Positions 1-64,000 of a DNA stretch of 64,000 bases are shown one piece after another. The stretch lies in assembly GCF_006345805.1 (NCBI RefSeq), contig NC_043019.1, forward strand, positions 31,557,360-31,621,359, read 5' to 3'. Each line of letters opens with the position of its first letter. Positions within the stretch are counted from its first letter, which is position 1. The translations under genes were made by a program, and so were the position numbers. The notes under the pieces were generated by a model. That model saw only the letters and a list, made by a program, of their open reading frames with translations, made no database searches and was not told the origin of the DNA. Origin of the DNA: Octopus sinensis. Its lineage: Eukaryota.

Positions 1-910
1 CCCGTTGTATATATGTATATATATGCGTGTGTGTGTTTGTGTGTCTGTGTTTGTTCCCCTAGCATTGCTTGACAACCGATGCTGGTGTGTTTATGTCCCC
101 GTTACTTAGCGGTTCGGCAAAAGAGACCGATAGAATAAGTACTGGGCTTACAAAAGAATAAGTCCCGGGGTCGAGTTGCTCGATTAAAGGCGGTGCTCCA
201 GCATGGCCGCAGTCAAATGACTGAAACAAGTAAAAGAGTAAAAGAGTGTATGTGTGTGTGTTGTGTGTGTGTCTTTGTGTTTGTCCCCCCACCACCACCA
301 CCACTTAACAGCCAGTATTAGTGTGTTTATTTCCTTGTAACCTAGCAGTTTGGCACAAGAGACCATTGTGCCAGTACTGGGGTTGGTTCAATCAGCTGAA
401 ATTCTTCAAGGTAGTGCCCCAGCATGGCCATAACCTAATTACTGAAACAAGTGAAAAGATAAAAGATACATGTATGCCATACATACTTGTGTTGCTGTAG
501 AATGGCAGCTAGGAGATCCTCAGACCAACATCTGAGTTCCTGAGATCATTTACAATATGGTTCAACATTCACAATGCAAAGTTCAAAATGCCATCAATTT
601 AAAGATTTCATAAGAGAAATAATATTATTGCTGTAAGATAAGGTAGGGAAGATGGTGTTCAAGATCATAGAGCTGGAAACCAACTGCCCTGTAGTACATG
701 ATCAGCTGTCAGACCATCTTGACATACTTATAGTAACTGATGTCTTCTGCAGTAATTTATTTTAAGTGAAGAGTTGTGCACCATCAATCTCACTCTCTCT
801 CATCTGTGACCACCTACAGGAATTTTATCTACCAGTGCAGTGTTCAGCACTAATTCTTAATGTTTGACATTTACACACACACACACACACACAACACACA
901 TATATATATA

Positions 911-1303
911 CTCTTTTACTTGTTTCAGTCATTTGACTGCAGCCATGCTGGAGCACCGCCTTTAATCGAGCAACTCGACCCCAGGACCTATTCTTTGTAA
1001 GCCCAGTACTTATTCTATCAGTCTCTTTTGCTGAACTGCTAAGTAACAGGGACATAAATACACCAGCATCGGTTGTCAAGCAATGCTAGGGGGACAAACA
1101 CAGACACAAACACACATGCACACAGATATATATATATACATATATACGACGGGCTTCTTTCAGTTTCCGTCTACCAAATTCACTCACAAGGCTTTGGTCG
1201 GCCTGAGGCTATAGTAGAAGACACTTGCCCAAGGTGCCACGCAGTGGGACTGAACCCGGAAGCATGTGGTTGGTAAGCAAGCTACTTACCACACAGCCAC
1301 TCC
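911..1303 (-). mobile_element. SINE family A, full length
   Basis: Reverse complement of the 6088-6493 copy. Confidence 0.92.
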
Positions 1304-1582
1304 ATACATATACACACACATTCGCTAGCTTTTTCCCAGTAGCTTAATAACAGCACTGGCACCTCCAAGATTGAGTGGTCTCAATGATAATGGTGCAAAA
1401 TCACGTTGATATTTTGCTCATTGACTGACAAGAAAAACTCAGCTGTGAATATTCCATGTATTGTGTCTTTGTCTATTTCCCTGTCTGTTAAGTTTTCAAC
1501 TTGTTTCCTGTCTGCTCTCTGCTTTCATCTAACTTTCTCTCCTTGTGTTCTGGCTGTTCAATCCTTGATATATATATATATA

Positions 1583-1786
1583 TATCTGTAAAATAATATG
1601 TGACAATTATTCAGTAGCCAAGATAAAACTCTGAGTTCCGGATGCTGAGGTGGAAATCCACACCACCATCTCTTCGGTTATCTGGCCATAACCAAAGAGA
1701 TGGTGATGTGGTTTTCCACCTCGGCATCTGAAACTCAGAGTTTTATCTTGGCTACCGAATAATTGTCACATATTATTTTACAGATA
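1583..1786. repeat. ~100-bp-arm inverted repeat at the end of a (TA)n-inserted element
   Basis: tatctgtaaaataatatgtgacaatt...aattgtcacatattattttacagata; few mismatches; element continues to ~1851. Confidence 0.88.
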
Positions 1787-1937
1787 AATTCCTCTATTTA
1801 CATAATATTGAGGTCACTTTCTTTCTTTTGTTATCTTACCGTTTTTACCAATATATATATACCATCATCACCATCATCAGTAATTCAAATATCCAAAAAA
1901 CAAGCATATTCTAAAACATTAGGGTAATAATATATTT

Positions 1938-2138
1938 TTTAGGATGTTAAAATTTATAGGTAATCATAGAGTGACCATTAGTTTTGCACCTATGAAGCAC
2001 TTAGCAGTATAGGTGACTCAGAGAGGTTGCACACCTTCAGTCAGCTGAATCTGATGAGTCAACTATGCTACTAAGCAACTCATAGGTGCACAGCTAAAGG
2101 TCACGATATGACCGACCATAACTTTTGCTTTCCTAAAT
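1938..2138. repeat. Imperfect foldback (MITE-like)
   Basis: gtgacc...tgcacctatga...cttag...tgactca / tgagtca...ctaag...tcataggtgca...ggtcac. Confidence 0.7.
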
Positions 2139-2548
2139 GTATATTCTTGTTTTCCTTTATTCTTTCACGTGTTTCAGTCATTTGACTGCAGCCATGCTGG
2201 AGCACCGCCTTTAGTCAAGAAAATCGACCCCAGGGGGTTATTCTTTGTAAGCCTAGTACTTATACTATTGGTCTTTTGCTGAACCGCTACATTACAGGCA
2301 CATAAACACAGCAGCATCGGTTGTCAAGCGATGTTGGGAGGACAAACACAGGCACACACATACATATGTATATATATATGTACAGCAGGCTTCTTTTAGT
2401 TTCCATCTACCAAATCCACTCACAAGGCTTTGGTCAACCCGAGGCTATAGTAGAAGACACTTGCCCAAGGTGCCATGCAGTGGGACTGAACTTGGAACCA
2501 TGTGGTGGTAAGCAAACTACTTACCACACAGCCACTCCTGCATCTGTC

Positions 2549-2609
<61 letters not shown>

Positions 2610-3396
2610 CTATATATATATATGTATGTATATATATAAGATTGGCTCCTTTCAGTTTCCATCCATTAAATCTACTTTGGTTGGCCTGGGGCTATATATA
2701 GTAAAAGACACTTGCTCAAGGTGCCAATGCAGTAAGACTAAACCCTGAACCATATGGTTCGGAAGCAAGCTTCTTACCACACAGCTGCACCGACACCCGT
2801 TAAAATAAGCTATATTAAAAAAATATATATAAAATGGCAAGAAATAATTTTTTCTTAAAAAAAGGAAGAAAAAAGAAGGAACACAATAGCTGAAATAATA
2901 TTAAGTAAATATTTTCTCAGCATTTTGATGGCTTTTATCACATATATTTATATAAATATATCAGAATAATAGCAATGTTTGAGATAAGCTATAAGAAAAC
3001 AAGGAAGACGTACAGAATAACTGTTCAATGTGTTGTCTATGTTTCCTTTTCGAATAGAAGAAAAGGAGAGAGAAAGGCACTGAGAAAGGCAGACAAAGAA
3101 ATAGAGAGAGTGAAAGCAAAGCTTTAGTGTTATCGGTATTAGTAGTAGCACAATAGCCGAGGAAAGTTTTTTTTGTCTCAGAATAATAAGAACTTATTAA
3201 AAAAATACTTGTATGTGTGTGTGTGTGCGTAAGTTAGTCTATATGCATATATGTGTGTGTGTGTATTGTGTGTACGTGTGTATTGTGTCTGTGTAGGTAT
3301 AGAGATATATGTATATATATATGTGTGTGTGTGTGTGTATGTATCTAGATATATGTGTGTCTATGTATATATGTACACACACACATGCATATATAC

Positions 3397-3416
3397 ACAT
3401 ATACATTAATCTATGA

Positions 3417-3448
<32 letters not shown>

Positions 3449-3772
3449 GTATGCGAACATGTGCGTGTATATGTAAGTATAAAGATATACGTATATATAT
3501 ATATATATACACACACACATACATTAATCTATGAATATATATATATATATATGTATATATATGTATGCGAACATGTGCGTGTATATGTAAGTATAAAGAT
3601 ATACGTATATATATATATATTATACACACACACATACATTAATCTATGAATATATATATATATATATATGTATATATATGTATGCGAACATGTGCATGTA
3701 TATGTAAGTATAAAGATATACGTATATATATATATATATACACACACATACATTAATCTATGAATATGCATA
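3397..3772. repeat. Higher-order tandem repeat (~117-bp unit, ~3.2 copies) built of microsatellite
   Basis: Unit cacatacattaatctatgaa(ta)n...gcgaacatgtgc...gtaagtataaagatatacg repeats; a similar duplication at ~8770-9120. Confidence 0.85.
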
Positions 3773-4333
3773 TATATATATATATATACATGTGTGTGTG
3801 TACATAAATACATGTATGCATATGTGTGTGTTCGGGTGGTGGGTGTAATAATAATAATAATAACAAGCCCATTGTATACTGTGCTCAATATATATAGACT
3901 CTTTTAGTTGTTTAAGTCAATAGGCTGCTGCTTTGCTGGACACCATCTTGAAAGGTCTTTGTCATTTCTATTGATTCCAGTCAATACTTATGTTTAAGTT
4001 GGGTGATATATATTAATTGTACCACTAAGTTACTGGAGACTGATGCAGACATAGACTCAGGCACACAGACACACACACACACATACATACATATCCCTCT
4101 CTCTCTTTGGGAGAGGCACAAGCACCTACACGCACATATGCACACACGGCAGTAACTTCCACCTACCGAATTCAATCACAAAGCTCCGGTCAGCTCGGGG
4201 CTATAGTGGAAGACACCTACCCAAAGTGCCACGCAGTGGGACTGAACCCGAAACCATGTAGCTAGAAAGCAAGCTCCCTAACCACACAGCCATGCCCGCA
4301 TGTACATACATATATATATATATATATACATAC

Positions 4334-4364
<31 letters not shown>

Positions 4365-5045
4365 TGACGCATGTATATAAATAAGCACAGGCATAGCTGT
4401 TATGGTAAGTAACTTGATACCCTGCTGTATGGTTCACGGTTCTGTTCCACTGTGGGGTACCTTGGGCAAACATCTAATATATATAGCCACAGGCTGACCA
4501 AAGTCTTGTGAGTGGATTTGGTAGACAGAAATTGAAAGATCATATATATGTGTGTGTGTTATATATATATATGTCTGGTCACTTTATTGGACACCCTGCG
4601 GGATGAAAAACAAAACCCGTCAAAGGGCAGAGGAACTCTTAAGCGTCGATAGCCATCCAATAAATGTGTAATTTTTTTTCTTTTTTTTTTCCTTAAGGCT
4701 TAAGGCTGTATCATACACGGGAGCTGAATACCCGATCGCGCGGTTAAACCATTGGGAGTGAAGGACTCCCAGCCTTTGTTAGGGCATCCTTCTAGGAGAA
4801 GGTAGCTCAGGTAACTGGGATAACTCAGACATAAAACCTGCAGCTCAGTGGCTACCAATGATGTTGACTTGTTCTTCTTTTCAGATTATGGCTGCTGTTG
4901 CTTAGTGAGTGGGATTGACTCAGTGCACAGCCTTTCCTCACTTTAAAAAAAAAACTTCTTGCACAGGCATTGCATGATAACAACAACATTGATTAAGCTT
5001 CATGCAATGGCCATACTCGATAATGAGCGGGCAGCCACCAATATA

Positions 5046-5090
<45 letters not shown>

Positions 5091-6087
5091 TATGTGTGTA
5101 TGTGTGTGTGTTTGTATGTGTGTGTGTGTGTGTTGTTGTGTGTGTGGGTATGTATATATATCTTTTATCTTTTACCACCTTGAAGAATCTTTAGTTAAAT
5201 TAATAGATCCTAGTGCTTATTTTTTAAGCCTGGGTCTCTTTTGCCCAACCTCTAAGTTATGGGGATGTAAACACACCACCACAAGTTGTCCAGTAGTTGT
5301 GAGGGATAGACATACACACACACACCTATAACCATGTGGTTAGTAAGCAAGCTTCTTACCACATAGCCACTTCTGCGCCTATAGGACTAACTTCTTTCAG
5401 TTTCCATCAGCCAAATCCATTCTCAAGAATTTGGGCAGCCCAAGGCTTTAGTAGAAGATGCTTGCCCAAACTACCACGTAGTGGGACTGAACCTAGTACC
5501 ATGAAGTTAGGAAGCAGACTTCTTCTCACACAGCCACACTTGCACCTATACACATATGTATACATGTTCACATATATGTATCTGCATATGCATATATATA
5601 TCTTTGTATATGTGTTGGTCCTCCATCATTGCTTGACAAACCATTGTTGGTTTGTTTATGTTCCATAACTTAATGGTTCAGGAAAATTGGCCAATAGAAT
5701 GATATGATGCTAAAAAAAATAGTCTTGGGGTCAAATAGTTTGACTAAACCCTTCAAAGTGATGCCCCTGCATGACCACAGTACAATGACTGAAACAAGAA
5801 AAATGACAAAAAATATACACACTTATGTAGATGCATACATACGTATGTACGTACATACATATATACATACATACAAACAGGTACTGTGGTAGCTCTGTGG
5901 TATATTCCAGGTTATGGCTAACTATATCAAGCAGTATGAAGTGTCAGTCATCACTTAGCATTAGCAATCTCACTGTAATTCTTCTGATGGGTGACTCCAA
6001 GTTTACTTACCTGAATATTATCAGGAGTGTAGAATTCTAACAACCATAATGAATATGCAGATAGGTTCATCATTAAAATTATATGTC

Positions 6088-6493
6088 GGTGTAGGAGTGG
6101 CTGTGTGGTAAGTAACTTGCTAACCAACCACATGGTTCCGGGTTCAGTCCCACTGCGTGGCATCTTGGGCAAGTGTCTTCTGCTATAGCCCTGGGCCGAC
6201 CAATCCCTTGTGAGTGGATTTGGTAGATGGAAACTGAAAGAAGCCTGTCGTATATATGTATATATATATATAGATGTATGTGTTTGTGTGTCTGTCTTTG
6301 TCCCCCTAGCATTGCTTGATAACTGATGCTGGTGTGTTTACGTCCCCGTCACTTAGCGGTTCGGCAAAAGGAGACCGATAGAATAAGTACTGGGCTTACA
6401 AAGAATAAATCCCGGGGTAGATTTGCTCAACTAAAGGTGGTACTCCAGCATGGGCGCAGTCAAATGACTGAAACAAGTAAAAGAGAGTAAAAG
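6088..6493 (+). mobile_element. tRNA-derived SINE family A, full length
   Basis: tRNA-like head (tggctgtgtggtaag...ggttcagtccc), internal (TA/TG)n, tail gaaacaagtaaaagag; >20 full or partial copies on both strands (e.g. 1-247, 2155-2545-, 9297-9700-, 11395-11752-, 28872-29213-, 36055-36435-, 44261-44625-). Confidence 0.92.
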
Positions 6494-6512
6494 ATATATA
6501 TATACACACACA

Positions 6513-7271
6513 CAAGGTGTGGTGGGTAAATTGTGGTCTCATTATATTTTCAATTTTGCGCATGTGTATTGTTTGTTTTTGATTTTGTCAACTACAGGGT
6601 ATAATAGGGTCAGTTGGGCACCATCTGTGAGAAAAACAGCACCATGACACAATTCACTCTGCCAGAAATTTGGAAACAACATGCTGTACTACTTGGCATT
6701 TGTACCGGAAGCTCCAATGCAAACATCTCAGAGTGTTTGGGTGTCAATCTGAGGTCTTCCTGTGTCCCCAAAACATGTACTGAGAGTGATAAAAATCAAA
6801 CATCCAGCCAACATCATGGTGTTTGGAGTGATCACTTGTAATGGTGATGTTATGCCTCCTTTCATCTTCCCACATGGCCTCAAACTCAACACAGAGTCCT
6901 ACATCTATTACCTGTCAGACAATTTCTGACACCACATCACCCCTAATATCTGGCCATCTAACTCCCCTGACTGTAACCCCCTTCATTATTATGAGTGAGG
7001 GGCAGTTGAGCAAGAGACCAACAAAACTCCTTGTAATACCAAAGATGAACTAAAGGCAAGGATTATGGAAGCATTCACCAACTGAAACAAGGACACCATC
7101 CAGAAGGCTGGAGTCTGTGATTGAAGGGAATGGCAATTTTATTGAATAAATTTACTCATTAGTATTTCAAGATATTTATATGCAATTTAGTAAATATATC
7201 TGTTAAAATGAGATGTCAGTATTATTTTCATTTTTGCATAATTTAGATGACAGTTTATTCACCACACCCTG
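6513..7271 (+). mobile_element. Internally deleted Tc1/mariner element (maT/DD37D-like)
   Basis: TIRs CAAGGTGTGGTGGGTAAA / TTTATTCACCACACCCTG|TA; remnants MVFGVIT and WPSNSPDCNPL. Confidence 0.75.
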
Positions 7272-7284
7272 TATGTGTATAAAC

Positions 7285-7317
<33 letters not shown>

Positions 7318-7431
7318 ATATAATTTAAAAATTTTAAATGAGGGTAAGAAATTAGATATTAATTTAATTAACATCGATTTCTCACCAGTGGTCTAGCATA
7401 TAAAAAACTGAAGGTTCAGTAAAATTATATT

Positions 7432-7632
7432 ATATACAAATTAGAGGGAAACCACTATGTGGACACCCTTACGCTAGAAATAGATCTGCTATGGTCTTAC
7501 CACTAAGAAATGTTCTCAAGAAAAATTTTTGCTAAATTTTTCGTGAGAACATTTCTCTCAGTGGTATGGCCATAGTGGATCTATTTCTAATGTGAGGGTG
7601 TCCACATAGTGGTTTCCCTCTAATATGTATAT
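7432..7632. repeat. ~95-bp-arm inverted repeat in a (TA)n-inserted element
   Basis: ttagagggaaaccactatgtggacaccct...agggtgtccacatagtggtttccctctaa. Confidence 0.88.
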
Positions 7633-8790
7633 ATATATATATATATATATATCATGATATATACATACTCACATATGTATAACAGGTTTTTGTGCAATTT
7701 CTGTCTGCTGTATTTCACTCTTCCTGAGGCACTTGACCAAAGTACCACAAAGTAGAACAAGGAGCCAGAAACAATTTGATTAATAACTAAACATTTGCCC
7801 GCGTTATCCCTGCTTTTACATCATTTTAAAGAAATTGTGGTCCAAAATAATTTCATCTTTATCATCATCGTTCTCATCTTCATTATCATAGTCATTACCA
7901 AAATCACCAGCATCATCATCACTGTCATCATCAACATCAGCGCTATCATTGTCATCACCAACATCATCATCACAATCACCTTTGTCATCACCATCATCAT
8001 CATCATCATCGTTATCATCATCATCATCATTATCGTCATCAACTTCCCTTCCTCCTCTTTATCATTGTCATTGTCCATCATTGTCATCATTTTCATCACC
8101 ATCATCATCATCTCTGTCATTGACACCATCACCCTCCTCATTGTCATTATTGTCATCACTATCATCATTATTGTTGTTGTCCTCATCATCATTATCATAT
8201 CATCGTTGTCATCATTGCCATCGTCATCATCATCGTCATCTTCTCCCTCCTCATGACCATCATTATCATCATCATCACCTATAACAACCATATACAAAAT
8301 ATCTTTGGAAATTGTCTTTAAAACTGGAATGGCTCTGCCATAAAAGCAAGGCCTATTATGGTAATGGCTTATGTTCTGTCCATCAACTGTCCTTCAGTTT
8401 ATCCATTAGTGATTTATTGTGTGCATGTGTGTGTGTATATGTCACTGTATTTCTTTGTGTGTGTGTGTGTGTGAGTCCACGTCCCTGAGTGTATGTGTGA
8501 AGCTTGAGTGACGATGTTTGAAAATCCAGAATAACATTGACCATTAGAAGTTTCTGTAATGTCTACTTACTTTGGCCGTAGACAACAGCTTAGCATCAAA
8601 CTGTCTTTTTTTTTTCCTCTTTTGTTCCTCTTCTTCCATTCTCAACCATTCTACAGTATTGGGAATTACTTGAATTGGAAGAAACAGTTATGACATTATA
8701 ATCAATGACATATACTGAAAGATGTCTTTTGTAACAAGGAACTACATACAATGAATGTAAAATTCATATAATATATATACATATATGTAC

Positions 8791-8895
<105 letters not shown>

Positions 8896-9503
8896 ATGCA
8901 GACACACACATACATTATGTATACATATAATATATATACATATATGTACATATGATATATATATATATATACACATATACATATATATATATATATATAA
9001 TATATATATGCAGACACACACATACATTATGTATACACATAATATATATACATATATGTACATATGATATATATATATATGTCATATATACATATATGTA
9101 CAAATTATATATATATATATATTATATATATATATATATATTATATATATATATATATAAAGTTAATCCAAACATGAAAACACAAAGAGAAAATACAACA
9201 ACACGAGATCGTGGAACAAATATAGTATTATTATATATACATGTATTTATAGAGAGAGAGAGAGAGAGAGGGGGAGAGAAAGGGAGAGAGATGGTATATT
9301 CTTTTATTCTTTTACTTGTTTCAGTCAAGTCACTGTGGCCATGCTGGAGCACTGCCTTTAGTCGAACAAATTGACCCCAAGACTTATTCTTTGTAAGCCT
9401 AGTACTTATTCTATCAGTCTCTTTTGCCAAACCGCTAAGTTATGGGGATGTAAACACAGCAGCATCAGCTGTCAAGCAATGGTGTGGGGACAAACACTAA
9501 CAC

Positions 9504-9552
<49 letters not shown>

Positions 9553-9849
9553 ACGGGTTTCTTTCAGTTTCTGTCTACAAAATCTGCTCACAGGGCTTTA
9601 GTCAGCCTGAGGCTATATCTGAAGACACTTGCCCAAGGTGCCATGCAGTGGGATTGAACCCGGAACCATGTGGCAATCTTCTTACCACAGAGCTACTACT
9701 ACATATATGTATATGAGTTAGTATCAAAAGCTTCTTGACCTAGTTACGTTTAATAAAAAATAACTTATTTACCTAAATTTTAACATCACCATCAAAATAG
9801 TCACCTTGCACAGTAATACACTAGTCCCAGCATTCCTGCCACATTTGGA

Positions 9850-9884
<35 letters not shown>

Positions 9885-11826
9885 TAATGAATGGAGGAAA
9901 TGGAAAATGGAATCTTTATCATAGCCAGCAACCTACTGGCAACAACAGCATGCGTGGAGGCACAATGGCCCAGTGGTTTGGGCAGCAGACTTGCGGTCGT
10001 AAGAACGCAGTTTCGGCTCCCAGACCGGGCATTGTGAGTGTTTATTGAGCAAAAACACCTAAGCTCCATGAGACTCCGGCGGGATAGGCTCGTGAATCCC
10101 GCTGTACTCTTTCACCACAACTTTCTCTCACTCTTTCTTCCTACTTCTGCCACAGAGCAGAGGAACCATAGTGTAACCCACTATGGTGTGGTAAACTGCG
10201 AATCCTCTGTACCCCAGTATGATTTAGCTCTCCGCCTGTTAAAAGCCACCATTTACAGAATGAGGATAACAGTGTAGCTTTTGTGCCCATGCAACCGCCA
10301 GTCTATCGTGTGTGGTGGGTGGATCTTCAAGTTGCCACACGCATTCTTAGTAGCTTAGAGTAGGCTCAAATTAGAGATTATTCTTTTTAGCATGAGTCCT
10401 GATTGGAAGAAGAAGAAGAAGACGACGATGACAATAGCATGCTGTCTGATTGAACACAGTGAAACTGAGTATATTGAACAAGGTATCTTTTTTAAAATGA
10501 GACTCTTAATAAGATGCATCTGCACCAGATGGTGCAACATAACCAGTTGTACAGTATCCCACCTGCAGTGGTCTGATTGCAAGATGGGTTGAAATGATGA
10601 TTGTGATGAATAAAGATTCTCATAAATTCCATTTTCCATTTCCCTAATTCATTATAAAATCAATGAACACTGTGAAATTCTTGAGGTAGATCCAATGACA
10701 CTTATTTCAAATCTGTGGATAACATCAGGTAGCCATCGACAGTGAAAGTGCTTTAACCAGCATACTACTAGGTGTATGCCCAAAGTCTAAATAATTACTT
10801 TATATATATATATATATAGGCAGTGAACTGAAAGAAACATCAGCATGCAAGGTAAAATGCTTAGTGACTTTTGTCTGCCATTACATTCTGAGTTCAAATT
10901 CCGCCAAGGTTGATTTTATGTTTCATCCTTTACGGGATCAATAAAATTAGTACCAGTTGAACACTAGGGTCGATGTAATTGACTTAACCCCTTCTCGAAA
11001 TTGCTGGCCTTGTGCCAAAACTTGAAACCAATATATGTCAATATATACATATACAGGTGAGCAAATGTGTATGTACGCTATATATATATATATATATATA
11101 AATTCAAAAAATAGAACAAGAACGCAACAGACGGCAATAAATCATTTGGATAGATAGACAATGTGAAGATGGACAGGGAAAAACAAGGACAGGTCATTCG
11201 CAGCCTCCTCTCATCAGTCAAGTTATATATAGGTGCAAGCACGTCTCTGTATTAAGAAGCTTGTTTCCCAACCACATGGTTCTGGGTTCAGTCCCACTAC
11301 ATGACACCTTGGGCAAGTGTCTTCTACTATAGCCTCAGGCCAACCAAAGCCTTGTTAGTGGATTTGGTAGATGTGTATATATATATGTATATACTTTATT
11401 CTTTTATTCTCTTACTTGCTACAGTCATTTAACTGCAGCCATGCTGGAGCACTGCCTTTAGTTGAACAAATTGACCCCTAGACTTATTCTTTGTAAGCCT
11501 AGTACTTATTCTATTGGTATCTTTTGCCAAACTGCTAAGTTATGGGAATGTAAACACACCAGCATCAATTGTCAAGCAATGGTGGGAGAGAACAAATACA
11601 GACACACAAACATACACACACACACACACACACACACATACAACAGGTTTCTTTCAGTTTCTGTTTACCAAATCCATTCACAAGGTGCCACGCAGTGGGA
11701 CTGAACTCTGGACCATGTGGTTGGGAAGCAAGCTACTTACCACACAGCCATTCATATATATATATATATATATATATATGGCGGTGCATCAGCATGGCCA
11801 CAGCTCTGAGCTGAAACTAGAGAGAG

Positions 11827-11882
<56 letters not shown>

Positions 11883-12468
11883 ATTATATATATATATATA
11901 TTATATATATATATATATAATATATACGCATGTATACATGTATGTCTGTGATTGTGTGTGTCTTTGTGTCCATGTTTGTCCCACCATCACTGCCTAACAC
12001 TGCAGTTTGTTGTGCTTGAAAAGACACACCAAGGTAAGTAAAATGTGGTTGCCCTTGCAAACGGACTCGTCCCTTGCATATCCCTCCAGCTGAACATTAC
12101 TAATCTAGCAGGCTCATAAGTGCTGGTTCCACGTGAAAAGCTACCATACCAGTGCTGTGTAAAGCACCCAGTACACTCTGTAAAGTGGTTGGCATTTGGA
12201 AGGGCATCGAGCTGTGAACAAGCCTTCAACTGGTCAGCTTCTGTGAAACCGTCGAACCCATGCCAGCATGGGAAATGGACATTAAATGATAATGTGTGTG
12301 TGTCTGTGTGTGTGTGCATATCTCTTAACATCCAGTGTTCATTCATTTATGTCCCTGTAACTTAGCAATTTAGTTCATATCCCTGTAACTTGGTGGTTCA
12401 GTAAAAGGAGGCCAATAGAATGAGTACAAGGCTTTAGAAAAATAGGTACTGGGGTTGATTTGTTCAAC

Positions 12469-12540
12469 GGGGATATAGCTCAGTGGTAGAGCATTCAACT
12501 GCAGATTGAGAAGACCCCGGTTCAATCCCATGTGTCCCCT
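12469..12540 (+). tRNA. tRNA-Cys(GCA), probably a pseudogene
   Basis: 72 nt GGGGATATAGCTCAGTGGTAGAGCATTCAACT-GCA-GATTGAGAAGACCCCGGTTCAATCCCATGTGTCCCCT; acceptor, D and anticodon stems pair, A and B boxes present; T-stem has two mismatches (CCCGG/CCATG); T-runs downstream. Confidence 0.85.
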
Positions 12541-13209
12541 TTAAAATTTTCATTTTGGTGTGGTGCACCTGAACACTGTATACAATAATTTCGTTATTAA
12601 TTTTTATTATATTTTATTGACTAAAACTCTTCAAAGTGGTGTCCCAGCATGGCCACAGCCCATTGACTGAAGTAAGTTAAAGATAAAAGATACAAGACGT
12701 CCATATTTCACCATGTACCATAGCCCACCGCGCACCTTCTCTCCACTCCACATGAAGTTATGTCAAATTCAATAGACTCTGATATAAGAAAATTGATGTG
12801 GAAAGAAAGAGAGAAAGAAAGAAAGAAAGAACACACACATTACACACACCTAAATACAAATACACATAAGTTCTTAACATTTCATATCTACATACTACAA
12901 ACACATATAATCTGTCAAATTCAACAGACTCTTATATAACAAGGAATTGTCGCTGAACGGCAGAGAGAGAGAGTAGAAGACAGAGAGAGGGAGAGAAGGA
13001 TGGAGAGGATGGAGTGAGAGAGGTGGAGCAGCTAGGGAAGTGGTGGTGGGGGGGGTTAAAGAATCAATCAATACACTGCATGATAAATAATAAAGATTCT
13101 TAAGCGTAACGATTATTATCTGTCGGTTGTGTGATGAATGGAGAAGACAGAGTATTATGTAAAAGCAACCGGTTACTTGTGTGTGTGTATACATGTCTTT
13201 GTGTATGTT

Positions 13210-13242
<33 letters not shown>

Positions 13243-13441
13243 CTGTATACATATTTGTATATACACACTATACGTGTATATATATATGTATGCAAATCTA
13301 TCAATCTATATCTATACCTGTATATATCTATATCCATATATCTATATAGGTGTGTGTGTATATATACACATACACACACAAATATATGAATACATATACA
13401 TACATGTGTGTGTATATGTATACATACATATATATATATAT

Positions 13442-13474
<33 letters not shown>

Positions 13475-14509
13475 GTGTGTATGTACATATATATATGTAT
13501 ATGTGTGTGTCTGTGTTTGTACATATATGTATATCTGTGTGTATGTACATATATATATGTATATGTGTGTGTCTGTGTTTGTACATATATATGTATATCT
13601 ATGTATATGTATATATATATGTGTCTGTGTGTGTGTGTCTATGTGAATGTATGTATATAAATGTGCATGAGTGTATGTATAAATAGGTTCTACATATTTA
13701 CACATATATTCCTTTCTTCTTGTCGGTTTATGACTCAACATTGACGCGTCTCCACAATCACACAGTTTTAGCATCTGTGAAAATTTTAATAATGCAAATA
13801 TCAGTCAAGCACTTAAAACAAATACATATGCGTGCATGAGCGCATGCATGAATGCATGTGTGTGTATATTTGTATGTGTGTCTGTGTGTGTACATGTGTG
13901 TATTTATGTGTGTGTTTGTGTGTGTGTGATATATGTATGCTTGTGTACATGTGTGTGTATATGTGCATATGTGTGTATGCATATATGTGCATTTGTGCAT
14001 GTTTGTATATTTATGTGATGTAGGTATGCACTTTGTGTATGTATGTGCATGTGTGCATGTGTTTTTGTATGCGTGCATGTGTGTGTATGTCTGAGTGTGT
14101 TTGAGTGCATATGTGTTTATATGTAGAACTAAGGAAACAACACTTATCTTTTCCTTCTCCAGTTACTAAAACTGTTTTCTGAAGATCATTGTCACCAGAA
14201 ACCTGGACAGCAACATAACACCATGGTATAGACGTAACAAGAACTAATATTGTTTGTCTGCAAAGACAAGCTGTCTCAGTAAGAAAACCCACTTTATACA
14301 GAAATATATATTTAGTTGGTCATGCCATCAATCCCTCTTCAATGCAAATAAAAAGAAAAAAGAGGCTTCATGACTTCACACATAAGAAAACTTCAAGTCG
14401 TTGCATATTTAACTTTAATACTGATAATTAAGAACATCTTAGCACCTCCTCCTTCACTACCACCACCTCCTCCTCCTCCACCACCATTATTAATAATATC
14501 ATTATTACT

Positions 14510-14785
14510 TAAGATGTTGCACAGTAGCCAATATCATGATGTTGTTGATTGAAGATATTGTGTCTACTGGGTGGGGTTTGTACTGTCTGTCAAATCACAA
14601 GGACCTCAGACAGACAGTACTTTACCCAATATGTGTGCAGTTCCAAGCAATGCTGATTTTTGCAATAATACCTAGATTGTACGGTATTTCTAAAGCTTCT
14701 AGATGTTTCTTCAGATTGGGTGGTATTGAACCCAATGCTCCAATGACAATAGGAACAACCTCTATGTTTGACTCTCGTAACTTTC
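14510..14785 (-). mobile_element. Degenerate 3' end of an R4/Dong-type LINE
   Basis: Minus strand encodes VVPIVIGALGSIPPNLKKHLEALEIP, like the C-terminus of the 39.9-kb element. Confidence 0.65.
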
Positions 14786-15411
14786 ACCAGCGCCGCCCCG
14801 ACTGGCTTCTGTGCCGGTGGCACATAAAAAGCACCATCCAAACGTGGCCGTTGCCAGCGCCGCCTTGGCTGGCTTCCGTGCCGCTGGCACGTTAAAAGCT
14901 CCAACCAATCGTAGCCGATGCCGGATCCCCCCAGGCACCTGTGCAGGTGGCACCTAAAAAGCACCCACTACACTTGCGCCGTGGTTGGCGTTAGGAAGGG
15001 CATCCAGCCATAGAAACTCTGCCAGATCAGACTGGAGCCTGCAGCAGCCCCTGGCTTCCCAGACCCCGGTCGAACCGTCCAACCCGTGCTAGTGCGGAAA
15101 ACGGACATTAAATGATGATGATGATGATGTAATCTAAATTCTCAGGTCTTCATTTTATCAATCTTTTCTCTTTCATTCATGGTAATATGTTGATCTCCTG
15201 GCAATGCCACATCGATTATTAGGCACTCTTTTTTGTCCCCTCTAAAGGCTACTGTGTCTGGCCTTCAGTGCTTTAACACCTTGTCTGTTTGGAAGTCAAA
15301 CCCACAGAGAATTTTTGCCTTCCCCTTTTCGTCCATTACCTTTTACAGTGTATGTTGGTACCAAGCACCCTTTACCTTATATCCATTTTTTTATCTATTT
15401 ATGCACCTTTT

Positions 15412-15709
15412 TCAAGCCTAGCCAGGCTCATGGGCCCAGTTTCCCGGTTTCTATGGCGTATGTGTTCCCCCCACCCCAGTTGGACAGGATGCCAATCCAT
15501 CGCAGTATTATTCAAGAAACAAGAAGAAAGAGTGAGAGAAAGTTGGGGCAAAAGAGTACAACAGGGGTCACCACCACCCCCTGCCGGAGCCTCGTGGAGT
15601 TTTAGGTGTTTTCGCTCAATAAACACACACAACACCCGGTCTGGGAATCAAAACCGCGATCCTCTGACCTTGAGTTCGCTGCCCTAACCACTGGGCCATT
15701 GCACCTCCC
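15412..15709 (-). mobile_element. tRNA-derived SINE family D
   Basis: Head ggtgcaatggcccagtggttagggcagc; related copies at 9955-10142(+), 43940-44232(-), 61913-62205(+). Confidence 0.85.
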
Positions 15710-15711
15710 CT

Positions 15712-16050
15712 TATATCCATACTGCCAGCATAATAGCCACTGAAGGTTTTGGGCCACCTTGTCATGTCTATGCTTGTACTCTTACTGCACACAAGACTTT
15801 CACAAGCACTAACAATGTGAATCATGCTTTTGACCCTCTTCCCACACATTTTGCACTGGTTTGTTGTACTTGTGTGGTATATATCCCTTTTCACTGAGTT
15901 GCTATTCAATGCCAGATCCTGAGCAGAATGATTAGGCTTTTAGTCTTCTTTTCTAAGTCACCCTTGCTGAGCCACCCCCATGATGTTTCCTGGTCTTTTA
16001 AGTTGTTAGTTTCATGGTGGAACTGATCATGTAATTCCATGCAGAGTAGA
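15712..16050 (-). mobile_element. Degenerate R4/Dong-type LINE fragment (zinc-knuckle region)
   Basis: SWGWLSKGDLEKKTKSLII, CKMCGKRVKSMIHIVSAC, RHDKVA-like; adjacent to (TTA)n. Confidence 0.75.
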
Positions 16051-16150
16051 GTTGTTATTATTATTATTACCATTATCATTATCATCATCATCATCATCAT
16101 CATTATCATTATTATTAAGGCAGCAAGCTGGCAGACTCATTAAAATGTCA

Positions 16151-16386
16151 AGGCGGCGAGCTGGCAGAAACGTTAGCACGCCGGGCGAAATGCTTAGCAG
16201 TATTTCGTCTGCCGCTACGTTCTGAGTTCAAATTCCGCCGAGGTCGACTTTGCCTTTCATCCTTTCGGGGTCGATAAATTAAGTACCAGTTATGCACTGG
16301 GGTCGATGTAATCGACTTAATCCGTTTGTCTGTCCTAGTTTGTCCCCTCTGTGTGTAGCCCCTTGTGGGCAGTAAAGAAATAAGAA
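16151..16386 (+). mobile_element. SINE family B nested inside an older copy of the same family (~16117-16585)
   Basis: ggcgagctggcagaaacgttagc...gagttcaaattcc...gcctttcatcctttcggggtcgataaattaagtacc; TSD tcattaaaatg at 16137-16147 and 16387-16397; another copy at ~10818-11031. Confidence 0.88.
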
Positions 16387-16769
16387 TCATTAAAATGCCA
16401 GCCAAAATGCTTAACAGCATTTTGTCCATTGCTATGTTTTGAGTTCAAATTCCACCGAGGTCATCTTCGCCTTTCATACTTTCAGGGTCAATAAATTAAG
16501 CACCAGTTGTGTGCTGGGGTCAATGTAACCAACTATTCCCCTCCCACAAAATTTCATATTTTGTGCCTTTAGTAAAAAGGATTATTATTATCATTGTCTC
16601 TTTTGAGGTTTACAGATTGTAGAGCTATGACCAAACTATGGGTTTGGGGTCGCTCGACTGATTTGTATTCTTCTCAATATGCTGGATGTTCCCAGTGGAC
16701 TACTGTCATAATCATTACTGTTGTCATTGTTATTTATATTTATTATCTTTTCTTCTTTTATGAACACAG

Positions 16770-16858
16770 GGCTGCAAAGTTTAGTTCATTGGTCAAGAAT
16801 GTGATGAAACAAAAGCCAGAAGACAGTAACAAGCAAATACTGGGTGACGCTGAAGCAG
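16770..16858 (+). CDS. OTOF: Otoferlin-like ferlin, internal coding exon (C2A-C2B linker), 89 nt, phase 2->1
   Basis: Polypyrimidine tract + cacAG acceptor (16768-69), CAG|GTAAG donor; reads AAKFSSLVKNVMKQKPEDSNKQILGDAEA and splices in frame to the next four exons; loosely resembles the vertebrate OTOF linker. Confidence 0.72.
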
Positions 16859-17387
16859 GTAAGAAAAATATGGTATATGGCTAAATGGTTAAGAGGCTAG
16901 CCTTGCAATCATGAGATCAAATGTGTGAGCCCCGGTCAGGTTTTTTGGACACCTTCCCTCCTAGTTTCAAATTAAGCCAAGTGTTGTCAGTAGCAGTAAA
17001 ACCCAACATAATAACACCATAATGGTACCGTATTTGATGGTATACAACAAGTGTAATAGATTCAGAACTGAATTGACAAATTGCCAAGTAAAAGTCACGG
17101 ATTAATAACAGCCATTTCGCATGATTGGCCAATTAACTGACCAGTCAGCATCAAGTCATCATGTGATGCAGCCTTCTTGTACATCTCTTAACAAGGGTTA
17201 TAAATAGATGAGTTTTAAATGCTGATCTTGGTAGAGTGTCAAAGTTAGCCTGGCAAGATGTGCCGCGAGTCTTGCCAGGCATATTTGCACAGAGACTGCA
17301 TATCCTTTGTTGTTGTATTATTCATTCAAGACCAACATGGAAAATATTTTGCATAGGGAATAAAGTTTCTATAGAATTGTTAAAATA

Positions 17388-17786
17388 GGCGCAGGAGTGG
17401 CTGTGTGGTAAGTAGCTTGCTAACCAACCACATGGTTCCGGGTTCAGTCCCACTGCATGGCATCTTGGGCAAGTGTTTTCTGCTATGGCCCCGAGCCAAC
17501 CAATACCTTGTGAGTGGATGTGGTAGACGGAAACTGAAAGAAGCCTGTCGTATATATGTATATGTATATATGTATGTGTGTGTGTGTTTGTGTGTCTGTG
17601 TTTGTCCCCCTAACATTGCTTGACAACTGATGCTGCTGTGTTTACGTCCCCGTCACTTAGCAGTTCGGCAAAAAGAGACCGATAGAATAAGTACTGGGCT
17701 TACAAAGAATAAGTCCCGGGGTCGATTTGCTCAACTAAAGGCGGTGCTCCAGCATGGCCGCAGTCAAATGACTGAAACAAGTAAAA
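17388..17786 (+). mobile_element. SINE family A, full length
   Basis: ggcgcaggagtggctgtgtggtaag...gactgaaacaagtaaaa. Confidence 0.92.
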
Positions 17787-18695
17787 GTGTTGTGCATCAT
17801 TTCTAGCAAACCAGGACAGAACCTGACTCAACCACCAGCATCTTCTATATCGTTCATTCGATGACCTGTGTGATAATTTGTAACCACCTCATGATGTGCT
17901 ACTTGACCTGAAGTTGACCTAGGCAGAATTTGAACTCTGATCATAAAGAGTTGGAAGAAATATCCCTATGTGTTTTGTCCGATGCACTAATCATTCTGCC
18001 AGCTCCTAATAATTATTTTCTTTTATTGGCCACAAGAGCCTAAGACGTTGAAAACAATACACAGACAAGATACAAATACACGATAATAAAAGTGAGATTT
18101 ATATCAAGGATATAACAATTAGAGCTCTACTGATTTTGTCATCCAATGTGTGAAATAGAAATTATAGAATTCCTCAATGTGAGTATGAGACGTCATGGCA
18201 CAACTGCTTTCCTGCTGCCTATTTAGCATTGATGATTCGATGCTGACCTACTTGACATCAGACATTTTAATGTTTCACTGATTCTCTTACTACCTCTCTC
18301 CGGAATTTGCTCTGTTTATGTGTTTGAGCATCATATGTACTGTGAGGGTGAGGTTAGTGGTTAGGGTAAATTCATGAGTTCAATTCCTGGCAGCACTTTG
18401 TGTTCTTGGGCAAGACATTTTATTTCATGTTGCTCCAGTCCACTGAGCAGGCTAAAATGAGTTGTACCTGTAATTCAAATACCAGCCTTATCCCCTTTTG
18501 TGTCACCTCAATGTATATCTCAAGACCTCAGCCAGATTTGAACTCAGAACACCATGAACAAAACCACAATATATTCTAGTTGAAGTTATAATGACTTTTC
18601 AATTTACCAATTCACCTCTTTTTCTTTTTGTTTGTTTGTTTGTTCTTAATTGTCTTTTATTAATTCTTTGATATTTTCTTTTGTGTTGTTTCCAG

Positions 18696-18837
18696 AAGTC
18701 CTGTCTGTTGAAGGCAAAAGTGCTAAAATTGCATCTTCAATATTATCAGCATTTGGCACAGATTCAACTTGCACAGAGGATGATCAACGCAGTGAAAGCA
18801 CTGGATCAGCTATTATGACACCTACTAAAATGCACCG
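18696..18837 (+). CDS. OTOF: Otoferlin-like ferlin, internal coding exon, 142 nt, phase 1->2
   Basis: ttgtgttgtttccAG acceptor, CG|GTAGGT donor; G+AA=Glu joins the previous exon; reads EVLSVEGKSAKIASSILSAFGTDSTCTEDDQRSESTGSAIMTPTKMHR; phases fit both neighbours. Confidence 0.75.
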
Positions 18838-18869
18838 GTAGGTACACAATCATAATAACAATAATAAAA

Positions 18870-19305
18870 ATAATTCTTCTTCTTCTTTATCATCATCATC
18901 ATCTTCTTCTTCTTCTTCTTCTTCTTCTTTTCTTCTTCTTCTTTTCTTCTTCTTACTCTTCTTCTTCTTTCTTCTTCTTCTTTTTCTTCTCCTCTTCTTC
19001 TTCTCTTCTTCTCCTCCTTCTTCTTCTTCCTCTTCTTCTTCTTCTTCTTTATCTTCTTCTTCTTCTTCTCCTCCTTCTTCTTCTTCTTTTTCTTTTCTTC
19101 TTCTTCTTCTTCTCCTCCTCCTCCTCCTTCTTTTTCTTCTCCTCCTCCTCCTCCTTCTTTATCTTCTTCTTCTTCTTCTTCTTCTTTATCATCATCATCT
19201 TCTTTATCATCATCATCATCATCATCATCTTCTTCTTCTTCTACTTCTTCTTCTCCTCCTCCTCCTCCTTCCCCTCATTCTTTTTCTTCTTCTTCTTCTT
19301 CTTCT
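18870..19305. repeat. (TTC/TCC)n trinucleotide microsatellite
   Basis: Seen directly; other long tracts: (ATC)n 7860-8290, 24050-24350, 31440-31790, 48135-48495; (AAT)n 43325-43530; (GAT)n 59000-59140. Confidence 0.95.
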
Positions 19306-19814
19306 CAGGCTATAGTAGATGTTTACCCAAGGTGTCACTCAGTGGGGCTGTACCTGGAACCATGGCTGTGTGGTAGGGAAGCAAGCTTCCTATCACACAG
19401 CTATGCCTGTGCCTATGCTAAAATTTTTTCCCAAATATCAAAGAATGAGAGGGCCCTCAAGTGTTGTGTTGTGTTGTGCAGTGCTGTAGTGCTGGTGCCA
19501 TGATAAAATGCACCCAGTACACTCTGTAATGTGCTTGGTAGCAGGAAGAGCATCCAGCTGTAGAGAACAAGCCAATAGGAAACACATGAACAAAATGTGT
19601 TACTCTGATCCATCTTAGAGAGGATGTACATCTGAATAAGAATTATCTGAGACCATGGTGGCCTGTCCAACCCATGCCAGCATGGAAAGTGGATGTGAAA
19701 TGATGATGATCAAAGAACTTAAGATATTGGTAAGCTAAAGGCTGAAGAGTGTTTGCAAGACAATGCTGTCTGACCATTTAACCCTTTAGCATTTAGATTA
19801 CTCTATCAAATGTA

Positions 19815-20235
19815 GGAAAACGAGTGAATATATAGTGCATATGTGTATTTGTCAAAACAAAAAAAGACCATCCCTAAGCATTACAATACCTGTTTCAACA
19901 CTCAGTTTCACATCAGGAATCTTGCAAGACAAATTCATAAACGTAAGTTTTGACAATATATTCTAAATACACACCTGATTACAAAATACTACATAAATTC
20001 TAAACAGCACAACCCCAAATGTAATTAATAAAAATTCTCCATAACACCTTGCTATCACAGCTTTACTATACAATGCAGTTATCATTCAACAGAACACATC
20101 TTACCATAGAAAATTTTAACTACTTAACAGAGACCTATGCAAAGCCAAGAGAAACTCCTATGTACCACAATCTAGTGATGGCTTAGATGGCGGAAACTTC
20201 GAAGTCACTGTCAATATTATTCTCATTAAAGATGT
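19815..20235 (+). mobile_element. Possible degenerate Penelope-like 3' end (endonuclease tail followed by HHR remnant)
   Basis: Decayed coding-like stretch ending LLNRDLCKAKR, then acaat-CTAGTGA...GAAAC-TTCGAA-GTC-ACTGT. Confidence 0.4.
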
Positions 20236-21260
20236 GTGTGTGTGTGTATTGTCATTACATTTTAATACCCATATCTCTGATAGCATCTTATCAAGTACAA
20301 CAAATTCAGCATTTTCAGACTGGAACCCATAACCAGGGTATATAGCCTAGAAGAAAATGAAGACAATGAGATGAAGTGCTAAATGGGCATTTCCAATTCG
20401 AGAGATGTATGACAGTGATGTATTTAAAATAGAAGATTCTACCAGTCTTGGTTGACTATAAATCTGCATCTGTATTTACATGCTGAGACAAGGGCCTTGT
20501 TTTGGTAAGGGAGGGAGATGTGGTGATTTGCTGTTCTTGATAAGATGAATCAAGTTAAGTAAAATTACTGTCTTCCACCACATACAGGCTTATCCCTTCA
20601 GGTGTTGTGTAAACACAACCATGCTGGAGCCGCATAAATGCACCATTGCTAGTGCCACTCTGCTAAGGGGTTGGCATTAGGAAGGGTATCCAGCCATAGA
20701 AACCATGCCACAACAGACAACTAGAGATTGGACTTCCTGGAAAATTTCGAGGATTTTCTGGAAATATCCAATGATGGGACTTCCCAGAAAATTCCGAATA
20801 TAGCATCCATTTCACATATGGATACTATATTTTGCAGTCCTGTGAAGGCATGGCTTAGTGGTTAGAGTATTCAGCTCATGATCATAATGTTGTGAGTTCA
20901 ATTCCTGGCGATGTGTTGTGACCTTCAGGAAGACACTTTATTTCACGTCGCTCCTGTTCACTCACCTGGCAAAAATAAGTGGCTGCTTTATTTCAAAAGG
21001 TTGGCCTTGTCACACTCTGTGTCACACTGAGAACTATGTTACGGCTTCACATGTCTGTGGAGTGCTCAGCCACTTTCACGGGCAGGCTGTTCCATTGATC
21101 GGATCAACTGGAACCCTCATTGTCATAACCAACAGAATGCCATATTCTTCAGTCGTATGAAATGTTTAGCTGTACAACAACATAGATTTGTTTTGTGGTT
21201 TCTATTGCTTAATTTGATCAACGTAATTAACACTTCTTTGTTCTTGTGCTTTTATTTCAG

Positions 21261-21315
21261 ACCGAAAGTAGATCATCATATGGAACATGCGTCTTTACGA
21301 GCACAAGACTTTCAA
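21261..21315 (+). CDS. OTOF: Otoferlin-like ferlin, coding exon, 55 nt, phase 2->0, entry into C2B
   Basis: ttttatttcAG acceptor, CAA|GTAAGT donor; PKVDHHMEHASLRAQDFQ resembles human SKPDIKMEPSAGRPMDYQ (recalled). Confidence 0.88.
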
Positions 21316-21759
21316 GTAAGTGTGTGTTTTAACATCTAAAGAATTGACATAAATTACTTGGTGGATGATTGACTAAATTGTTCGAGTGACAGACAAATGG
21401 ATTTCAGCTCTTTGCATTCTGAGTTCAAATCCTGTCAGAGTCAACCTAGCTTTGTAACCTTTCAAGGTCAATAAAGTACCAGTAAAATATTAGGATCAGA
21501 TAAGCAACTGATTGCAAAATAGGGCTTTATGCTTCATTGGTTAGATCGATGATGATGTATGGAAGAGTTCCGATGCAACAATGAAATCATGTCTAGATAT
21601 TCTCTGCATTATATTCTGAGAACAAAACACAAAATATCTGCTGATATTTTTGGCACAGTGCTACTGCTCTACATAATCATCTTAGGCCATTTCTGTCTTA
21701 CACTCTGTGTGTTTGTGTGCAGATTGTTACATAGATGGGTAGATAGTTATTACATATGT

Positions 21760-22182
21760 AGGCATAGGAGCGGCTGTGGGGTAAGTAGCTTGCTTACCAA
21801 CCACATGGTTCCGGGTTCAGTCTCACTGTGTGGCACCTTGGGCAAGTGGTTTCTACTATAGCCTCGGCCGACCAAAGCCTGTGAGTGGATTTGGTAGACG
21901 GAAACTGAAAGAAGCCTGTCGATATATGTATATATTATATATATGTGGTGTGTGTATACATTTGTGTGTCTGTGTTTGTCCCCCCTCCCCAACATCGCTT
22001 GAAACCGATGCTGGTGTGTTTACGTCCCCATGACTTAGCAGTTTGGCAAAAGAGACCGATAGAATAAGTACTAGGCTTACCAAGAAAAAAGTTCTAGGGT
22101 TGATTTGCTCGACTAAAGGTGGTGCTCCAGCATGGCCACAGTCAAATGACTGAAACAAGTAAAAGAATAAAGGAATAAAAGA
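21760..22182 (+). mobile_element. SINE family A, full length
   Basis: Same head, body and tail as 6088-6493. Confidence 0.9.
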
Positions 22183-22485
22183 ATATGTATGTATACACAC
22201 ATATACAAAATAGTATAGGAAACTTTGTTGCAACTAGCATTAACTGGCTTAAGGATGCAAGGTCAAGGAGAAAAGTGGCTGCAAATATACCACTTGCAGT
22301 GAGCTGTAATCCTCATATTTGCAGCATCTGTGGGTTTCTTTTCTAATTGTTGGTGGGACTTAAATGTCACATTCAATATAAGCATTGTGACAAAGAAAGA
22401 ATAGGTTGTCATCTGATCTTCATACAGCGAAACCGATGAGAGAGTCCATATATGTATATATATTTGAAAGTCTATGTATATATAC

Positions 22486-22541
<56 letters not shown>

Positions 22542-22580
22542 GTATAGATCTAAATAGTACATATACGTATGTATATATGC

Positions 22581-22612
<32 letters not shown>

Positions 22613-22819
22613 ATATATTTCGTTTTTGTATTTGGTTTACCAGATTCTTATGTGAATTCCTGGTTGAAGCATATTTTATTGTGCCTGGGAAGAATCATTT
22701 TCTTTTAGTGCCTTAATTATTTTAAATAAGTAAACGAGCGGAAATGGACCGGTGAGTATGTTAAATTAATAAGGCACTAAAAGAGAATGACTATCTCTAG
22801 ACACAATAATATATATATG

Positions 22820-22864
<45 letters not shown>

Positions 22865-23308
22865 ATCGGTTGTTTTGTAAAAAGGTTGAATGTAGATTCG
22901 TCCTTTAATTTGGAGGTTTCCAATAAAGATTTCTAATGTGGATTCTTCATATTTTGCTGGTAGTTTACAGGCGTAAATTTGCAAATATGAAAATAATACT
23001 TGTATATGATGTTTGATGAATTTATGGAAAGAAATCCCATAAAACTCAACAATTTAGTTAAAAATGGAGAAGACAAGTTCTAAAAATTCTCTTACATATT
23101 AAAATTCTAGATGTGTTGCTTGCAAACATTGGAGCTTACATGGAAGTGTTATGATGTTTCTAATAAAACGTTATTTGTTTGCCTATAATTTTCCAATAAA
23201 CTTTGCTGAGTTATCCTTATTTACCATTTTTTCTTCTTTTTCTAAATTTTTCATATTGTGTAGGTAATTTATGGCCACCCTATATATATATACACGTATA
23301 TGTGTGTA

Positions 23309-23573
23309 CCAGGACTGTAGAGTCGAGATAAAAAACTTCGACTCTGACTCCTCTTTATGTAATTAAGTGATTGTGGTCTACATATCAAATAAAGCATATG
23401 CATACACTTGTACTTTGAGTCGGCCTATATGTTATAACTGACTTATATTGAAGAATAAAGACATTGTGAGTTGGAGTCAGTATAGTTTTACCAACTCCAA
23501 CTCCGACTACCCCTTAATTGTTTCTGACTCTGACACTGACTCCACGACTATGACTCTGACTTCACTGTCCTGG
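23309..23573. mobile_element. MITE with CCAGGAC...GTCCTGG termini and GACTCY subterminal repeats
   Basis: ccaggactgtagagtcg / gactctgacttcactgtcctgg; flanked by TA. Confidence 0.7.
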
Positions 23574-23833
23574 TATATACTATGAGTCCACTGCATCTTA
23601 TGGCAGAAACAGCTGTAAGCTAATGAAGTGCTTAACATAATAGTTTATTCCTTTGTTGTCTAATTTTTTTTTTATATATACGGAGAGAGGGGCGGGGTGA
23701 TTAAGATCTAAGATCTAAGATACCCAGTAATGGACAAATTGCTGTCCTTATCTTGATGCAAATATTTTACAAATTCTGTCTAAACATGTCATAACTAATT
23801 GCCAATTATTTTTAACTCTGATTTTCGTTGCAG

Positions 23834-23965
23834 GTTTGTGTGACCATCATAGAAGCTAGGCAATTAGCAGGATTGAACATGGATCCTGTTATCTGTGTGA
23901 CAGTCGGTGACCAGAAAAGATACACTAGTGTGAAAGAATCAACTAACTGTCCTTATTATAATGAG
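23834..23965 (+). CDS. OTOF: Otoferlin-like ferlin, C2B domain exon, 132 nt, phase 0->0
   Basis: ttttcgttgcAG acceptor, GAG|GTATGT donor; [44 protein letters not shown] closely matches otoferlin C2B as recalled ([44 protein letters not shown]). Confidence 0.96.
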
Positions 23966-23986
23966 GTATGTAAAAAGTCTATTTTT

Positions 23987-24017
<31 letters not shown>

Positions 24018-24210
24018 AGTGTGTGTGTATGTGTAGGTGGGTGTTATTACTCCATCATTATTTTCATCATCATGATTGTCATCATAATTATCATAATTGT
24101 TGTCATCTTCATCATCATCATCTTATTTTCTTTCATCCTTCTTCATCATCATCACCATCATCATTGTCATCATGATTTTCGTTGTCATCTTCGTCATCAT
24201 TATTGTCATT

Positions 24211-24252
<42 letters not shown>

Positions 24253-24384
24253 TTCTTCTTCTTCATCATCTTCATTGTCGTCATCATCCTCATCTTCTTC
24301 AGCATCTTCTTCTTCATCATTGTTATCATCATTGTTGTCATCATCATCATTACCACCCACTTTTCCATTATTGCTTGAGTTTCT

Positions 24385-24613
24385 TATTTCTTTATTGCCC
24401 ACAAAGGGCTAAATATAGAGGGGACAAAAAGAGACAGACAAAGGGATTAAGTCGATTATATCGACCCCAGAGCATAACCGGTACTTAATTTATCGACCCC
24501 GAAAGGATGAAAGGCAAAGTCAACCTCGGCGGAATTTTAATTCAGAACGTAATGGCAGACGAAATACCACTAAGCATTTCGCCCGACGTGCTAACATTTC
24601 TGCCAGCTCGCCA
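24385..24613 (-). mobile_element. SINE family B with 11-bp TSD
   Basis: Reverse complement of 16151-16386; TSD cttgagtttct at 24374-24384 and 24614-24624. Confidence 0.9.
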
Positions 24614-25263
24614 CTTGAGTTTCTGTCACCTTGATCTGTCACTAGCTGAAATGACCTCATCTGCACACACACTACAACTACAGGTGACAGCAATAGTTCA
24701 CTAACTATACTGGCTGGTCCTGTCCATTGACAGCTTTGTCAATGTCTGTTCACTGACTCAGCTTCTAGTGATATCTGCCAGTAGCTCAATAAATTTATTT
24801 GCCAAAATAATTCACATCCACCACACTGCATCCTATGATTTCAATGTACCCTGGCTCATGGGGTTACATACTATTTAACCCAGTTTCCTTCCTTCACATT
24901 GTATTCTTGGTCACTTTAAATTCTAGAGAAACTAAGATAACCTAAGATAAGCATAATAAGCCTATAGGCTTACATGATAAGCCTACAGACTGAATTTTGA
25001 TTATTGCATTTTTAATGACAAGTGACTGAGACCGTTGGCAATATATTGTGCTTGAGAAGACCTGACAAGCAAAGTGAGATTGTAGTCGTGGCCAATGTTG
25101 ATGTTTCATAACTGACACCCATGCCAGTGGCACGTAAACTACACCCACTACACTCTTGGAGTGGTTGGTGTTAGGAAAGGCATCCAGCTGTAGAAACCAT
25201 GCTAAATCAGATTCAAGCTAACCAGTTGTGCAGCTAACCAGTTTTCAGTCAAACCGTCCAGTC

Positions 25264-25606
25264 TGTAGGGACCTCACTTGGCCCTGCCTGGGATTTGAAA
25301 CCAAATCCACTTATTGCTTATCAAAACAAGCGGGTGGATTTGGTTTCAAATCTCAGGCAGGGCCAAGAAAAAGAGGAAGAGATAGGAAATGCTCTCTGTT
25401 ATATAGTCTATGGTCAGTAATGTAGGTCAAAGCCTAAAGAAAGGACTGACCTTTCTTTGATCAGCATAGGTCCTTGGGGGTCAAGGGCTTTCCATCAATC
25501 ATCTGATGATGAGATGCAAACAAAGGATTTCCTGCTTGTTTTGACAAGCGACAAGTAAGATGGATTTGGTTTCAAATCTCAGGCAGGGCCAAGTGAGGTC
25601 CCTACA
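25264..25606. mobile_element. MITE with TGT...ACA termini, long TIRs and probable 4-bp TSD
   Basis: TGTAGGGACCTCACTTGGCCCTGCCTG...CAGGCAGGGCCAAGTGAGGTCCCTACA; flanks agtc/agcc; interrupts an RTE-like tail. Confidence 0.75.
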
Positions 25607-25738
25607 AGCCTGTGCCAGTATGGAAAATGGACATTAAATTACAATGATGACGACGACAACAATGACAACAACAACGACGATGAGTGATTTGAAATTTAGA
25701 GCAAAACTGAATATACTGAATATCCATTGGACTATTAA

Positions 25739-25967
25739 CCCTTTTGTTACCATATTTTTATTGAGATACTCTGTGTTTCTGTGTTTCTTTCAAGTAATTT
25801 TAAATATAGCAAAGAATTTAGTAAAATAACTTAGTTATCATTAAGCTAGTGTTAGGAACTTAAATTGTGGCTAAGGTTTGGTGGAAGATTTTAATTCAAA
25901 ACTTATGAAAACAAGACATTTGTACTCGGAACCAGAGCCGGTTTCAGCCGGATTGGTAATGAAAGGT
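25739..25967. mobile_element. piggyBac-type MITE (same family as 45070-45291)
   Basis: TTAA|CCCTTTT...GAAAGGT; internal sequence is the reverse complement of the 45-kb copy. Confidence 0.8.
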
Positions 25968-27161
25968 CTAATGTCTATTTACATTGGAAATTACCTGTCT
26001 ATGCTAGAGTTTGTAAGTACAATTTTTCACCTCTCAGCTACTCACAGCAATTGAACCCATGTTGTTTCCCTTAGTCTGAGGGTGACAGACACAGTGCTGG
26101 CTTATTCTAGGCAGATCTAGAACTAAGCAACAACAGCAACAACAACAACAATAAGCATAATCTCCTTACAATTTATGGCACACCCATCATGGTGCCAACA
26201 TCCTGATGGCTTTATCATTGCAATCACATCAACTGTTGCCAATCCAGTCTTAATCTGTTAGTTTAAGTCTGTTATCGTTTCTGTCATATTCGTGGTCTAT
26301 AATCACATTCTGAATCAAAATTGTCAATATTCAGATAAGACATTATCATCATCCCCATCCTTATGCTCCTCCTCATCATTATCATCATCACCATCATCTA
26401 TTATCCACAAGTGAGAAGCAGAATTGAATGGTTTCTTCTAATCTAGCTATGAAGTCAGCAGGTTTCAGTGGTGCTACACTGCTTCGTTAAGGACAGCTTT
26501 GCTAACAAGGAATTGTTTAGCACAGCGCCAGATTCTTTTCTTACCTCCCGTTTGTTCACCAGTCATCACATTGTGTGTTTCACACTGTTTCCTCCAGGTG
26601 ATCTTGTACGAAACATCATCATCATTTAGTGCCTGCTTTTCAGATGCATAAATGCTGATAGAAGAGCAGAGATTGGATAAGATATCCATACAAAGCTTTG
26701 TATCTCACAATATGTGTGTATGTGTCTATGTGTGAGTGACCTGAGTTTGTCACCCCCACCATCGCTTGATAACCGATGCTGGTGTGTTGACATACCCATA
26801 GCTTAGCAGTTTGGCAAAAGAGACTAATAGAATAAGTACTAGGCTTTCAAAGAATAAATCCTGGGGTTGATTTCTTCAACTAAAGGCAGTGCTCCAGCAT
26901 GGTAACAGTCAGATGACTGAAACAAATATAAGACTAGCTAAACATTCAATTTCCAAAAGCTGTGATTTCTAATCTCGTCTATGTGCTCTTTAGCTGTTTG
27001 GCCCATCACATATAACATTAGCTTGATCAGTTTTCCATTGATTCGTGCAGTGATAGTTCTCTCATATAATTGTCTATGTACACTGTGAAGTTTTACTTGA
27101 ATTTTATTGTAAAGCGTTCTTTGATTTGTTTGTATTCTTCACTCGTTATTTCGGTTTGTTC

Positions 27162-27360
27162 ATAGGCTTCTCAGCCTTTTGGCTAAGATCAAAGTGTAGT
27201 ATTTGTTCTTATTAGCTTAATATCTGATTATTAGCTTAATATCTATTTGGGGCCATTGATATTAAACTGGTTTTTAGAATGAGGAGAAGTGTTAGGGGCT
27301 TGCTCCGCCTTTGCCACGGGTTGGCCTGGTATTGCAGTGCTTCCAGGATTCAGCCCATCT
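27162..27360 (+). pseudogene. U2: U2 snRNA copy, full length but degenerate
   Basis: GCTTCTCAGCCTTTTGGCTAAGATCAAAGTGTAGTA 5' stem and branch-site recognition GTAGTA; 3' GGGCTTGCTCC and CCTGGT-ATTGCAGT-GCTTCCAGG stem IV; altered Sm site (GGTTTTTAG); internal 17-nt duplication. Confidence 0.88.
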
Positions 27361-27613
27361 TTAGTAGGCGCAGGAGTGGCTGTGTGGTAAGTAGCTTGCT
27401 TACCTACCACATGGCTCCGGGTTCAGTCCCACTGCATGGCACCTTGATGTAATGATTGCATTATTCAATTAAATGGAGTTGCTTGAAACGATCGTACTGC
27501 ATTACCTCTGGATATCCTTGCTGCTTATTTTGATTAATCACCATATTTTGAAATTGTATGGATAATACCGTACTAAATTCTGGTACCTCAACTTAAGTAC
27601 CATATTCATCTGA

Positions 27614-27667
<54 letters not shown>

Positions 27668-28010
27668 GGTGTATGGCTTAATGACTTGGGTATTCAGCTC
27701 ATGATAGTAAGGTCATGAGTTCGTTTCCTGGTAGCACATTGTGTCCTTGAGTAAGGTTCTTTAATTTTCATTGATTCATTCCACTCAGCTGGCAAAAATG
27801 AGTTGTACCTGTAATTCAAAGGAGCCAGCCTTGTCACATTCCGTGTCATGGTGAATTTCCCTGAGAACTACTTTAAGAGTATGCGTGTCTGTGGAGTACT
27901 CAGCCACTTGCACATTTCCTGAACACAGGCTGTTCTATTGATCAGTTCAACTGAAGCACTCATTATTGTAACTGACAGAGATCCAGGCTATATTTATATA
28001 TTATATATAT

Positions 28011-28065
<55 letters not shown>

Positions 28066-28109
28066 GATATATATATATACACACACACACACACTCACAT
28101 ATATATCTG

Positions 28110-28141
<32 letters not shown>

Positions 28142-29419
28142 TACACTCACATATATTCATACACCTATACATATACATACATACACACCTACATACATAC
28201 ATACATACATACATACACACATACACACACACATACATATAGATATGCTAATACATATAAACGAGTGCTTGTGTGTATATGTATATTCACACACGTTAAC
28301 CTTTGCCTGAATGTCATCAACTGAACATTTATCATTCTTCATCTTCTACCACACACCTTTTCCTTTCTTCTTTCTTTCTTTTTTTTGGTTCTCTATCTCT
28401 TTTTTTTTTGTTTTTTTTTAGTCCTTGTTGAAAAAAAGTACAAATATTATTGTTGTCAACATCATTAACATTAGTCCCCCACCACCACTACCACCACCAC
28501 CACCACCACTGCCGCTGCCACCATTGACTCCACTGTCACCAACAAAAGCAACTACAATGACTATTTTCATGGCTTAGACATCTTATTACATTGTCTTGAG
28601 GCTGCTGTATCATTTTATTCTGAGAAATAAAATCGTTTTTCTGTTTTTGGATGAAATCTTAATTTTCCATCTTAAATTGTATCCAGACAGTGAACTTCTG
28701 TTGCCTGGGTGGAGTAAATGAAAAGACATTTTAAAAAGAAAACATAACTGAAAGGAGAAAGAATAAATACTATCAAAGGAATTCTTTTCAGTTCCATAAG
28801 AAGGCAAATGGTAATTTACTTGTATCGAAGCATTCAATACTGGGTAGAAGAAAATTATTTTCTTGTCTAGTTACTCTTTTACTTATTTCAGTCATTTGAC
28901 TGTCGCCATGCTGGAGCACTGCCTTTAGTCAAGCAATTCGACTCCAGAACTTATTCTTTGTAAACCTAGTACTTATTCTATCAGTCTTTTTTGCTGAACT
29001 GCTAAGTTACAGGGATGTAAACACACCACCAGTTGTCAAGCGATGTTGAGGGAACAAATACAGATACAAAAATACACACACACATATATATAGACATATA
29101 ACAACAGGCTTCTTTCAGTTTCTGTCTACCAAATCCACTCACAAGGCTTTAGTCGACCCGAGGCTATAGTAGAAGGCACTTGCTCAAGGTGCAATGCAGT
29201 GGGACTGAACCCTGTTAGAAAAAAATTTCACTGAAAATTTATTAAAAAATGATTAACTAGGTGCAGATATGGCTGTATGGCTAAGAGGTTTGCTTTACAA
29301 CTGTGTGGTCTCAGGTTCAGTCCCACTGCACAGCATCTTGGGCACGTGTCTTCTTTTATAGCTCCAAGCTGACCAGTGCCTTGTGGGTGAGTTTGGTAGA
29401 TGGGGTATGTGTCGAAGCT

Positions 29420-29825
29420 TGTTACTGCGACGTTTTGAAGCATCTGAGGGACAGCATTCGGTGAAAGTGAGCAGATCTATGCAGTGCGAAGAATTGGATT
29501 CTTCATGACAACAATGCACCCTGTCACTGAGCTCTCCTCACTCGTGAGTTTCAGCAGACTTCCATCTCTTCTCCAAAATGAAAATGCAGCTCAAAGATCA
29601 CTGTTATAACACTGTTGTTGGGATCCAGAGTGAATCACAGAAGGTCCTCAAATTTCTTACAGAAAATTACTTCCAGGCTGGAGTTCAAAAGTGGTAGGAT
29701 TGCTGAGACCAGTGTATCACTGCACATGGCAACTATTTTGAAGGAGATAGGGTTAAAACTTAGGTAAATAAGTTGCTTTTTATTAAACATAACTAATCCG
29801 GGAACCTTTTGCTACCATCTTGTAG
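29420..29825 (+). mobile_element. Mariner transposase 3' remnant with terminal repeat
   Basis: WIL..DNAPCH, FSKMKMQLK and GNYFEGD-like fragments; a reverse-oriented piece of the same end at ~9712-9850. Confidence 0.7.
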
Positions 29826-30089
29826 AAGAGATTGTAATCCAAGCACATCTTGTGAAGTACATCTTCAGATTTTTATTTTAATATACAATTTTAAAATAGG
29901 ATAAAATCCTTATAAGAAATTATCAAGTAGTTAGCGTAAAAAACTTCATAAGGGAAAAATTTATTAATTTTTCCCTTTAAATATATCTATTTATATTAAG
30001 GGCATTACTATACATAAATGCCTCATGCTAGGAGGGACTCTTAAAGTCAAAACTACCATAATAAACACATTGTACTGAACTTGAAGAAA

Positions 30090-30140
<51 letters not shown>

Positions 30141-30408
30141 CAAATAAGAAAATGGAGAGGATATAAAATTGGCTGTGAGGAACTATCACCTACACACCCT
30201 TTTGTTTTTGCCAATTTGCTCACTTGTTTCTATATGCTTATTTGTATTCACACCCTTGTTAATGCAGTTACCAGTTTTTTTCCACTCGCTAATCTGTACC
30301 ACTCATACATGTGCGTGTATCCACCCAATACATTTGAATAAATAGATATACTGGAATGTTTACTGGCTGACATCTGTTGATTTTATATCCTCTCCGTTTT
30401 CTTATTTG
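30141..30408. mobile_element. Small element with ~30-bp terminal inverted repeats next to (TA)n
   Basis: caaataagaaaatggagaggatataaaat / attttatatcctctccgttttcttatttg. Confidence 0.6.
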
Positions 30409-30591
30409 GTGTATAAATCAAGGATAAACCACTTGTTACTCCCACACATATATAATACTATAATACCCTATTGTGAGATTGGCATGCAATAACTAGCACT
30501 TGGATATGAATAATTGGGTACACTACTACCAGCAGTATATTGGATAGGTACTATCCCTTAGTTGGTTTCTCAACCTCTAACTCCTACAGAA

Positions 30592-30640
<49 letters not shown>

Positions 30641-30865
30641 CACACATACATTTATGTATTTGTTTTGCAAGGTTCCTGATATGAAATCATGTGTTGAAAC
30701 AGATATTATTATATTTTGGGATGGTCATTTCTTTATTTATTTTTTTTTTTTGCCAGATAAACATGCATTAAATATAACAATATATATATGTATGGTGTAT
30801 GTATGTATGTTTGTATGTATGTATGTATGTATGTATGTATGCATGTATGTATGTATTTGTGTGTG

Positions 30866-30907
<42 letters not shown>

Positions 30908-32188
30908 AGGCTTCTTTCAGTCTTCATCTACCAAATCCATTCACAAGGTTTTGGTCAGTCTGGAACTTTAATAAAATACATTTCTTCAAAGCACCATTAA
31001 GCAGAACTGAACTCATGACCATGTGGATGGGAAGCCAACTTTTCACCACACAGCCATGCTTCACAATTAAACGGTTAAACTCATTGTCAGTTTTCTATTG
31101 TGCTAGCCACAGAATCGCTGCTGTGTTATTTTTACTTGTCGTTTTAGTTCTTTAAGAGTTAAAAGGTGTAAAGTAACTGAAAAGGATTTCATCCTAGATC
31201 TGAGATTAATATAATTGATTGATTTCTAAGAAGGGCAGAAATGCACAGATTTCCCCTCAAGGGTTACAATATTCTTCATTTATCAATTGCAGTTGATGAC
31301 AGCTATGGTATTTTATCAACCTCTGGATGATGAATGGTAAAGTGCAAAGTTCTTCGACTAGATAAAATATACTGATTTTTTGGTTTTCTTTTTTAGCCAT
31401 ACAAACAATAATAGCAACAGTTATTGGTAGTGGCTTTTATTTATCATCATCATCATCATCATTATTGTCATCATCGTCATCATCATCATCGTCATCATCA
31501 TCATCGCTACCATCATCTTCCTCCTCCTTCTCCTCTCCTTTTTCTCCTCCTTCTCTTCCCCTCCTCCTCATTATCATCGTCATCATAGCCATCATCATCG
31601 CCATTATCATCATCATCATTACCATCATCATCATCGTCGTTGTTGTCATCATCACCACAGTCATCTTCCTCTTCCGTCTCCTCTCCTTTTCCTCCTCCTT
31701 CTCTTCTCCCTCCTCATTATCATCGTCATCATAGTCATCATCATCGTCATTATCATCATCATTACCATCATCATCATCATTACTATCTAATATCTGCCTT
31801 TCATGCTGGTATGAGTCAGGCGCTTTGACAAGAGCTTGGAATTCAGAAGACCACACCAGGTTCCATTGTCGGCTTTGACATGGTTTCTGCAGCTGGATGC
31901 CCTTCTTAATGCCAACCACTTTAAAGAAGGTAAACGGATGCTTTTTATGTGGCACCAACACTAGTGAGATCACCAAGTAACTGGCAAGACAAAGATCCCA
32001 TGACTGAGAGAGGAGAACTATTGAAGAATGCTGCTTTGAGCCAGGTGATGAGAAGCTAGAGTATGAATAAATGGTCAGAAATTGGTGTCTGGCAGTAAAG
32101 AAACATGACTACCCAATTTGGGAGAGAGAGGAGAAAGAGAGAGAGGAGGGAGAGAAGAGAGAGAGAGAAGAGAAAGAATATTCTTCTA

Positions 32189-32224
<36 letters not shown>

Positions 32225-32598
32225 GGAAAGGTGGGAAACTTAACATTTCTCAGTAAAAGCTAGATTGGTATACAAAACTACTTTCTGTAGTTAAGAGTAA
32301 TGAAATTTCAAGTGGATATATATCTGATTTCTGCAGTGAAAGGCTTAACATATTTGAGAAATGGTATACAAATATATGTTGGCAGAATATTCTTGTCTTT
32401 TATTTTTTTATTTGCTTCAGTCATTTGACTGTGGCCATGCCAGAACACCGCCTTTAGTTGAACAAATCGCCCCCAGGACTTATTCTTTGTAAGCCTAGTA
32501 CTTATTCTATCGGACTCTTTTGCCGAACCACTAAGTTACATCGGTCGTCAAGCAATGTTTAGGGGACAAACACAGACACACAAACATATACACATACA

Positions 32599-32634
<36 letters not shown>

Positions 32635-32641
32635 TATATAT

Positions 32642-33361
32642 ATTAATAAATATGAGGGTAGCAAAACATTCTAGAAAAAATTCTCCGCTACCAGCGGTCT
32701 AGTGAGAAAGAAAAGATAGTCAAAGACTATATAATATACATTCAACAATATAAGGAATGGCCATAATAGGCCATTCGACTCACTAGAAAGAGCAGCCAAA
32801 CTCAAACCGCTAAAATAGTTGTAATTCTGAAATAGAAAGAGAAATAAAAACATTTACCCTTTCATCTCTGAACTATGCATAGTTTCGACAAACTTTAGTA
32901 AACAAATTAATTAAATTAAATTAAATTTATTTACAACTGGCGTGTCTCGTCAGCAGAGAAGCCGAGGACGAGTATATATCCACGAGGCGACAGTAAAGAA
33001 GTCTCCAGTCTATATGCTCTAAATTTTCAAAATCCACCGCCACCGCGCGGTCTTCTCAGCAGCAAATATAAACTGCTGATTTAATTTCAAAATTAGCAAA
33101 AAAATCATTAATTAATAAATATAAGGGTAGCAAAAAATTCTGCGCTACCAGTGGTCTAGTGAGAAAGAAAAGATAGTCAAAGACTATATAATATACATTC
33201 AACAATATAAGGAATGGCCATAATAGGCCATTCGACTCACTAGAAAGAGCAGACAAACTCAAACTGCTTATAGTTGTAATTCTGAAATTGAAAGAGAAAT
33301 AAAAACATTTACCCCTTTCATCTCTGAACTATGCATAGTTTCGACAAACTTTGGTAAACAA
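32642..33361 (-). mobile_element. Non-coding HHR-bearing retrozyme/Penelope-pLTR-like element, ~1.5 tandem units
   Basis: Near-identical direct repeats ~32642-32905 and ~33110-33361 (offset 456 nt at the HHR site); inserted in the (TA)n tract of a SINE whose halves lie at ~32400-32640 and ~33365-33533. Confidence 0.72.
32865..32959 (-). ncRNA. Type I hammerhead ribozyme motif (complete)
   Basis: Minus strand: TCTCTG-CTGACGA-GACA...TGTC-GAAA-CTA-TGCA-TAG-T-T-CAGAGA; stem I 6 bp, stem II 4 bp with long AT-rich loop, stem III with palindromic TGCA loop, GUU cleavage triplet. Confidence 0.8.
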
Positions 33362-33938
33362 TATATATACTCAGGCTTCTTTCAGTTTCCGTCTACCAAA
33401 TCCACTCACAAGGCCTGGTTGAGCCGGGGCTATAGCTGAAGACACTCACCCAAGGTGCCATGCAGTGGGATTGAACCCAGAACCATGTGGTTGGGAAGCA
33501 AGCTACTTACCACACCACCACTTCTGCGCCTGTATGTTCCCTTTACAATCATAAGGTTTTGATTTCTCTCCCACTGCATGACACTCTCAGCAAGGGTCTT
33601 TAACTATAGCTCTAGAATGACTTGATGCCTTGTGAGTGAAATTTGCTAGATGAAAACTATACAGAAGCATGATCTGTGTGTGGTGGCAGGAGTAACTGAG
33701 TGAGTGTGTGTGTGTGTGTTGGAGGAGGAGGAGAATGTCACAAAATCTGGGTTGTCACTAACAACTACTTTTATAAATTTGTGAATATGATGACATTTCC
33801 TGTTTCGTAAAATATCAGGATTCCCAAATTTTATTAACTGTTTTAAAGATGTTGTATGCAATTATGAAACTAAATTTCTTCATTTAAAAAAAAAAACCCA
33901 TTGATTCATCAATAATTCTTTTTCTTTCATTATTTCAG

Positions 33939-34001
33939 TACTTTGTATTTGATTTCCACATGGCTCCAGCTATGTTATTTGACCAAATCATTACATTAAC
34001 A
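33939..34001 (+). CDS. OTOF: Otoferlin-like ferlin, C2B domain exon, 63 nt, phase 0->0
   Basis: Long pyrimidine tract + tttcAG acceptor, ACA|GTAAGT donor; YFVFDFHMAPAMLFDQIITLT continues C2B (human [21 protein letters not shown], recalled). Confidence 0.94.
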
Positions 34002-34454
34002 GTAAGTACAGAGAATTTTCTTTTTATTCTTTCTCTCTTTGCACTTTACACACACATACACACACATATATATACATATACATACATATATGTGGCTCTA
34101 TGTATATATATATATATATTATATATATATATATATACACACACACACAGAAAATATTGGGATTTAGTTCACAAGTGATCTTAATGACTAGGTATGCAAG
34201 GTAAGTGCTGTAATGGATTATGCTTCTTTTTTCTTCTATTTCCTCATCTCTTTATTCCTTTACTATTGTCTTCTATGTCGTTAATCCATTAATCTAAACC
34301 CTTTTCACTTACCCTATTTGGCTCTGATGACAGAATATCCCCCACGCTGGGATATCTCAGAAGCAGCTATAAGACTTTGAATGTTTTTCCAATAATAATA
34401 ATGTACACAACTTGAGATGTTTGCCTTGCCTTAACGTTTGTTGTCATCTTTATC

Positions 34455-34501
<47 letters not shown>

Positions 34502-34513
34502 GAAATATATATA

Positions 34514-34544
<31 letters not shown>

Positions 34545-34583
34545 CATACATACATACATACATATATGTATGTCTGTATATAT

Positions 34584-34615
<32 letters not shown>

Positions 34616-34806
34616 CAGACATACTATCGCTAGCCACTAAACCTTTTATTTTCTCTCTCAGCTTATTTCTGTGTTCTTTTCTGTTGACGAACATAGGCTT
34701 GAAACATAAAAGACTTTCTCACTTCCTGTGCGTTAAACTAATACACCTGCTTGTTGTTTGCACACCCGTCTTCGTCTTTTGTTTTGTTTTTTTTGTAAAT
34801 TCCAAC

Positions 34807-34872
<66 letters not shown>

Positions 34873-35974
34873 GCAATTAAGGACAACTACTTAATAAGGA
34901 AAACTTAACAAGAAATTGTCAGGTAGATAGCGTAAAAACCTCATAAGAGAAAAAATTTCGAAATTTATTTCTTATTGAACATATTAATTTATATAAGAGG
35001 GCATTATACATACATGCCAGAAGGCTTATACATACATGCCAGAAGGCATGTATGTATAATGCCTTCTGGCATGTATGTATAATGCCCTCTATATATAAAT
35101 TATATATAATATATTATATATATATTTAATATATATATTCTGGTGAAGGCCAGTTTGTGGGGTTACCCTGGGTTTCCCGTCCATAAAGGGTTTAACTTTA
35201 TGGCATATCTTCAGACCGCAAGACCTGTTGGCCTATGTAACCCTTTTCCAATACTCAGATAGTTTCCAGTTCTCCATGTCAGCTGACATGAGTTCAGCTA
35301 CAATTTTAACCTTTATGATCCCCAACACCATTGACTGTTCAACAATACATCAGTCTGTTCCTGAAAAAAAGAGACATAAAAAAAAGAGCTACTAATAGTT
35401 TCATACCATTATGATATTTGAACAGGTGTATTTATAAAGTATGCCATGTGTCTTAAAGCAAACTTTCAGACTGTTTATGCATTATATATAATTTTTGAGA
35501 AAAAGGCTGTAAGGCAATAAAAAAGATATGAAAAAATATGGAAAAAACATGAAGAAGGTTGGTGCAAAAAAATGGAATGAGAAAAAACAAATGAAATCAA
35601 GAACCATGATCCTCATTCTCCCTGGCCGCAGTTCATTAAATACAATTCATTTAGAACAAAGTTACTGAAAATATGTCAAAGTCTATGAGACAACAATTCA
35701 ACCTGGAGCAGGTAGTACCCTCCAATTCGATATAAATATATTTATACATGTGTGTGTGAGTGTGAAATACAATAAATGACAAAAGAACAGGAAATAATGC
35801 TATAAAGTCCATTGCATAATTTCCTATTCCTTTGTTATTTATTTCATTTCATATTACACTCTGTACTCATCCAACACTTTATTCTGAAGCATTTATATAT
35901 TGAAATCTAACTCAATATGTTAGTTATTAGTATCACTATACCTAAGCAAATGTTAATATATATATAGGTATATA

Positions 35975-36014
<40 letters not shown>

Positions 36015-36659
36015 GTGTGTGTGTGTGTGTGTGTGTATGTTTGTATGTATGTATTCTTTTACTTTTGTTTCAGCCATTTGACCGCAGCCATGCTGGAGTA
36101 CTGCCTTAAAAGGTTTTAGTCTAACTCATTGAGCCCCAGGACTTTTTTAAACCTGGTACTTATTCTATTGGTCTTTTTTGTTAAACTGCTAAGTCATGCA
36201 GTCATCGGGGGGCGGGGGGTAACAAACACAGACACAAAGGCACATACACACATAGATATATACAAATACGTACATGCATGTATATATATATACAATGGGC
36301 TTCTTTCAATTTCCATCTACCAAATCCACTCACAAGGCTATAGTTGAAGACACTTGCCTAAAGTGCCACAAAGTGGAAACTGAACCTAGAACCATGTGGT
36401 TGGGAAGCAACCTCCTGACCACACAGTCATGCCTATATATATATATATATATATATACCATACTACACTGGAGTCCTGACAGATAACAGATACAAAGATA
36501 ACTCATACATCCCAACCATCACACATTCATAGTTTAAGAAGATCCCTAAGAGAAGTATACATTTCACCCCTATTTTTCACTTTAAATATGAGGATCAATA
36601 GAGGCAGAAGCATCCTAGCCTTACTAGATAAGCATTTTCCTAATGAGCATAGATATAGA

Positions 36660-36944
36660 AAAAAATACCTCTTTGATCTTGGCCACCAGCTCAACCTTAG
36701 TGTTGCAGGCTGAGTAGTTGGTGTCATTTTTAACCACACGCCCACACATAGTAATCCATGATATTACTAGCAGGGGAATTAAGAGACCAGAAATTGGGAC
36801 TGGTGAAGTCCTAGAAATTCTCTGACAGCTGCTTCTGACTCTTTCTGGAGGTATGACAAGGAGGCAAATCCTGCAACCACACATATGGCCTTCCAGCAGC
36901 AACACTCGCCAGCCATGGATTGACCAGAATCTCCAGTTGTTTCT
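36660..36944 (-). mobile_element. Tc1/mariner transposase fragment
   Basis: Remnant DYYVW and VVKNDTN...KVELVAKIKEVF; truncated at the long palindrome. Confidence 0.65.
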
Positions 36945-37306
36945 TGGCTGATGCTCGATACTTTGTGAATTCTGTAAAGGCTGTAAAAATTTACTTGGAT
37001 ACCACGGAAACCAGGTCCCCACTCCATCCCACCCAAATTGTGGTGATCTTTAAATATATCTCCAGTGGGGGTAAGATAATGTTACTCTAGATCTTTGAAC
37101 AGAGCCTTAAGTCCAGTTCAGACAGCTGTCTGAACTGGACTTAAGGCTCTGTTCAAAGATCTAGAGTAACATTATCTTACCCCCACTGGAGATATATTTA
37201 AAGATCACCACAATTTGGGTGGGATGGAGTGGGGACCTGGTTTCCGTGGTATCCAAGTAAATTTTTACAGCCTTTACAGAATTCACAAAGTATCGAGCAT
37301 CAGCCA
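36945..37306. repeat. 362-bp palindrome with no spacer
   Basis: 181-bp arms centred at 37125/37126 (gacag|ctgtc); no mismatch seen by eye. Confidence 0.92.
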
Positions 37307-37478
37307 TGATGTCAGCATCTTGATACCCAGAACAAATTACCATCATACACGTAACCCTTTTCCAATACTCAGATAGTTTCCAATCCTCCATGTCGATTAC
37401 ATATATTTTCAACTATAATTTTAACCTTTGTACTCTCCAACACCATTGACTGTTCAACAATACATCAGTCTGTTCCCC
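37070..37478 (-). pseudogene. Degenerate antisense coding-like segment, partly duplicated at ~35165-35361
   Basis: Minus frame CIVEQSMVLESTKVKIIVENICNRHGGLETI*VLEKGYVYDGNLFWVSRC*HHG*CSILCEFCKGCKNLLGYHG...; GG|GTAAG donor near 37178; the sister copy keeps a ttttttcAG acceptor; product unidentified. Confidence 0.4.
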
Positions 37479-38653
37479 AAAAAAGGAGACATAAAAAATA
37501 ACATCACATTAGCATGAAGTCCCTGTAACTATTAATTTATTAATTGTTTTACTTTTATTTTCATGGCTTCCCTCCACCCTCCCAACATGCATTTCGCACA
37601 TTCTCCCATCCTACAGAGAAGACCAAGAATCTGAGTGATATTTTTTTTTATATCTTTTAATTATTTTTCTTTATGCATTATGCTCATTATGCATTATACT
37701 GCTGATTGTTTTTCCTCGTCAATAAAATATACTAAATTATTGATAGCTGATGTGCGCCACTCAAAAAGATGCATTTAACTAAATGGCAGATTAATAGATG
37801 CAATTAAACTAGTTTCAGACACATTATGGTTCTAAGAAACATAACACTATTAATAGACACAAAATGCATTGTATGACTAAAAGGTTCCATTATTCAACTA
37901 TATTCAACTAACACAGCCACAATGACTATGATTCCGACAGAGATGCAGTCTATGGACTGAAATAGTTTCATGAGAAATTAACTCAATTTCTTTGTATTTA
38001 TGATTAGGTGATATTTTATTGATGATATTGCCACTGTTAAACATATGGCGTAAAATTAGTTATTTCCATTGTTTAAGAAAATTTGTTGCATATAGGCGCG
38101 GGCATGGCTTTGTGGTAAGAAGTTTGCTTGCCAACCACATGGTTCTCAGTTCACTCCCTCTGCGTGGAACCTTGATTGAGTGTCTTCAGCTATAGTATCA
38201 GGCTGACCAAAGCTTTGTGCATGGATTTGGTAGATGGAACTAAAAAAAGCCTGGCTTAGTGGTTAGGGTATGCAATACTTTATTGATAATATTGTCGCTG
38301 TTTAACACCTGGCCTGAAATTAGTTACATTGTTTAATAAAATTTGTTGGAAGGTTAAATGAAGATGATGATTAGCAATAATTAAAATGAGACTTGTTCAT
38401 CCTCAAAATTTATTTCCTTTTATTTGACAATTTTATACAGATCAAGTCTCCATGTTCTATATTGTTGTAATTATCGCTAATAGACATTGAATTGAAGCGA
38501 ACACAGAATTAGCCATTGGAGGAATTTACGGAGTGATCAATAACTAATAGAAGTCATAGACATTAAATACTGATCAATGTTGTTAGCCATAAACGGGAAC
38601 ATAAATGAGAGCCACCATAACATTTGTCTGGATGATATATCCCTCTAAACTCT

Positions 38654-38693
<40 letters not shown>

Positions 38694-38978
38694 AGTGCTA
38701 GATTTGTTCCTTGTAGTACATCAATAAAGCACATTCATTGCCTATGGCTACTTGGCGTCATCCACAGTAATTACACACAATTGTCGCTGGGTCTGCATCA
38801 GGAATTCCTCAGTGTACATTGAGTATAAGCAAATGATAGAGATGGAAAATTCGGAAAGCTTTATTGCTCACAGCAATAGTTGTAAGTAATAAAGTTTCCT
38901 GAGTATTCTATCGTCCGTCTTTATCATTTGTTTTATGTATGTGTGAATGTGCACATGCGCATGTGTGCGTATATCAGA

Positions 38979-39119
38979 CATTATTATTGAGTTAGAAAAC
39001 AGAGTGATCTAATGGATACAAATTAATTTATTAATTGATCAAAGTGGTGAATATGTTGATTAATTAATAAATTAATTTGTAAACATTAGATCACTCTGTT
39101 TTCTAACTTGATAATGATG
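38979..39119. repeat. ~65-bp-arm inverted repeat
   Basis: agttagaaaacagagtgatctaatg...cattagatcactctgttttctaact. Confidence 0.88.
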
Positions 39120-39329
39120 CTTGATATTTTATGATATTTCATTTAATATATTCATTGAAGAAATATCTCTCTAAAATATAATATATTAAACCAGTGTATC
39201 TTGGATAAATATCCCTATGAGAGGTTTAGATACTACCCTCCTTATGACTACAACACACACACACACATATACATATATACATCCTGTGATCACGTGACCG
39301 ACCAGACTATAATTTTATTATTATTATTA

Positions 39330-39563
39330 TATATTTGGCTTTTGCTTTGCTTTTGTACAAGGAGATTACAAGTTTCACCCAGAGACCTCAAGAGACAAGT
39401 TAGGAGTTCAAGTTGGTGTTATGACTAGGGTGCCGTATTTTTGGTTTTGCACAAAGTATTGTACTTAAAAATGTCTGTTGAAACATAGGAAAGTTACAAG
39501 TTTGTTTTAAAGGTAATTTGATTATAAGATGATAGTGTGATCTTTAGATGAGAGTAAAAGGTG
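39330..39563 (-). mobile_element. Second, diverged 3'-UTR fragment of an R4/Dong-type element
   Basis: Shares ttgtacaag...tcacccagagacctcaagagacaa...gtgcc with the 3' UTR at 39636-39750; also abuts (TTA)n. Confidence 0.7.
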
Positions 39564-39582
39564 TTTATTATTATTATTATTA

Positions 39583-39635
<53 letters not shown>

Positions 39636-39636
<1 letters not shown>

Positions 39637-42230
39637 TATGTTTGACTTTTGCTTTATATTTGTACAAGTTGGCTCCAAGTCTCACCCAGAGACCTCAAGA
39701 GACAACAGGGTGGAAGTTCATGTTGTTGTTATGCCTAGTGTGCCATATATTTGGGGGTGGGGATGTTGTACTAATGAATGTCTAAAAAAAAAAAAAATTT
39801 TTTTTTTTTTTTTTTTAACCGAAAATTATGGTTGTTTTAAACCTTGGGGTTACATAGAGAGTATTTTGCGTAGGATATGAGCAGTTCCCATGAGCACTAT
39901 CTTTTGAACTTCTGCCATTTTTGGGTTTCCTGGTATCTGAGTTAGGTAGCTATCAGCCCCTTTTGCTATCATTCCCAGGGCACCTATGACAACAGGTATT
40001 GTTTTAGTCTTCAGCTTCCACATTTTGCTGATTTCTATTTCAAGATCTTTATATTTGCTCAGTTTTTGGTAGGTCTTGACAGATACGTTTATATCGATTG
40101 GGACAGTCATATCAATGAGGAGGCATGTTCTTTCTGTTTGAAGTCTTTCAATATGATGTCTGGCCTATTTGCATCTATCTTCCTGTCAGTTTGAATGGTG
40201 AAGTTCCAGAGGAGTGAGATGTGGTCATTTTCAAGCACTGGGGGGTTTGTGTTCCCACCAGTTTTTTTCATGGGCAAATCCAGGTTTTACAGATTACCCA
40301 GTGAATATATTGTGCAGCTCTATCGTGCCTGTTGAGATACTCTGTAGGCGCTAGAAGACTGCACTTGGAGACCACATGGTCAATGGTTTCATTTTGTTGC
40401 TTGCATACACGACACGTTGGACTGCTTCTGATCTTTAATATGTTGGCCTGGTAGTTTCTTGTGGTAGGCATTGATCTTGAGCTGCTATGATAAACCCCTC
40501 TGTTTCAGATTTTAAGCCAGAGGCCATTAGCCATTGATGGGTCAGGGCTTTGTCGATATCTGCATTATTCGCTCTCTTTGGGTATTTGCCATAGAGAGGT
40601 TTTTCTTGCCATTTATTATTCAGAATATCTAAGGCCGCAGTTTTGGCACGGGTTTTCATGCGCCTAGCTTTTTCTGTGCTTGTTTCTTGTATGTCTATCT
40701 CTAATTCCGAATTGGTTGTATTCGGAATTCACTTAGATATTCCTTTGCCTGTTTTGTGACTGAGTATGATGCTTTCTTGTTTTCATGTTTTGAGACAAGT
40801 TTTAACATCCAGTCCTCAGAGTTTTTCAGGTAGGTGTCTAGGCCAATTGTAGCAATCTTCATTGTTATTGCCAGTTGCAAAAGACCACGGCCTCCTCTTT
40901 TCTTGGCAGATAGAGTCGTTCTGTATCTGCCTTAGGGTGGTGCATTCTATGCATTGTCAACAGTTTCCTTATTTTTCTGTCGAGCTGACATATTTCAGTA
41001 ATTGACCAGTTAACAATATTGAAACTGTAAGTCACGACTGGTATAGCTAATGCATTGATTCTTCGATCCTGTTTCTTGCATTCAGCTCTGTCTTGAGTAT
41101 TGCTCTCACTCTTCGATAGCATTCTCTCCTGATCCTTTCCTTCATCTCTGAATGCCTTATTCCGTTCCCTTCAATTACCCTAGGTACTTGTAGCTCTCCG
41201 CTGGGTCTAGTTCTTTTATGACATTCTGTTGGTCAAGGTTAACGTTAGATGTTTCTGTCATTTTTCCTTTGATAAAGGTAGCCTTTGCACATTTATCGAG
41301 GCCGAATTGCATTCTGATGTCGTCACTGAATTGTTTGACTATCGCTAGTAAGCCCTTGAGTTGTTGATCATTTTTTGCAAAAAGCTTTAAATCATCCATG
41401 TAAACGAGATGATTTATATTTTTATCAAACATTTTATACCCGTACTGCGCGTCATTGAGCAGCTTTGAGAGAGGTATTAAGGATAAACAAAAGAGGAGTG
41501 GTGACAGTGAGTCACCCTGGAAAATGCCACACGAAATTTTTACATCACCAGCATTTAGGGATTCACTGTCACTGTTCAGAGTTAGTGTGGTTCTCCATGA
41601 TCTCATACTTACAGTCAAGAAGTTTCGCAGAGTTGGTGCTATCTTATACATTTCAAGGCATTTCCTAATCCAGCTATGTGGTAGGCTATCAAAAGCCTTT
41701 TTATAGTCTATCCAGGCTATTGATAAGTTTTTGTGTCGTTTGTGACAATCTTCTAAGATCATCTTATTGATGAGTAGTTGTCTTTACAGCCGTAGGATCC
41801 ACGTTTACATCCTTTCTGTTCATTAGGGAATATGCTGCTGTCTGTTAAAAAACTATAGGTATATTCCGTCAGGACAGATGTTAGTGTTTTGTACATAGTT
41901 GTTAAGCAGGTTATGGGTCTATAGTTTTTTGGTTCATTTGTTTCTTCACTTTTTGGAAGCAGGAATGTTAACCCATTAACTAGCCAAGGAGGCATCCTAC
42001 TAGGGTGTTGCAAAACATCATTGTACAGTTCTGTTAGCAGTTCATGGCTCTCTGGGAAGGCATTCAGCCAGAAGTTAGGAATTTTATCCTTTCCTGGAGA
42101 CTTCCATTTGCTTGACCTCCTGAGAGCAGATCTTATATCTTCTACCTTGACACCCTCCCACTTTTGCTCTTCTAAGGGGTCCAGTTCTGTAGATATTCTG
42201 TCAATCCAGGGGGCCTTTTCGTTGTGTGTT
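39636..42230 (-). mobile_element. 5'-truncated R4/Dong-clade non-LTR retrotransposon (RT + CCHC zinc knuckle + RLE endonuclease)
   Basis: ORF pieces: KSPGKDKIPNFWL, NYRPITCL, GIFQGDSLSPLLF, YMDDLKLF, YKYLG, CRVCKQQNETIDHVVSKC, NRPDII...IDMTVP, KYKDL...IPVVIGALG; several frameshifts; flanked by (TTA)n on both sides. Confidence 0.92.
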
Positions 42231-42317
42231 TTATTATTATTATTATTATTATCATTATTATTATTATTATTATCATTATTATTATTATTATTATTACTGT
42301 TGTTATTATTTTTAGTA

Positions 42318-42696
42318 GTGCAGTAGTGACTGTGTGGTAAGAAGCTTGCTTCCCTACCACATGGTTCTGGGTTCAGTCCCACTGCATGGAGTATTTTCTA
42401 CTATAGCCTCCAAAGCCTTGTGAGTGGATTAGGTAGACGGAAACTGACAGAAGCCTGCTGTATATATGTGTGTGGGTGTGTGTGTGTGTATTTGTGTATG
42501 TGTCTGTGTTTCTCCTCCCAACATTGCTTGACAACCAATGTTGATGTGTTTCCATCCCCGTAACTTAACAGTTTGGCAAAAGCAACCAATAGAATAAGTA
42601 CTAGGTTTACAAAGAATAAGTCCTGGGGTCGATTTGTTCGTCTAAGGGCGGTGTTCCAGTATGGCCACAGCCAAATGACTGAAACAAGTAGAAGAA

Positions 42697-42697
<1 letters not shown>
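42318..42697 (+). mobile_element. SINE family A
   Basis: Same head, body and tail; adjacent to the (TTA)n at the 5' truncation of the R4 element. Confidence 0.88.
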
Positions 42698-42729
<32 letters not shown>

Positions 42730-43134
42730 CCAAGCCAAAAGAATACATACACACACATATACATATACATTTGTGTGTGTATGTATGTATACATTTATAC
42801 ATGTGTGTGTGTGTATATATACACACACACACATGCATACACATATATGCATACTCCTTAACCGGCCAAAACTTCAAAGTCACTGTCAATAATATTCATG
42901 TTTATGAATAACAAATTTATATTCTATAAAAGTATAGAGTAACCCATCAGGATAATGTAAAATTGTTTTTATCATAACTGAACATAAAAACACTTATGTA
43001 ATACATACATACATACACACACACACAAATATATATATATACATACACACACACAAATTTATATATATATACATACATACACACAAATTTATATATATAA
43101 TATACATACACACATGCAAATTTATATATATATA

Positions 43135-43183
<49 letters not shown>

Positions 43184-43427
43184 ATATATACACACCACAC
43201 ACATACAAACAACAAATACATATATACAGTTGCATGCTGGTTATAAAATCTCATACGTTCCAAAACGTCCATAAATTCTAAACATATATTTATTGTAAAT
43301 GAAACGACAACAGTAGTAGTAGTAGTAATAATAATAATAATAATAATATAATAATATAATAATAATAATATAAAATAATAAAAAATAATAATAATAAAAA
43401 TAATAATAATAAAAATAATAAAAATAA

Positions 43428-43469
<42 letters not shown>

Positions 43470-43473
43470 TAAA

Positions 43474-43513
<40 letters not shown>

Positions 43514-44772
43514 TTAATAATAATGATAACGACTAAAAATTTAGAATATTGTCATGTTGTATTAAGATTATTGTTTTGGAACACAGTCTCGCAATAGAAC
43601 AAATAATCAGACAATCTTTCTCTGTGTTGCTGTAGATATTCAGTGATTAAACCAAATCATTTCCTTTATGGGAATAATATTTGGATATATGTATCTAGGA
43701 GAGGAAACCAGTAATGACAACATGATTTTTAATGGGATCTAGGAAAATAATTCCCAACACAGAAATCAAATTCATTCTGTTTGTTAATCGTTTATTTGAT
43801 GTATTAGCACAGTTGTTGTAGTTGCCATTGTCATCATTCATTGTATGCATGTATGTTGTGAATGTGCTTATACATATATATATATGCATATATGTGTGTG
43901 TGTGTGTGTGTTTGTGTGTGTATATATATATATATATATCACGTGATCACGTAACCGACCAGACCATCAAATGTTGCTACACATCGCTGGTCACAATGCG
44001 TTCGCATTGTTTTAGCCTTCGAACGACGCCACCCCGCTGGCTAAGCAAGCAGGCCAACAGATGAAAGTGGTAGAAAGAGTGGTGAAAGAGTACAGCTGGA
44101 ATCACCACCCCCTGCCGGAGCCTCGTGGTGTTTTCAGTCAATAAACACTCACAACGCCTGGTCTGGGAATCGAAACCGCGATCCTGTGACCGCGAGTCCG
44201 CTGCCCTAACCACTAGGCCATTGTGCCTCCACATATATATATTTATATATATATACACACTCTTTTACTCTTTTACTTGTTCAGTCATTTGACTGCGGCC
44301 ATGCAGTCAAATGGGACTTATTCTTTGTAAGCCCAGTACTTATTCTATCAGTCTCTTTTTGCCAGACCGCTAAGTGACGGGGCGTAAACACACCAGCATC
44401 GGTTGTCAAGCGATGGTGGGTGGACAAACACAGACACATAAACATATACACACACACATACATATATATATATACATATATACGACAGGCTTCTTTCAGT
44501 TTCCGTCTACCAAATCCACTCACAAGGCATTGGCCGGTCCGAGGCTAAAGCAGAAGACACTTGCCCAAGATGCCACGTAGTGGGACTGAACCCAGAACCA
44601 TGTGGTTGGTAAGCAAGCTACTTATGTATAAAATATATATATAAAAATACAAAACGGGACAAGAACGCAAAACATTCAAATAGACGACACAAAAACGGGC
44701 GGGTCATTCGAAGCCTCTAATCTTCAGTCAAGAACCGGATCATCCTCGCAATTTCGGCTGATTAATCTTATG

Positions 44773-44804
<32 letters not shown>

Positions 44805-45069
44805 TAGTTGTAGGTGTGTGGTAAGTAGCTTGCTTACCAACTACATGGTTCCAAGTTCAGTCCCACTGCATGGCACCTAGGGCAAGTGTCTTCTGCTATA
44901 GCCTCGGGCCATGAAATGATTACCTTGTACACTCTGTAAAATGGTTGGTGTTAGAAAGGGTATCCAGCTGCAGAAACCATGCCAAAGCAGACAGCTTAAT
45001 GCAGTTCTCTTGCTTTCCAGCTCCTTTTGAATTTCCCCAACCATTATCAACATGGAAAATGAACTTTAA

Positions 45070-45291
45070 CCCTTTCGATACCAACCCGGCTAAAACCACC
45101 TCTAGCTCTGTAGTACAAATGTCTTGTTTTCATAAGTTTTGAATTAAAATCTTTCACCAAACCTTAGTCACAATTTATGTTCCTAACACTAGCTTAATGA
45201 TAACCAGGTCATCTTACTAAATTCTTTGTTATATTTAAAATTAATTGAAAGTAACACAGAGCATCTCAAAATAAATACCGTAATGAAAGGG
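45070..45291. mobile_element. piggyBac-type MITE
   Basis: TTAA|CCCTTTCG...TGAAAGGG|TTAA; inverted-orientation copy at 25739-25967. Confidence 0.85.
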
Positions 45292-47204
45292 TTAAATGAT
45301 GATGATGGTACCATGTAAGAAGCACCTGTGCTGGTGCCACACAAAAAGTACTTCTGATGGTGCCACATTAAAAAACATCTGTGCTGGTGCTACGTAAAAA
45401 ACACATGTACAGGTACCATGTAAAAAGGCCCCAATACATTTTGTAAAGTTGTTGGCATTAAGAAGAGCATCTGGCCTCAGAGACTATGCCAAACAGATAA
45501 TTGGAGCCTGATGCAGCTCTCAGGTTGACCAGCCCCGATCAAAATCTTCAACCTATGCCAGCATGGATGATGGACATTAAATAATGATGATGATGAAAAT
45601 GTGTGTGCATGTTTGCTTGTGTGTGTGCAAATATGAATGTATGTTTATGTTTATATATATCTATATATCTGTTCATATATACACACACATACACATACAC
45701 ACACATCTTTCTCTATCCACAGGGAGGCAAAGTGGCTGAGTTCCTTTCAAGTGTTGGGCCTCACAGAAACAATGACCAAGGTCTTTGGCATTATGTCGTG
45801 CTTGAGAAGAAGACCCATCAAGATACCGGTGTCATGAAAATTGGCACCCATGCTGGTGGCACGTAAAAGCACCCATTCCACTCTCAGAGTGGTTGGCATT
45901 AAGAAGGGCAACCAGCTTTAGAAAACTATGCCAAACTAGACTGAAACCTGGTGCACCCTTCCAGCATGCCAGCCCAATCAAACCATCCAGCCCTTACTAG
46001 CATGGACAACGGCCGTAAAATGATGATGTTGATGTGTATATGTGTGTATGTGTGTGTGTGTGTGTGTGTGGTGTGTGTGTGTCTGTCTGTCTGTCTGTGT
46101 ATTTACATATAGATATATGTAATATATAGAGAGAGATGTATGGTGATATATTTAATTAAGAAATGTGACATCAACTGCAGTTTGGTGTCAGAAAAGCAAC
46201 TCAAGCAACATGTCAGGAATTTAATGAGAATCAGTGATGGTAAATAAGCAGTGAAGCTGTGTGACCTGGGTTGGTTGGTTGGTTGGTTGGTTGGTAGCCA
46301 ATGATTTTGTGTGAGAGCAATTGAAGAGGAAGAAGACATGGTTAAGAATTGAAGTGAACTTCTGGAGGGTGAAAATGGAAAATAATGAGGTAGAACAAGA
46401 AAATTTAGGAGAGATTTTTGTAGAGGGACAGAAAGATGTGGGCAATTCTATTTACCCCTCGAGGAACAGCTATCAAAAAAATAGTGTTCCTCATCATCAT
46501 CATTCAACATCCATTTTCCATGCTGACATGGATCGGATGGTTTGACCAGAGCTGGAGAGCTGCACTAGATTTTGAGTTTGATTTGGTTTGGTTTTTATGG
46601 CTGGATGCCTTCTCAAACACCAACCATTTTACAGAGTGCACTGGGTGCTTTTTTTTTATGTGACACCGGCACAGGTGCTTTTAGATGGTGCCAGCATGAG
46701 CAGAATTATGTGGTACCAGTGAGTCTAGGACATTTAGCCCCCAATGAAAATAACACCCTCAAGGACAATTACCCCTCAGAACAATAGATGATGATTTAAA
46801 ACTTGTATGTGTGTATGTGTGTGTGTGTGTATGTATATATATATTTTTGTATGTATGTATGTATGTATATAGCCATATATATATATATTTATATATATAT
46901 ATATATAGCCATATATCTATATGTATGTATATATATATGCATATATGGGAAGAGAGAGAGAGAGAGTCAAAAAAGAGAAAGAAGGAGAACAAGAAAAGAG
47001 ATATTTCTGCACTCTTGTCTTTTCTATATATAATCTGTGTTCCAGATATTTTGGAAAACAATTTGATTTCTATTCGTGGACCTGACTTTCAAACAATTAA
47101 AGAACACATGGGGTTTTAAACATTGGTTATCTACTGTGTTCCTATGTGCTGCACAGGTATATATATAATATATAATATATAATATATATGTATTATATAT
47201 ATAT

Positions 47205-47243
<39 letters not shown>

Positions 47244-47307
47244 AGTATGTGCATGTATCTATGTATCTTTCTCTGTCTCTTTTTTATATATACTGAATAT
47301 ATAATAT

Positions 47308-47339
<32 letters not shown>

Positions 47340-47813
47340 GATATATATATATAAATATACATGTATATATAAAAAGAAACAGAAAAATAGATAAACAGAT
47401 AGACAGATAGAAAGATGGTTACATAGATACATGTATATATAATATATATATATATATATAACTACACTAATATTTTATATATAGATTATATATATATATA
47501 CATACACTTATTGCATATGTATATACACACACACATATATGCACACACTCACATAAATATATATTTTCATGCATTTCGGCTTAAGCAGTATCAGACTTGT
47601 GTAAATAACTGCTTAATTTTTGTTCTCTCTCTCTCTCTCTCTCTCTCTGCCCATCTCTCTCTCACTCTCTCTCCCTCCTATCTTCATCTCTCCCCATCCA
47701 CTTCTCTCAAAGTCATAGTTAGGATATTGGCGGTGGCAGGGGTGGCTATTGATATATTTTCTCTTCATAAGGTACTATAATAGAATTTCAATGAACATAG
47801 ATACTGTATATTG

Positions 47814-47851
<38 letters not shown>

Positions 47852-48714
47852 AAAGATATATAGATATCTACATATTTTTTACTATGTTTTCTCCTGAAAG
47901 AATTTACATACATGGGGCAATGGAAAAAGGAAAAAGAGAGAGAATATATTCTGACGAATTAACCTATTGATTTTCACATCAAAAGACAATCAACTATTGT
48001 TTATTGTTTCTAGATGTCTTTCTTATACCTTTTGAGGCTTTGTTGTCATGGAACATGACTTCCCGGTGGTAACGGTGGGGATGGAGAAAGGGTATCTTCA
48101 AAGCAGTATCTTTACATATGTGTGAAATGCATGTGTCACCATCATCATCATCATCGTCTATCATCATCATCATCATCATCAACGCTTTATCATCATCATT
48201 GCCATTATTATCATCATCATTATTATCATTATTGTCGTTGTTATTGTTGTTGTTGCCGTTGTTGTCATCACCATCACCATGGCCATCATCATTTTCATCA
48301 TCCTTATCATCGTAGTCATCTTCATCCTAATCATCAGCATTATCATGAGCAGCAGCATCAACTTCAAAAGCATATTTTTACATACGTGTGAATGCATGTC
48401 ATCATCATCATCACCATCATCAACACCATCATCGTCATCATCAACACCATCATCGTCATCACCATCACCATCATCACCATCATCATCATCATCTTCAAAG
48501 CGTATTATTACATATGAATTAAGCTGCACACTTGGCAAAACTTGGAAATCGGTGTCAATAAAGTGAAAGTATATATTAGATTTTTCACACTTGTATTGTC
48601 TCCTTTATTCAGTCAATGTTTATTGGTTTTTATGGAAAACACACACACACATACACACACACGTCTGTGCATGTTTGACTAGATGGATGAATGTATGGAT
48701 GTACACTCATTATT

Positions 48715-49110
48715 TCAGAAAATGAGTTCGATAAAGAAACACCATTTGCACAAGACTTTTAGGCATGAGGAAATAATCCAGTTCTACCAAAGTAGAACAA
48801 TGAATATAATGAGTTCTTGCAGGACGAACTGCTACTTCTCGGCATTGATGGGGGTCACTGCTTCAGTTCTACTGAGATGCAGTAAGAATGTTGCAGAAAA
48901 GAATTTCAAGAAGGATTCTTCAAGCTGAGTCAACCAGGAGGTGATACAAGGGGCAGATCAAGAATGAGATGGTTGGATGACATCTGTAATCTAAGTTGGT
49001 CAAGCTTGGGATTCTACATGGAAAGCTTAATGACAATTGCTTCTGGTAGGACCCTATGGAGGAGGTACCTGAGATCTCTCACCACCCTCCACCCCCTCCA
49101 TGATCCTTCT
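48715..49110 (+). mobile_element. Degenerate RTE-type LINE RT C-terminal fragment
   Basis: ILQG...MRWLDDIC...ASGRTLWRR, like the GRP..RW.D..DR..WR tail of RTE ORF2. Confidence 0.6.
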
Positions 49111-49237
49111 AGGAATAGTGAGAAGAGAAATGAAGAGAAACTGGATGAATTGATGGAAGGATGGATACATGTATTTATATCATACATACCTGTATACTAT
49201 ATAAAATATAGACATAAATATTCATAAACATATGCAT

Positions 49238-49270
<33 letters not shown>

Positions 49271-49289
49271 TATATATATAGATATTTAA

Positions 49290-49357
49290 ACTACCTGATG
49301 AATGACTGCGACTCAAAAATTTGAAGAAGTTAGCAGGCATGAAACGATCGTAGTGTG
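49290..49357 (+). ncRNA. Minimal type I hammerhead ribozyme motif (Penelope-type)
   Basis: CTGATGA-ATGACTGC...GCAGGCAT-GAAA-C-GATC-G-TA-GTGT; intact core, 7/8-bp stem II, palindromic GATC loop, GUA site; stem I weak. Confidence 0.68.
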
Positions 49358-49545
49358 ATATTAATTATATTTTTTTAATAATTTAGTTATATATTTAAAT
49401 AATATAAATTAAATAATCTTATGTATTGGCTTAAGTTTTTCATTGTTTGATTTGCCTAATAGTGGTTTTGTCTCTAATTTAATATAATATATATATATAT
49501 ATATATATATAAACCCAAAATAAGCAACAAGGATATCCAAATGTA

Positions 49546-50058
49546 ATGCAGTACGATCGTTTCATGTGACTCCATTTAATTAAACAAATATCAATGGAAA
49601 TAGTAGTTGTGATACCTGTGTCGGTGGCACATAAAAAGCACCATCCGAACGTGGCCGTTGCCAGTGCCGCCTCGACTGGCTTCTGTGCCGGTGGCACATA
49701 AAAAGCACCATCCGAACGTGGCCGATGCCAGCACCGCTTGTGCTGGCTTCCGTGCCGGTGGCACGTTAAAAGCACCAACCGATCATGGTCGATGCCAGAC
49801 CCCCCCTGGCACCTGTGCAGGTGGCACATAAAAAGCACCCACTACACTCGCGGAGTGGTTGGCGTTAGGAAGGGCATCCAGCTGTAGAAACACTGCCAGA
49901 TCAGACTGGAGCCTGGTGCAGCCCTGGCTTCCCAGACTCCAGTCGAACCGTCCAACCCATGCTGGCGCGGAAAGCAGACTTTAAACGATGATGATGATGA
50001 TGATGATGAATGCAAGTATTACATCAGTTTTAAGATGTAGAGCAATCTTCAGCTGCAT
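49546..50058 (-). ncRNA. Hammerhead ribozyme motif split by a later retroposon insertion
   Basis: Minus strand ATGCAG-CTGAAGA (50058-50046) ... GAAAC-GATC-GTA-CTGCAT (49563-49546); perfect 6-bp stem I; ~420-bp RTE-like tail inserted in the stem II region. Confidence 0.65.
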
Positions 50059-51999
50059 ATAAATATAGAATTTAGTTAAATTGAAAAGATTCATTTTTAT
50101 ACTTATTCCATTTACCAACATCATTAATTACTACCATGTTTCTGTTGATGAAACGTGTTTCTCTGAGAAACTGGCCCTTGTGAGTTGACACGACTCGAGA
50201 AGGTAGCTTTATCTTTACCTGTACCAAGTCTGTTTACATGTGACTGAGGACCACTACAACTTCAAACATTCAGAGCTGGCTCACCCTCCCCCAGGCGAAT
50301 GCCAGCACAAGTACAAATACGCGGAAACCACATAACTGGCTTTTTGAGTGCTAGGACACAAAACGGCACTTAACTTACTTCATTATTTTTATCAGTTTCA
50401 ATCTTTAACAGTAGAGAAGAGACACAATGGCCAAGAGAGTCCTAACTATATGAAATGAGGAGATAATACCTATATAAATATGCTGCAAAAATCTAGACGT
50501 GTCCACAACAATAATTCCTGCAACAAGATGAGAGGGTCACAGCTGTAATGCAGTTGTTTATAGATTTATTTGATCAAAACTGACTTCAAGATAAACAACT
50601 GCATTAATCATTTTCCCCCAGTAAGTCCATCTCTGCCAAATTCTCTTCTAGTGTTTTTCCCTGCAGACGTTGACTTAGAGTTGCCTAAGTTGAACATTAA
50701 CCTGAGAGTGGCTACAAAGGCCTTGGGCACTCTCCCTCTTCAAAGAATTTCATACAGAAAGAAAATTGCTTTGATTCCTTGACCTGACACAGTTTTATTG
50801 ATAGAATAACTTTGTACAGAACTAGTTTGCTGTTATCACCAAAAATAGATGTAACCTTAGCTTAATCGATGATTTATCATCTTATCCTCTTAGTAAAAAA
50901 GACATTTTTATGAGCCATTTTTATAAGCCGAGTTTTTGAAAGGTCAAGAAGACTCAAACGGCTTCTTGACCTTCTAAAAAATAGCAGCCAAATCTCCTCA
51001 AACTACACTTTTATTTTCTTAAAAACTGACACATTCAGTAAAGATTGGCGGAATGATTAACACGTCAAACAAAAATCTTTTGTGGAATTTAGCTCCAACC
51101 CTTTACAGTCTAAGATCAAATCCAGCTAAGATCAACTTCACCTGTTATACTTTTTTTTATCAATGAAATAGAGTGCAATCAAATACTGAGATTGATTTAA
51201 TTGACAGCCCCTCTTCTGATTGGGAAGTGGGGGATGTTGGCCTGTTTGCCTAGCCAGTAGGGTGGTATCATTTGAATGCTAAAACAATGCAAAAAAACAC
51301 ATTGTGACCAGTGATGTGTAACAACATCAGACAGCCTGGTTGGTCAGATGATCAAGTGATCTCATAGTAGTGTCTATGAAGTAAGAGTCTAGCACTAAGA
51401 ATCTCAAACAAACCTACTTGGTGCTGCTTCTGCAGTGAGGATGGATGAGGGTGCAATCTTCAACATCCACAGCATTTTGGTGATGAGCAGAAAGTTCAGA
51501 TAACTAACTGGCACTCTGTCAGTTATGATGACATGGCTTCCTGTTGATCCAATCAATGGAGCAGTCTGCTTGTGAAATTAACGTACAAGTGGCTGAGTAC
51601 TCCACAGGCATGCGTACCATTAAAGCAGTTGTCAGAGAGGTTCAGCACAACACATTGAATGCAGTAAGGCTGGCCCTTTGAAATACAGGTACTACTTAAT
51701 TTTGCCAGCTGAGCAGACTAGAGCAACAGGAAATGAAATGCCTTGCTCAAGGACACAATTCACCACCAGAACTTATTTTATCAAGCCTGAAAGGATTTAA
51801 GGCAAAGTTGACCTCAGTGGAATTTGAACTCAGAATGCAAAGCTGGACTAAATGTCACTAACCATTTTGTTTGACATGCTAACAATTCTGCCAGCATCCC
51901 ACATTAACTGAAGAATATATTCTACAGTAGCACTGAAAAAGCAAAATATATATGTGTGTGTGTGTGTTGTGTGTGTGTGTGTGTGTGTGTGTTTGTGTG

Positions 52000-52310
52000 T
52001 GAAGGCACATGGCTCAGTGGTTGGAGCGTCGGGCTCACAATCATGAGGTAGTGAGTTCAATTACTGAACCGGGTTGTGTTGTGTTTTTGAGCAAGACACT
52101 TTATTTCATGTTGCTCCAGTTCACTCATCTGTAGAAATGAGTTGCAACATCCTTTCTTTGGATAACATCGGTGGTATGGAGCAGGGAGGCTGGTATGCAT
52201 GGAAAACTGCTGGTCTCCCATAAAAGACAACCTTGCCTGGACTTGTGCCTCAGAGGGTAACTTTCGAGGTGCAATCCCATGGTCATTCAGGACTAAAGGG
52301 GGTCTTTACC
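52000..52310 (+). mobile_element. tRNA-derived SINE family E
   Basis: gaaggcacatggctcagtggttggagc...gagttcaatt...gagcaagacactttatttca; relatives at ~18345-18510, 20843-21150, 27666-27990, 51500-51770(-). Confidence 0.8.
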
Positions 52311-52534
52311 ATCATCATCATCATTTAACATCCACCTTCCATGCTGGCATGGGTTGGATGGTTTGACTGAGGATTGGCAACCCAGAAGGCTGTATCAGGC
52401 TCCAATCTGATCTGGCTAAGTTTCTATAGCTGGATGCCCTTCCTAATGCCAACCACTCCAAGAGTGTAGTAGGTGCTTTTTACGTGTCACTGGCACAGAT
52501 GCCAGTCAGGTGGCACTGGCATCAGCATGACAAT

Positions 52535-53452
52535 GATTTCACATGACTCAATGTGCATACCTTCCTTCCTTCCTGTGACACTTGTGAAGACCTGTGAAGA
52601 CCTGTTGAGGCAAGTGAAAATCAAATCAAATCAAATCAAAATGGATGAACATCAATGGAATTTGTATCTTTGTGGTACCAGTGCCGGTGGCACACAAGAA
52701 AACCATCCGAACGTGGCCGTCCCATACCGCATCGACTGGCCTCCGTGCTGTGGGCACTTACAAACACCATCCGATCGTGGCCGTTCGCCAGCCTCATCTG
52801 GCACCTGTGTCGGTGGCACATAAAAACACCATCCGAAGACCCGGCAAGACTAGTCAGGCCATAACCGTGGCCCCTACCTGGGACGTAGTCAGTCCACCTG
52901 TGCATACCTTCCTTCTTGTGACACTTGTGAAGACCTGTTGAGGCAAGTGAAAATCAAATCAAAACAAATCAAAATAGATGAACATCAAGGAATTTGTATC
53001 TTTGGGTACCAGTCCGGTGGCACACAAGAAAATCATCCGAACGTGGCCGTAGCCAGTACCGCATAGACTGGCCTCCGTGCTTTGGGGACGTAACAAACAC
53101 CATCCGATCGTGGCCGTCCGCCAGCCTCATCTGGCACCTGTGTCGGTGGCACATAAAAACAACCATCCGAGCGTGGCCGTCTGCCAGCCTCGTCTGGCAC
53201 CTGTGTCGGTGGCACATAAAAACACCATCCGAGCGTGGCCGTTCGCCAGCCTCGTCTGGCACCTGTGTCGGTGGCACATAAAATCACCCACTACACTCTC
53301 GGAGTGGTTGGCGTTAGGAAGGGCATCCAGCTGTAGAAACACTGCCAGATCTGACTGGCCTGGTGCAGCCTTCGGGCTCCCCAGACCCCAGTTGAACCGT
53401 CCAACCCATGCTAGCATGGAAAACGGACGCTAAATGATGATGATGATGATGA
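52535..53452 (+). mobile_element. RTE-like retroposon 3' region with ~60-bp internal tandem units and (GAT)n tail
   Basis: Repeated ...tcggtggcacataaaaacaccatccga.cgtggccg... units, a ~350-bp duplication, ending ttaggaagggcatccagctgtagaaac...aaatgatgatgat; shorter copies at ~11995-12295, 14785-15130, 19450-19712, 25020-25645, 31780-32100(-), 45300-46030, 49590-50008, 52310-52520(-), 58690-58920, 63000-63170(-). Confidence 0.75.
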
Positions 53453-53476
53453 TATATATATATATATATATATATA

Positions 53477-55051
53477 CAGTTGCGGCCAAAATGTAGAGAA
53501 CGGCATTGTTTTCGCCAGAAAAGTAGGTATAAGTTTTTATCAAAGTTGTTTTATATTCTATAATTTTCACAAACAATAAATACAATATTAATTGTTATTG
53601 TCTGAGATTTTGGTGTAATTTGAGAGGATAATACAAAAGTTATGGATGATTTAGTGATTTACTGCAAAACCCATGGCGGCCAAAATGATCAGAGCGGTTG
53701 AAAAAATAACAAAATAATCAAAAATGACAGAGAATACTGGAATTATTTAATATTTAGTGTGAAGCCCTTTAGCTTCAATCACACTTTGACATCTTTGACT
53801 GCATGAGGAAATTAAATTTTCAATTTCTTGCTAGGTGATCTTATTCCATTCTTCCTGAAGGGCATTCCATAATTGCTCGGTTGTTTTAGGATTTCTGGCT
53901 TTCGAACATTCTCCTAGAATATTCCACACATTTTCAATAGGATTGAGATCTGGGCTTTGAGCAGGCCAATCCATAATAATAACCTTTTCAGCCTTGAGGA
54001 AGTTCATGACCACCTTTGCCTTGTGACATGGGGCATTGTCCTGCATGAATATGGGTGGTCGCTTAGTTGAATTTCTCAGCACAGGCAAGACATGATCTTT
54101 TACAAGGTGTTTATAAACTCCTGCATTTACCTTTCTGTGTAATCACACCAAAGAGCCCACACCATCTCCATGACACTTCTTCCACCGAATTTAACACTAG
54201 TCTTAAGGCATTTAGGCGACAATTTTTCACCTACTTTTCAACAAACGTACCTTTTCCCATCTGAGCCAAATAACATAATCTTAGATTCATCACTGAAATG
54301 CACATTTGCCATTTTTCTTGAGACCACAACACATGTTCGGTTGCAAAGGTAAGATGACAGTTTTTATTTTTGGAGCTGATCAGTGGCTTCACTGCAGGTG
54401 ATCTTGCTTGTCGGTTATATTCAACTAAATGATGAGACACAGTTTTTCGAGATAACATTTTCTTCAGTACAATGCTCATTTCCCAAGAAACAGCAGCAGC
54501 AGTTTTAAATCTGTCCTTTTTAACCAACTTTTTCATAGCGCGATCTTCTCTCTTGGTCATTTTTCTTGGCCTACCTGTAGACTTTCTTGCTTCACACGAA
54601 CCACAATCATCGAAGACCTTAAGAATACCGTGAACAACACTTTTTGACTTGTAACATCTTTGCAATAGACCCAATACTAAATTATCCTTCTTTCGAAGCT
54701 TAATAATCTGCGACGAATTGGTAACGGAGTAAGTGGCATTATATTAACAAAGTACACTGCAGATATTCTTACTAATGTTTAGTAACGAACCATCACGTAA
54801 ACAAATTCAAACATTAGAGTTCGCCGCTTAAATATACTAAAACACAGAGTAAAAGCAATTGTTCTGATCATTTTGGCCGCCATGGGTTTTGCAGTAAATC
54901 ACTAAATCATCCATAACTTTTGTATTATCGTTTCAAATTACACCAAAATCTCAGACAATGAAAATTAATATCGTATTTATTGTCTGTGAAAAAACTTATA
55001 CCTACTTTTCTAGCGAAAACAATGCCATTCTGAACATTTTGGCCGTATCTG
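53477..55051 (-). mobile_element. Tc1-family DNA transposon (DD34E), near full length, ~200-bp TIRs
   Basis: TA|CAGTTGCGGCCAAAATG...CATTTTGGCCGTATCTG; GGCCAAAATG repeated at both ends of each TIR; minus-strand transposase ~54739-53747 with GRPRK, SDESK, FMQDNAPCH-34aa-SPDLNPIENVW; frameshifts and stops. Confidence 0.93.
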
Positions 55052-55743
55052 TGTATATAAATATATATATATATATATAATATATATAGGTATAGGTATG
55101 GCTGTGTAGTTAAGAAGCTAGCTTTGTAGTTTCAGGATCAGTCTCATTGTGTGGCATCTTGGGTAAGCCTCTTCTACTATAGCACTTGGCTGATCAATCA
55201 ATACCTTATGAGTGAATTTGGTAGATGGAAACTGTGTGGAAGCCCATCTTATATATAGGTATATATGTGTGTGTCTCCCCACCACCACTTGAAAACCAAT
55301 GCGTGTGTGTGTGTGTTTATAGAAAGAAAGTGAAAAAGAGAGAGAGAGAAGAGTAACATGCAGACACACAAACACACATGCATGTACATGTGCACACACA
55401 TGCACATAAGTGCATATGCATTTGTCAGTAAGTAATGTTGTGCAATGATATTTGGGCAGATGCATGCATGTGTAGCTGTAAGATCAGATATAGGCTAATA
55501 CAGTTTATATACTCAATAGTTTCTCAAAACAGTTTATAAAGTATTTGTCAACCTCCAGTAATAGTTGTTTCATGTTAGACAATTGAGTTAATAGAAAACT
55601 ATTACATACATACATACATACATACCTACATATATATATTGATTTATTTATATTTATATAATCATATAATGTTATATATATATAATGTTTCTTATTGCAC
55701 AGTCTCACGGAAGATAGTCTATATATGTACATACGGGTGTATG

Positions 55744-55777
<34 letters not shown>

Positions 55778-56074
55778 CATATGTGTGTGTGTGTTTATGT
55801 AAATATGTATCTATGTATATATATGTATGTATTTATATATGTGTGTATGAGTGTGTGTGTGTGTATATATATATGTGTGTGTGTGTGTGCATGTATGCAT
55901 GTATGTATCTACCTATCTATATATATATAGACACACATACACATATATGTATATCTGTGAATATATATATAAATATATATATATATATATTTGTGTGTCT
56001 GTGTGTATATGTGTATGTATACATACATATATATATATACACCTATATATATACACACATATATACATACACAC

Positions 56075-56112
<38 letters not shown>

Positions 56113-56120
56113 GTATGTAT

Positions 56121-56163
<43 letters not shown>

Positions 56164-58130
56164 CATACATATATACACATACATATATATATATGTATGT
56201 ATGTGTATATAAACATATATATAACTTCAAAATCATTTAGTCTAAGCAGTGCATTCAAGCTGTAACATATAGCTTGTTTATACACCGATGTAAAGTTTAG
56301 GCAAAGTGTTTAGTGATTAATGGAAGTTCACATGCGATGCAAACCTGTTTGTCTCTGAAGCTGTGTCGCCCAGTATTTGTATGTCTATTGATGAAACATA
56401 CATCAGAGAGAGGCATCTCTGTGTAGCTGGTGTAAAATGTCATATAATAAGACTATAATATTATGGAAGTGGTAGCTTGGTCGGAACAAAAACATCTGAC
56501 AGTATTAAATAAACGAATCAACTAACTAACATAGAGATACACACACCTATATGTGTATGTGTCTGTGCGTATTACATATATATGTATATTATATATGTGT
56601 GTATATATATGTGTGTGTGTGTGTATAAATATATATATATTCTCTTTTATTCTTTTACTTGTTTCAGTCATTTGACTGTGGCCATGCTGCGGCACCACAC
56701 TTAGTTGAACAAATCAACTCACCGTACTTATTCTTTGCAAGCCTAGTACTTATTCTATTGATCTCTTTTGCCGACATTCTTAGATTATTAAAAATCGATA
56801 ATAGGACCTTTCCAATGGATCCTTCTATCTACTACATATTACTAATATTTTATTTTAGCAACCCAAGGGAAATAACCCATACCACCTGCAGATTTAGCGA
56901 AGTGATCAATATTTGATTCTCATCATCAACCGACGTAATTCTGCATTTCACTACTCACAGTTTTGAACTGCTAAACATTATTATTGCACTTCCTTAATTT
57001 GAATCTTAAACATTAAAGACTTCATTCATCCATTTCTATACATACATACTTTTCTGAATGCCCATTACTCCGATAATTCTGCATTTTTACAGTTACACTT
57101 TTTCCATGACAATAGAGAAATTTTTATTCCACAACGTATTTGAAGTAGCTTCATGCAGGTATAGTGTGGATTCAATCCTCAATTGCCAAATTTCACTTAA
57201 CACTTCAACAGCTCTTTTCTGATGGAAAAAGAATAATTTTTCTGTGAAGGACAGCAGTTATACATTTCCCAAATGCTTTTGCTAAACAGAATAATGTCTT
57301 TGCCTCTCACCGACCTCCGACAATCTTTCTCTCTAACCTCCGGAAACCTCTCTCACCAACCTCTAACAATCTCTCCCACCTCCAGCTGACAGTTTTTTGT
57401 ACTTTTTTGTGATGGAAAATACACCTTTTGTGGCAGTTATAACAAAATTGCTTTCTTATATCAGAGTAATAAGGCATTTCAATAGAACATCTTTACCCCC
57501 AGGAATTACCGGGTACACCAGTTAGTGTATACGTATGTATACATTTATATGTATGAGTAACACGGTCTGTAGTAAACACAGTTTTCTATATTTTGTCACA
57601 GCCTGCTTCCTTCCTTTATAAGTGTGTCTGTTTATATATCTATATATATGTATGTGTAAACACATGTGTGTCTGTAATTCTATTTTCTATGTATCTTTCT
57701 GAATAAACATACACAAACACATATACACTCACTCAAATATATAGATATATTTTGCACACACACAGACACACACACACAAACATTCACATTCCTCCTTTTT
57801 ACATGAACATGCATATTCTCACACAGAGTTGAAGCACTGTTTGATTTTTGTTTCACCGTTGACTTTTCACCATCCCACTTCCATCAGTGGATCACCCCTT
57901 CCTTTCTCATTCATATGTTGTGATGGAGAAACACACAAGAGTATTATTATAGTAGATTATCGTAGTAGAAGATACACGACACTCTCTTTGCCACTTCCTC
58001 TCTCTCATTGCTATTACTTTCTCTCACTCCCTCTCAATCATGGCCATTATTCTCATTACTTCTCCTTCGTTGAATTTCTATTTTCTCTCCTCTCACTTCA
58101 CTCCTACTGTGTGATTTTGGACAAATATAT

Positions 58131-58535
58131 AGGAGTGGCTGTGTGGTAAGTAGCTTGCTAACCAATCACATGGTTGCAGGTTCAGTCCCACTGCGTGGCA
58201 TCTTGGGCAAGTGTCTTCTGCTATAGCCCCGGGCCAACCAATGCCTTGTGAGTGGATTTGGTAGACGGAAACTGAAAGAAGCCCGTCGTATATACGTATA
58301 TATATATGTGTGTGTGTTTGTGTGTCTGTGTTTGTCTCCCTAGCATTGCTTGACAACCGATGCTGGTGTGTTTACGTCCCCGTCACTTAGTGGTTCGGCA
58401 AAAGAGACCGATAGAATAAGTACTGGGCTTACAAAGAATAAGTCCCGGGGTCGATTTGATCGACTAAAGGCGGTGCTCCAGTATGGCCGCAGTCAAATGA
58501 CTGAAACAAGTAAAAGAGTAAAAGAGTAAAAGAGA
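58131..58535 (+). mobile_element. SINE family A, full length, low divergence
   Basis: Consensus-like copy with (gtaaaaga)3 tail. Confidence 0.92.
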
Positions 58536-60922
58536 ATGTACAAATATATAAAAATACTATGCTCATTATATTAGGAGATTGTATCTCCTCTACTGCAAGT
58601 GTCCTGGTCCTGTCCCTTTAGCATACTTTAACCTCTCTAAGAACTACTGAGGGAGGTGGCACAAAGCAACCCCTCTCATTCGATTCCTCTCACTCAGTGG
58701 TTTTTGTCTCATAAGTTACTTGGTGACCTCTCTGGTGCTGGTGCCATGTAAAAAAAGGATCCAGTACACTCTGTAAAATGGTTGGCATTAGGAAGGATGT
58801 CCAACAGTAGAAACCATGTTTAAGCAGAAAGTAGAACTTGGTGCAATCCTCTGGTTTGCCAGCTCCTGTTCAATGTTGCCAACCCTTACCAGTTTGGAAA
58901 GCAGATATTAAATGATGATGGTGGTGGTGTTGGTGGAGAGTGGTGTTGGTGGTGGTGGTGGTGGTCGTGGTCGTGCTGCTGCTGCCGCTGCTACTGGTGA
59001 ATGATGATGATGATGATTATGACAATGATGATGATGGGGAATGATGATGATGATGATGATGACAATGAAAATGACGATGATGATGATGATGACGGCTATG
59101 AAAATGATGATATTGATGATGATGATGATATTGATAATTCTACAGTCATTTGAACTTTCTGTATCATTTACTACTTGTAAATATTGATTACTTGAGAATA
59201 TGGTATTCTAATAATTGAGTTTCTGAGATATATTTGTCATAAAGGTCTGGTTTAGCTGTTTACAGTCAATTTATATAAACTATTTCTTATTGATACCACT
59301 CTTATTTGATGCTTTCTCTATACAATCTGCATAACTGTTGAATAATGGACACTTGAGAGATTCTAATAGAGATATTTCTGACTAAGTTACAGATAATAGA
59401 TTTAGGATGGTTAGATTGTTTGTGACAGTAATGCAGGTTTTTGTTAGATTTGTGACATCAATGATGTAAGGCAGTGTTAAGGTCATGAGCTTCATCTTGA
59501 AACCCAAAGTTTTTAGCATTCATTTGAAAGGGAACTGACAGTTTTCCAATAATTTAACCTACTTCTAAAACTTTCAATTAACTACCAAGATAATGTACCG
59601 CATTAAAAGAGAGCAAGGATGTTCATGGGATGTTCATACTTATACACAATTTAACAATAATTTTCTCACACAGTTCTCGCACCTTTAGCCAAAGACACTT
59701 ATCACCCCACTCACACAGAGACAACTAATCAACCATGCATCAACAGCCTAGCTCAGACTGAAACTCAAAGCAGACAATCAACTGTTAATATATGTAAGTT
59801 CAGGAGTGAGTGGGTATGCCCACATTGATGTGTATGTCTATATATATATATATATAAGTGCAGGAGTGGCTGTGTGGTAAGTAGCTTGCTTACCAGCCTC
59901 ATGGTTCCTTCCGGGTTGAGCCCACTGCATGGCACCTTGGGCAAGTGTCTTCTACTATAGATTCAGGTTGAACAAAGCCTTGTGAGTGGATTTGGAAGAC
60001 GGAAACTATATAAATACTGATTAGTGGTACAACAAGGCACCAATATTTACTGGAAATAGCAGTCAATACAAATAGGACACTATTGTAAAGCTTCACTGCA
60101 TATATACTGGCAAAGACATGTGAGTGCAACAAAAAAGGAAAAATTTGTCTTACCTCTAGGAAGAACATTAGATAAATGGACACCCAGAATCGGATTGGAT
60201 TTAAATGAGGCAGCTAGTTAGCAGAGTTTCACCAAAAAGGTAAACAATAAATATCATGAAATATGACTGAGGATGTTACAACACTTCCACAGCTAGAAAT
60301 AAGAGACATATAAGATTTTTGGGAGTCCATGTAACCAAATAGTAAATTGGTGATCTGCAGTAGTATTTTAAGGGTCAATGAAAATATTTTGCCTTCGACA
60401 TGTTTATTGCAAGAAACAACTACGAGATTTCTTTAACATTTTTTATTGTTCAACTTACACAAAAGTGGAAAACAAAATAGAAATTTTGAAAGAATTATTT
60501 ATAAAATTAGTTTTTAAACATCAAATGGCTATGGGGGTCCACCAGAATAATATAATAAACAAAGAGGTCTACAGATAAAAATATGATTGAGAACCCCTGT
60601 TATAAAGCTTTCAAATCTGGCCCTGCCCTGTGTCACACTCCCAAGGAAAACTTTGTTTCACCTACTCCACAATCTGCTGGACTGCTTTCGGTGCCTTCCA
60701 TTTCCTCTCTGTTCTCGTTGCAGTTCCTGCACCACACACTTTAGTGTCCATAAAGCTAATGTTGTGCCAGTGTTTTCTTACCTTTGACATCGTTTATTTC
60801 TTCCTGATGGAACTGAATGTAAACTTGAGGTTTGTTGCTGTCTCTATACTGTGTGGTACATCTCAAACTATAAGACAAACCCAGCTGCATGCAAAGACGG
60901 CTACACACCAGCTTGTTCTACC

Positions 60923-60971
<49 letters not shown>

Positions 60972-60972
60972 G

Positions 60973-61037
<65 letters not shown>

Positions 61038-62802
61038 GTGGCTCTTTGGTGTAGTATTGTGTGACAGTTGTAAACGAATGTCATTGTCAGACAAGCAGTG
61101 TCATTCCTTTGCAATATTCTGCAAGAATATGTCTGGGACATTGGCAAATATAACCTTTATTAGGAAATAGGGGAAGGTTGAGGCTGATGACAGGAAAGAT
61201 AGTTGACCATAGGAAATCTGCCTCAATAAACTCCGCCTAAACCATGCAAGCATAGAAAGTGGACTTTTTGATGATGATGGTGATGATGAAGATGGTGGTA
61301 TTAGTGGTGGTAGTGGTGGTGGTGGTAGTTATGATGATGATGATGATGATGATACACACACACACACACTCACACGCAATGTGTCTCTAATTGTTTGTTA
61401 GTCAGACTAATTTACATTTCCAATTTTAGAGGTGGCACTTGTTATGTCAGCATCTTTACTTTAGTAGTTACAAAATACTCCTCAATCATTCCATTCATGT
61501 CTTCTGGATTGTATTTTCATCTCTCAGGTATTTGTCTCACCGCTATATTGATCTAACTTTCTACATTCTTGTGTAAAAGGTAAAATTCAATTAACTAACT
61601 CTATTTTTAGTGCTACAACCAGCCTAAGAATTTGATTTTTGAATTCCAGTAAGTAGCTTCAGGCTTTCTATATTTTGGCATTATAAACATCATTGTCTGA
61701 TGTTTCTTCGCCATCATCAGCAGCAGCAGTATCAGCAACAGCAACAGCATCATTGTCATAGTTGTTGGCATTCTACCTTTATCATCATCATCATCATCTG
61801 TTGCTTAGAATTTTTGCTTGGATTGGTTTCAACATCGGGCATGTCACATGTTCTGTTCCATCATCTGGGTTTAAAGCTTGTAGTGTAATATATAGATAGT
61901 ACAATGTGTTTGTGGAGGCATATGGCCCAGTGGTTAGAGCAGCGGACTCATGGTCGAGGGATCGTGGGTTCGAAATTCAGACCAGCCAGTGTGTGTGTGT
62001 TTATGAGTGAAACACCTAAGCTCCATGCACCTCCGGCTGAAGGTAATGGCAAACTTCTGCTGACTCTTTTGCCACAACTTTCTCTCACTCTTTCCTCCTG
62101 CATCTAGTAGCTCACCTGTGATGGACTGGCAACCCGTCCGGGCGGGGAACCTATATGCTAATGAAACCAGGAAACCAGCCATTATGAGCCAGGCAAGAAG
62201 GAACAAACAGTAACAAAATCAATGTGTCTGATGTGGCTGTGTGTCATGTTATCACAAGAGTTCATAAAGAGGTGAAAGAATAAATAAGAAATCTATACAT
62301 TTACTATATAAAAATACATTTAATTCTTCTTTCGGTGATAATACATGGAATCAAATTGTAAAAACTAGTTGAACGAAGTAATCTTATGCAAAATAGGAAG
62401 TGTAAATCAACAGCAAAGTGATGGCTCTCAATCATATTGGCTATGAAGCATAGACAAATGGGTGGATATAGCAATGACGTGAATGGCTCTAAGTCGAATC
62501 GACTAAGAAGCGAAAAGCTGGGTTACCAAGCTGCTTTTATTTATGGAATGCTAAACGTTCTAGAAACTTCCAAAAGAAACACCAAGCTTCTTGAATTATT
62601 AAAAATTCAGTTTCGTGATATCAACGTTTTGAGAAACTTAGGAAGGGAGGTTATTCTATGATCTTCCTTGCAAGAAAGATCATTCAACAGAAAAGTGGTA
62701 TATTGTCTACTTCATCTCAATCTTACTCCATCTTCTTCACCCACACATTCTTGGGAGGGTCTTGGAGACAGAGTTATTATATATATTATATATATATATA
62801 TA

Positions 62803-62833
<31 letters not shown>

Positions 62834-63192
62834 TGTATGTATGTATGTATGTATGTATGCATGCATGCATGCATGCATGTATGTGTATATATATATATCT
62901 ATACAGCTACAAGTTATCTACAGTTGTGACATCACTACCATTTTCCATCAGAGCATAATTTTGCAATAATTTTGCAATATTTCCCACATTTTGTTATCCC
63001 ATAGAGGGGCGAACCAGATGGCTGCACCAGGCTCCAATCTTGATCTGGCAGTGTTTCTACAGCTGGATGCTCTTCCTAACACCAACCACTCCGAGAGTGT
63101 AGTGGGTGCTTTTACGTGCCGCCGGCACGGGGTCCAGTCAGGCAGTACTGGCAACGACCTTGCTCGAATGTTTTATATATATATATATATAC

Positions 63193-63225
<33 letters not shown>

Positions 63226-63323
63226 ACGGGAAGCTTTATGAAAATAAACAAAAGACGAAGGCAGGTGGAATACAAACAAACAATTGTATTAGTATGGCGC
63301 TCAGGAATATAAATAAAACAAAT

Positions 63324-63357
<34 letters not shown>

Positions 63358-64000
63358 GTGTGTGTGTGTGTGTGTGTGAACTCCCTCATAAACACACACA
63401 TGTATATACAGTTGCACTCATACACACCATAGTCCATCTTTCAATCTGTGCAAACCTTCCAGATACAGACAAGATTACAATCAGCTGTCGGTCCTTATAT
63501 TTTTTTCCCCTTGTTCGAAAATATAAGAACACAAATCATGTCGTATAGCCAGCTGGAGACAATGTCTCCTGGGGCTAAATTACAGCAACATTAGTCCTAA
63601 ACCAGGACTGCAATGTTATGTTGGCAAACAATCTTTACTACAACATTAAAATGTTGTTCAAGGAAGTCTTCAGGTTTAGATAAAGAGGTTTTGTATAGCA
63701 TAGTTCTATCTCTTCCTAGCTGTAGCATTCTTCGACGCTTTCATTTGTTATATCTGAATGTGTTTCCTTGCTCTGAAGCCATAGTAAGCCTTGAATTGTG
63801 TGGTTAACTTCTTGGTTTTGAATCAAAATGCATTCAGTAGCTGCAGAACAAATGTCTTTTGGTTCTCCTTTCTCTGTAATCCAAATAAAACGATGTAAAA
63901 ATGTGGCAAGTTATAAATTTTAAATCATCAATTGCTGAGAAAATTGTCAAAAATCATATAATAGGCAAAATGTTCTTTTACAATTCACACTAGTTTTTCA

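What the first reader, a model, noticed from the sequence alone, without database searches (positions are those of the whole stretch)
20167..56410. Several HHR families whose stem III loops are always self-complementary but differ in sequence
Seen after GAAA: C-GATC-G-TA (27485, 49341, 49563-), C-AGCT-G-TA (23606; decayed at 34360), CT-TCGA-AG-TC (20193; decayed at ~42860), CTA-TGCA-TAG-TT (32886-, 33342-), and C-ATAC-A-TC (56393), which would be C-GTAC-G-TC before CpG decay. Known: minimal Penelope-type HHRs with palindromic stem III loops are thought to cleave as dimers. Inferred: up to five distinct palindromes in one 64-kb window suggest a diversified radiation of ribozyme elements, with the loop possibly acting as a family-specific dimerisation code.
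Basis: partly seen in the sequence, partly recalled or inferred. Interest (0 to 1): 0.75.

Follow-up and report, generated by a model that had tools for sequence, protein, structure and literature searches.

The report
Penelope hammerheads with drifting palindromic loops
These are mostly worn copies of a known miniature hammerhead-ribozyme motif of Penelope-like jumping genes, present tens of thousands of times in this genome; its third helix is usually a palindrome, likely because two copies must pair to cut, but different families reuse the same palindrome, so it is likely not a dedicated family code.

Summary
All ten motifs are present, but only two are complete hammerheads (49341+, 32886-); the rest are halves or decayed, and 56393 has no relatives. 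They belong to about 60,000 type I minimal hammerheads in this genome, about 1.4 per 64 kb, so the window is ordinary. Three other families lie beside Poseidon or Neptune Penelope ORFs; several form ORF-less 350-560-nt tandem units. Loops are strongly palindromic (17-22 of 30 unselected hits versus 6% chance), and the wobble-compatible loop GATT outnumbers its mirror mutant AATC 2,167 to 345, which points to RNA-level pairing. 'Always' fails (CTC-AA-GAG family). The 'family code' is weak: 8 of 13 palindromes are shared by separate clades, GATC by two families in this window, and loop pairs change no faster than stem I or II pairs (0.30, 0.30, 0.39 per position). Palindromic loops, several families per genome and sister families with swapped loops are already in Cervera and de la Pena 2014. 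This scan noted the same kind of motif before, in this and other genomes. Cleavage is untested.

The parts
49292..49355 (+). Complete type I minimal hammerhead: stem I 3 bp, CTGATGA core at 49295, 39-nt stem II, GAAA at 49341, C-GATC-G, TA; inside a family copy spanning about 49177-49511
   Evidence: (83-90% to L195, L202, L212)
32865..32959 (-). Complete hammerhead: stem I 6 bp, CTGACGA core at 32953, 60-nt stem II, GAAA at 32886, CTATGCATAG, TT (family copies have TC); in a copy of a ~528-nt unit (about 32586-33293)
   Evidence: (L124, L137, L087)
33111..33361 (-). Second, partial copy of the TATGCATA family; starts inside stem II, no core; partial tandem with the 32886 copy
27444..27664 (+). 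3' half of a second GATC family (long stem II, stem I GCAG/CTGC); starts inside stem II, GAAA at 27485, no core
   Evidence: L140 intact copy; 86% to L170
49482..49587 (-). 3' half of the same second GATC family, GAAA at 49563, no core
   Evidence: 92% to L140
20167..20232 (+). Decayed copy of the CT-TCGA-AG-TC family; core damaged, GAAA at 20193
   Evidence: 91% over 56 nt to L249
42857..43099 (+). Decayed copy of the same TTCGAA family; AAAA for GAAA at 42868, loop CTTCAAAG, no core
   Evidence: 75% over 246 nt to L046
23579..23674 (+). Decayed C-AGCT-G-TA copy, GAAA at 23606, no intact core
   Evidence: 78% over 96 nt to a copy in L081
34320..34375 (+). Decayed AGCT-family hammerhead: CTGATGA core, GGGATAT-type stem II, GAAG for GAAA, loop CAGCTA
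   Evidence: weak matches to L126, L209, L210
56352..56407 (+). Possible old hammerhead remnant (CTGAAGC, GAAA-CATACA-TC, 3-bp stem I); no family found, status unresolved

Best explanation
These motifs are copies, mostly decayed, of type I minimal hammerheads of Penelope-like retroelements and their likely non-autonomous short derivatives; stem III is palindromic likely because two identical copies, predicted to be tandem neighbours in one transcript, pair into a double hammerhead. In that fold each copy supplies the core, stem II and the 5' strand of stem I, and the partner supplies the cleavage triplet and the 3' strand of stem I, so both stem I and the palindrome must match. Selection would then keep self-complementarity but not a particular sequence, and the palindrome drifts between lineages by compensatory double changes, G.U intermediates and symmetric indels. 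Any failure of different families to cross-pair is a by-product of divergence in stem I plus stem III. Shown: the motifs, copy number, palindrome enrichment, wobble bias, sharing and swapping of loops, PLE ORFs beside three other families, tandem units. Inferred: dimer formation, cleavage, mobilisation of the window's families by PLE proteins, drift rather than selection.
For: 60,095 strict-core C-N4-G matches versus 3,248 reversed-pattern controls. First 30 unselected hits: 20, 22 and 17 perfect palindromes, plus 5, 2 and 3 with G.U, against 6% and 14% by chance (copies are not independent, and three loci are shared by two sets). GATT 2,167 versus AATC 345, mirror-image mutations on DNA of which only GATT pairs as RNA; GATT is the majority loop of at least two homogeneous subfamilies. 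Within-clade swaps: TCGA/TCGG/CCGG/TGCA/CTAG; GTAC/GGCC; AATT/GATC/AAATTT/GAATTT; ACGT/ATAT. Poseidon-type RT+GIY-YIG ORF followed by a CG-loop hammerhead; Neptune-type ORF followed 0.7-1.1 kb downstream by the TCGG/TCAG clade in two loci; a second Neptune family with a CG-loop motif. Tandem ORF-less units of about 350-560 nt and inverted pairs. Double hammerhead predicted more stable than two monomers: -53.7 vs -37.0 and -24.2 vs -9.4 kcal/mol. Extra WC states per position within clades: stem III 12/40, stem I 19/63, stem II 27/69.
Against: No cleavage was tested. None of the window's own families was tied to a PLE ORF: no PLE protein hit in the window, and only a weak Neptune-like zinc-linker peptide 1.3 kb upstream of one AGCT copy. 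Copies examined span the predicted cut site, with 3' ends 4 to over 300 nt beyond it (loci were chosen for an intact motif, so this is biased), so cutting need not precede copying. The 32886 family has a 4-bp monomer stem III close to its MFE and may not need a partner. The rate comparison is small (16 groups), uses hand-picked representatives, ignores loop-length changes and counts states, not events on a tree. Within clades, several sister subfamilies keep cross-compatible stem I but have non-matching loops, which a selected code would also give.
Confidence: 0.8

Rival explanations
1. The loop is a selected self/non-self code: sister subfamilies switch palindromes to avoid heterodimers, for example trans-cleavage by abundant non-autonomous RNAs.
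For: 13 of 16 possible perfect 4-nt loops are in use and one clade holds four. Five within-clade pairs keep stem I cross-pairing of 3 bp or more on both sides but have loops that do not fully pair (ATAT/ACGT, TCGA/TGCA, TGCA/TCGG, GGCC/GTAC, AATT/GATC). The window's four confirmed loops are predicted orthogonal.
Against: Loop pairs change at the same rate as stem I (0.30 vs 0.30) and below stem II (0.39). 8 of 13 loops are shared by separate clades, and many sister subfamilies keep the same loop (TATGCATA, GTAC, AGCT, ATAT, TCGA). Several swaps follow CpG-decay or wobble paths that stay cross-compatible (GATC/GATT/AATT; TCGA/TCGG/CCGG). Tandem copies allow pairing in cis.
Confidence: 0.1
2. 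The palindromic structure is kept as a binding or folding signal for the element's dimeric protein, and self-cleavage is incidental or protein-assisted.
For: Copies span the cut site (biased). Frangieh et al. 2024 (PMC11167929, passages) report for a Poseidon element that cleavage needs the protein, is dispensable for insertion in vitro, and that no RNA-seq reads end at the cut site.
Against: The catalytic core and NUH triplet are kept across dozens of lineages, and the loop sequence itself is free to vary, which fits base pairing rather than sequence recognition.
Confidence: 0.08
3. The palindromes are DNA-level or chance features (binding sites, CpG-decay artefacts).
For: Some pattern hits are false: CTA-GAAG-TAG hits lack stem I and lie in what reads as LINE RT coding sequence (peptide motif recalled). 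Double CpG decay converts one palindrome into another (GATC to AATT, ACGT to ATAT).
Against: 12- to 23-fold excess over reversed-pattern controls; stem I and II covary; 6.3-fold strand asymmetry in favour of G.U; transversion swaps such as TCGA/TGCA and GTAC/GGCC.
Confidence: 0.02

Closest known systems
Minimal and short-helix-III hammerheads of metazoan Penelope-like elements (Cervera and de la Pena 2014, PMC4209133; read main text parts 1-2 of 4, supplement parts 1-2 of 3)
   Same: Type I topology, CUGANGA and GAAA boxes, short stem I, palindromic helix III/loop 3, many consensus families per genome, mostly solo copies, inverted pairs, dimer model. Their Fig. S3 already lists sister Aedes aegypti families with UA-CGCG-UA and UA-GGCC-UA; Fig. 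S5 shows 450-bp tandem repeats in D. willistoni.
   Different: Copy number here (about 60,000 in one loop class) exceeds the up to 9,000 they report per genome; many families have 40-70-nt stem II; 6-10-nt palindromes dominate my searches (shorter classes were not counted); no cephalopod in the part of their alignment I read.
Small hammerhead variants of Penelope-like retrotransposons that cleave as dimers (Lunse, Weinberg, Breaker 2017, PMC5785218; not held, seen only as title and as cited in PMC6765202 and PMC6466107 passages)
   Same: Short palindromic stem III, dimer cleavage, association with PLEs.
   Different: Cannot say whether it tabulates loops per family or tests heterodimers; text and supplements unseen.
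Non-LTR retrozymes (PMC7229834, passages; bioRxiv 10.64898/2026.07.22.740005, parts 1-2 of 5)
   Same: ORF-less tandem units of a few hundred bases with one type I hammerhead each, as monomers, dimers and multimers; proposed PLE derivatives; axolotl HHR_Amex1 has one base pair plus a palindromic tetraloop.
   Different: Those in PMC7229834 mostly carry canonical loop 1-loop 2 contacts and are shown as circular RNAs; neither was tested here. Copies here often form PLE-style inverted pairs.
Double hammerheads of newt satellite 2 and ASBVd; Aedes repeat hammerheads (PMC3088659 Fig. S8 legend, passages)
   Same: Palindromic stem/loop III completing a long intermolecular helix.
   Different: Different host elements.

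Membership tests
PLE-type minimal hammerhead (type I) | CUGANGA and GAAA boxes, NUH triplet, type I order closed by stem I | tested here: met
   2 of 10 window motifs complete; intact family copies found for the GATC, TTCGAA, TATGCATA and AGCT types; not for 56393
PLE-type minimal hammerhead (type I) | Short stem III with palindromic loop able to form a double hammerhead | tested here: met
   exception family CTC-AA-GAG
PLE-type minimal hammerhead (type I) | Covarying stems I and II | tested here: met
   several WC states per position within clades
PLE-type minimal hammerhead (type I) | Located in the pLTR next to an RT + GIY-YIG ORF | tested here: inconclusive
   met for three other families of the genome; not shown for the window's families
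PLE-type minimal hammerhead (type I) | Partial tandem and inverted insertion structures | tested here: met
   partial tandem at 32886/33342
PLE-type minimal hammerhead (type I) | Self-cleavage as a dimer | not testable with these tools
   only folding energies
Non-LTR retrozyme | ORF-less tandem units, one hammerhead per unit | tested here: met
   528-nt trimer of the window's TATGCATA family (L124), 505-nt array with 16 detected motifs (L123), 558-nt and 400-nt units
Non-LTR retrozyme | Canonical loop 1-loop 2 tertiary contact | not tested
   none
Non-LTR retrozyme | Expressed as unit-length circular RNA | not testable with these tools
   no raw-read RNA run available
Family-specific dimerisation code (proposed) | One loop per family | tested here: not met
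   8 of 13 loops in two or more clades; GATC in two window families
Family-specific dimerisation code (proposed) | Loop diversifies faster than other paired regions | tested here: not met
   0.30 vs 0.30 and 0.39 extra states per position; small sample

The most novel reading that the evidence does not exclude
Among co-active sister subfamilies whose stem I still cross-pairs, palindrome switches are selected as an incompatibility code that protects an element's RNA from trans-cleavage by relatives or by its non-autonomous parasites: an RNA-level self/non-self system between animal retroelements, with most of the 4-nt palindrome alphabet in use in one genome.
Probability: 0.1. Interest if true: 0.7.

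Novelty: new member of a known kind. Interest (0 to 1): 0.27.

Why it matters
As it stands this extends a known motif to a genome with a very large census and gives a clean natural record of compensatory evolution in a self-pairing helix, including amplified G.U intermediates. That supports the dimer model from sequence alone and supplies natural matched and mismatched pairs for heterodimer assays. It would matter more if loop switches proved to be selected, which my test does not suggest.

Tried and rejected
Rfam scan: no hammerhead family in the 150 rows shown. Repeat finders were swamped by microsatellites. Family for 56393: none by DNA search or pattern. CTA-GAAG-TAG hits rejected as hammerheads (no stem I). 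The CATG hammerhead next to a Neptune EN in L218 is not that element's own: none of the 29 other copies examined carried it. Pfam found nothing in the two short PLE peptides. Expression: no RNA holder listed; contigs of three guessed-RNA runs and one unlabelled run cover the 558-nt GTAC unit but cannot show ends, strand or cleavage; not used as evidence. Lunse 2017 could not be read. Five paper searches gave no paper on heterodimer specificity or on a cephalopod hammerhead census; unseen supplements and the unread Lunse paper may hold either.
Full report
Observation. All ten motifs are in the window at the given places, one shifted by 8 nt. Seven perfect half-motifs occur against 0.61 expected from 200 shuffles. 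Only 49341(+) and 32886(-) have an intact core with three stems. 27485, 33342 and 49563 are 3' halves; 20193, 23606, 34360 and 42868 are decayed. 56393 matched nothing but itself, and a pattern for its supposed GTAC family gave 0 hits, so the fifth palindrome is unproven.

Genome context. The window lies in a 2.72-Gb animal genome; the repeats resemble those I recall from cephalopods, which I did not test. Strict-core patterns give 19,727 (control 1,529) and 40,368 (control 1,719) matches for C-N4-G loops with short and long stem II, 1,205 (121) for CT-N4-AG and 998 (156) for CT-N6-AG with long stem II. The classes may overlap a little and include false hits such as LINE coding sequence. About 1.4 C-N4-G motifs are expected per 64 kb; the window has one. 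It is an ordinary sample of this genome.

Carrier elements. An old Poseidon-type family (RT, thumb, GIY-YIG; homologues carry PF00078 and PF26215) ends in a hammerhead with a 2-nt CG palindrome. A Neptune-type ORF with the CxxxxCxxC linker is followed 0.7-1.1 kb downstream by the TCGG/TCAG clade in two loci. A second Neptune family carries a CG-loop motif in 4 of 33 loci examined. Many other families are ORF-less units of about 350-560 nt, as solos, tandems and inverted pairs; the window's TATGCATA family occurs as a 528-nt trimer (L124), and 32886/33342 is a partial tandem. No PLE protein hit lies in the window, and I did not tie its families to an ORF. Their assignment rests on the motif and the insertion pattern described for PLEs in PMC8557442 (passages).

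Are loops palindromic? In the first 30 unselected hits are perfect palindromes and 5, 2 and 3 more pair with G.U; chance is 6% and 14%. Copies of a family are not independent, but 13 of the 16 possible perfect loops appear among 33 clade-by-loop units (60 of the loci were hand-picked as family representatives; mismatched loops were left out of this count). GATT and AATC are mirror mutations of GATC on double-stranded DNA, but only GATT self-pairs as RNA; the genome holds 2,167 and 345 in the long-stem class. The listed GATT hits are dominated by homogeneous subfamilies, the AATC hits are scattered. This favours RNA pairing during the element's life cycle. One family breaks the rule with CTC-AA-GAG.

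Mechanism. For both complete window motifs the double hammerhead is predicted more stable than two monomers, by 17 and 15 kcal/mol; for 49341 the monomer hammerhead is 8 kcal/mol above the MFE, while 32886 is within 1. In the dimer, stem I is also formed between partners. Dimer cleavage is taken from the literature (PMC4209133; reviews), not shown here. Copies span the cut site (biased sample; prompted by earlier notes), in line with unprocessed RNA being the template for a Poseidon element (PMC11167929).

Is it a code? I clustered 187 motifs by about 220 nt of flank plus the motif. 'Separate clades' means no BLAST link at 55 bits; deep common ancestry is possible. Eight of 13 perfect loops occur in two or more clades (a ninth, CCGG, was one clade split in two). 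Of 507 between-clade pairs, 46 have fully pairable stem III, and only 4 of these have 3 bp or more of cross stem I on either side, 2 being that split clade. So stem I separates families that share a loop, as for the two GATC families in the window. Within clades loops switch (TCGA/TCGG/CCGG/TGCA/CTAG; GTAC/GGCC; AATT/GATC/AAATTT; ACGT/ATAT), and five sister pairs keep compatible stem I with non-matching loops: there the loop would discriminate. But extra WC states per position are 12/40 for stem III, 19/63 for stem I and 27/69 for stem II over 16 groups (groups under three sequences and loop-length changes not counted; two singleton clades merged by eye). There is no sign of diversifying selection, though the test is coarse.

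Comparison with what is known. [quoted passage not shown] S3 has Aedes sister families with CGCG and GGCC loops. PMC3088659 Fig. S8 tabulates palindromic loops III (legend). Retrozyme papers describe tandem ORF-less units and their PLE origin. Lunse 2017 was not available. Searches found no heterodimer test. This scan has noted the same kind of motif in this and other genomes; those notes are not evidence.

Verdict. Real, known kind; new members in very large number. The palindrome is explained by homodimer symmetry; its identity most likely drifts. A selected code is not excluded (about 0.1). Interest 0.27.

Noticed in passing
window 23834-23968 (+): Exon-like peptide matching otoferlin C2 domain (E 4e-22 to PDB 9qe2); the motifs probably lie in introns of an otoferlin-like gene.
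   Followed up: partly
window 36942-37309: Near-perfect inverted duplication, two 184-nt arms, 99% complementary, no spacer; could be an assembly artefact or a recent fold-back in a Tc1/mariner-like remnant.
   Followed up: no
window 27163-27363 (+): U2 snRNA copy, 135 bits, with several substitutions; likely a pseudogene.
   Followed up: no
window 27444, 33361, 49587, 42857, 23579: Five window copies begin to match their families within or near stem II, 11-41 nt before GAAA; 5' truncation may cluster at the hammerhead hairpin.
   Followed up: partly
L034, L037, L053, L057, L058, L060, L257: Recurrent family with CTC-AA-GAG stem III, a non-palindromic centre; would give tandem A.A mismatches in a dimer or a 2-nt loop in a monomer.
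   Followed up: partly
L289:2104-4515 (+): 804-aa open Neptune-type RT + GIY-YIG frame; the EN query had 16,860 first-look candidates in the genome, top 150 at 92-98% identity.
   Followed up: partly
L123, L131, L241: Some copies have CCGATGA in place of the CTGATGA core (4 of 16 motifs detected in the L123 array; both in an L241 tandem).
   Followed up: no
L123, L124, L228, L243 just 3' of the hammerhead: GGTAA/GTAAG-like words followed by T-rich tracts right after stem I in several unrelated units; may be the 5' splice site of a pLTR intron (recalled PLE feature).
   Followed up: no
window 41178-42397 (-), 54234-54743 (-), 12469-12540 (+): RT fragment (RVT_1), Tc3-type transposase fragment and a tRNA-like sequence.
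   Followed up: no
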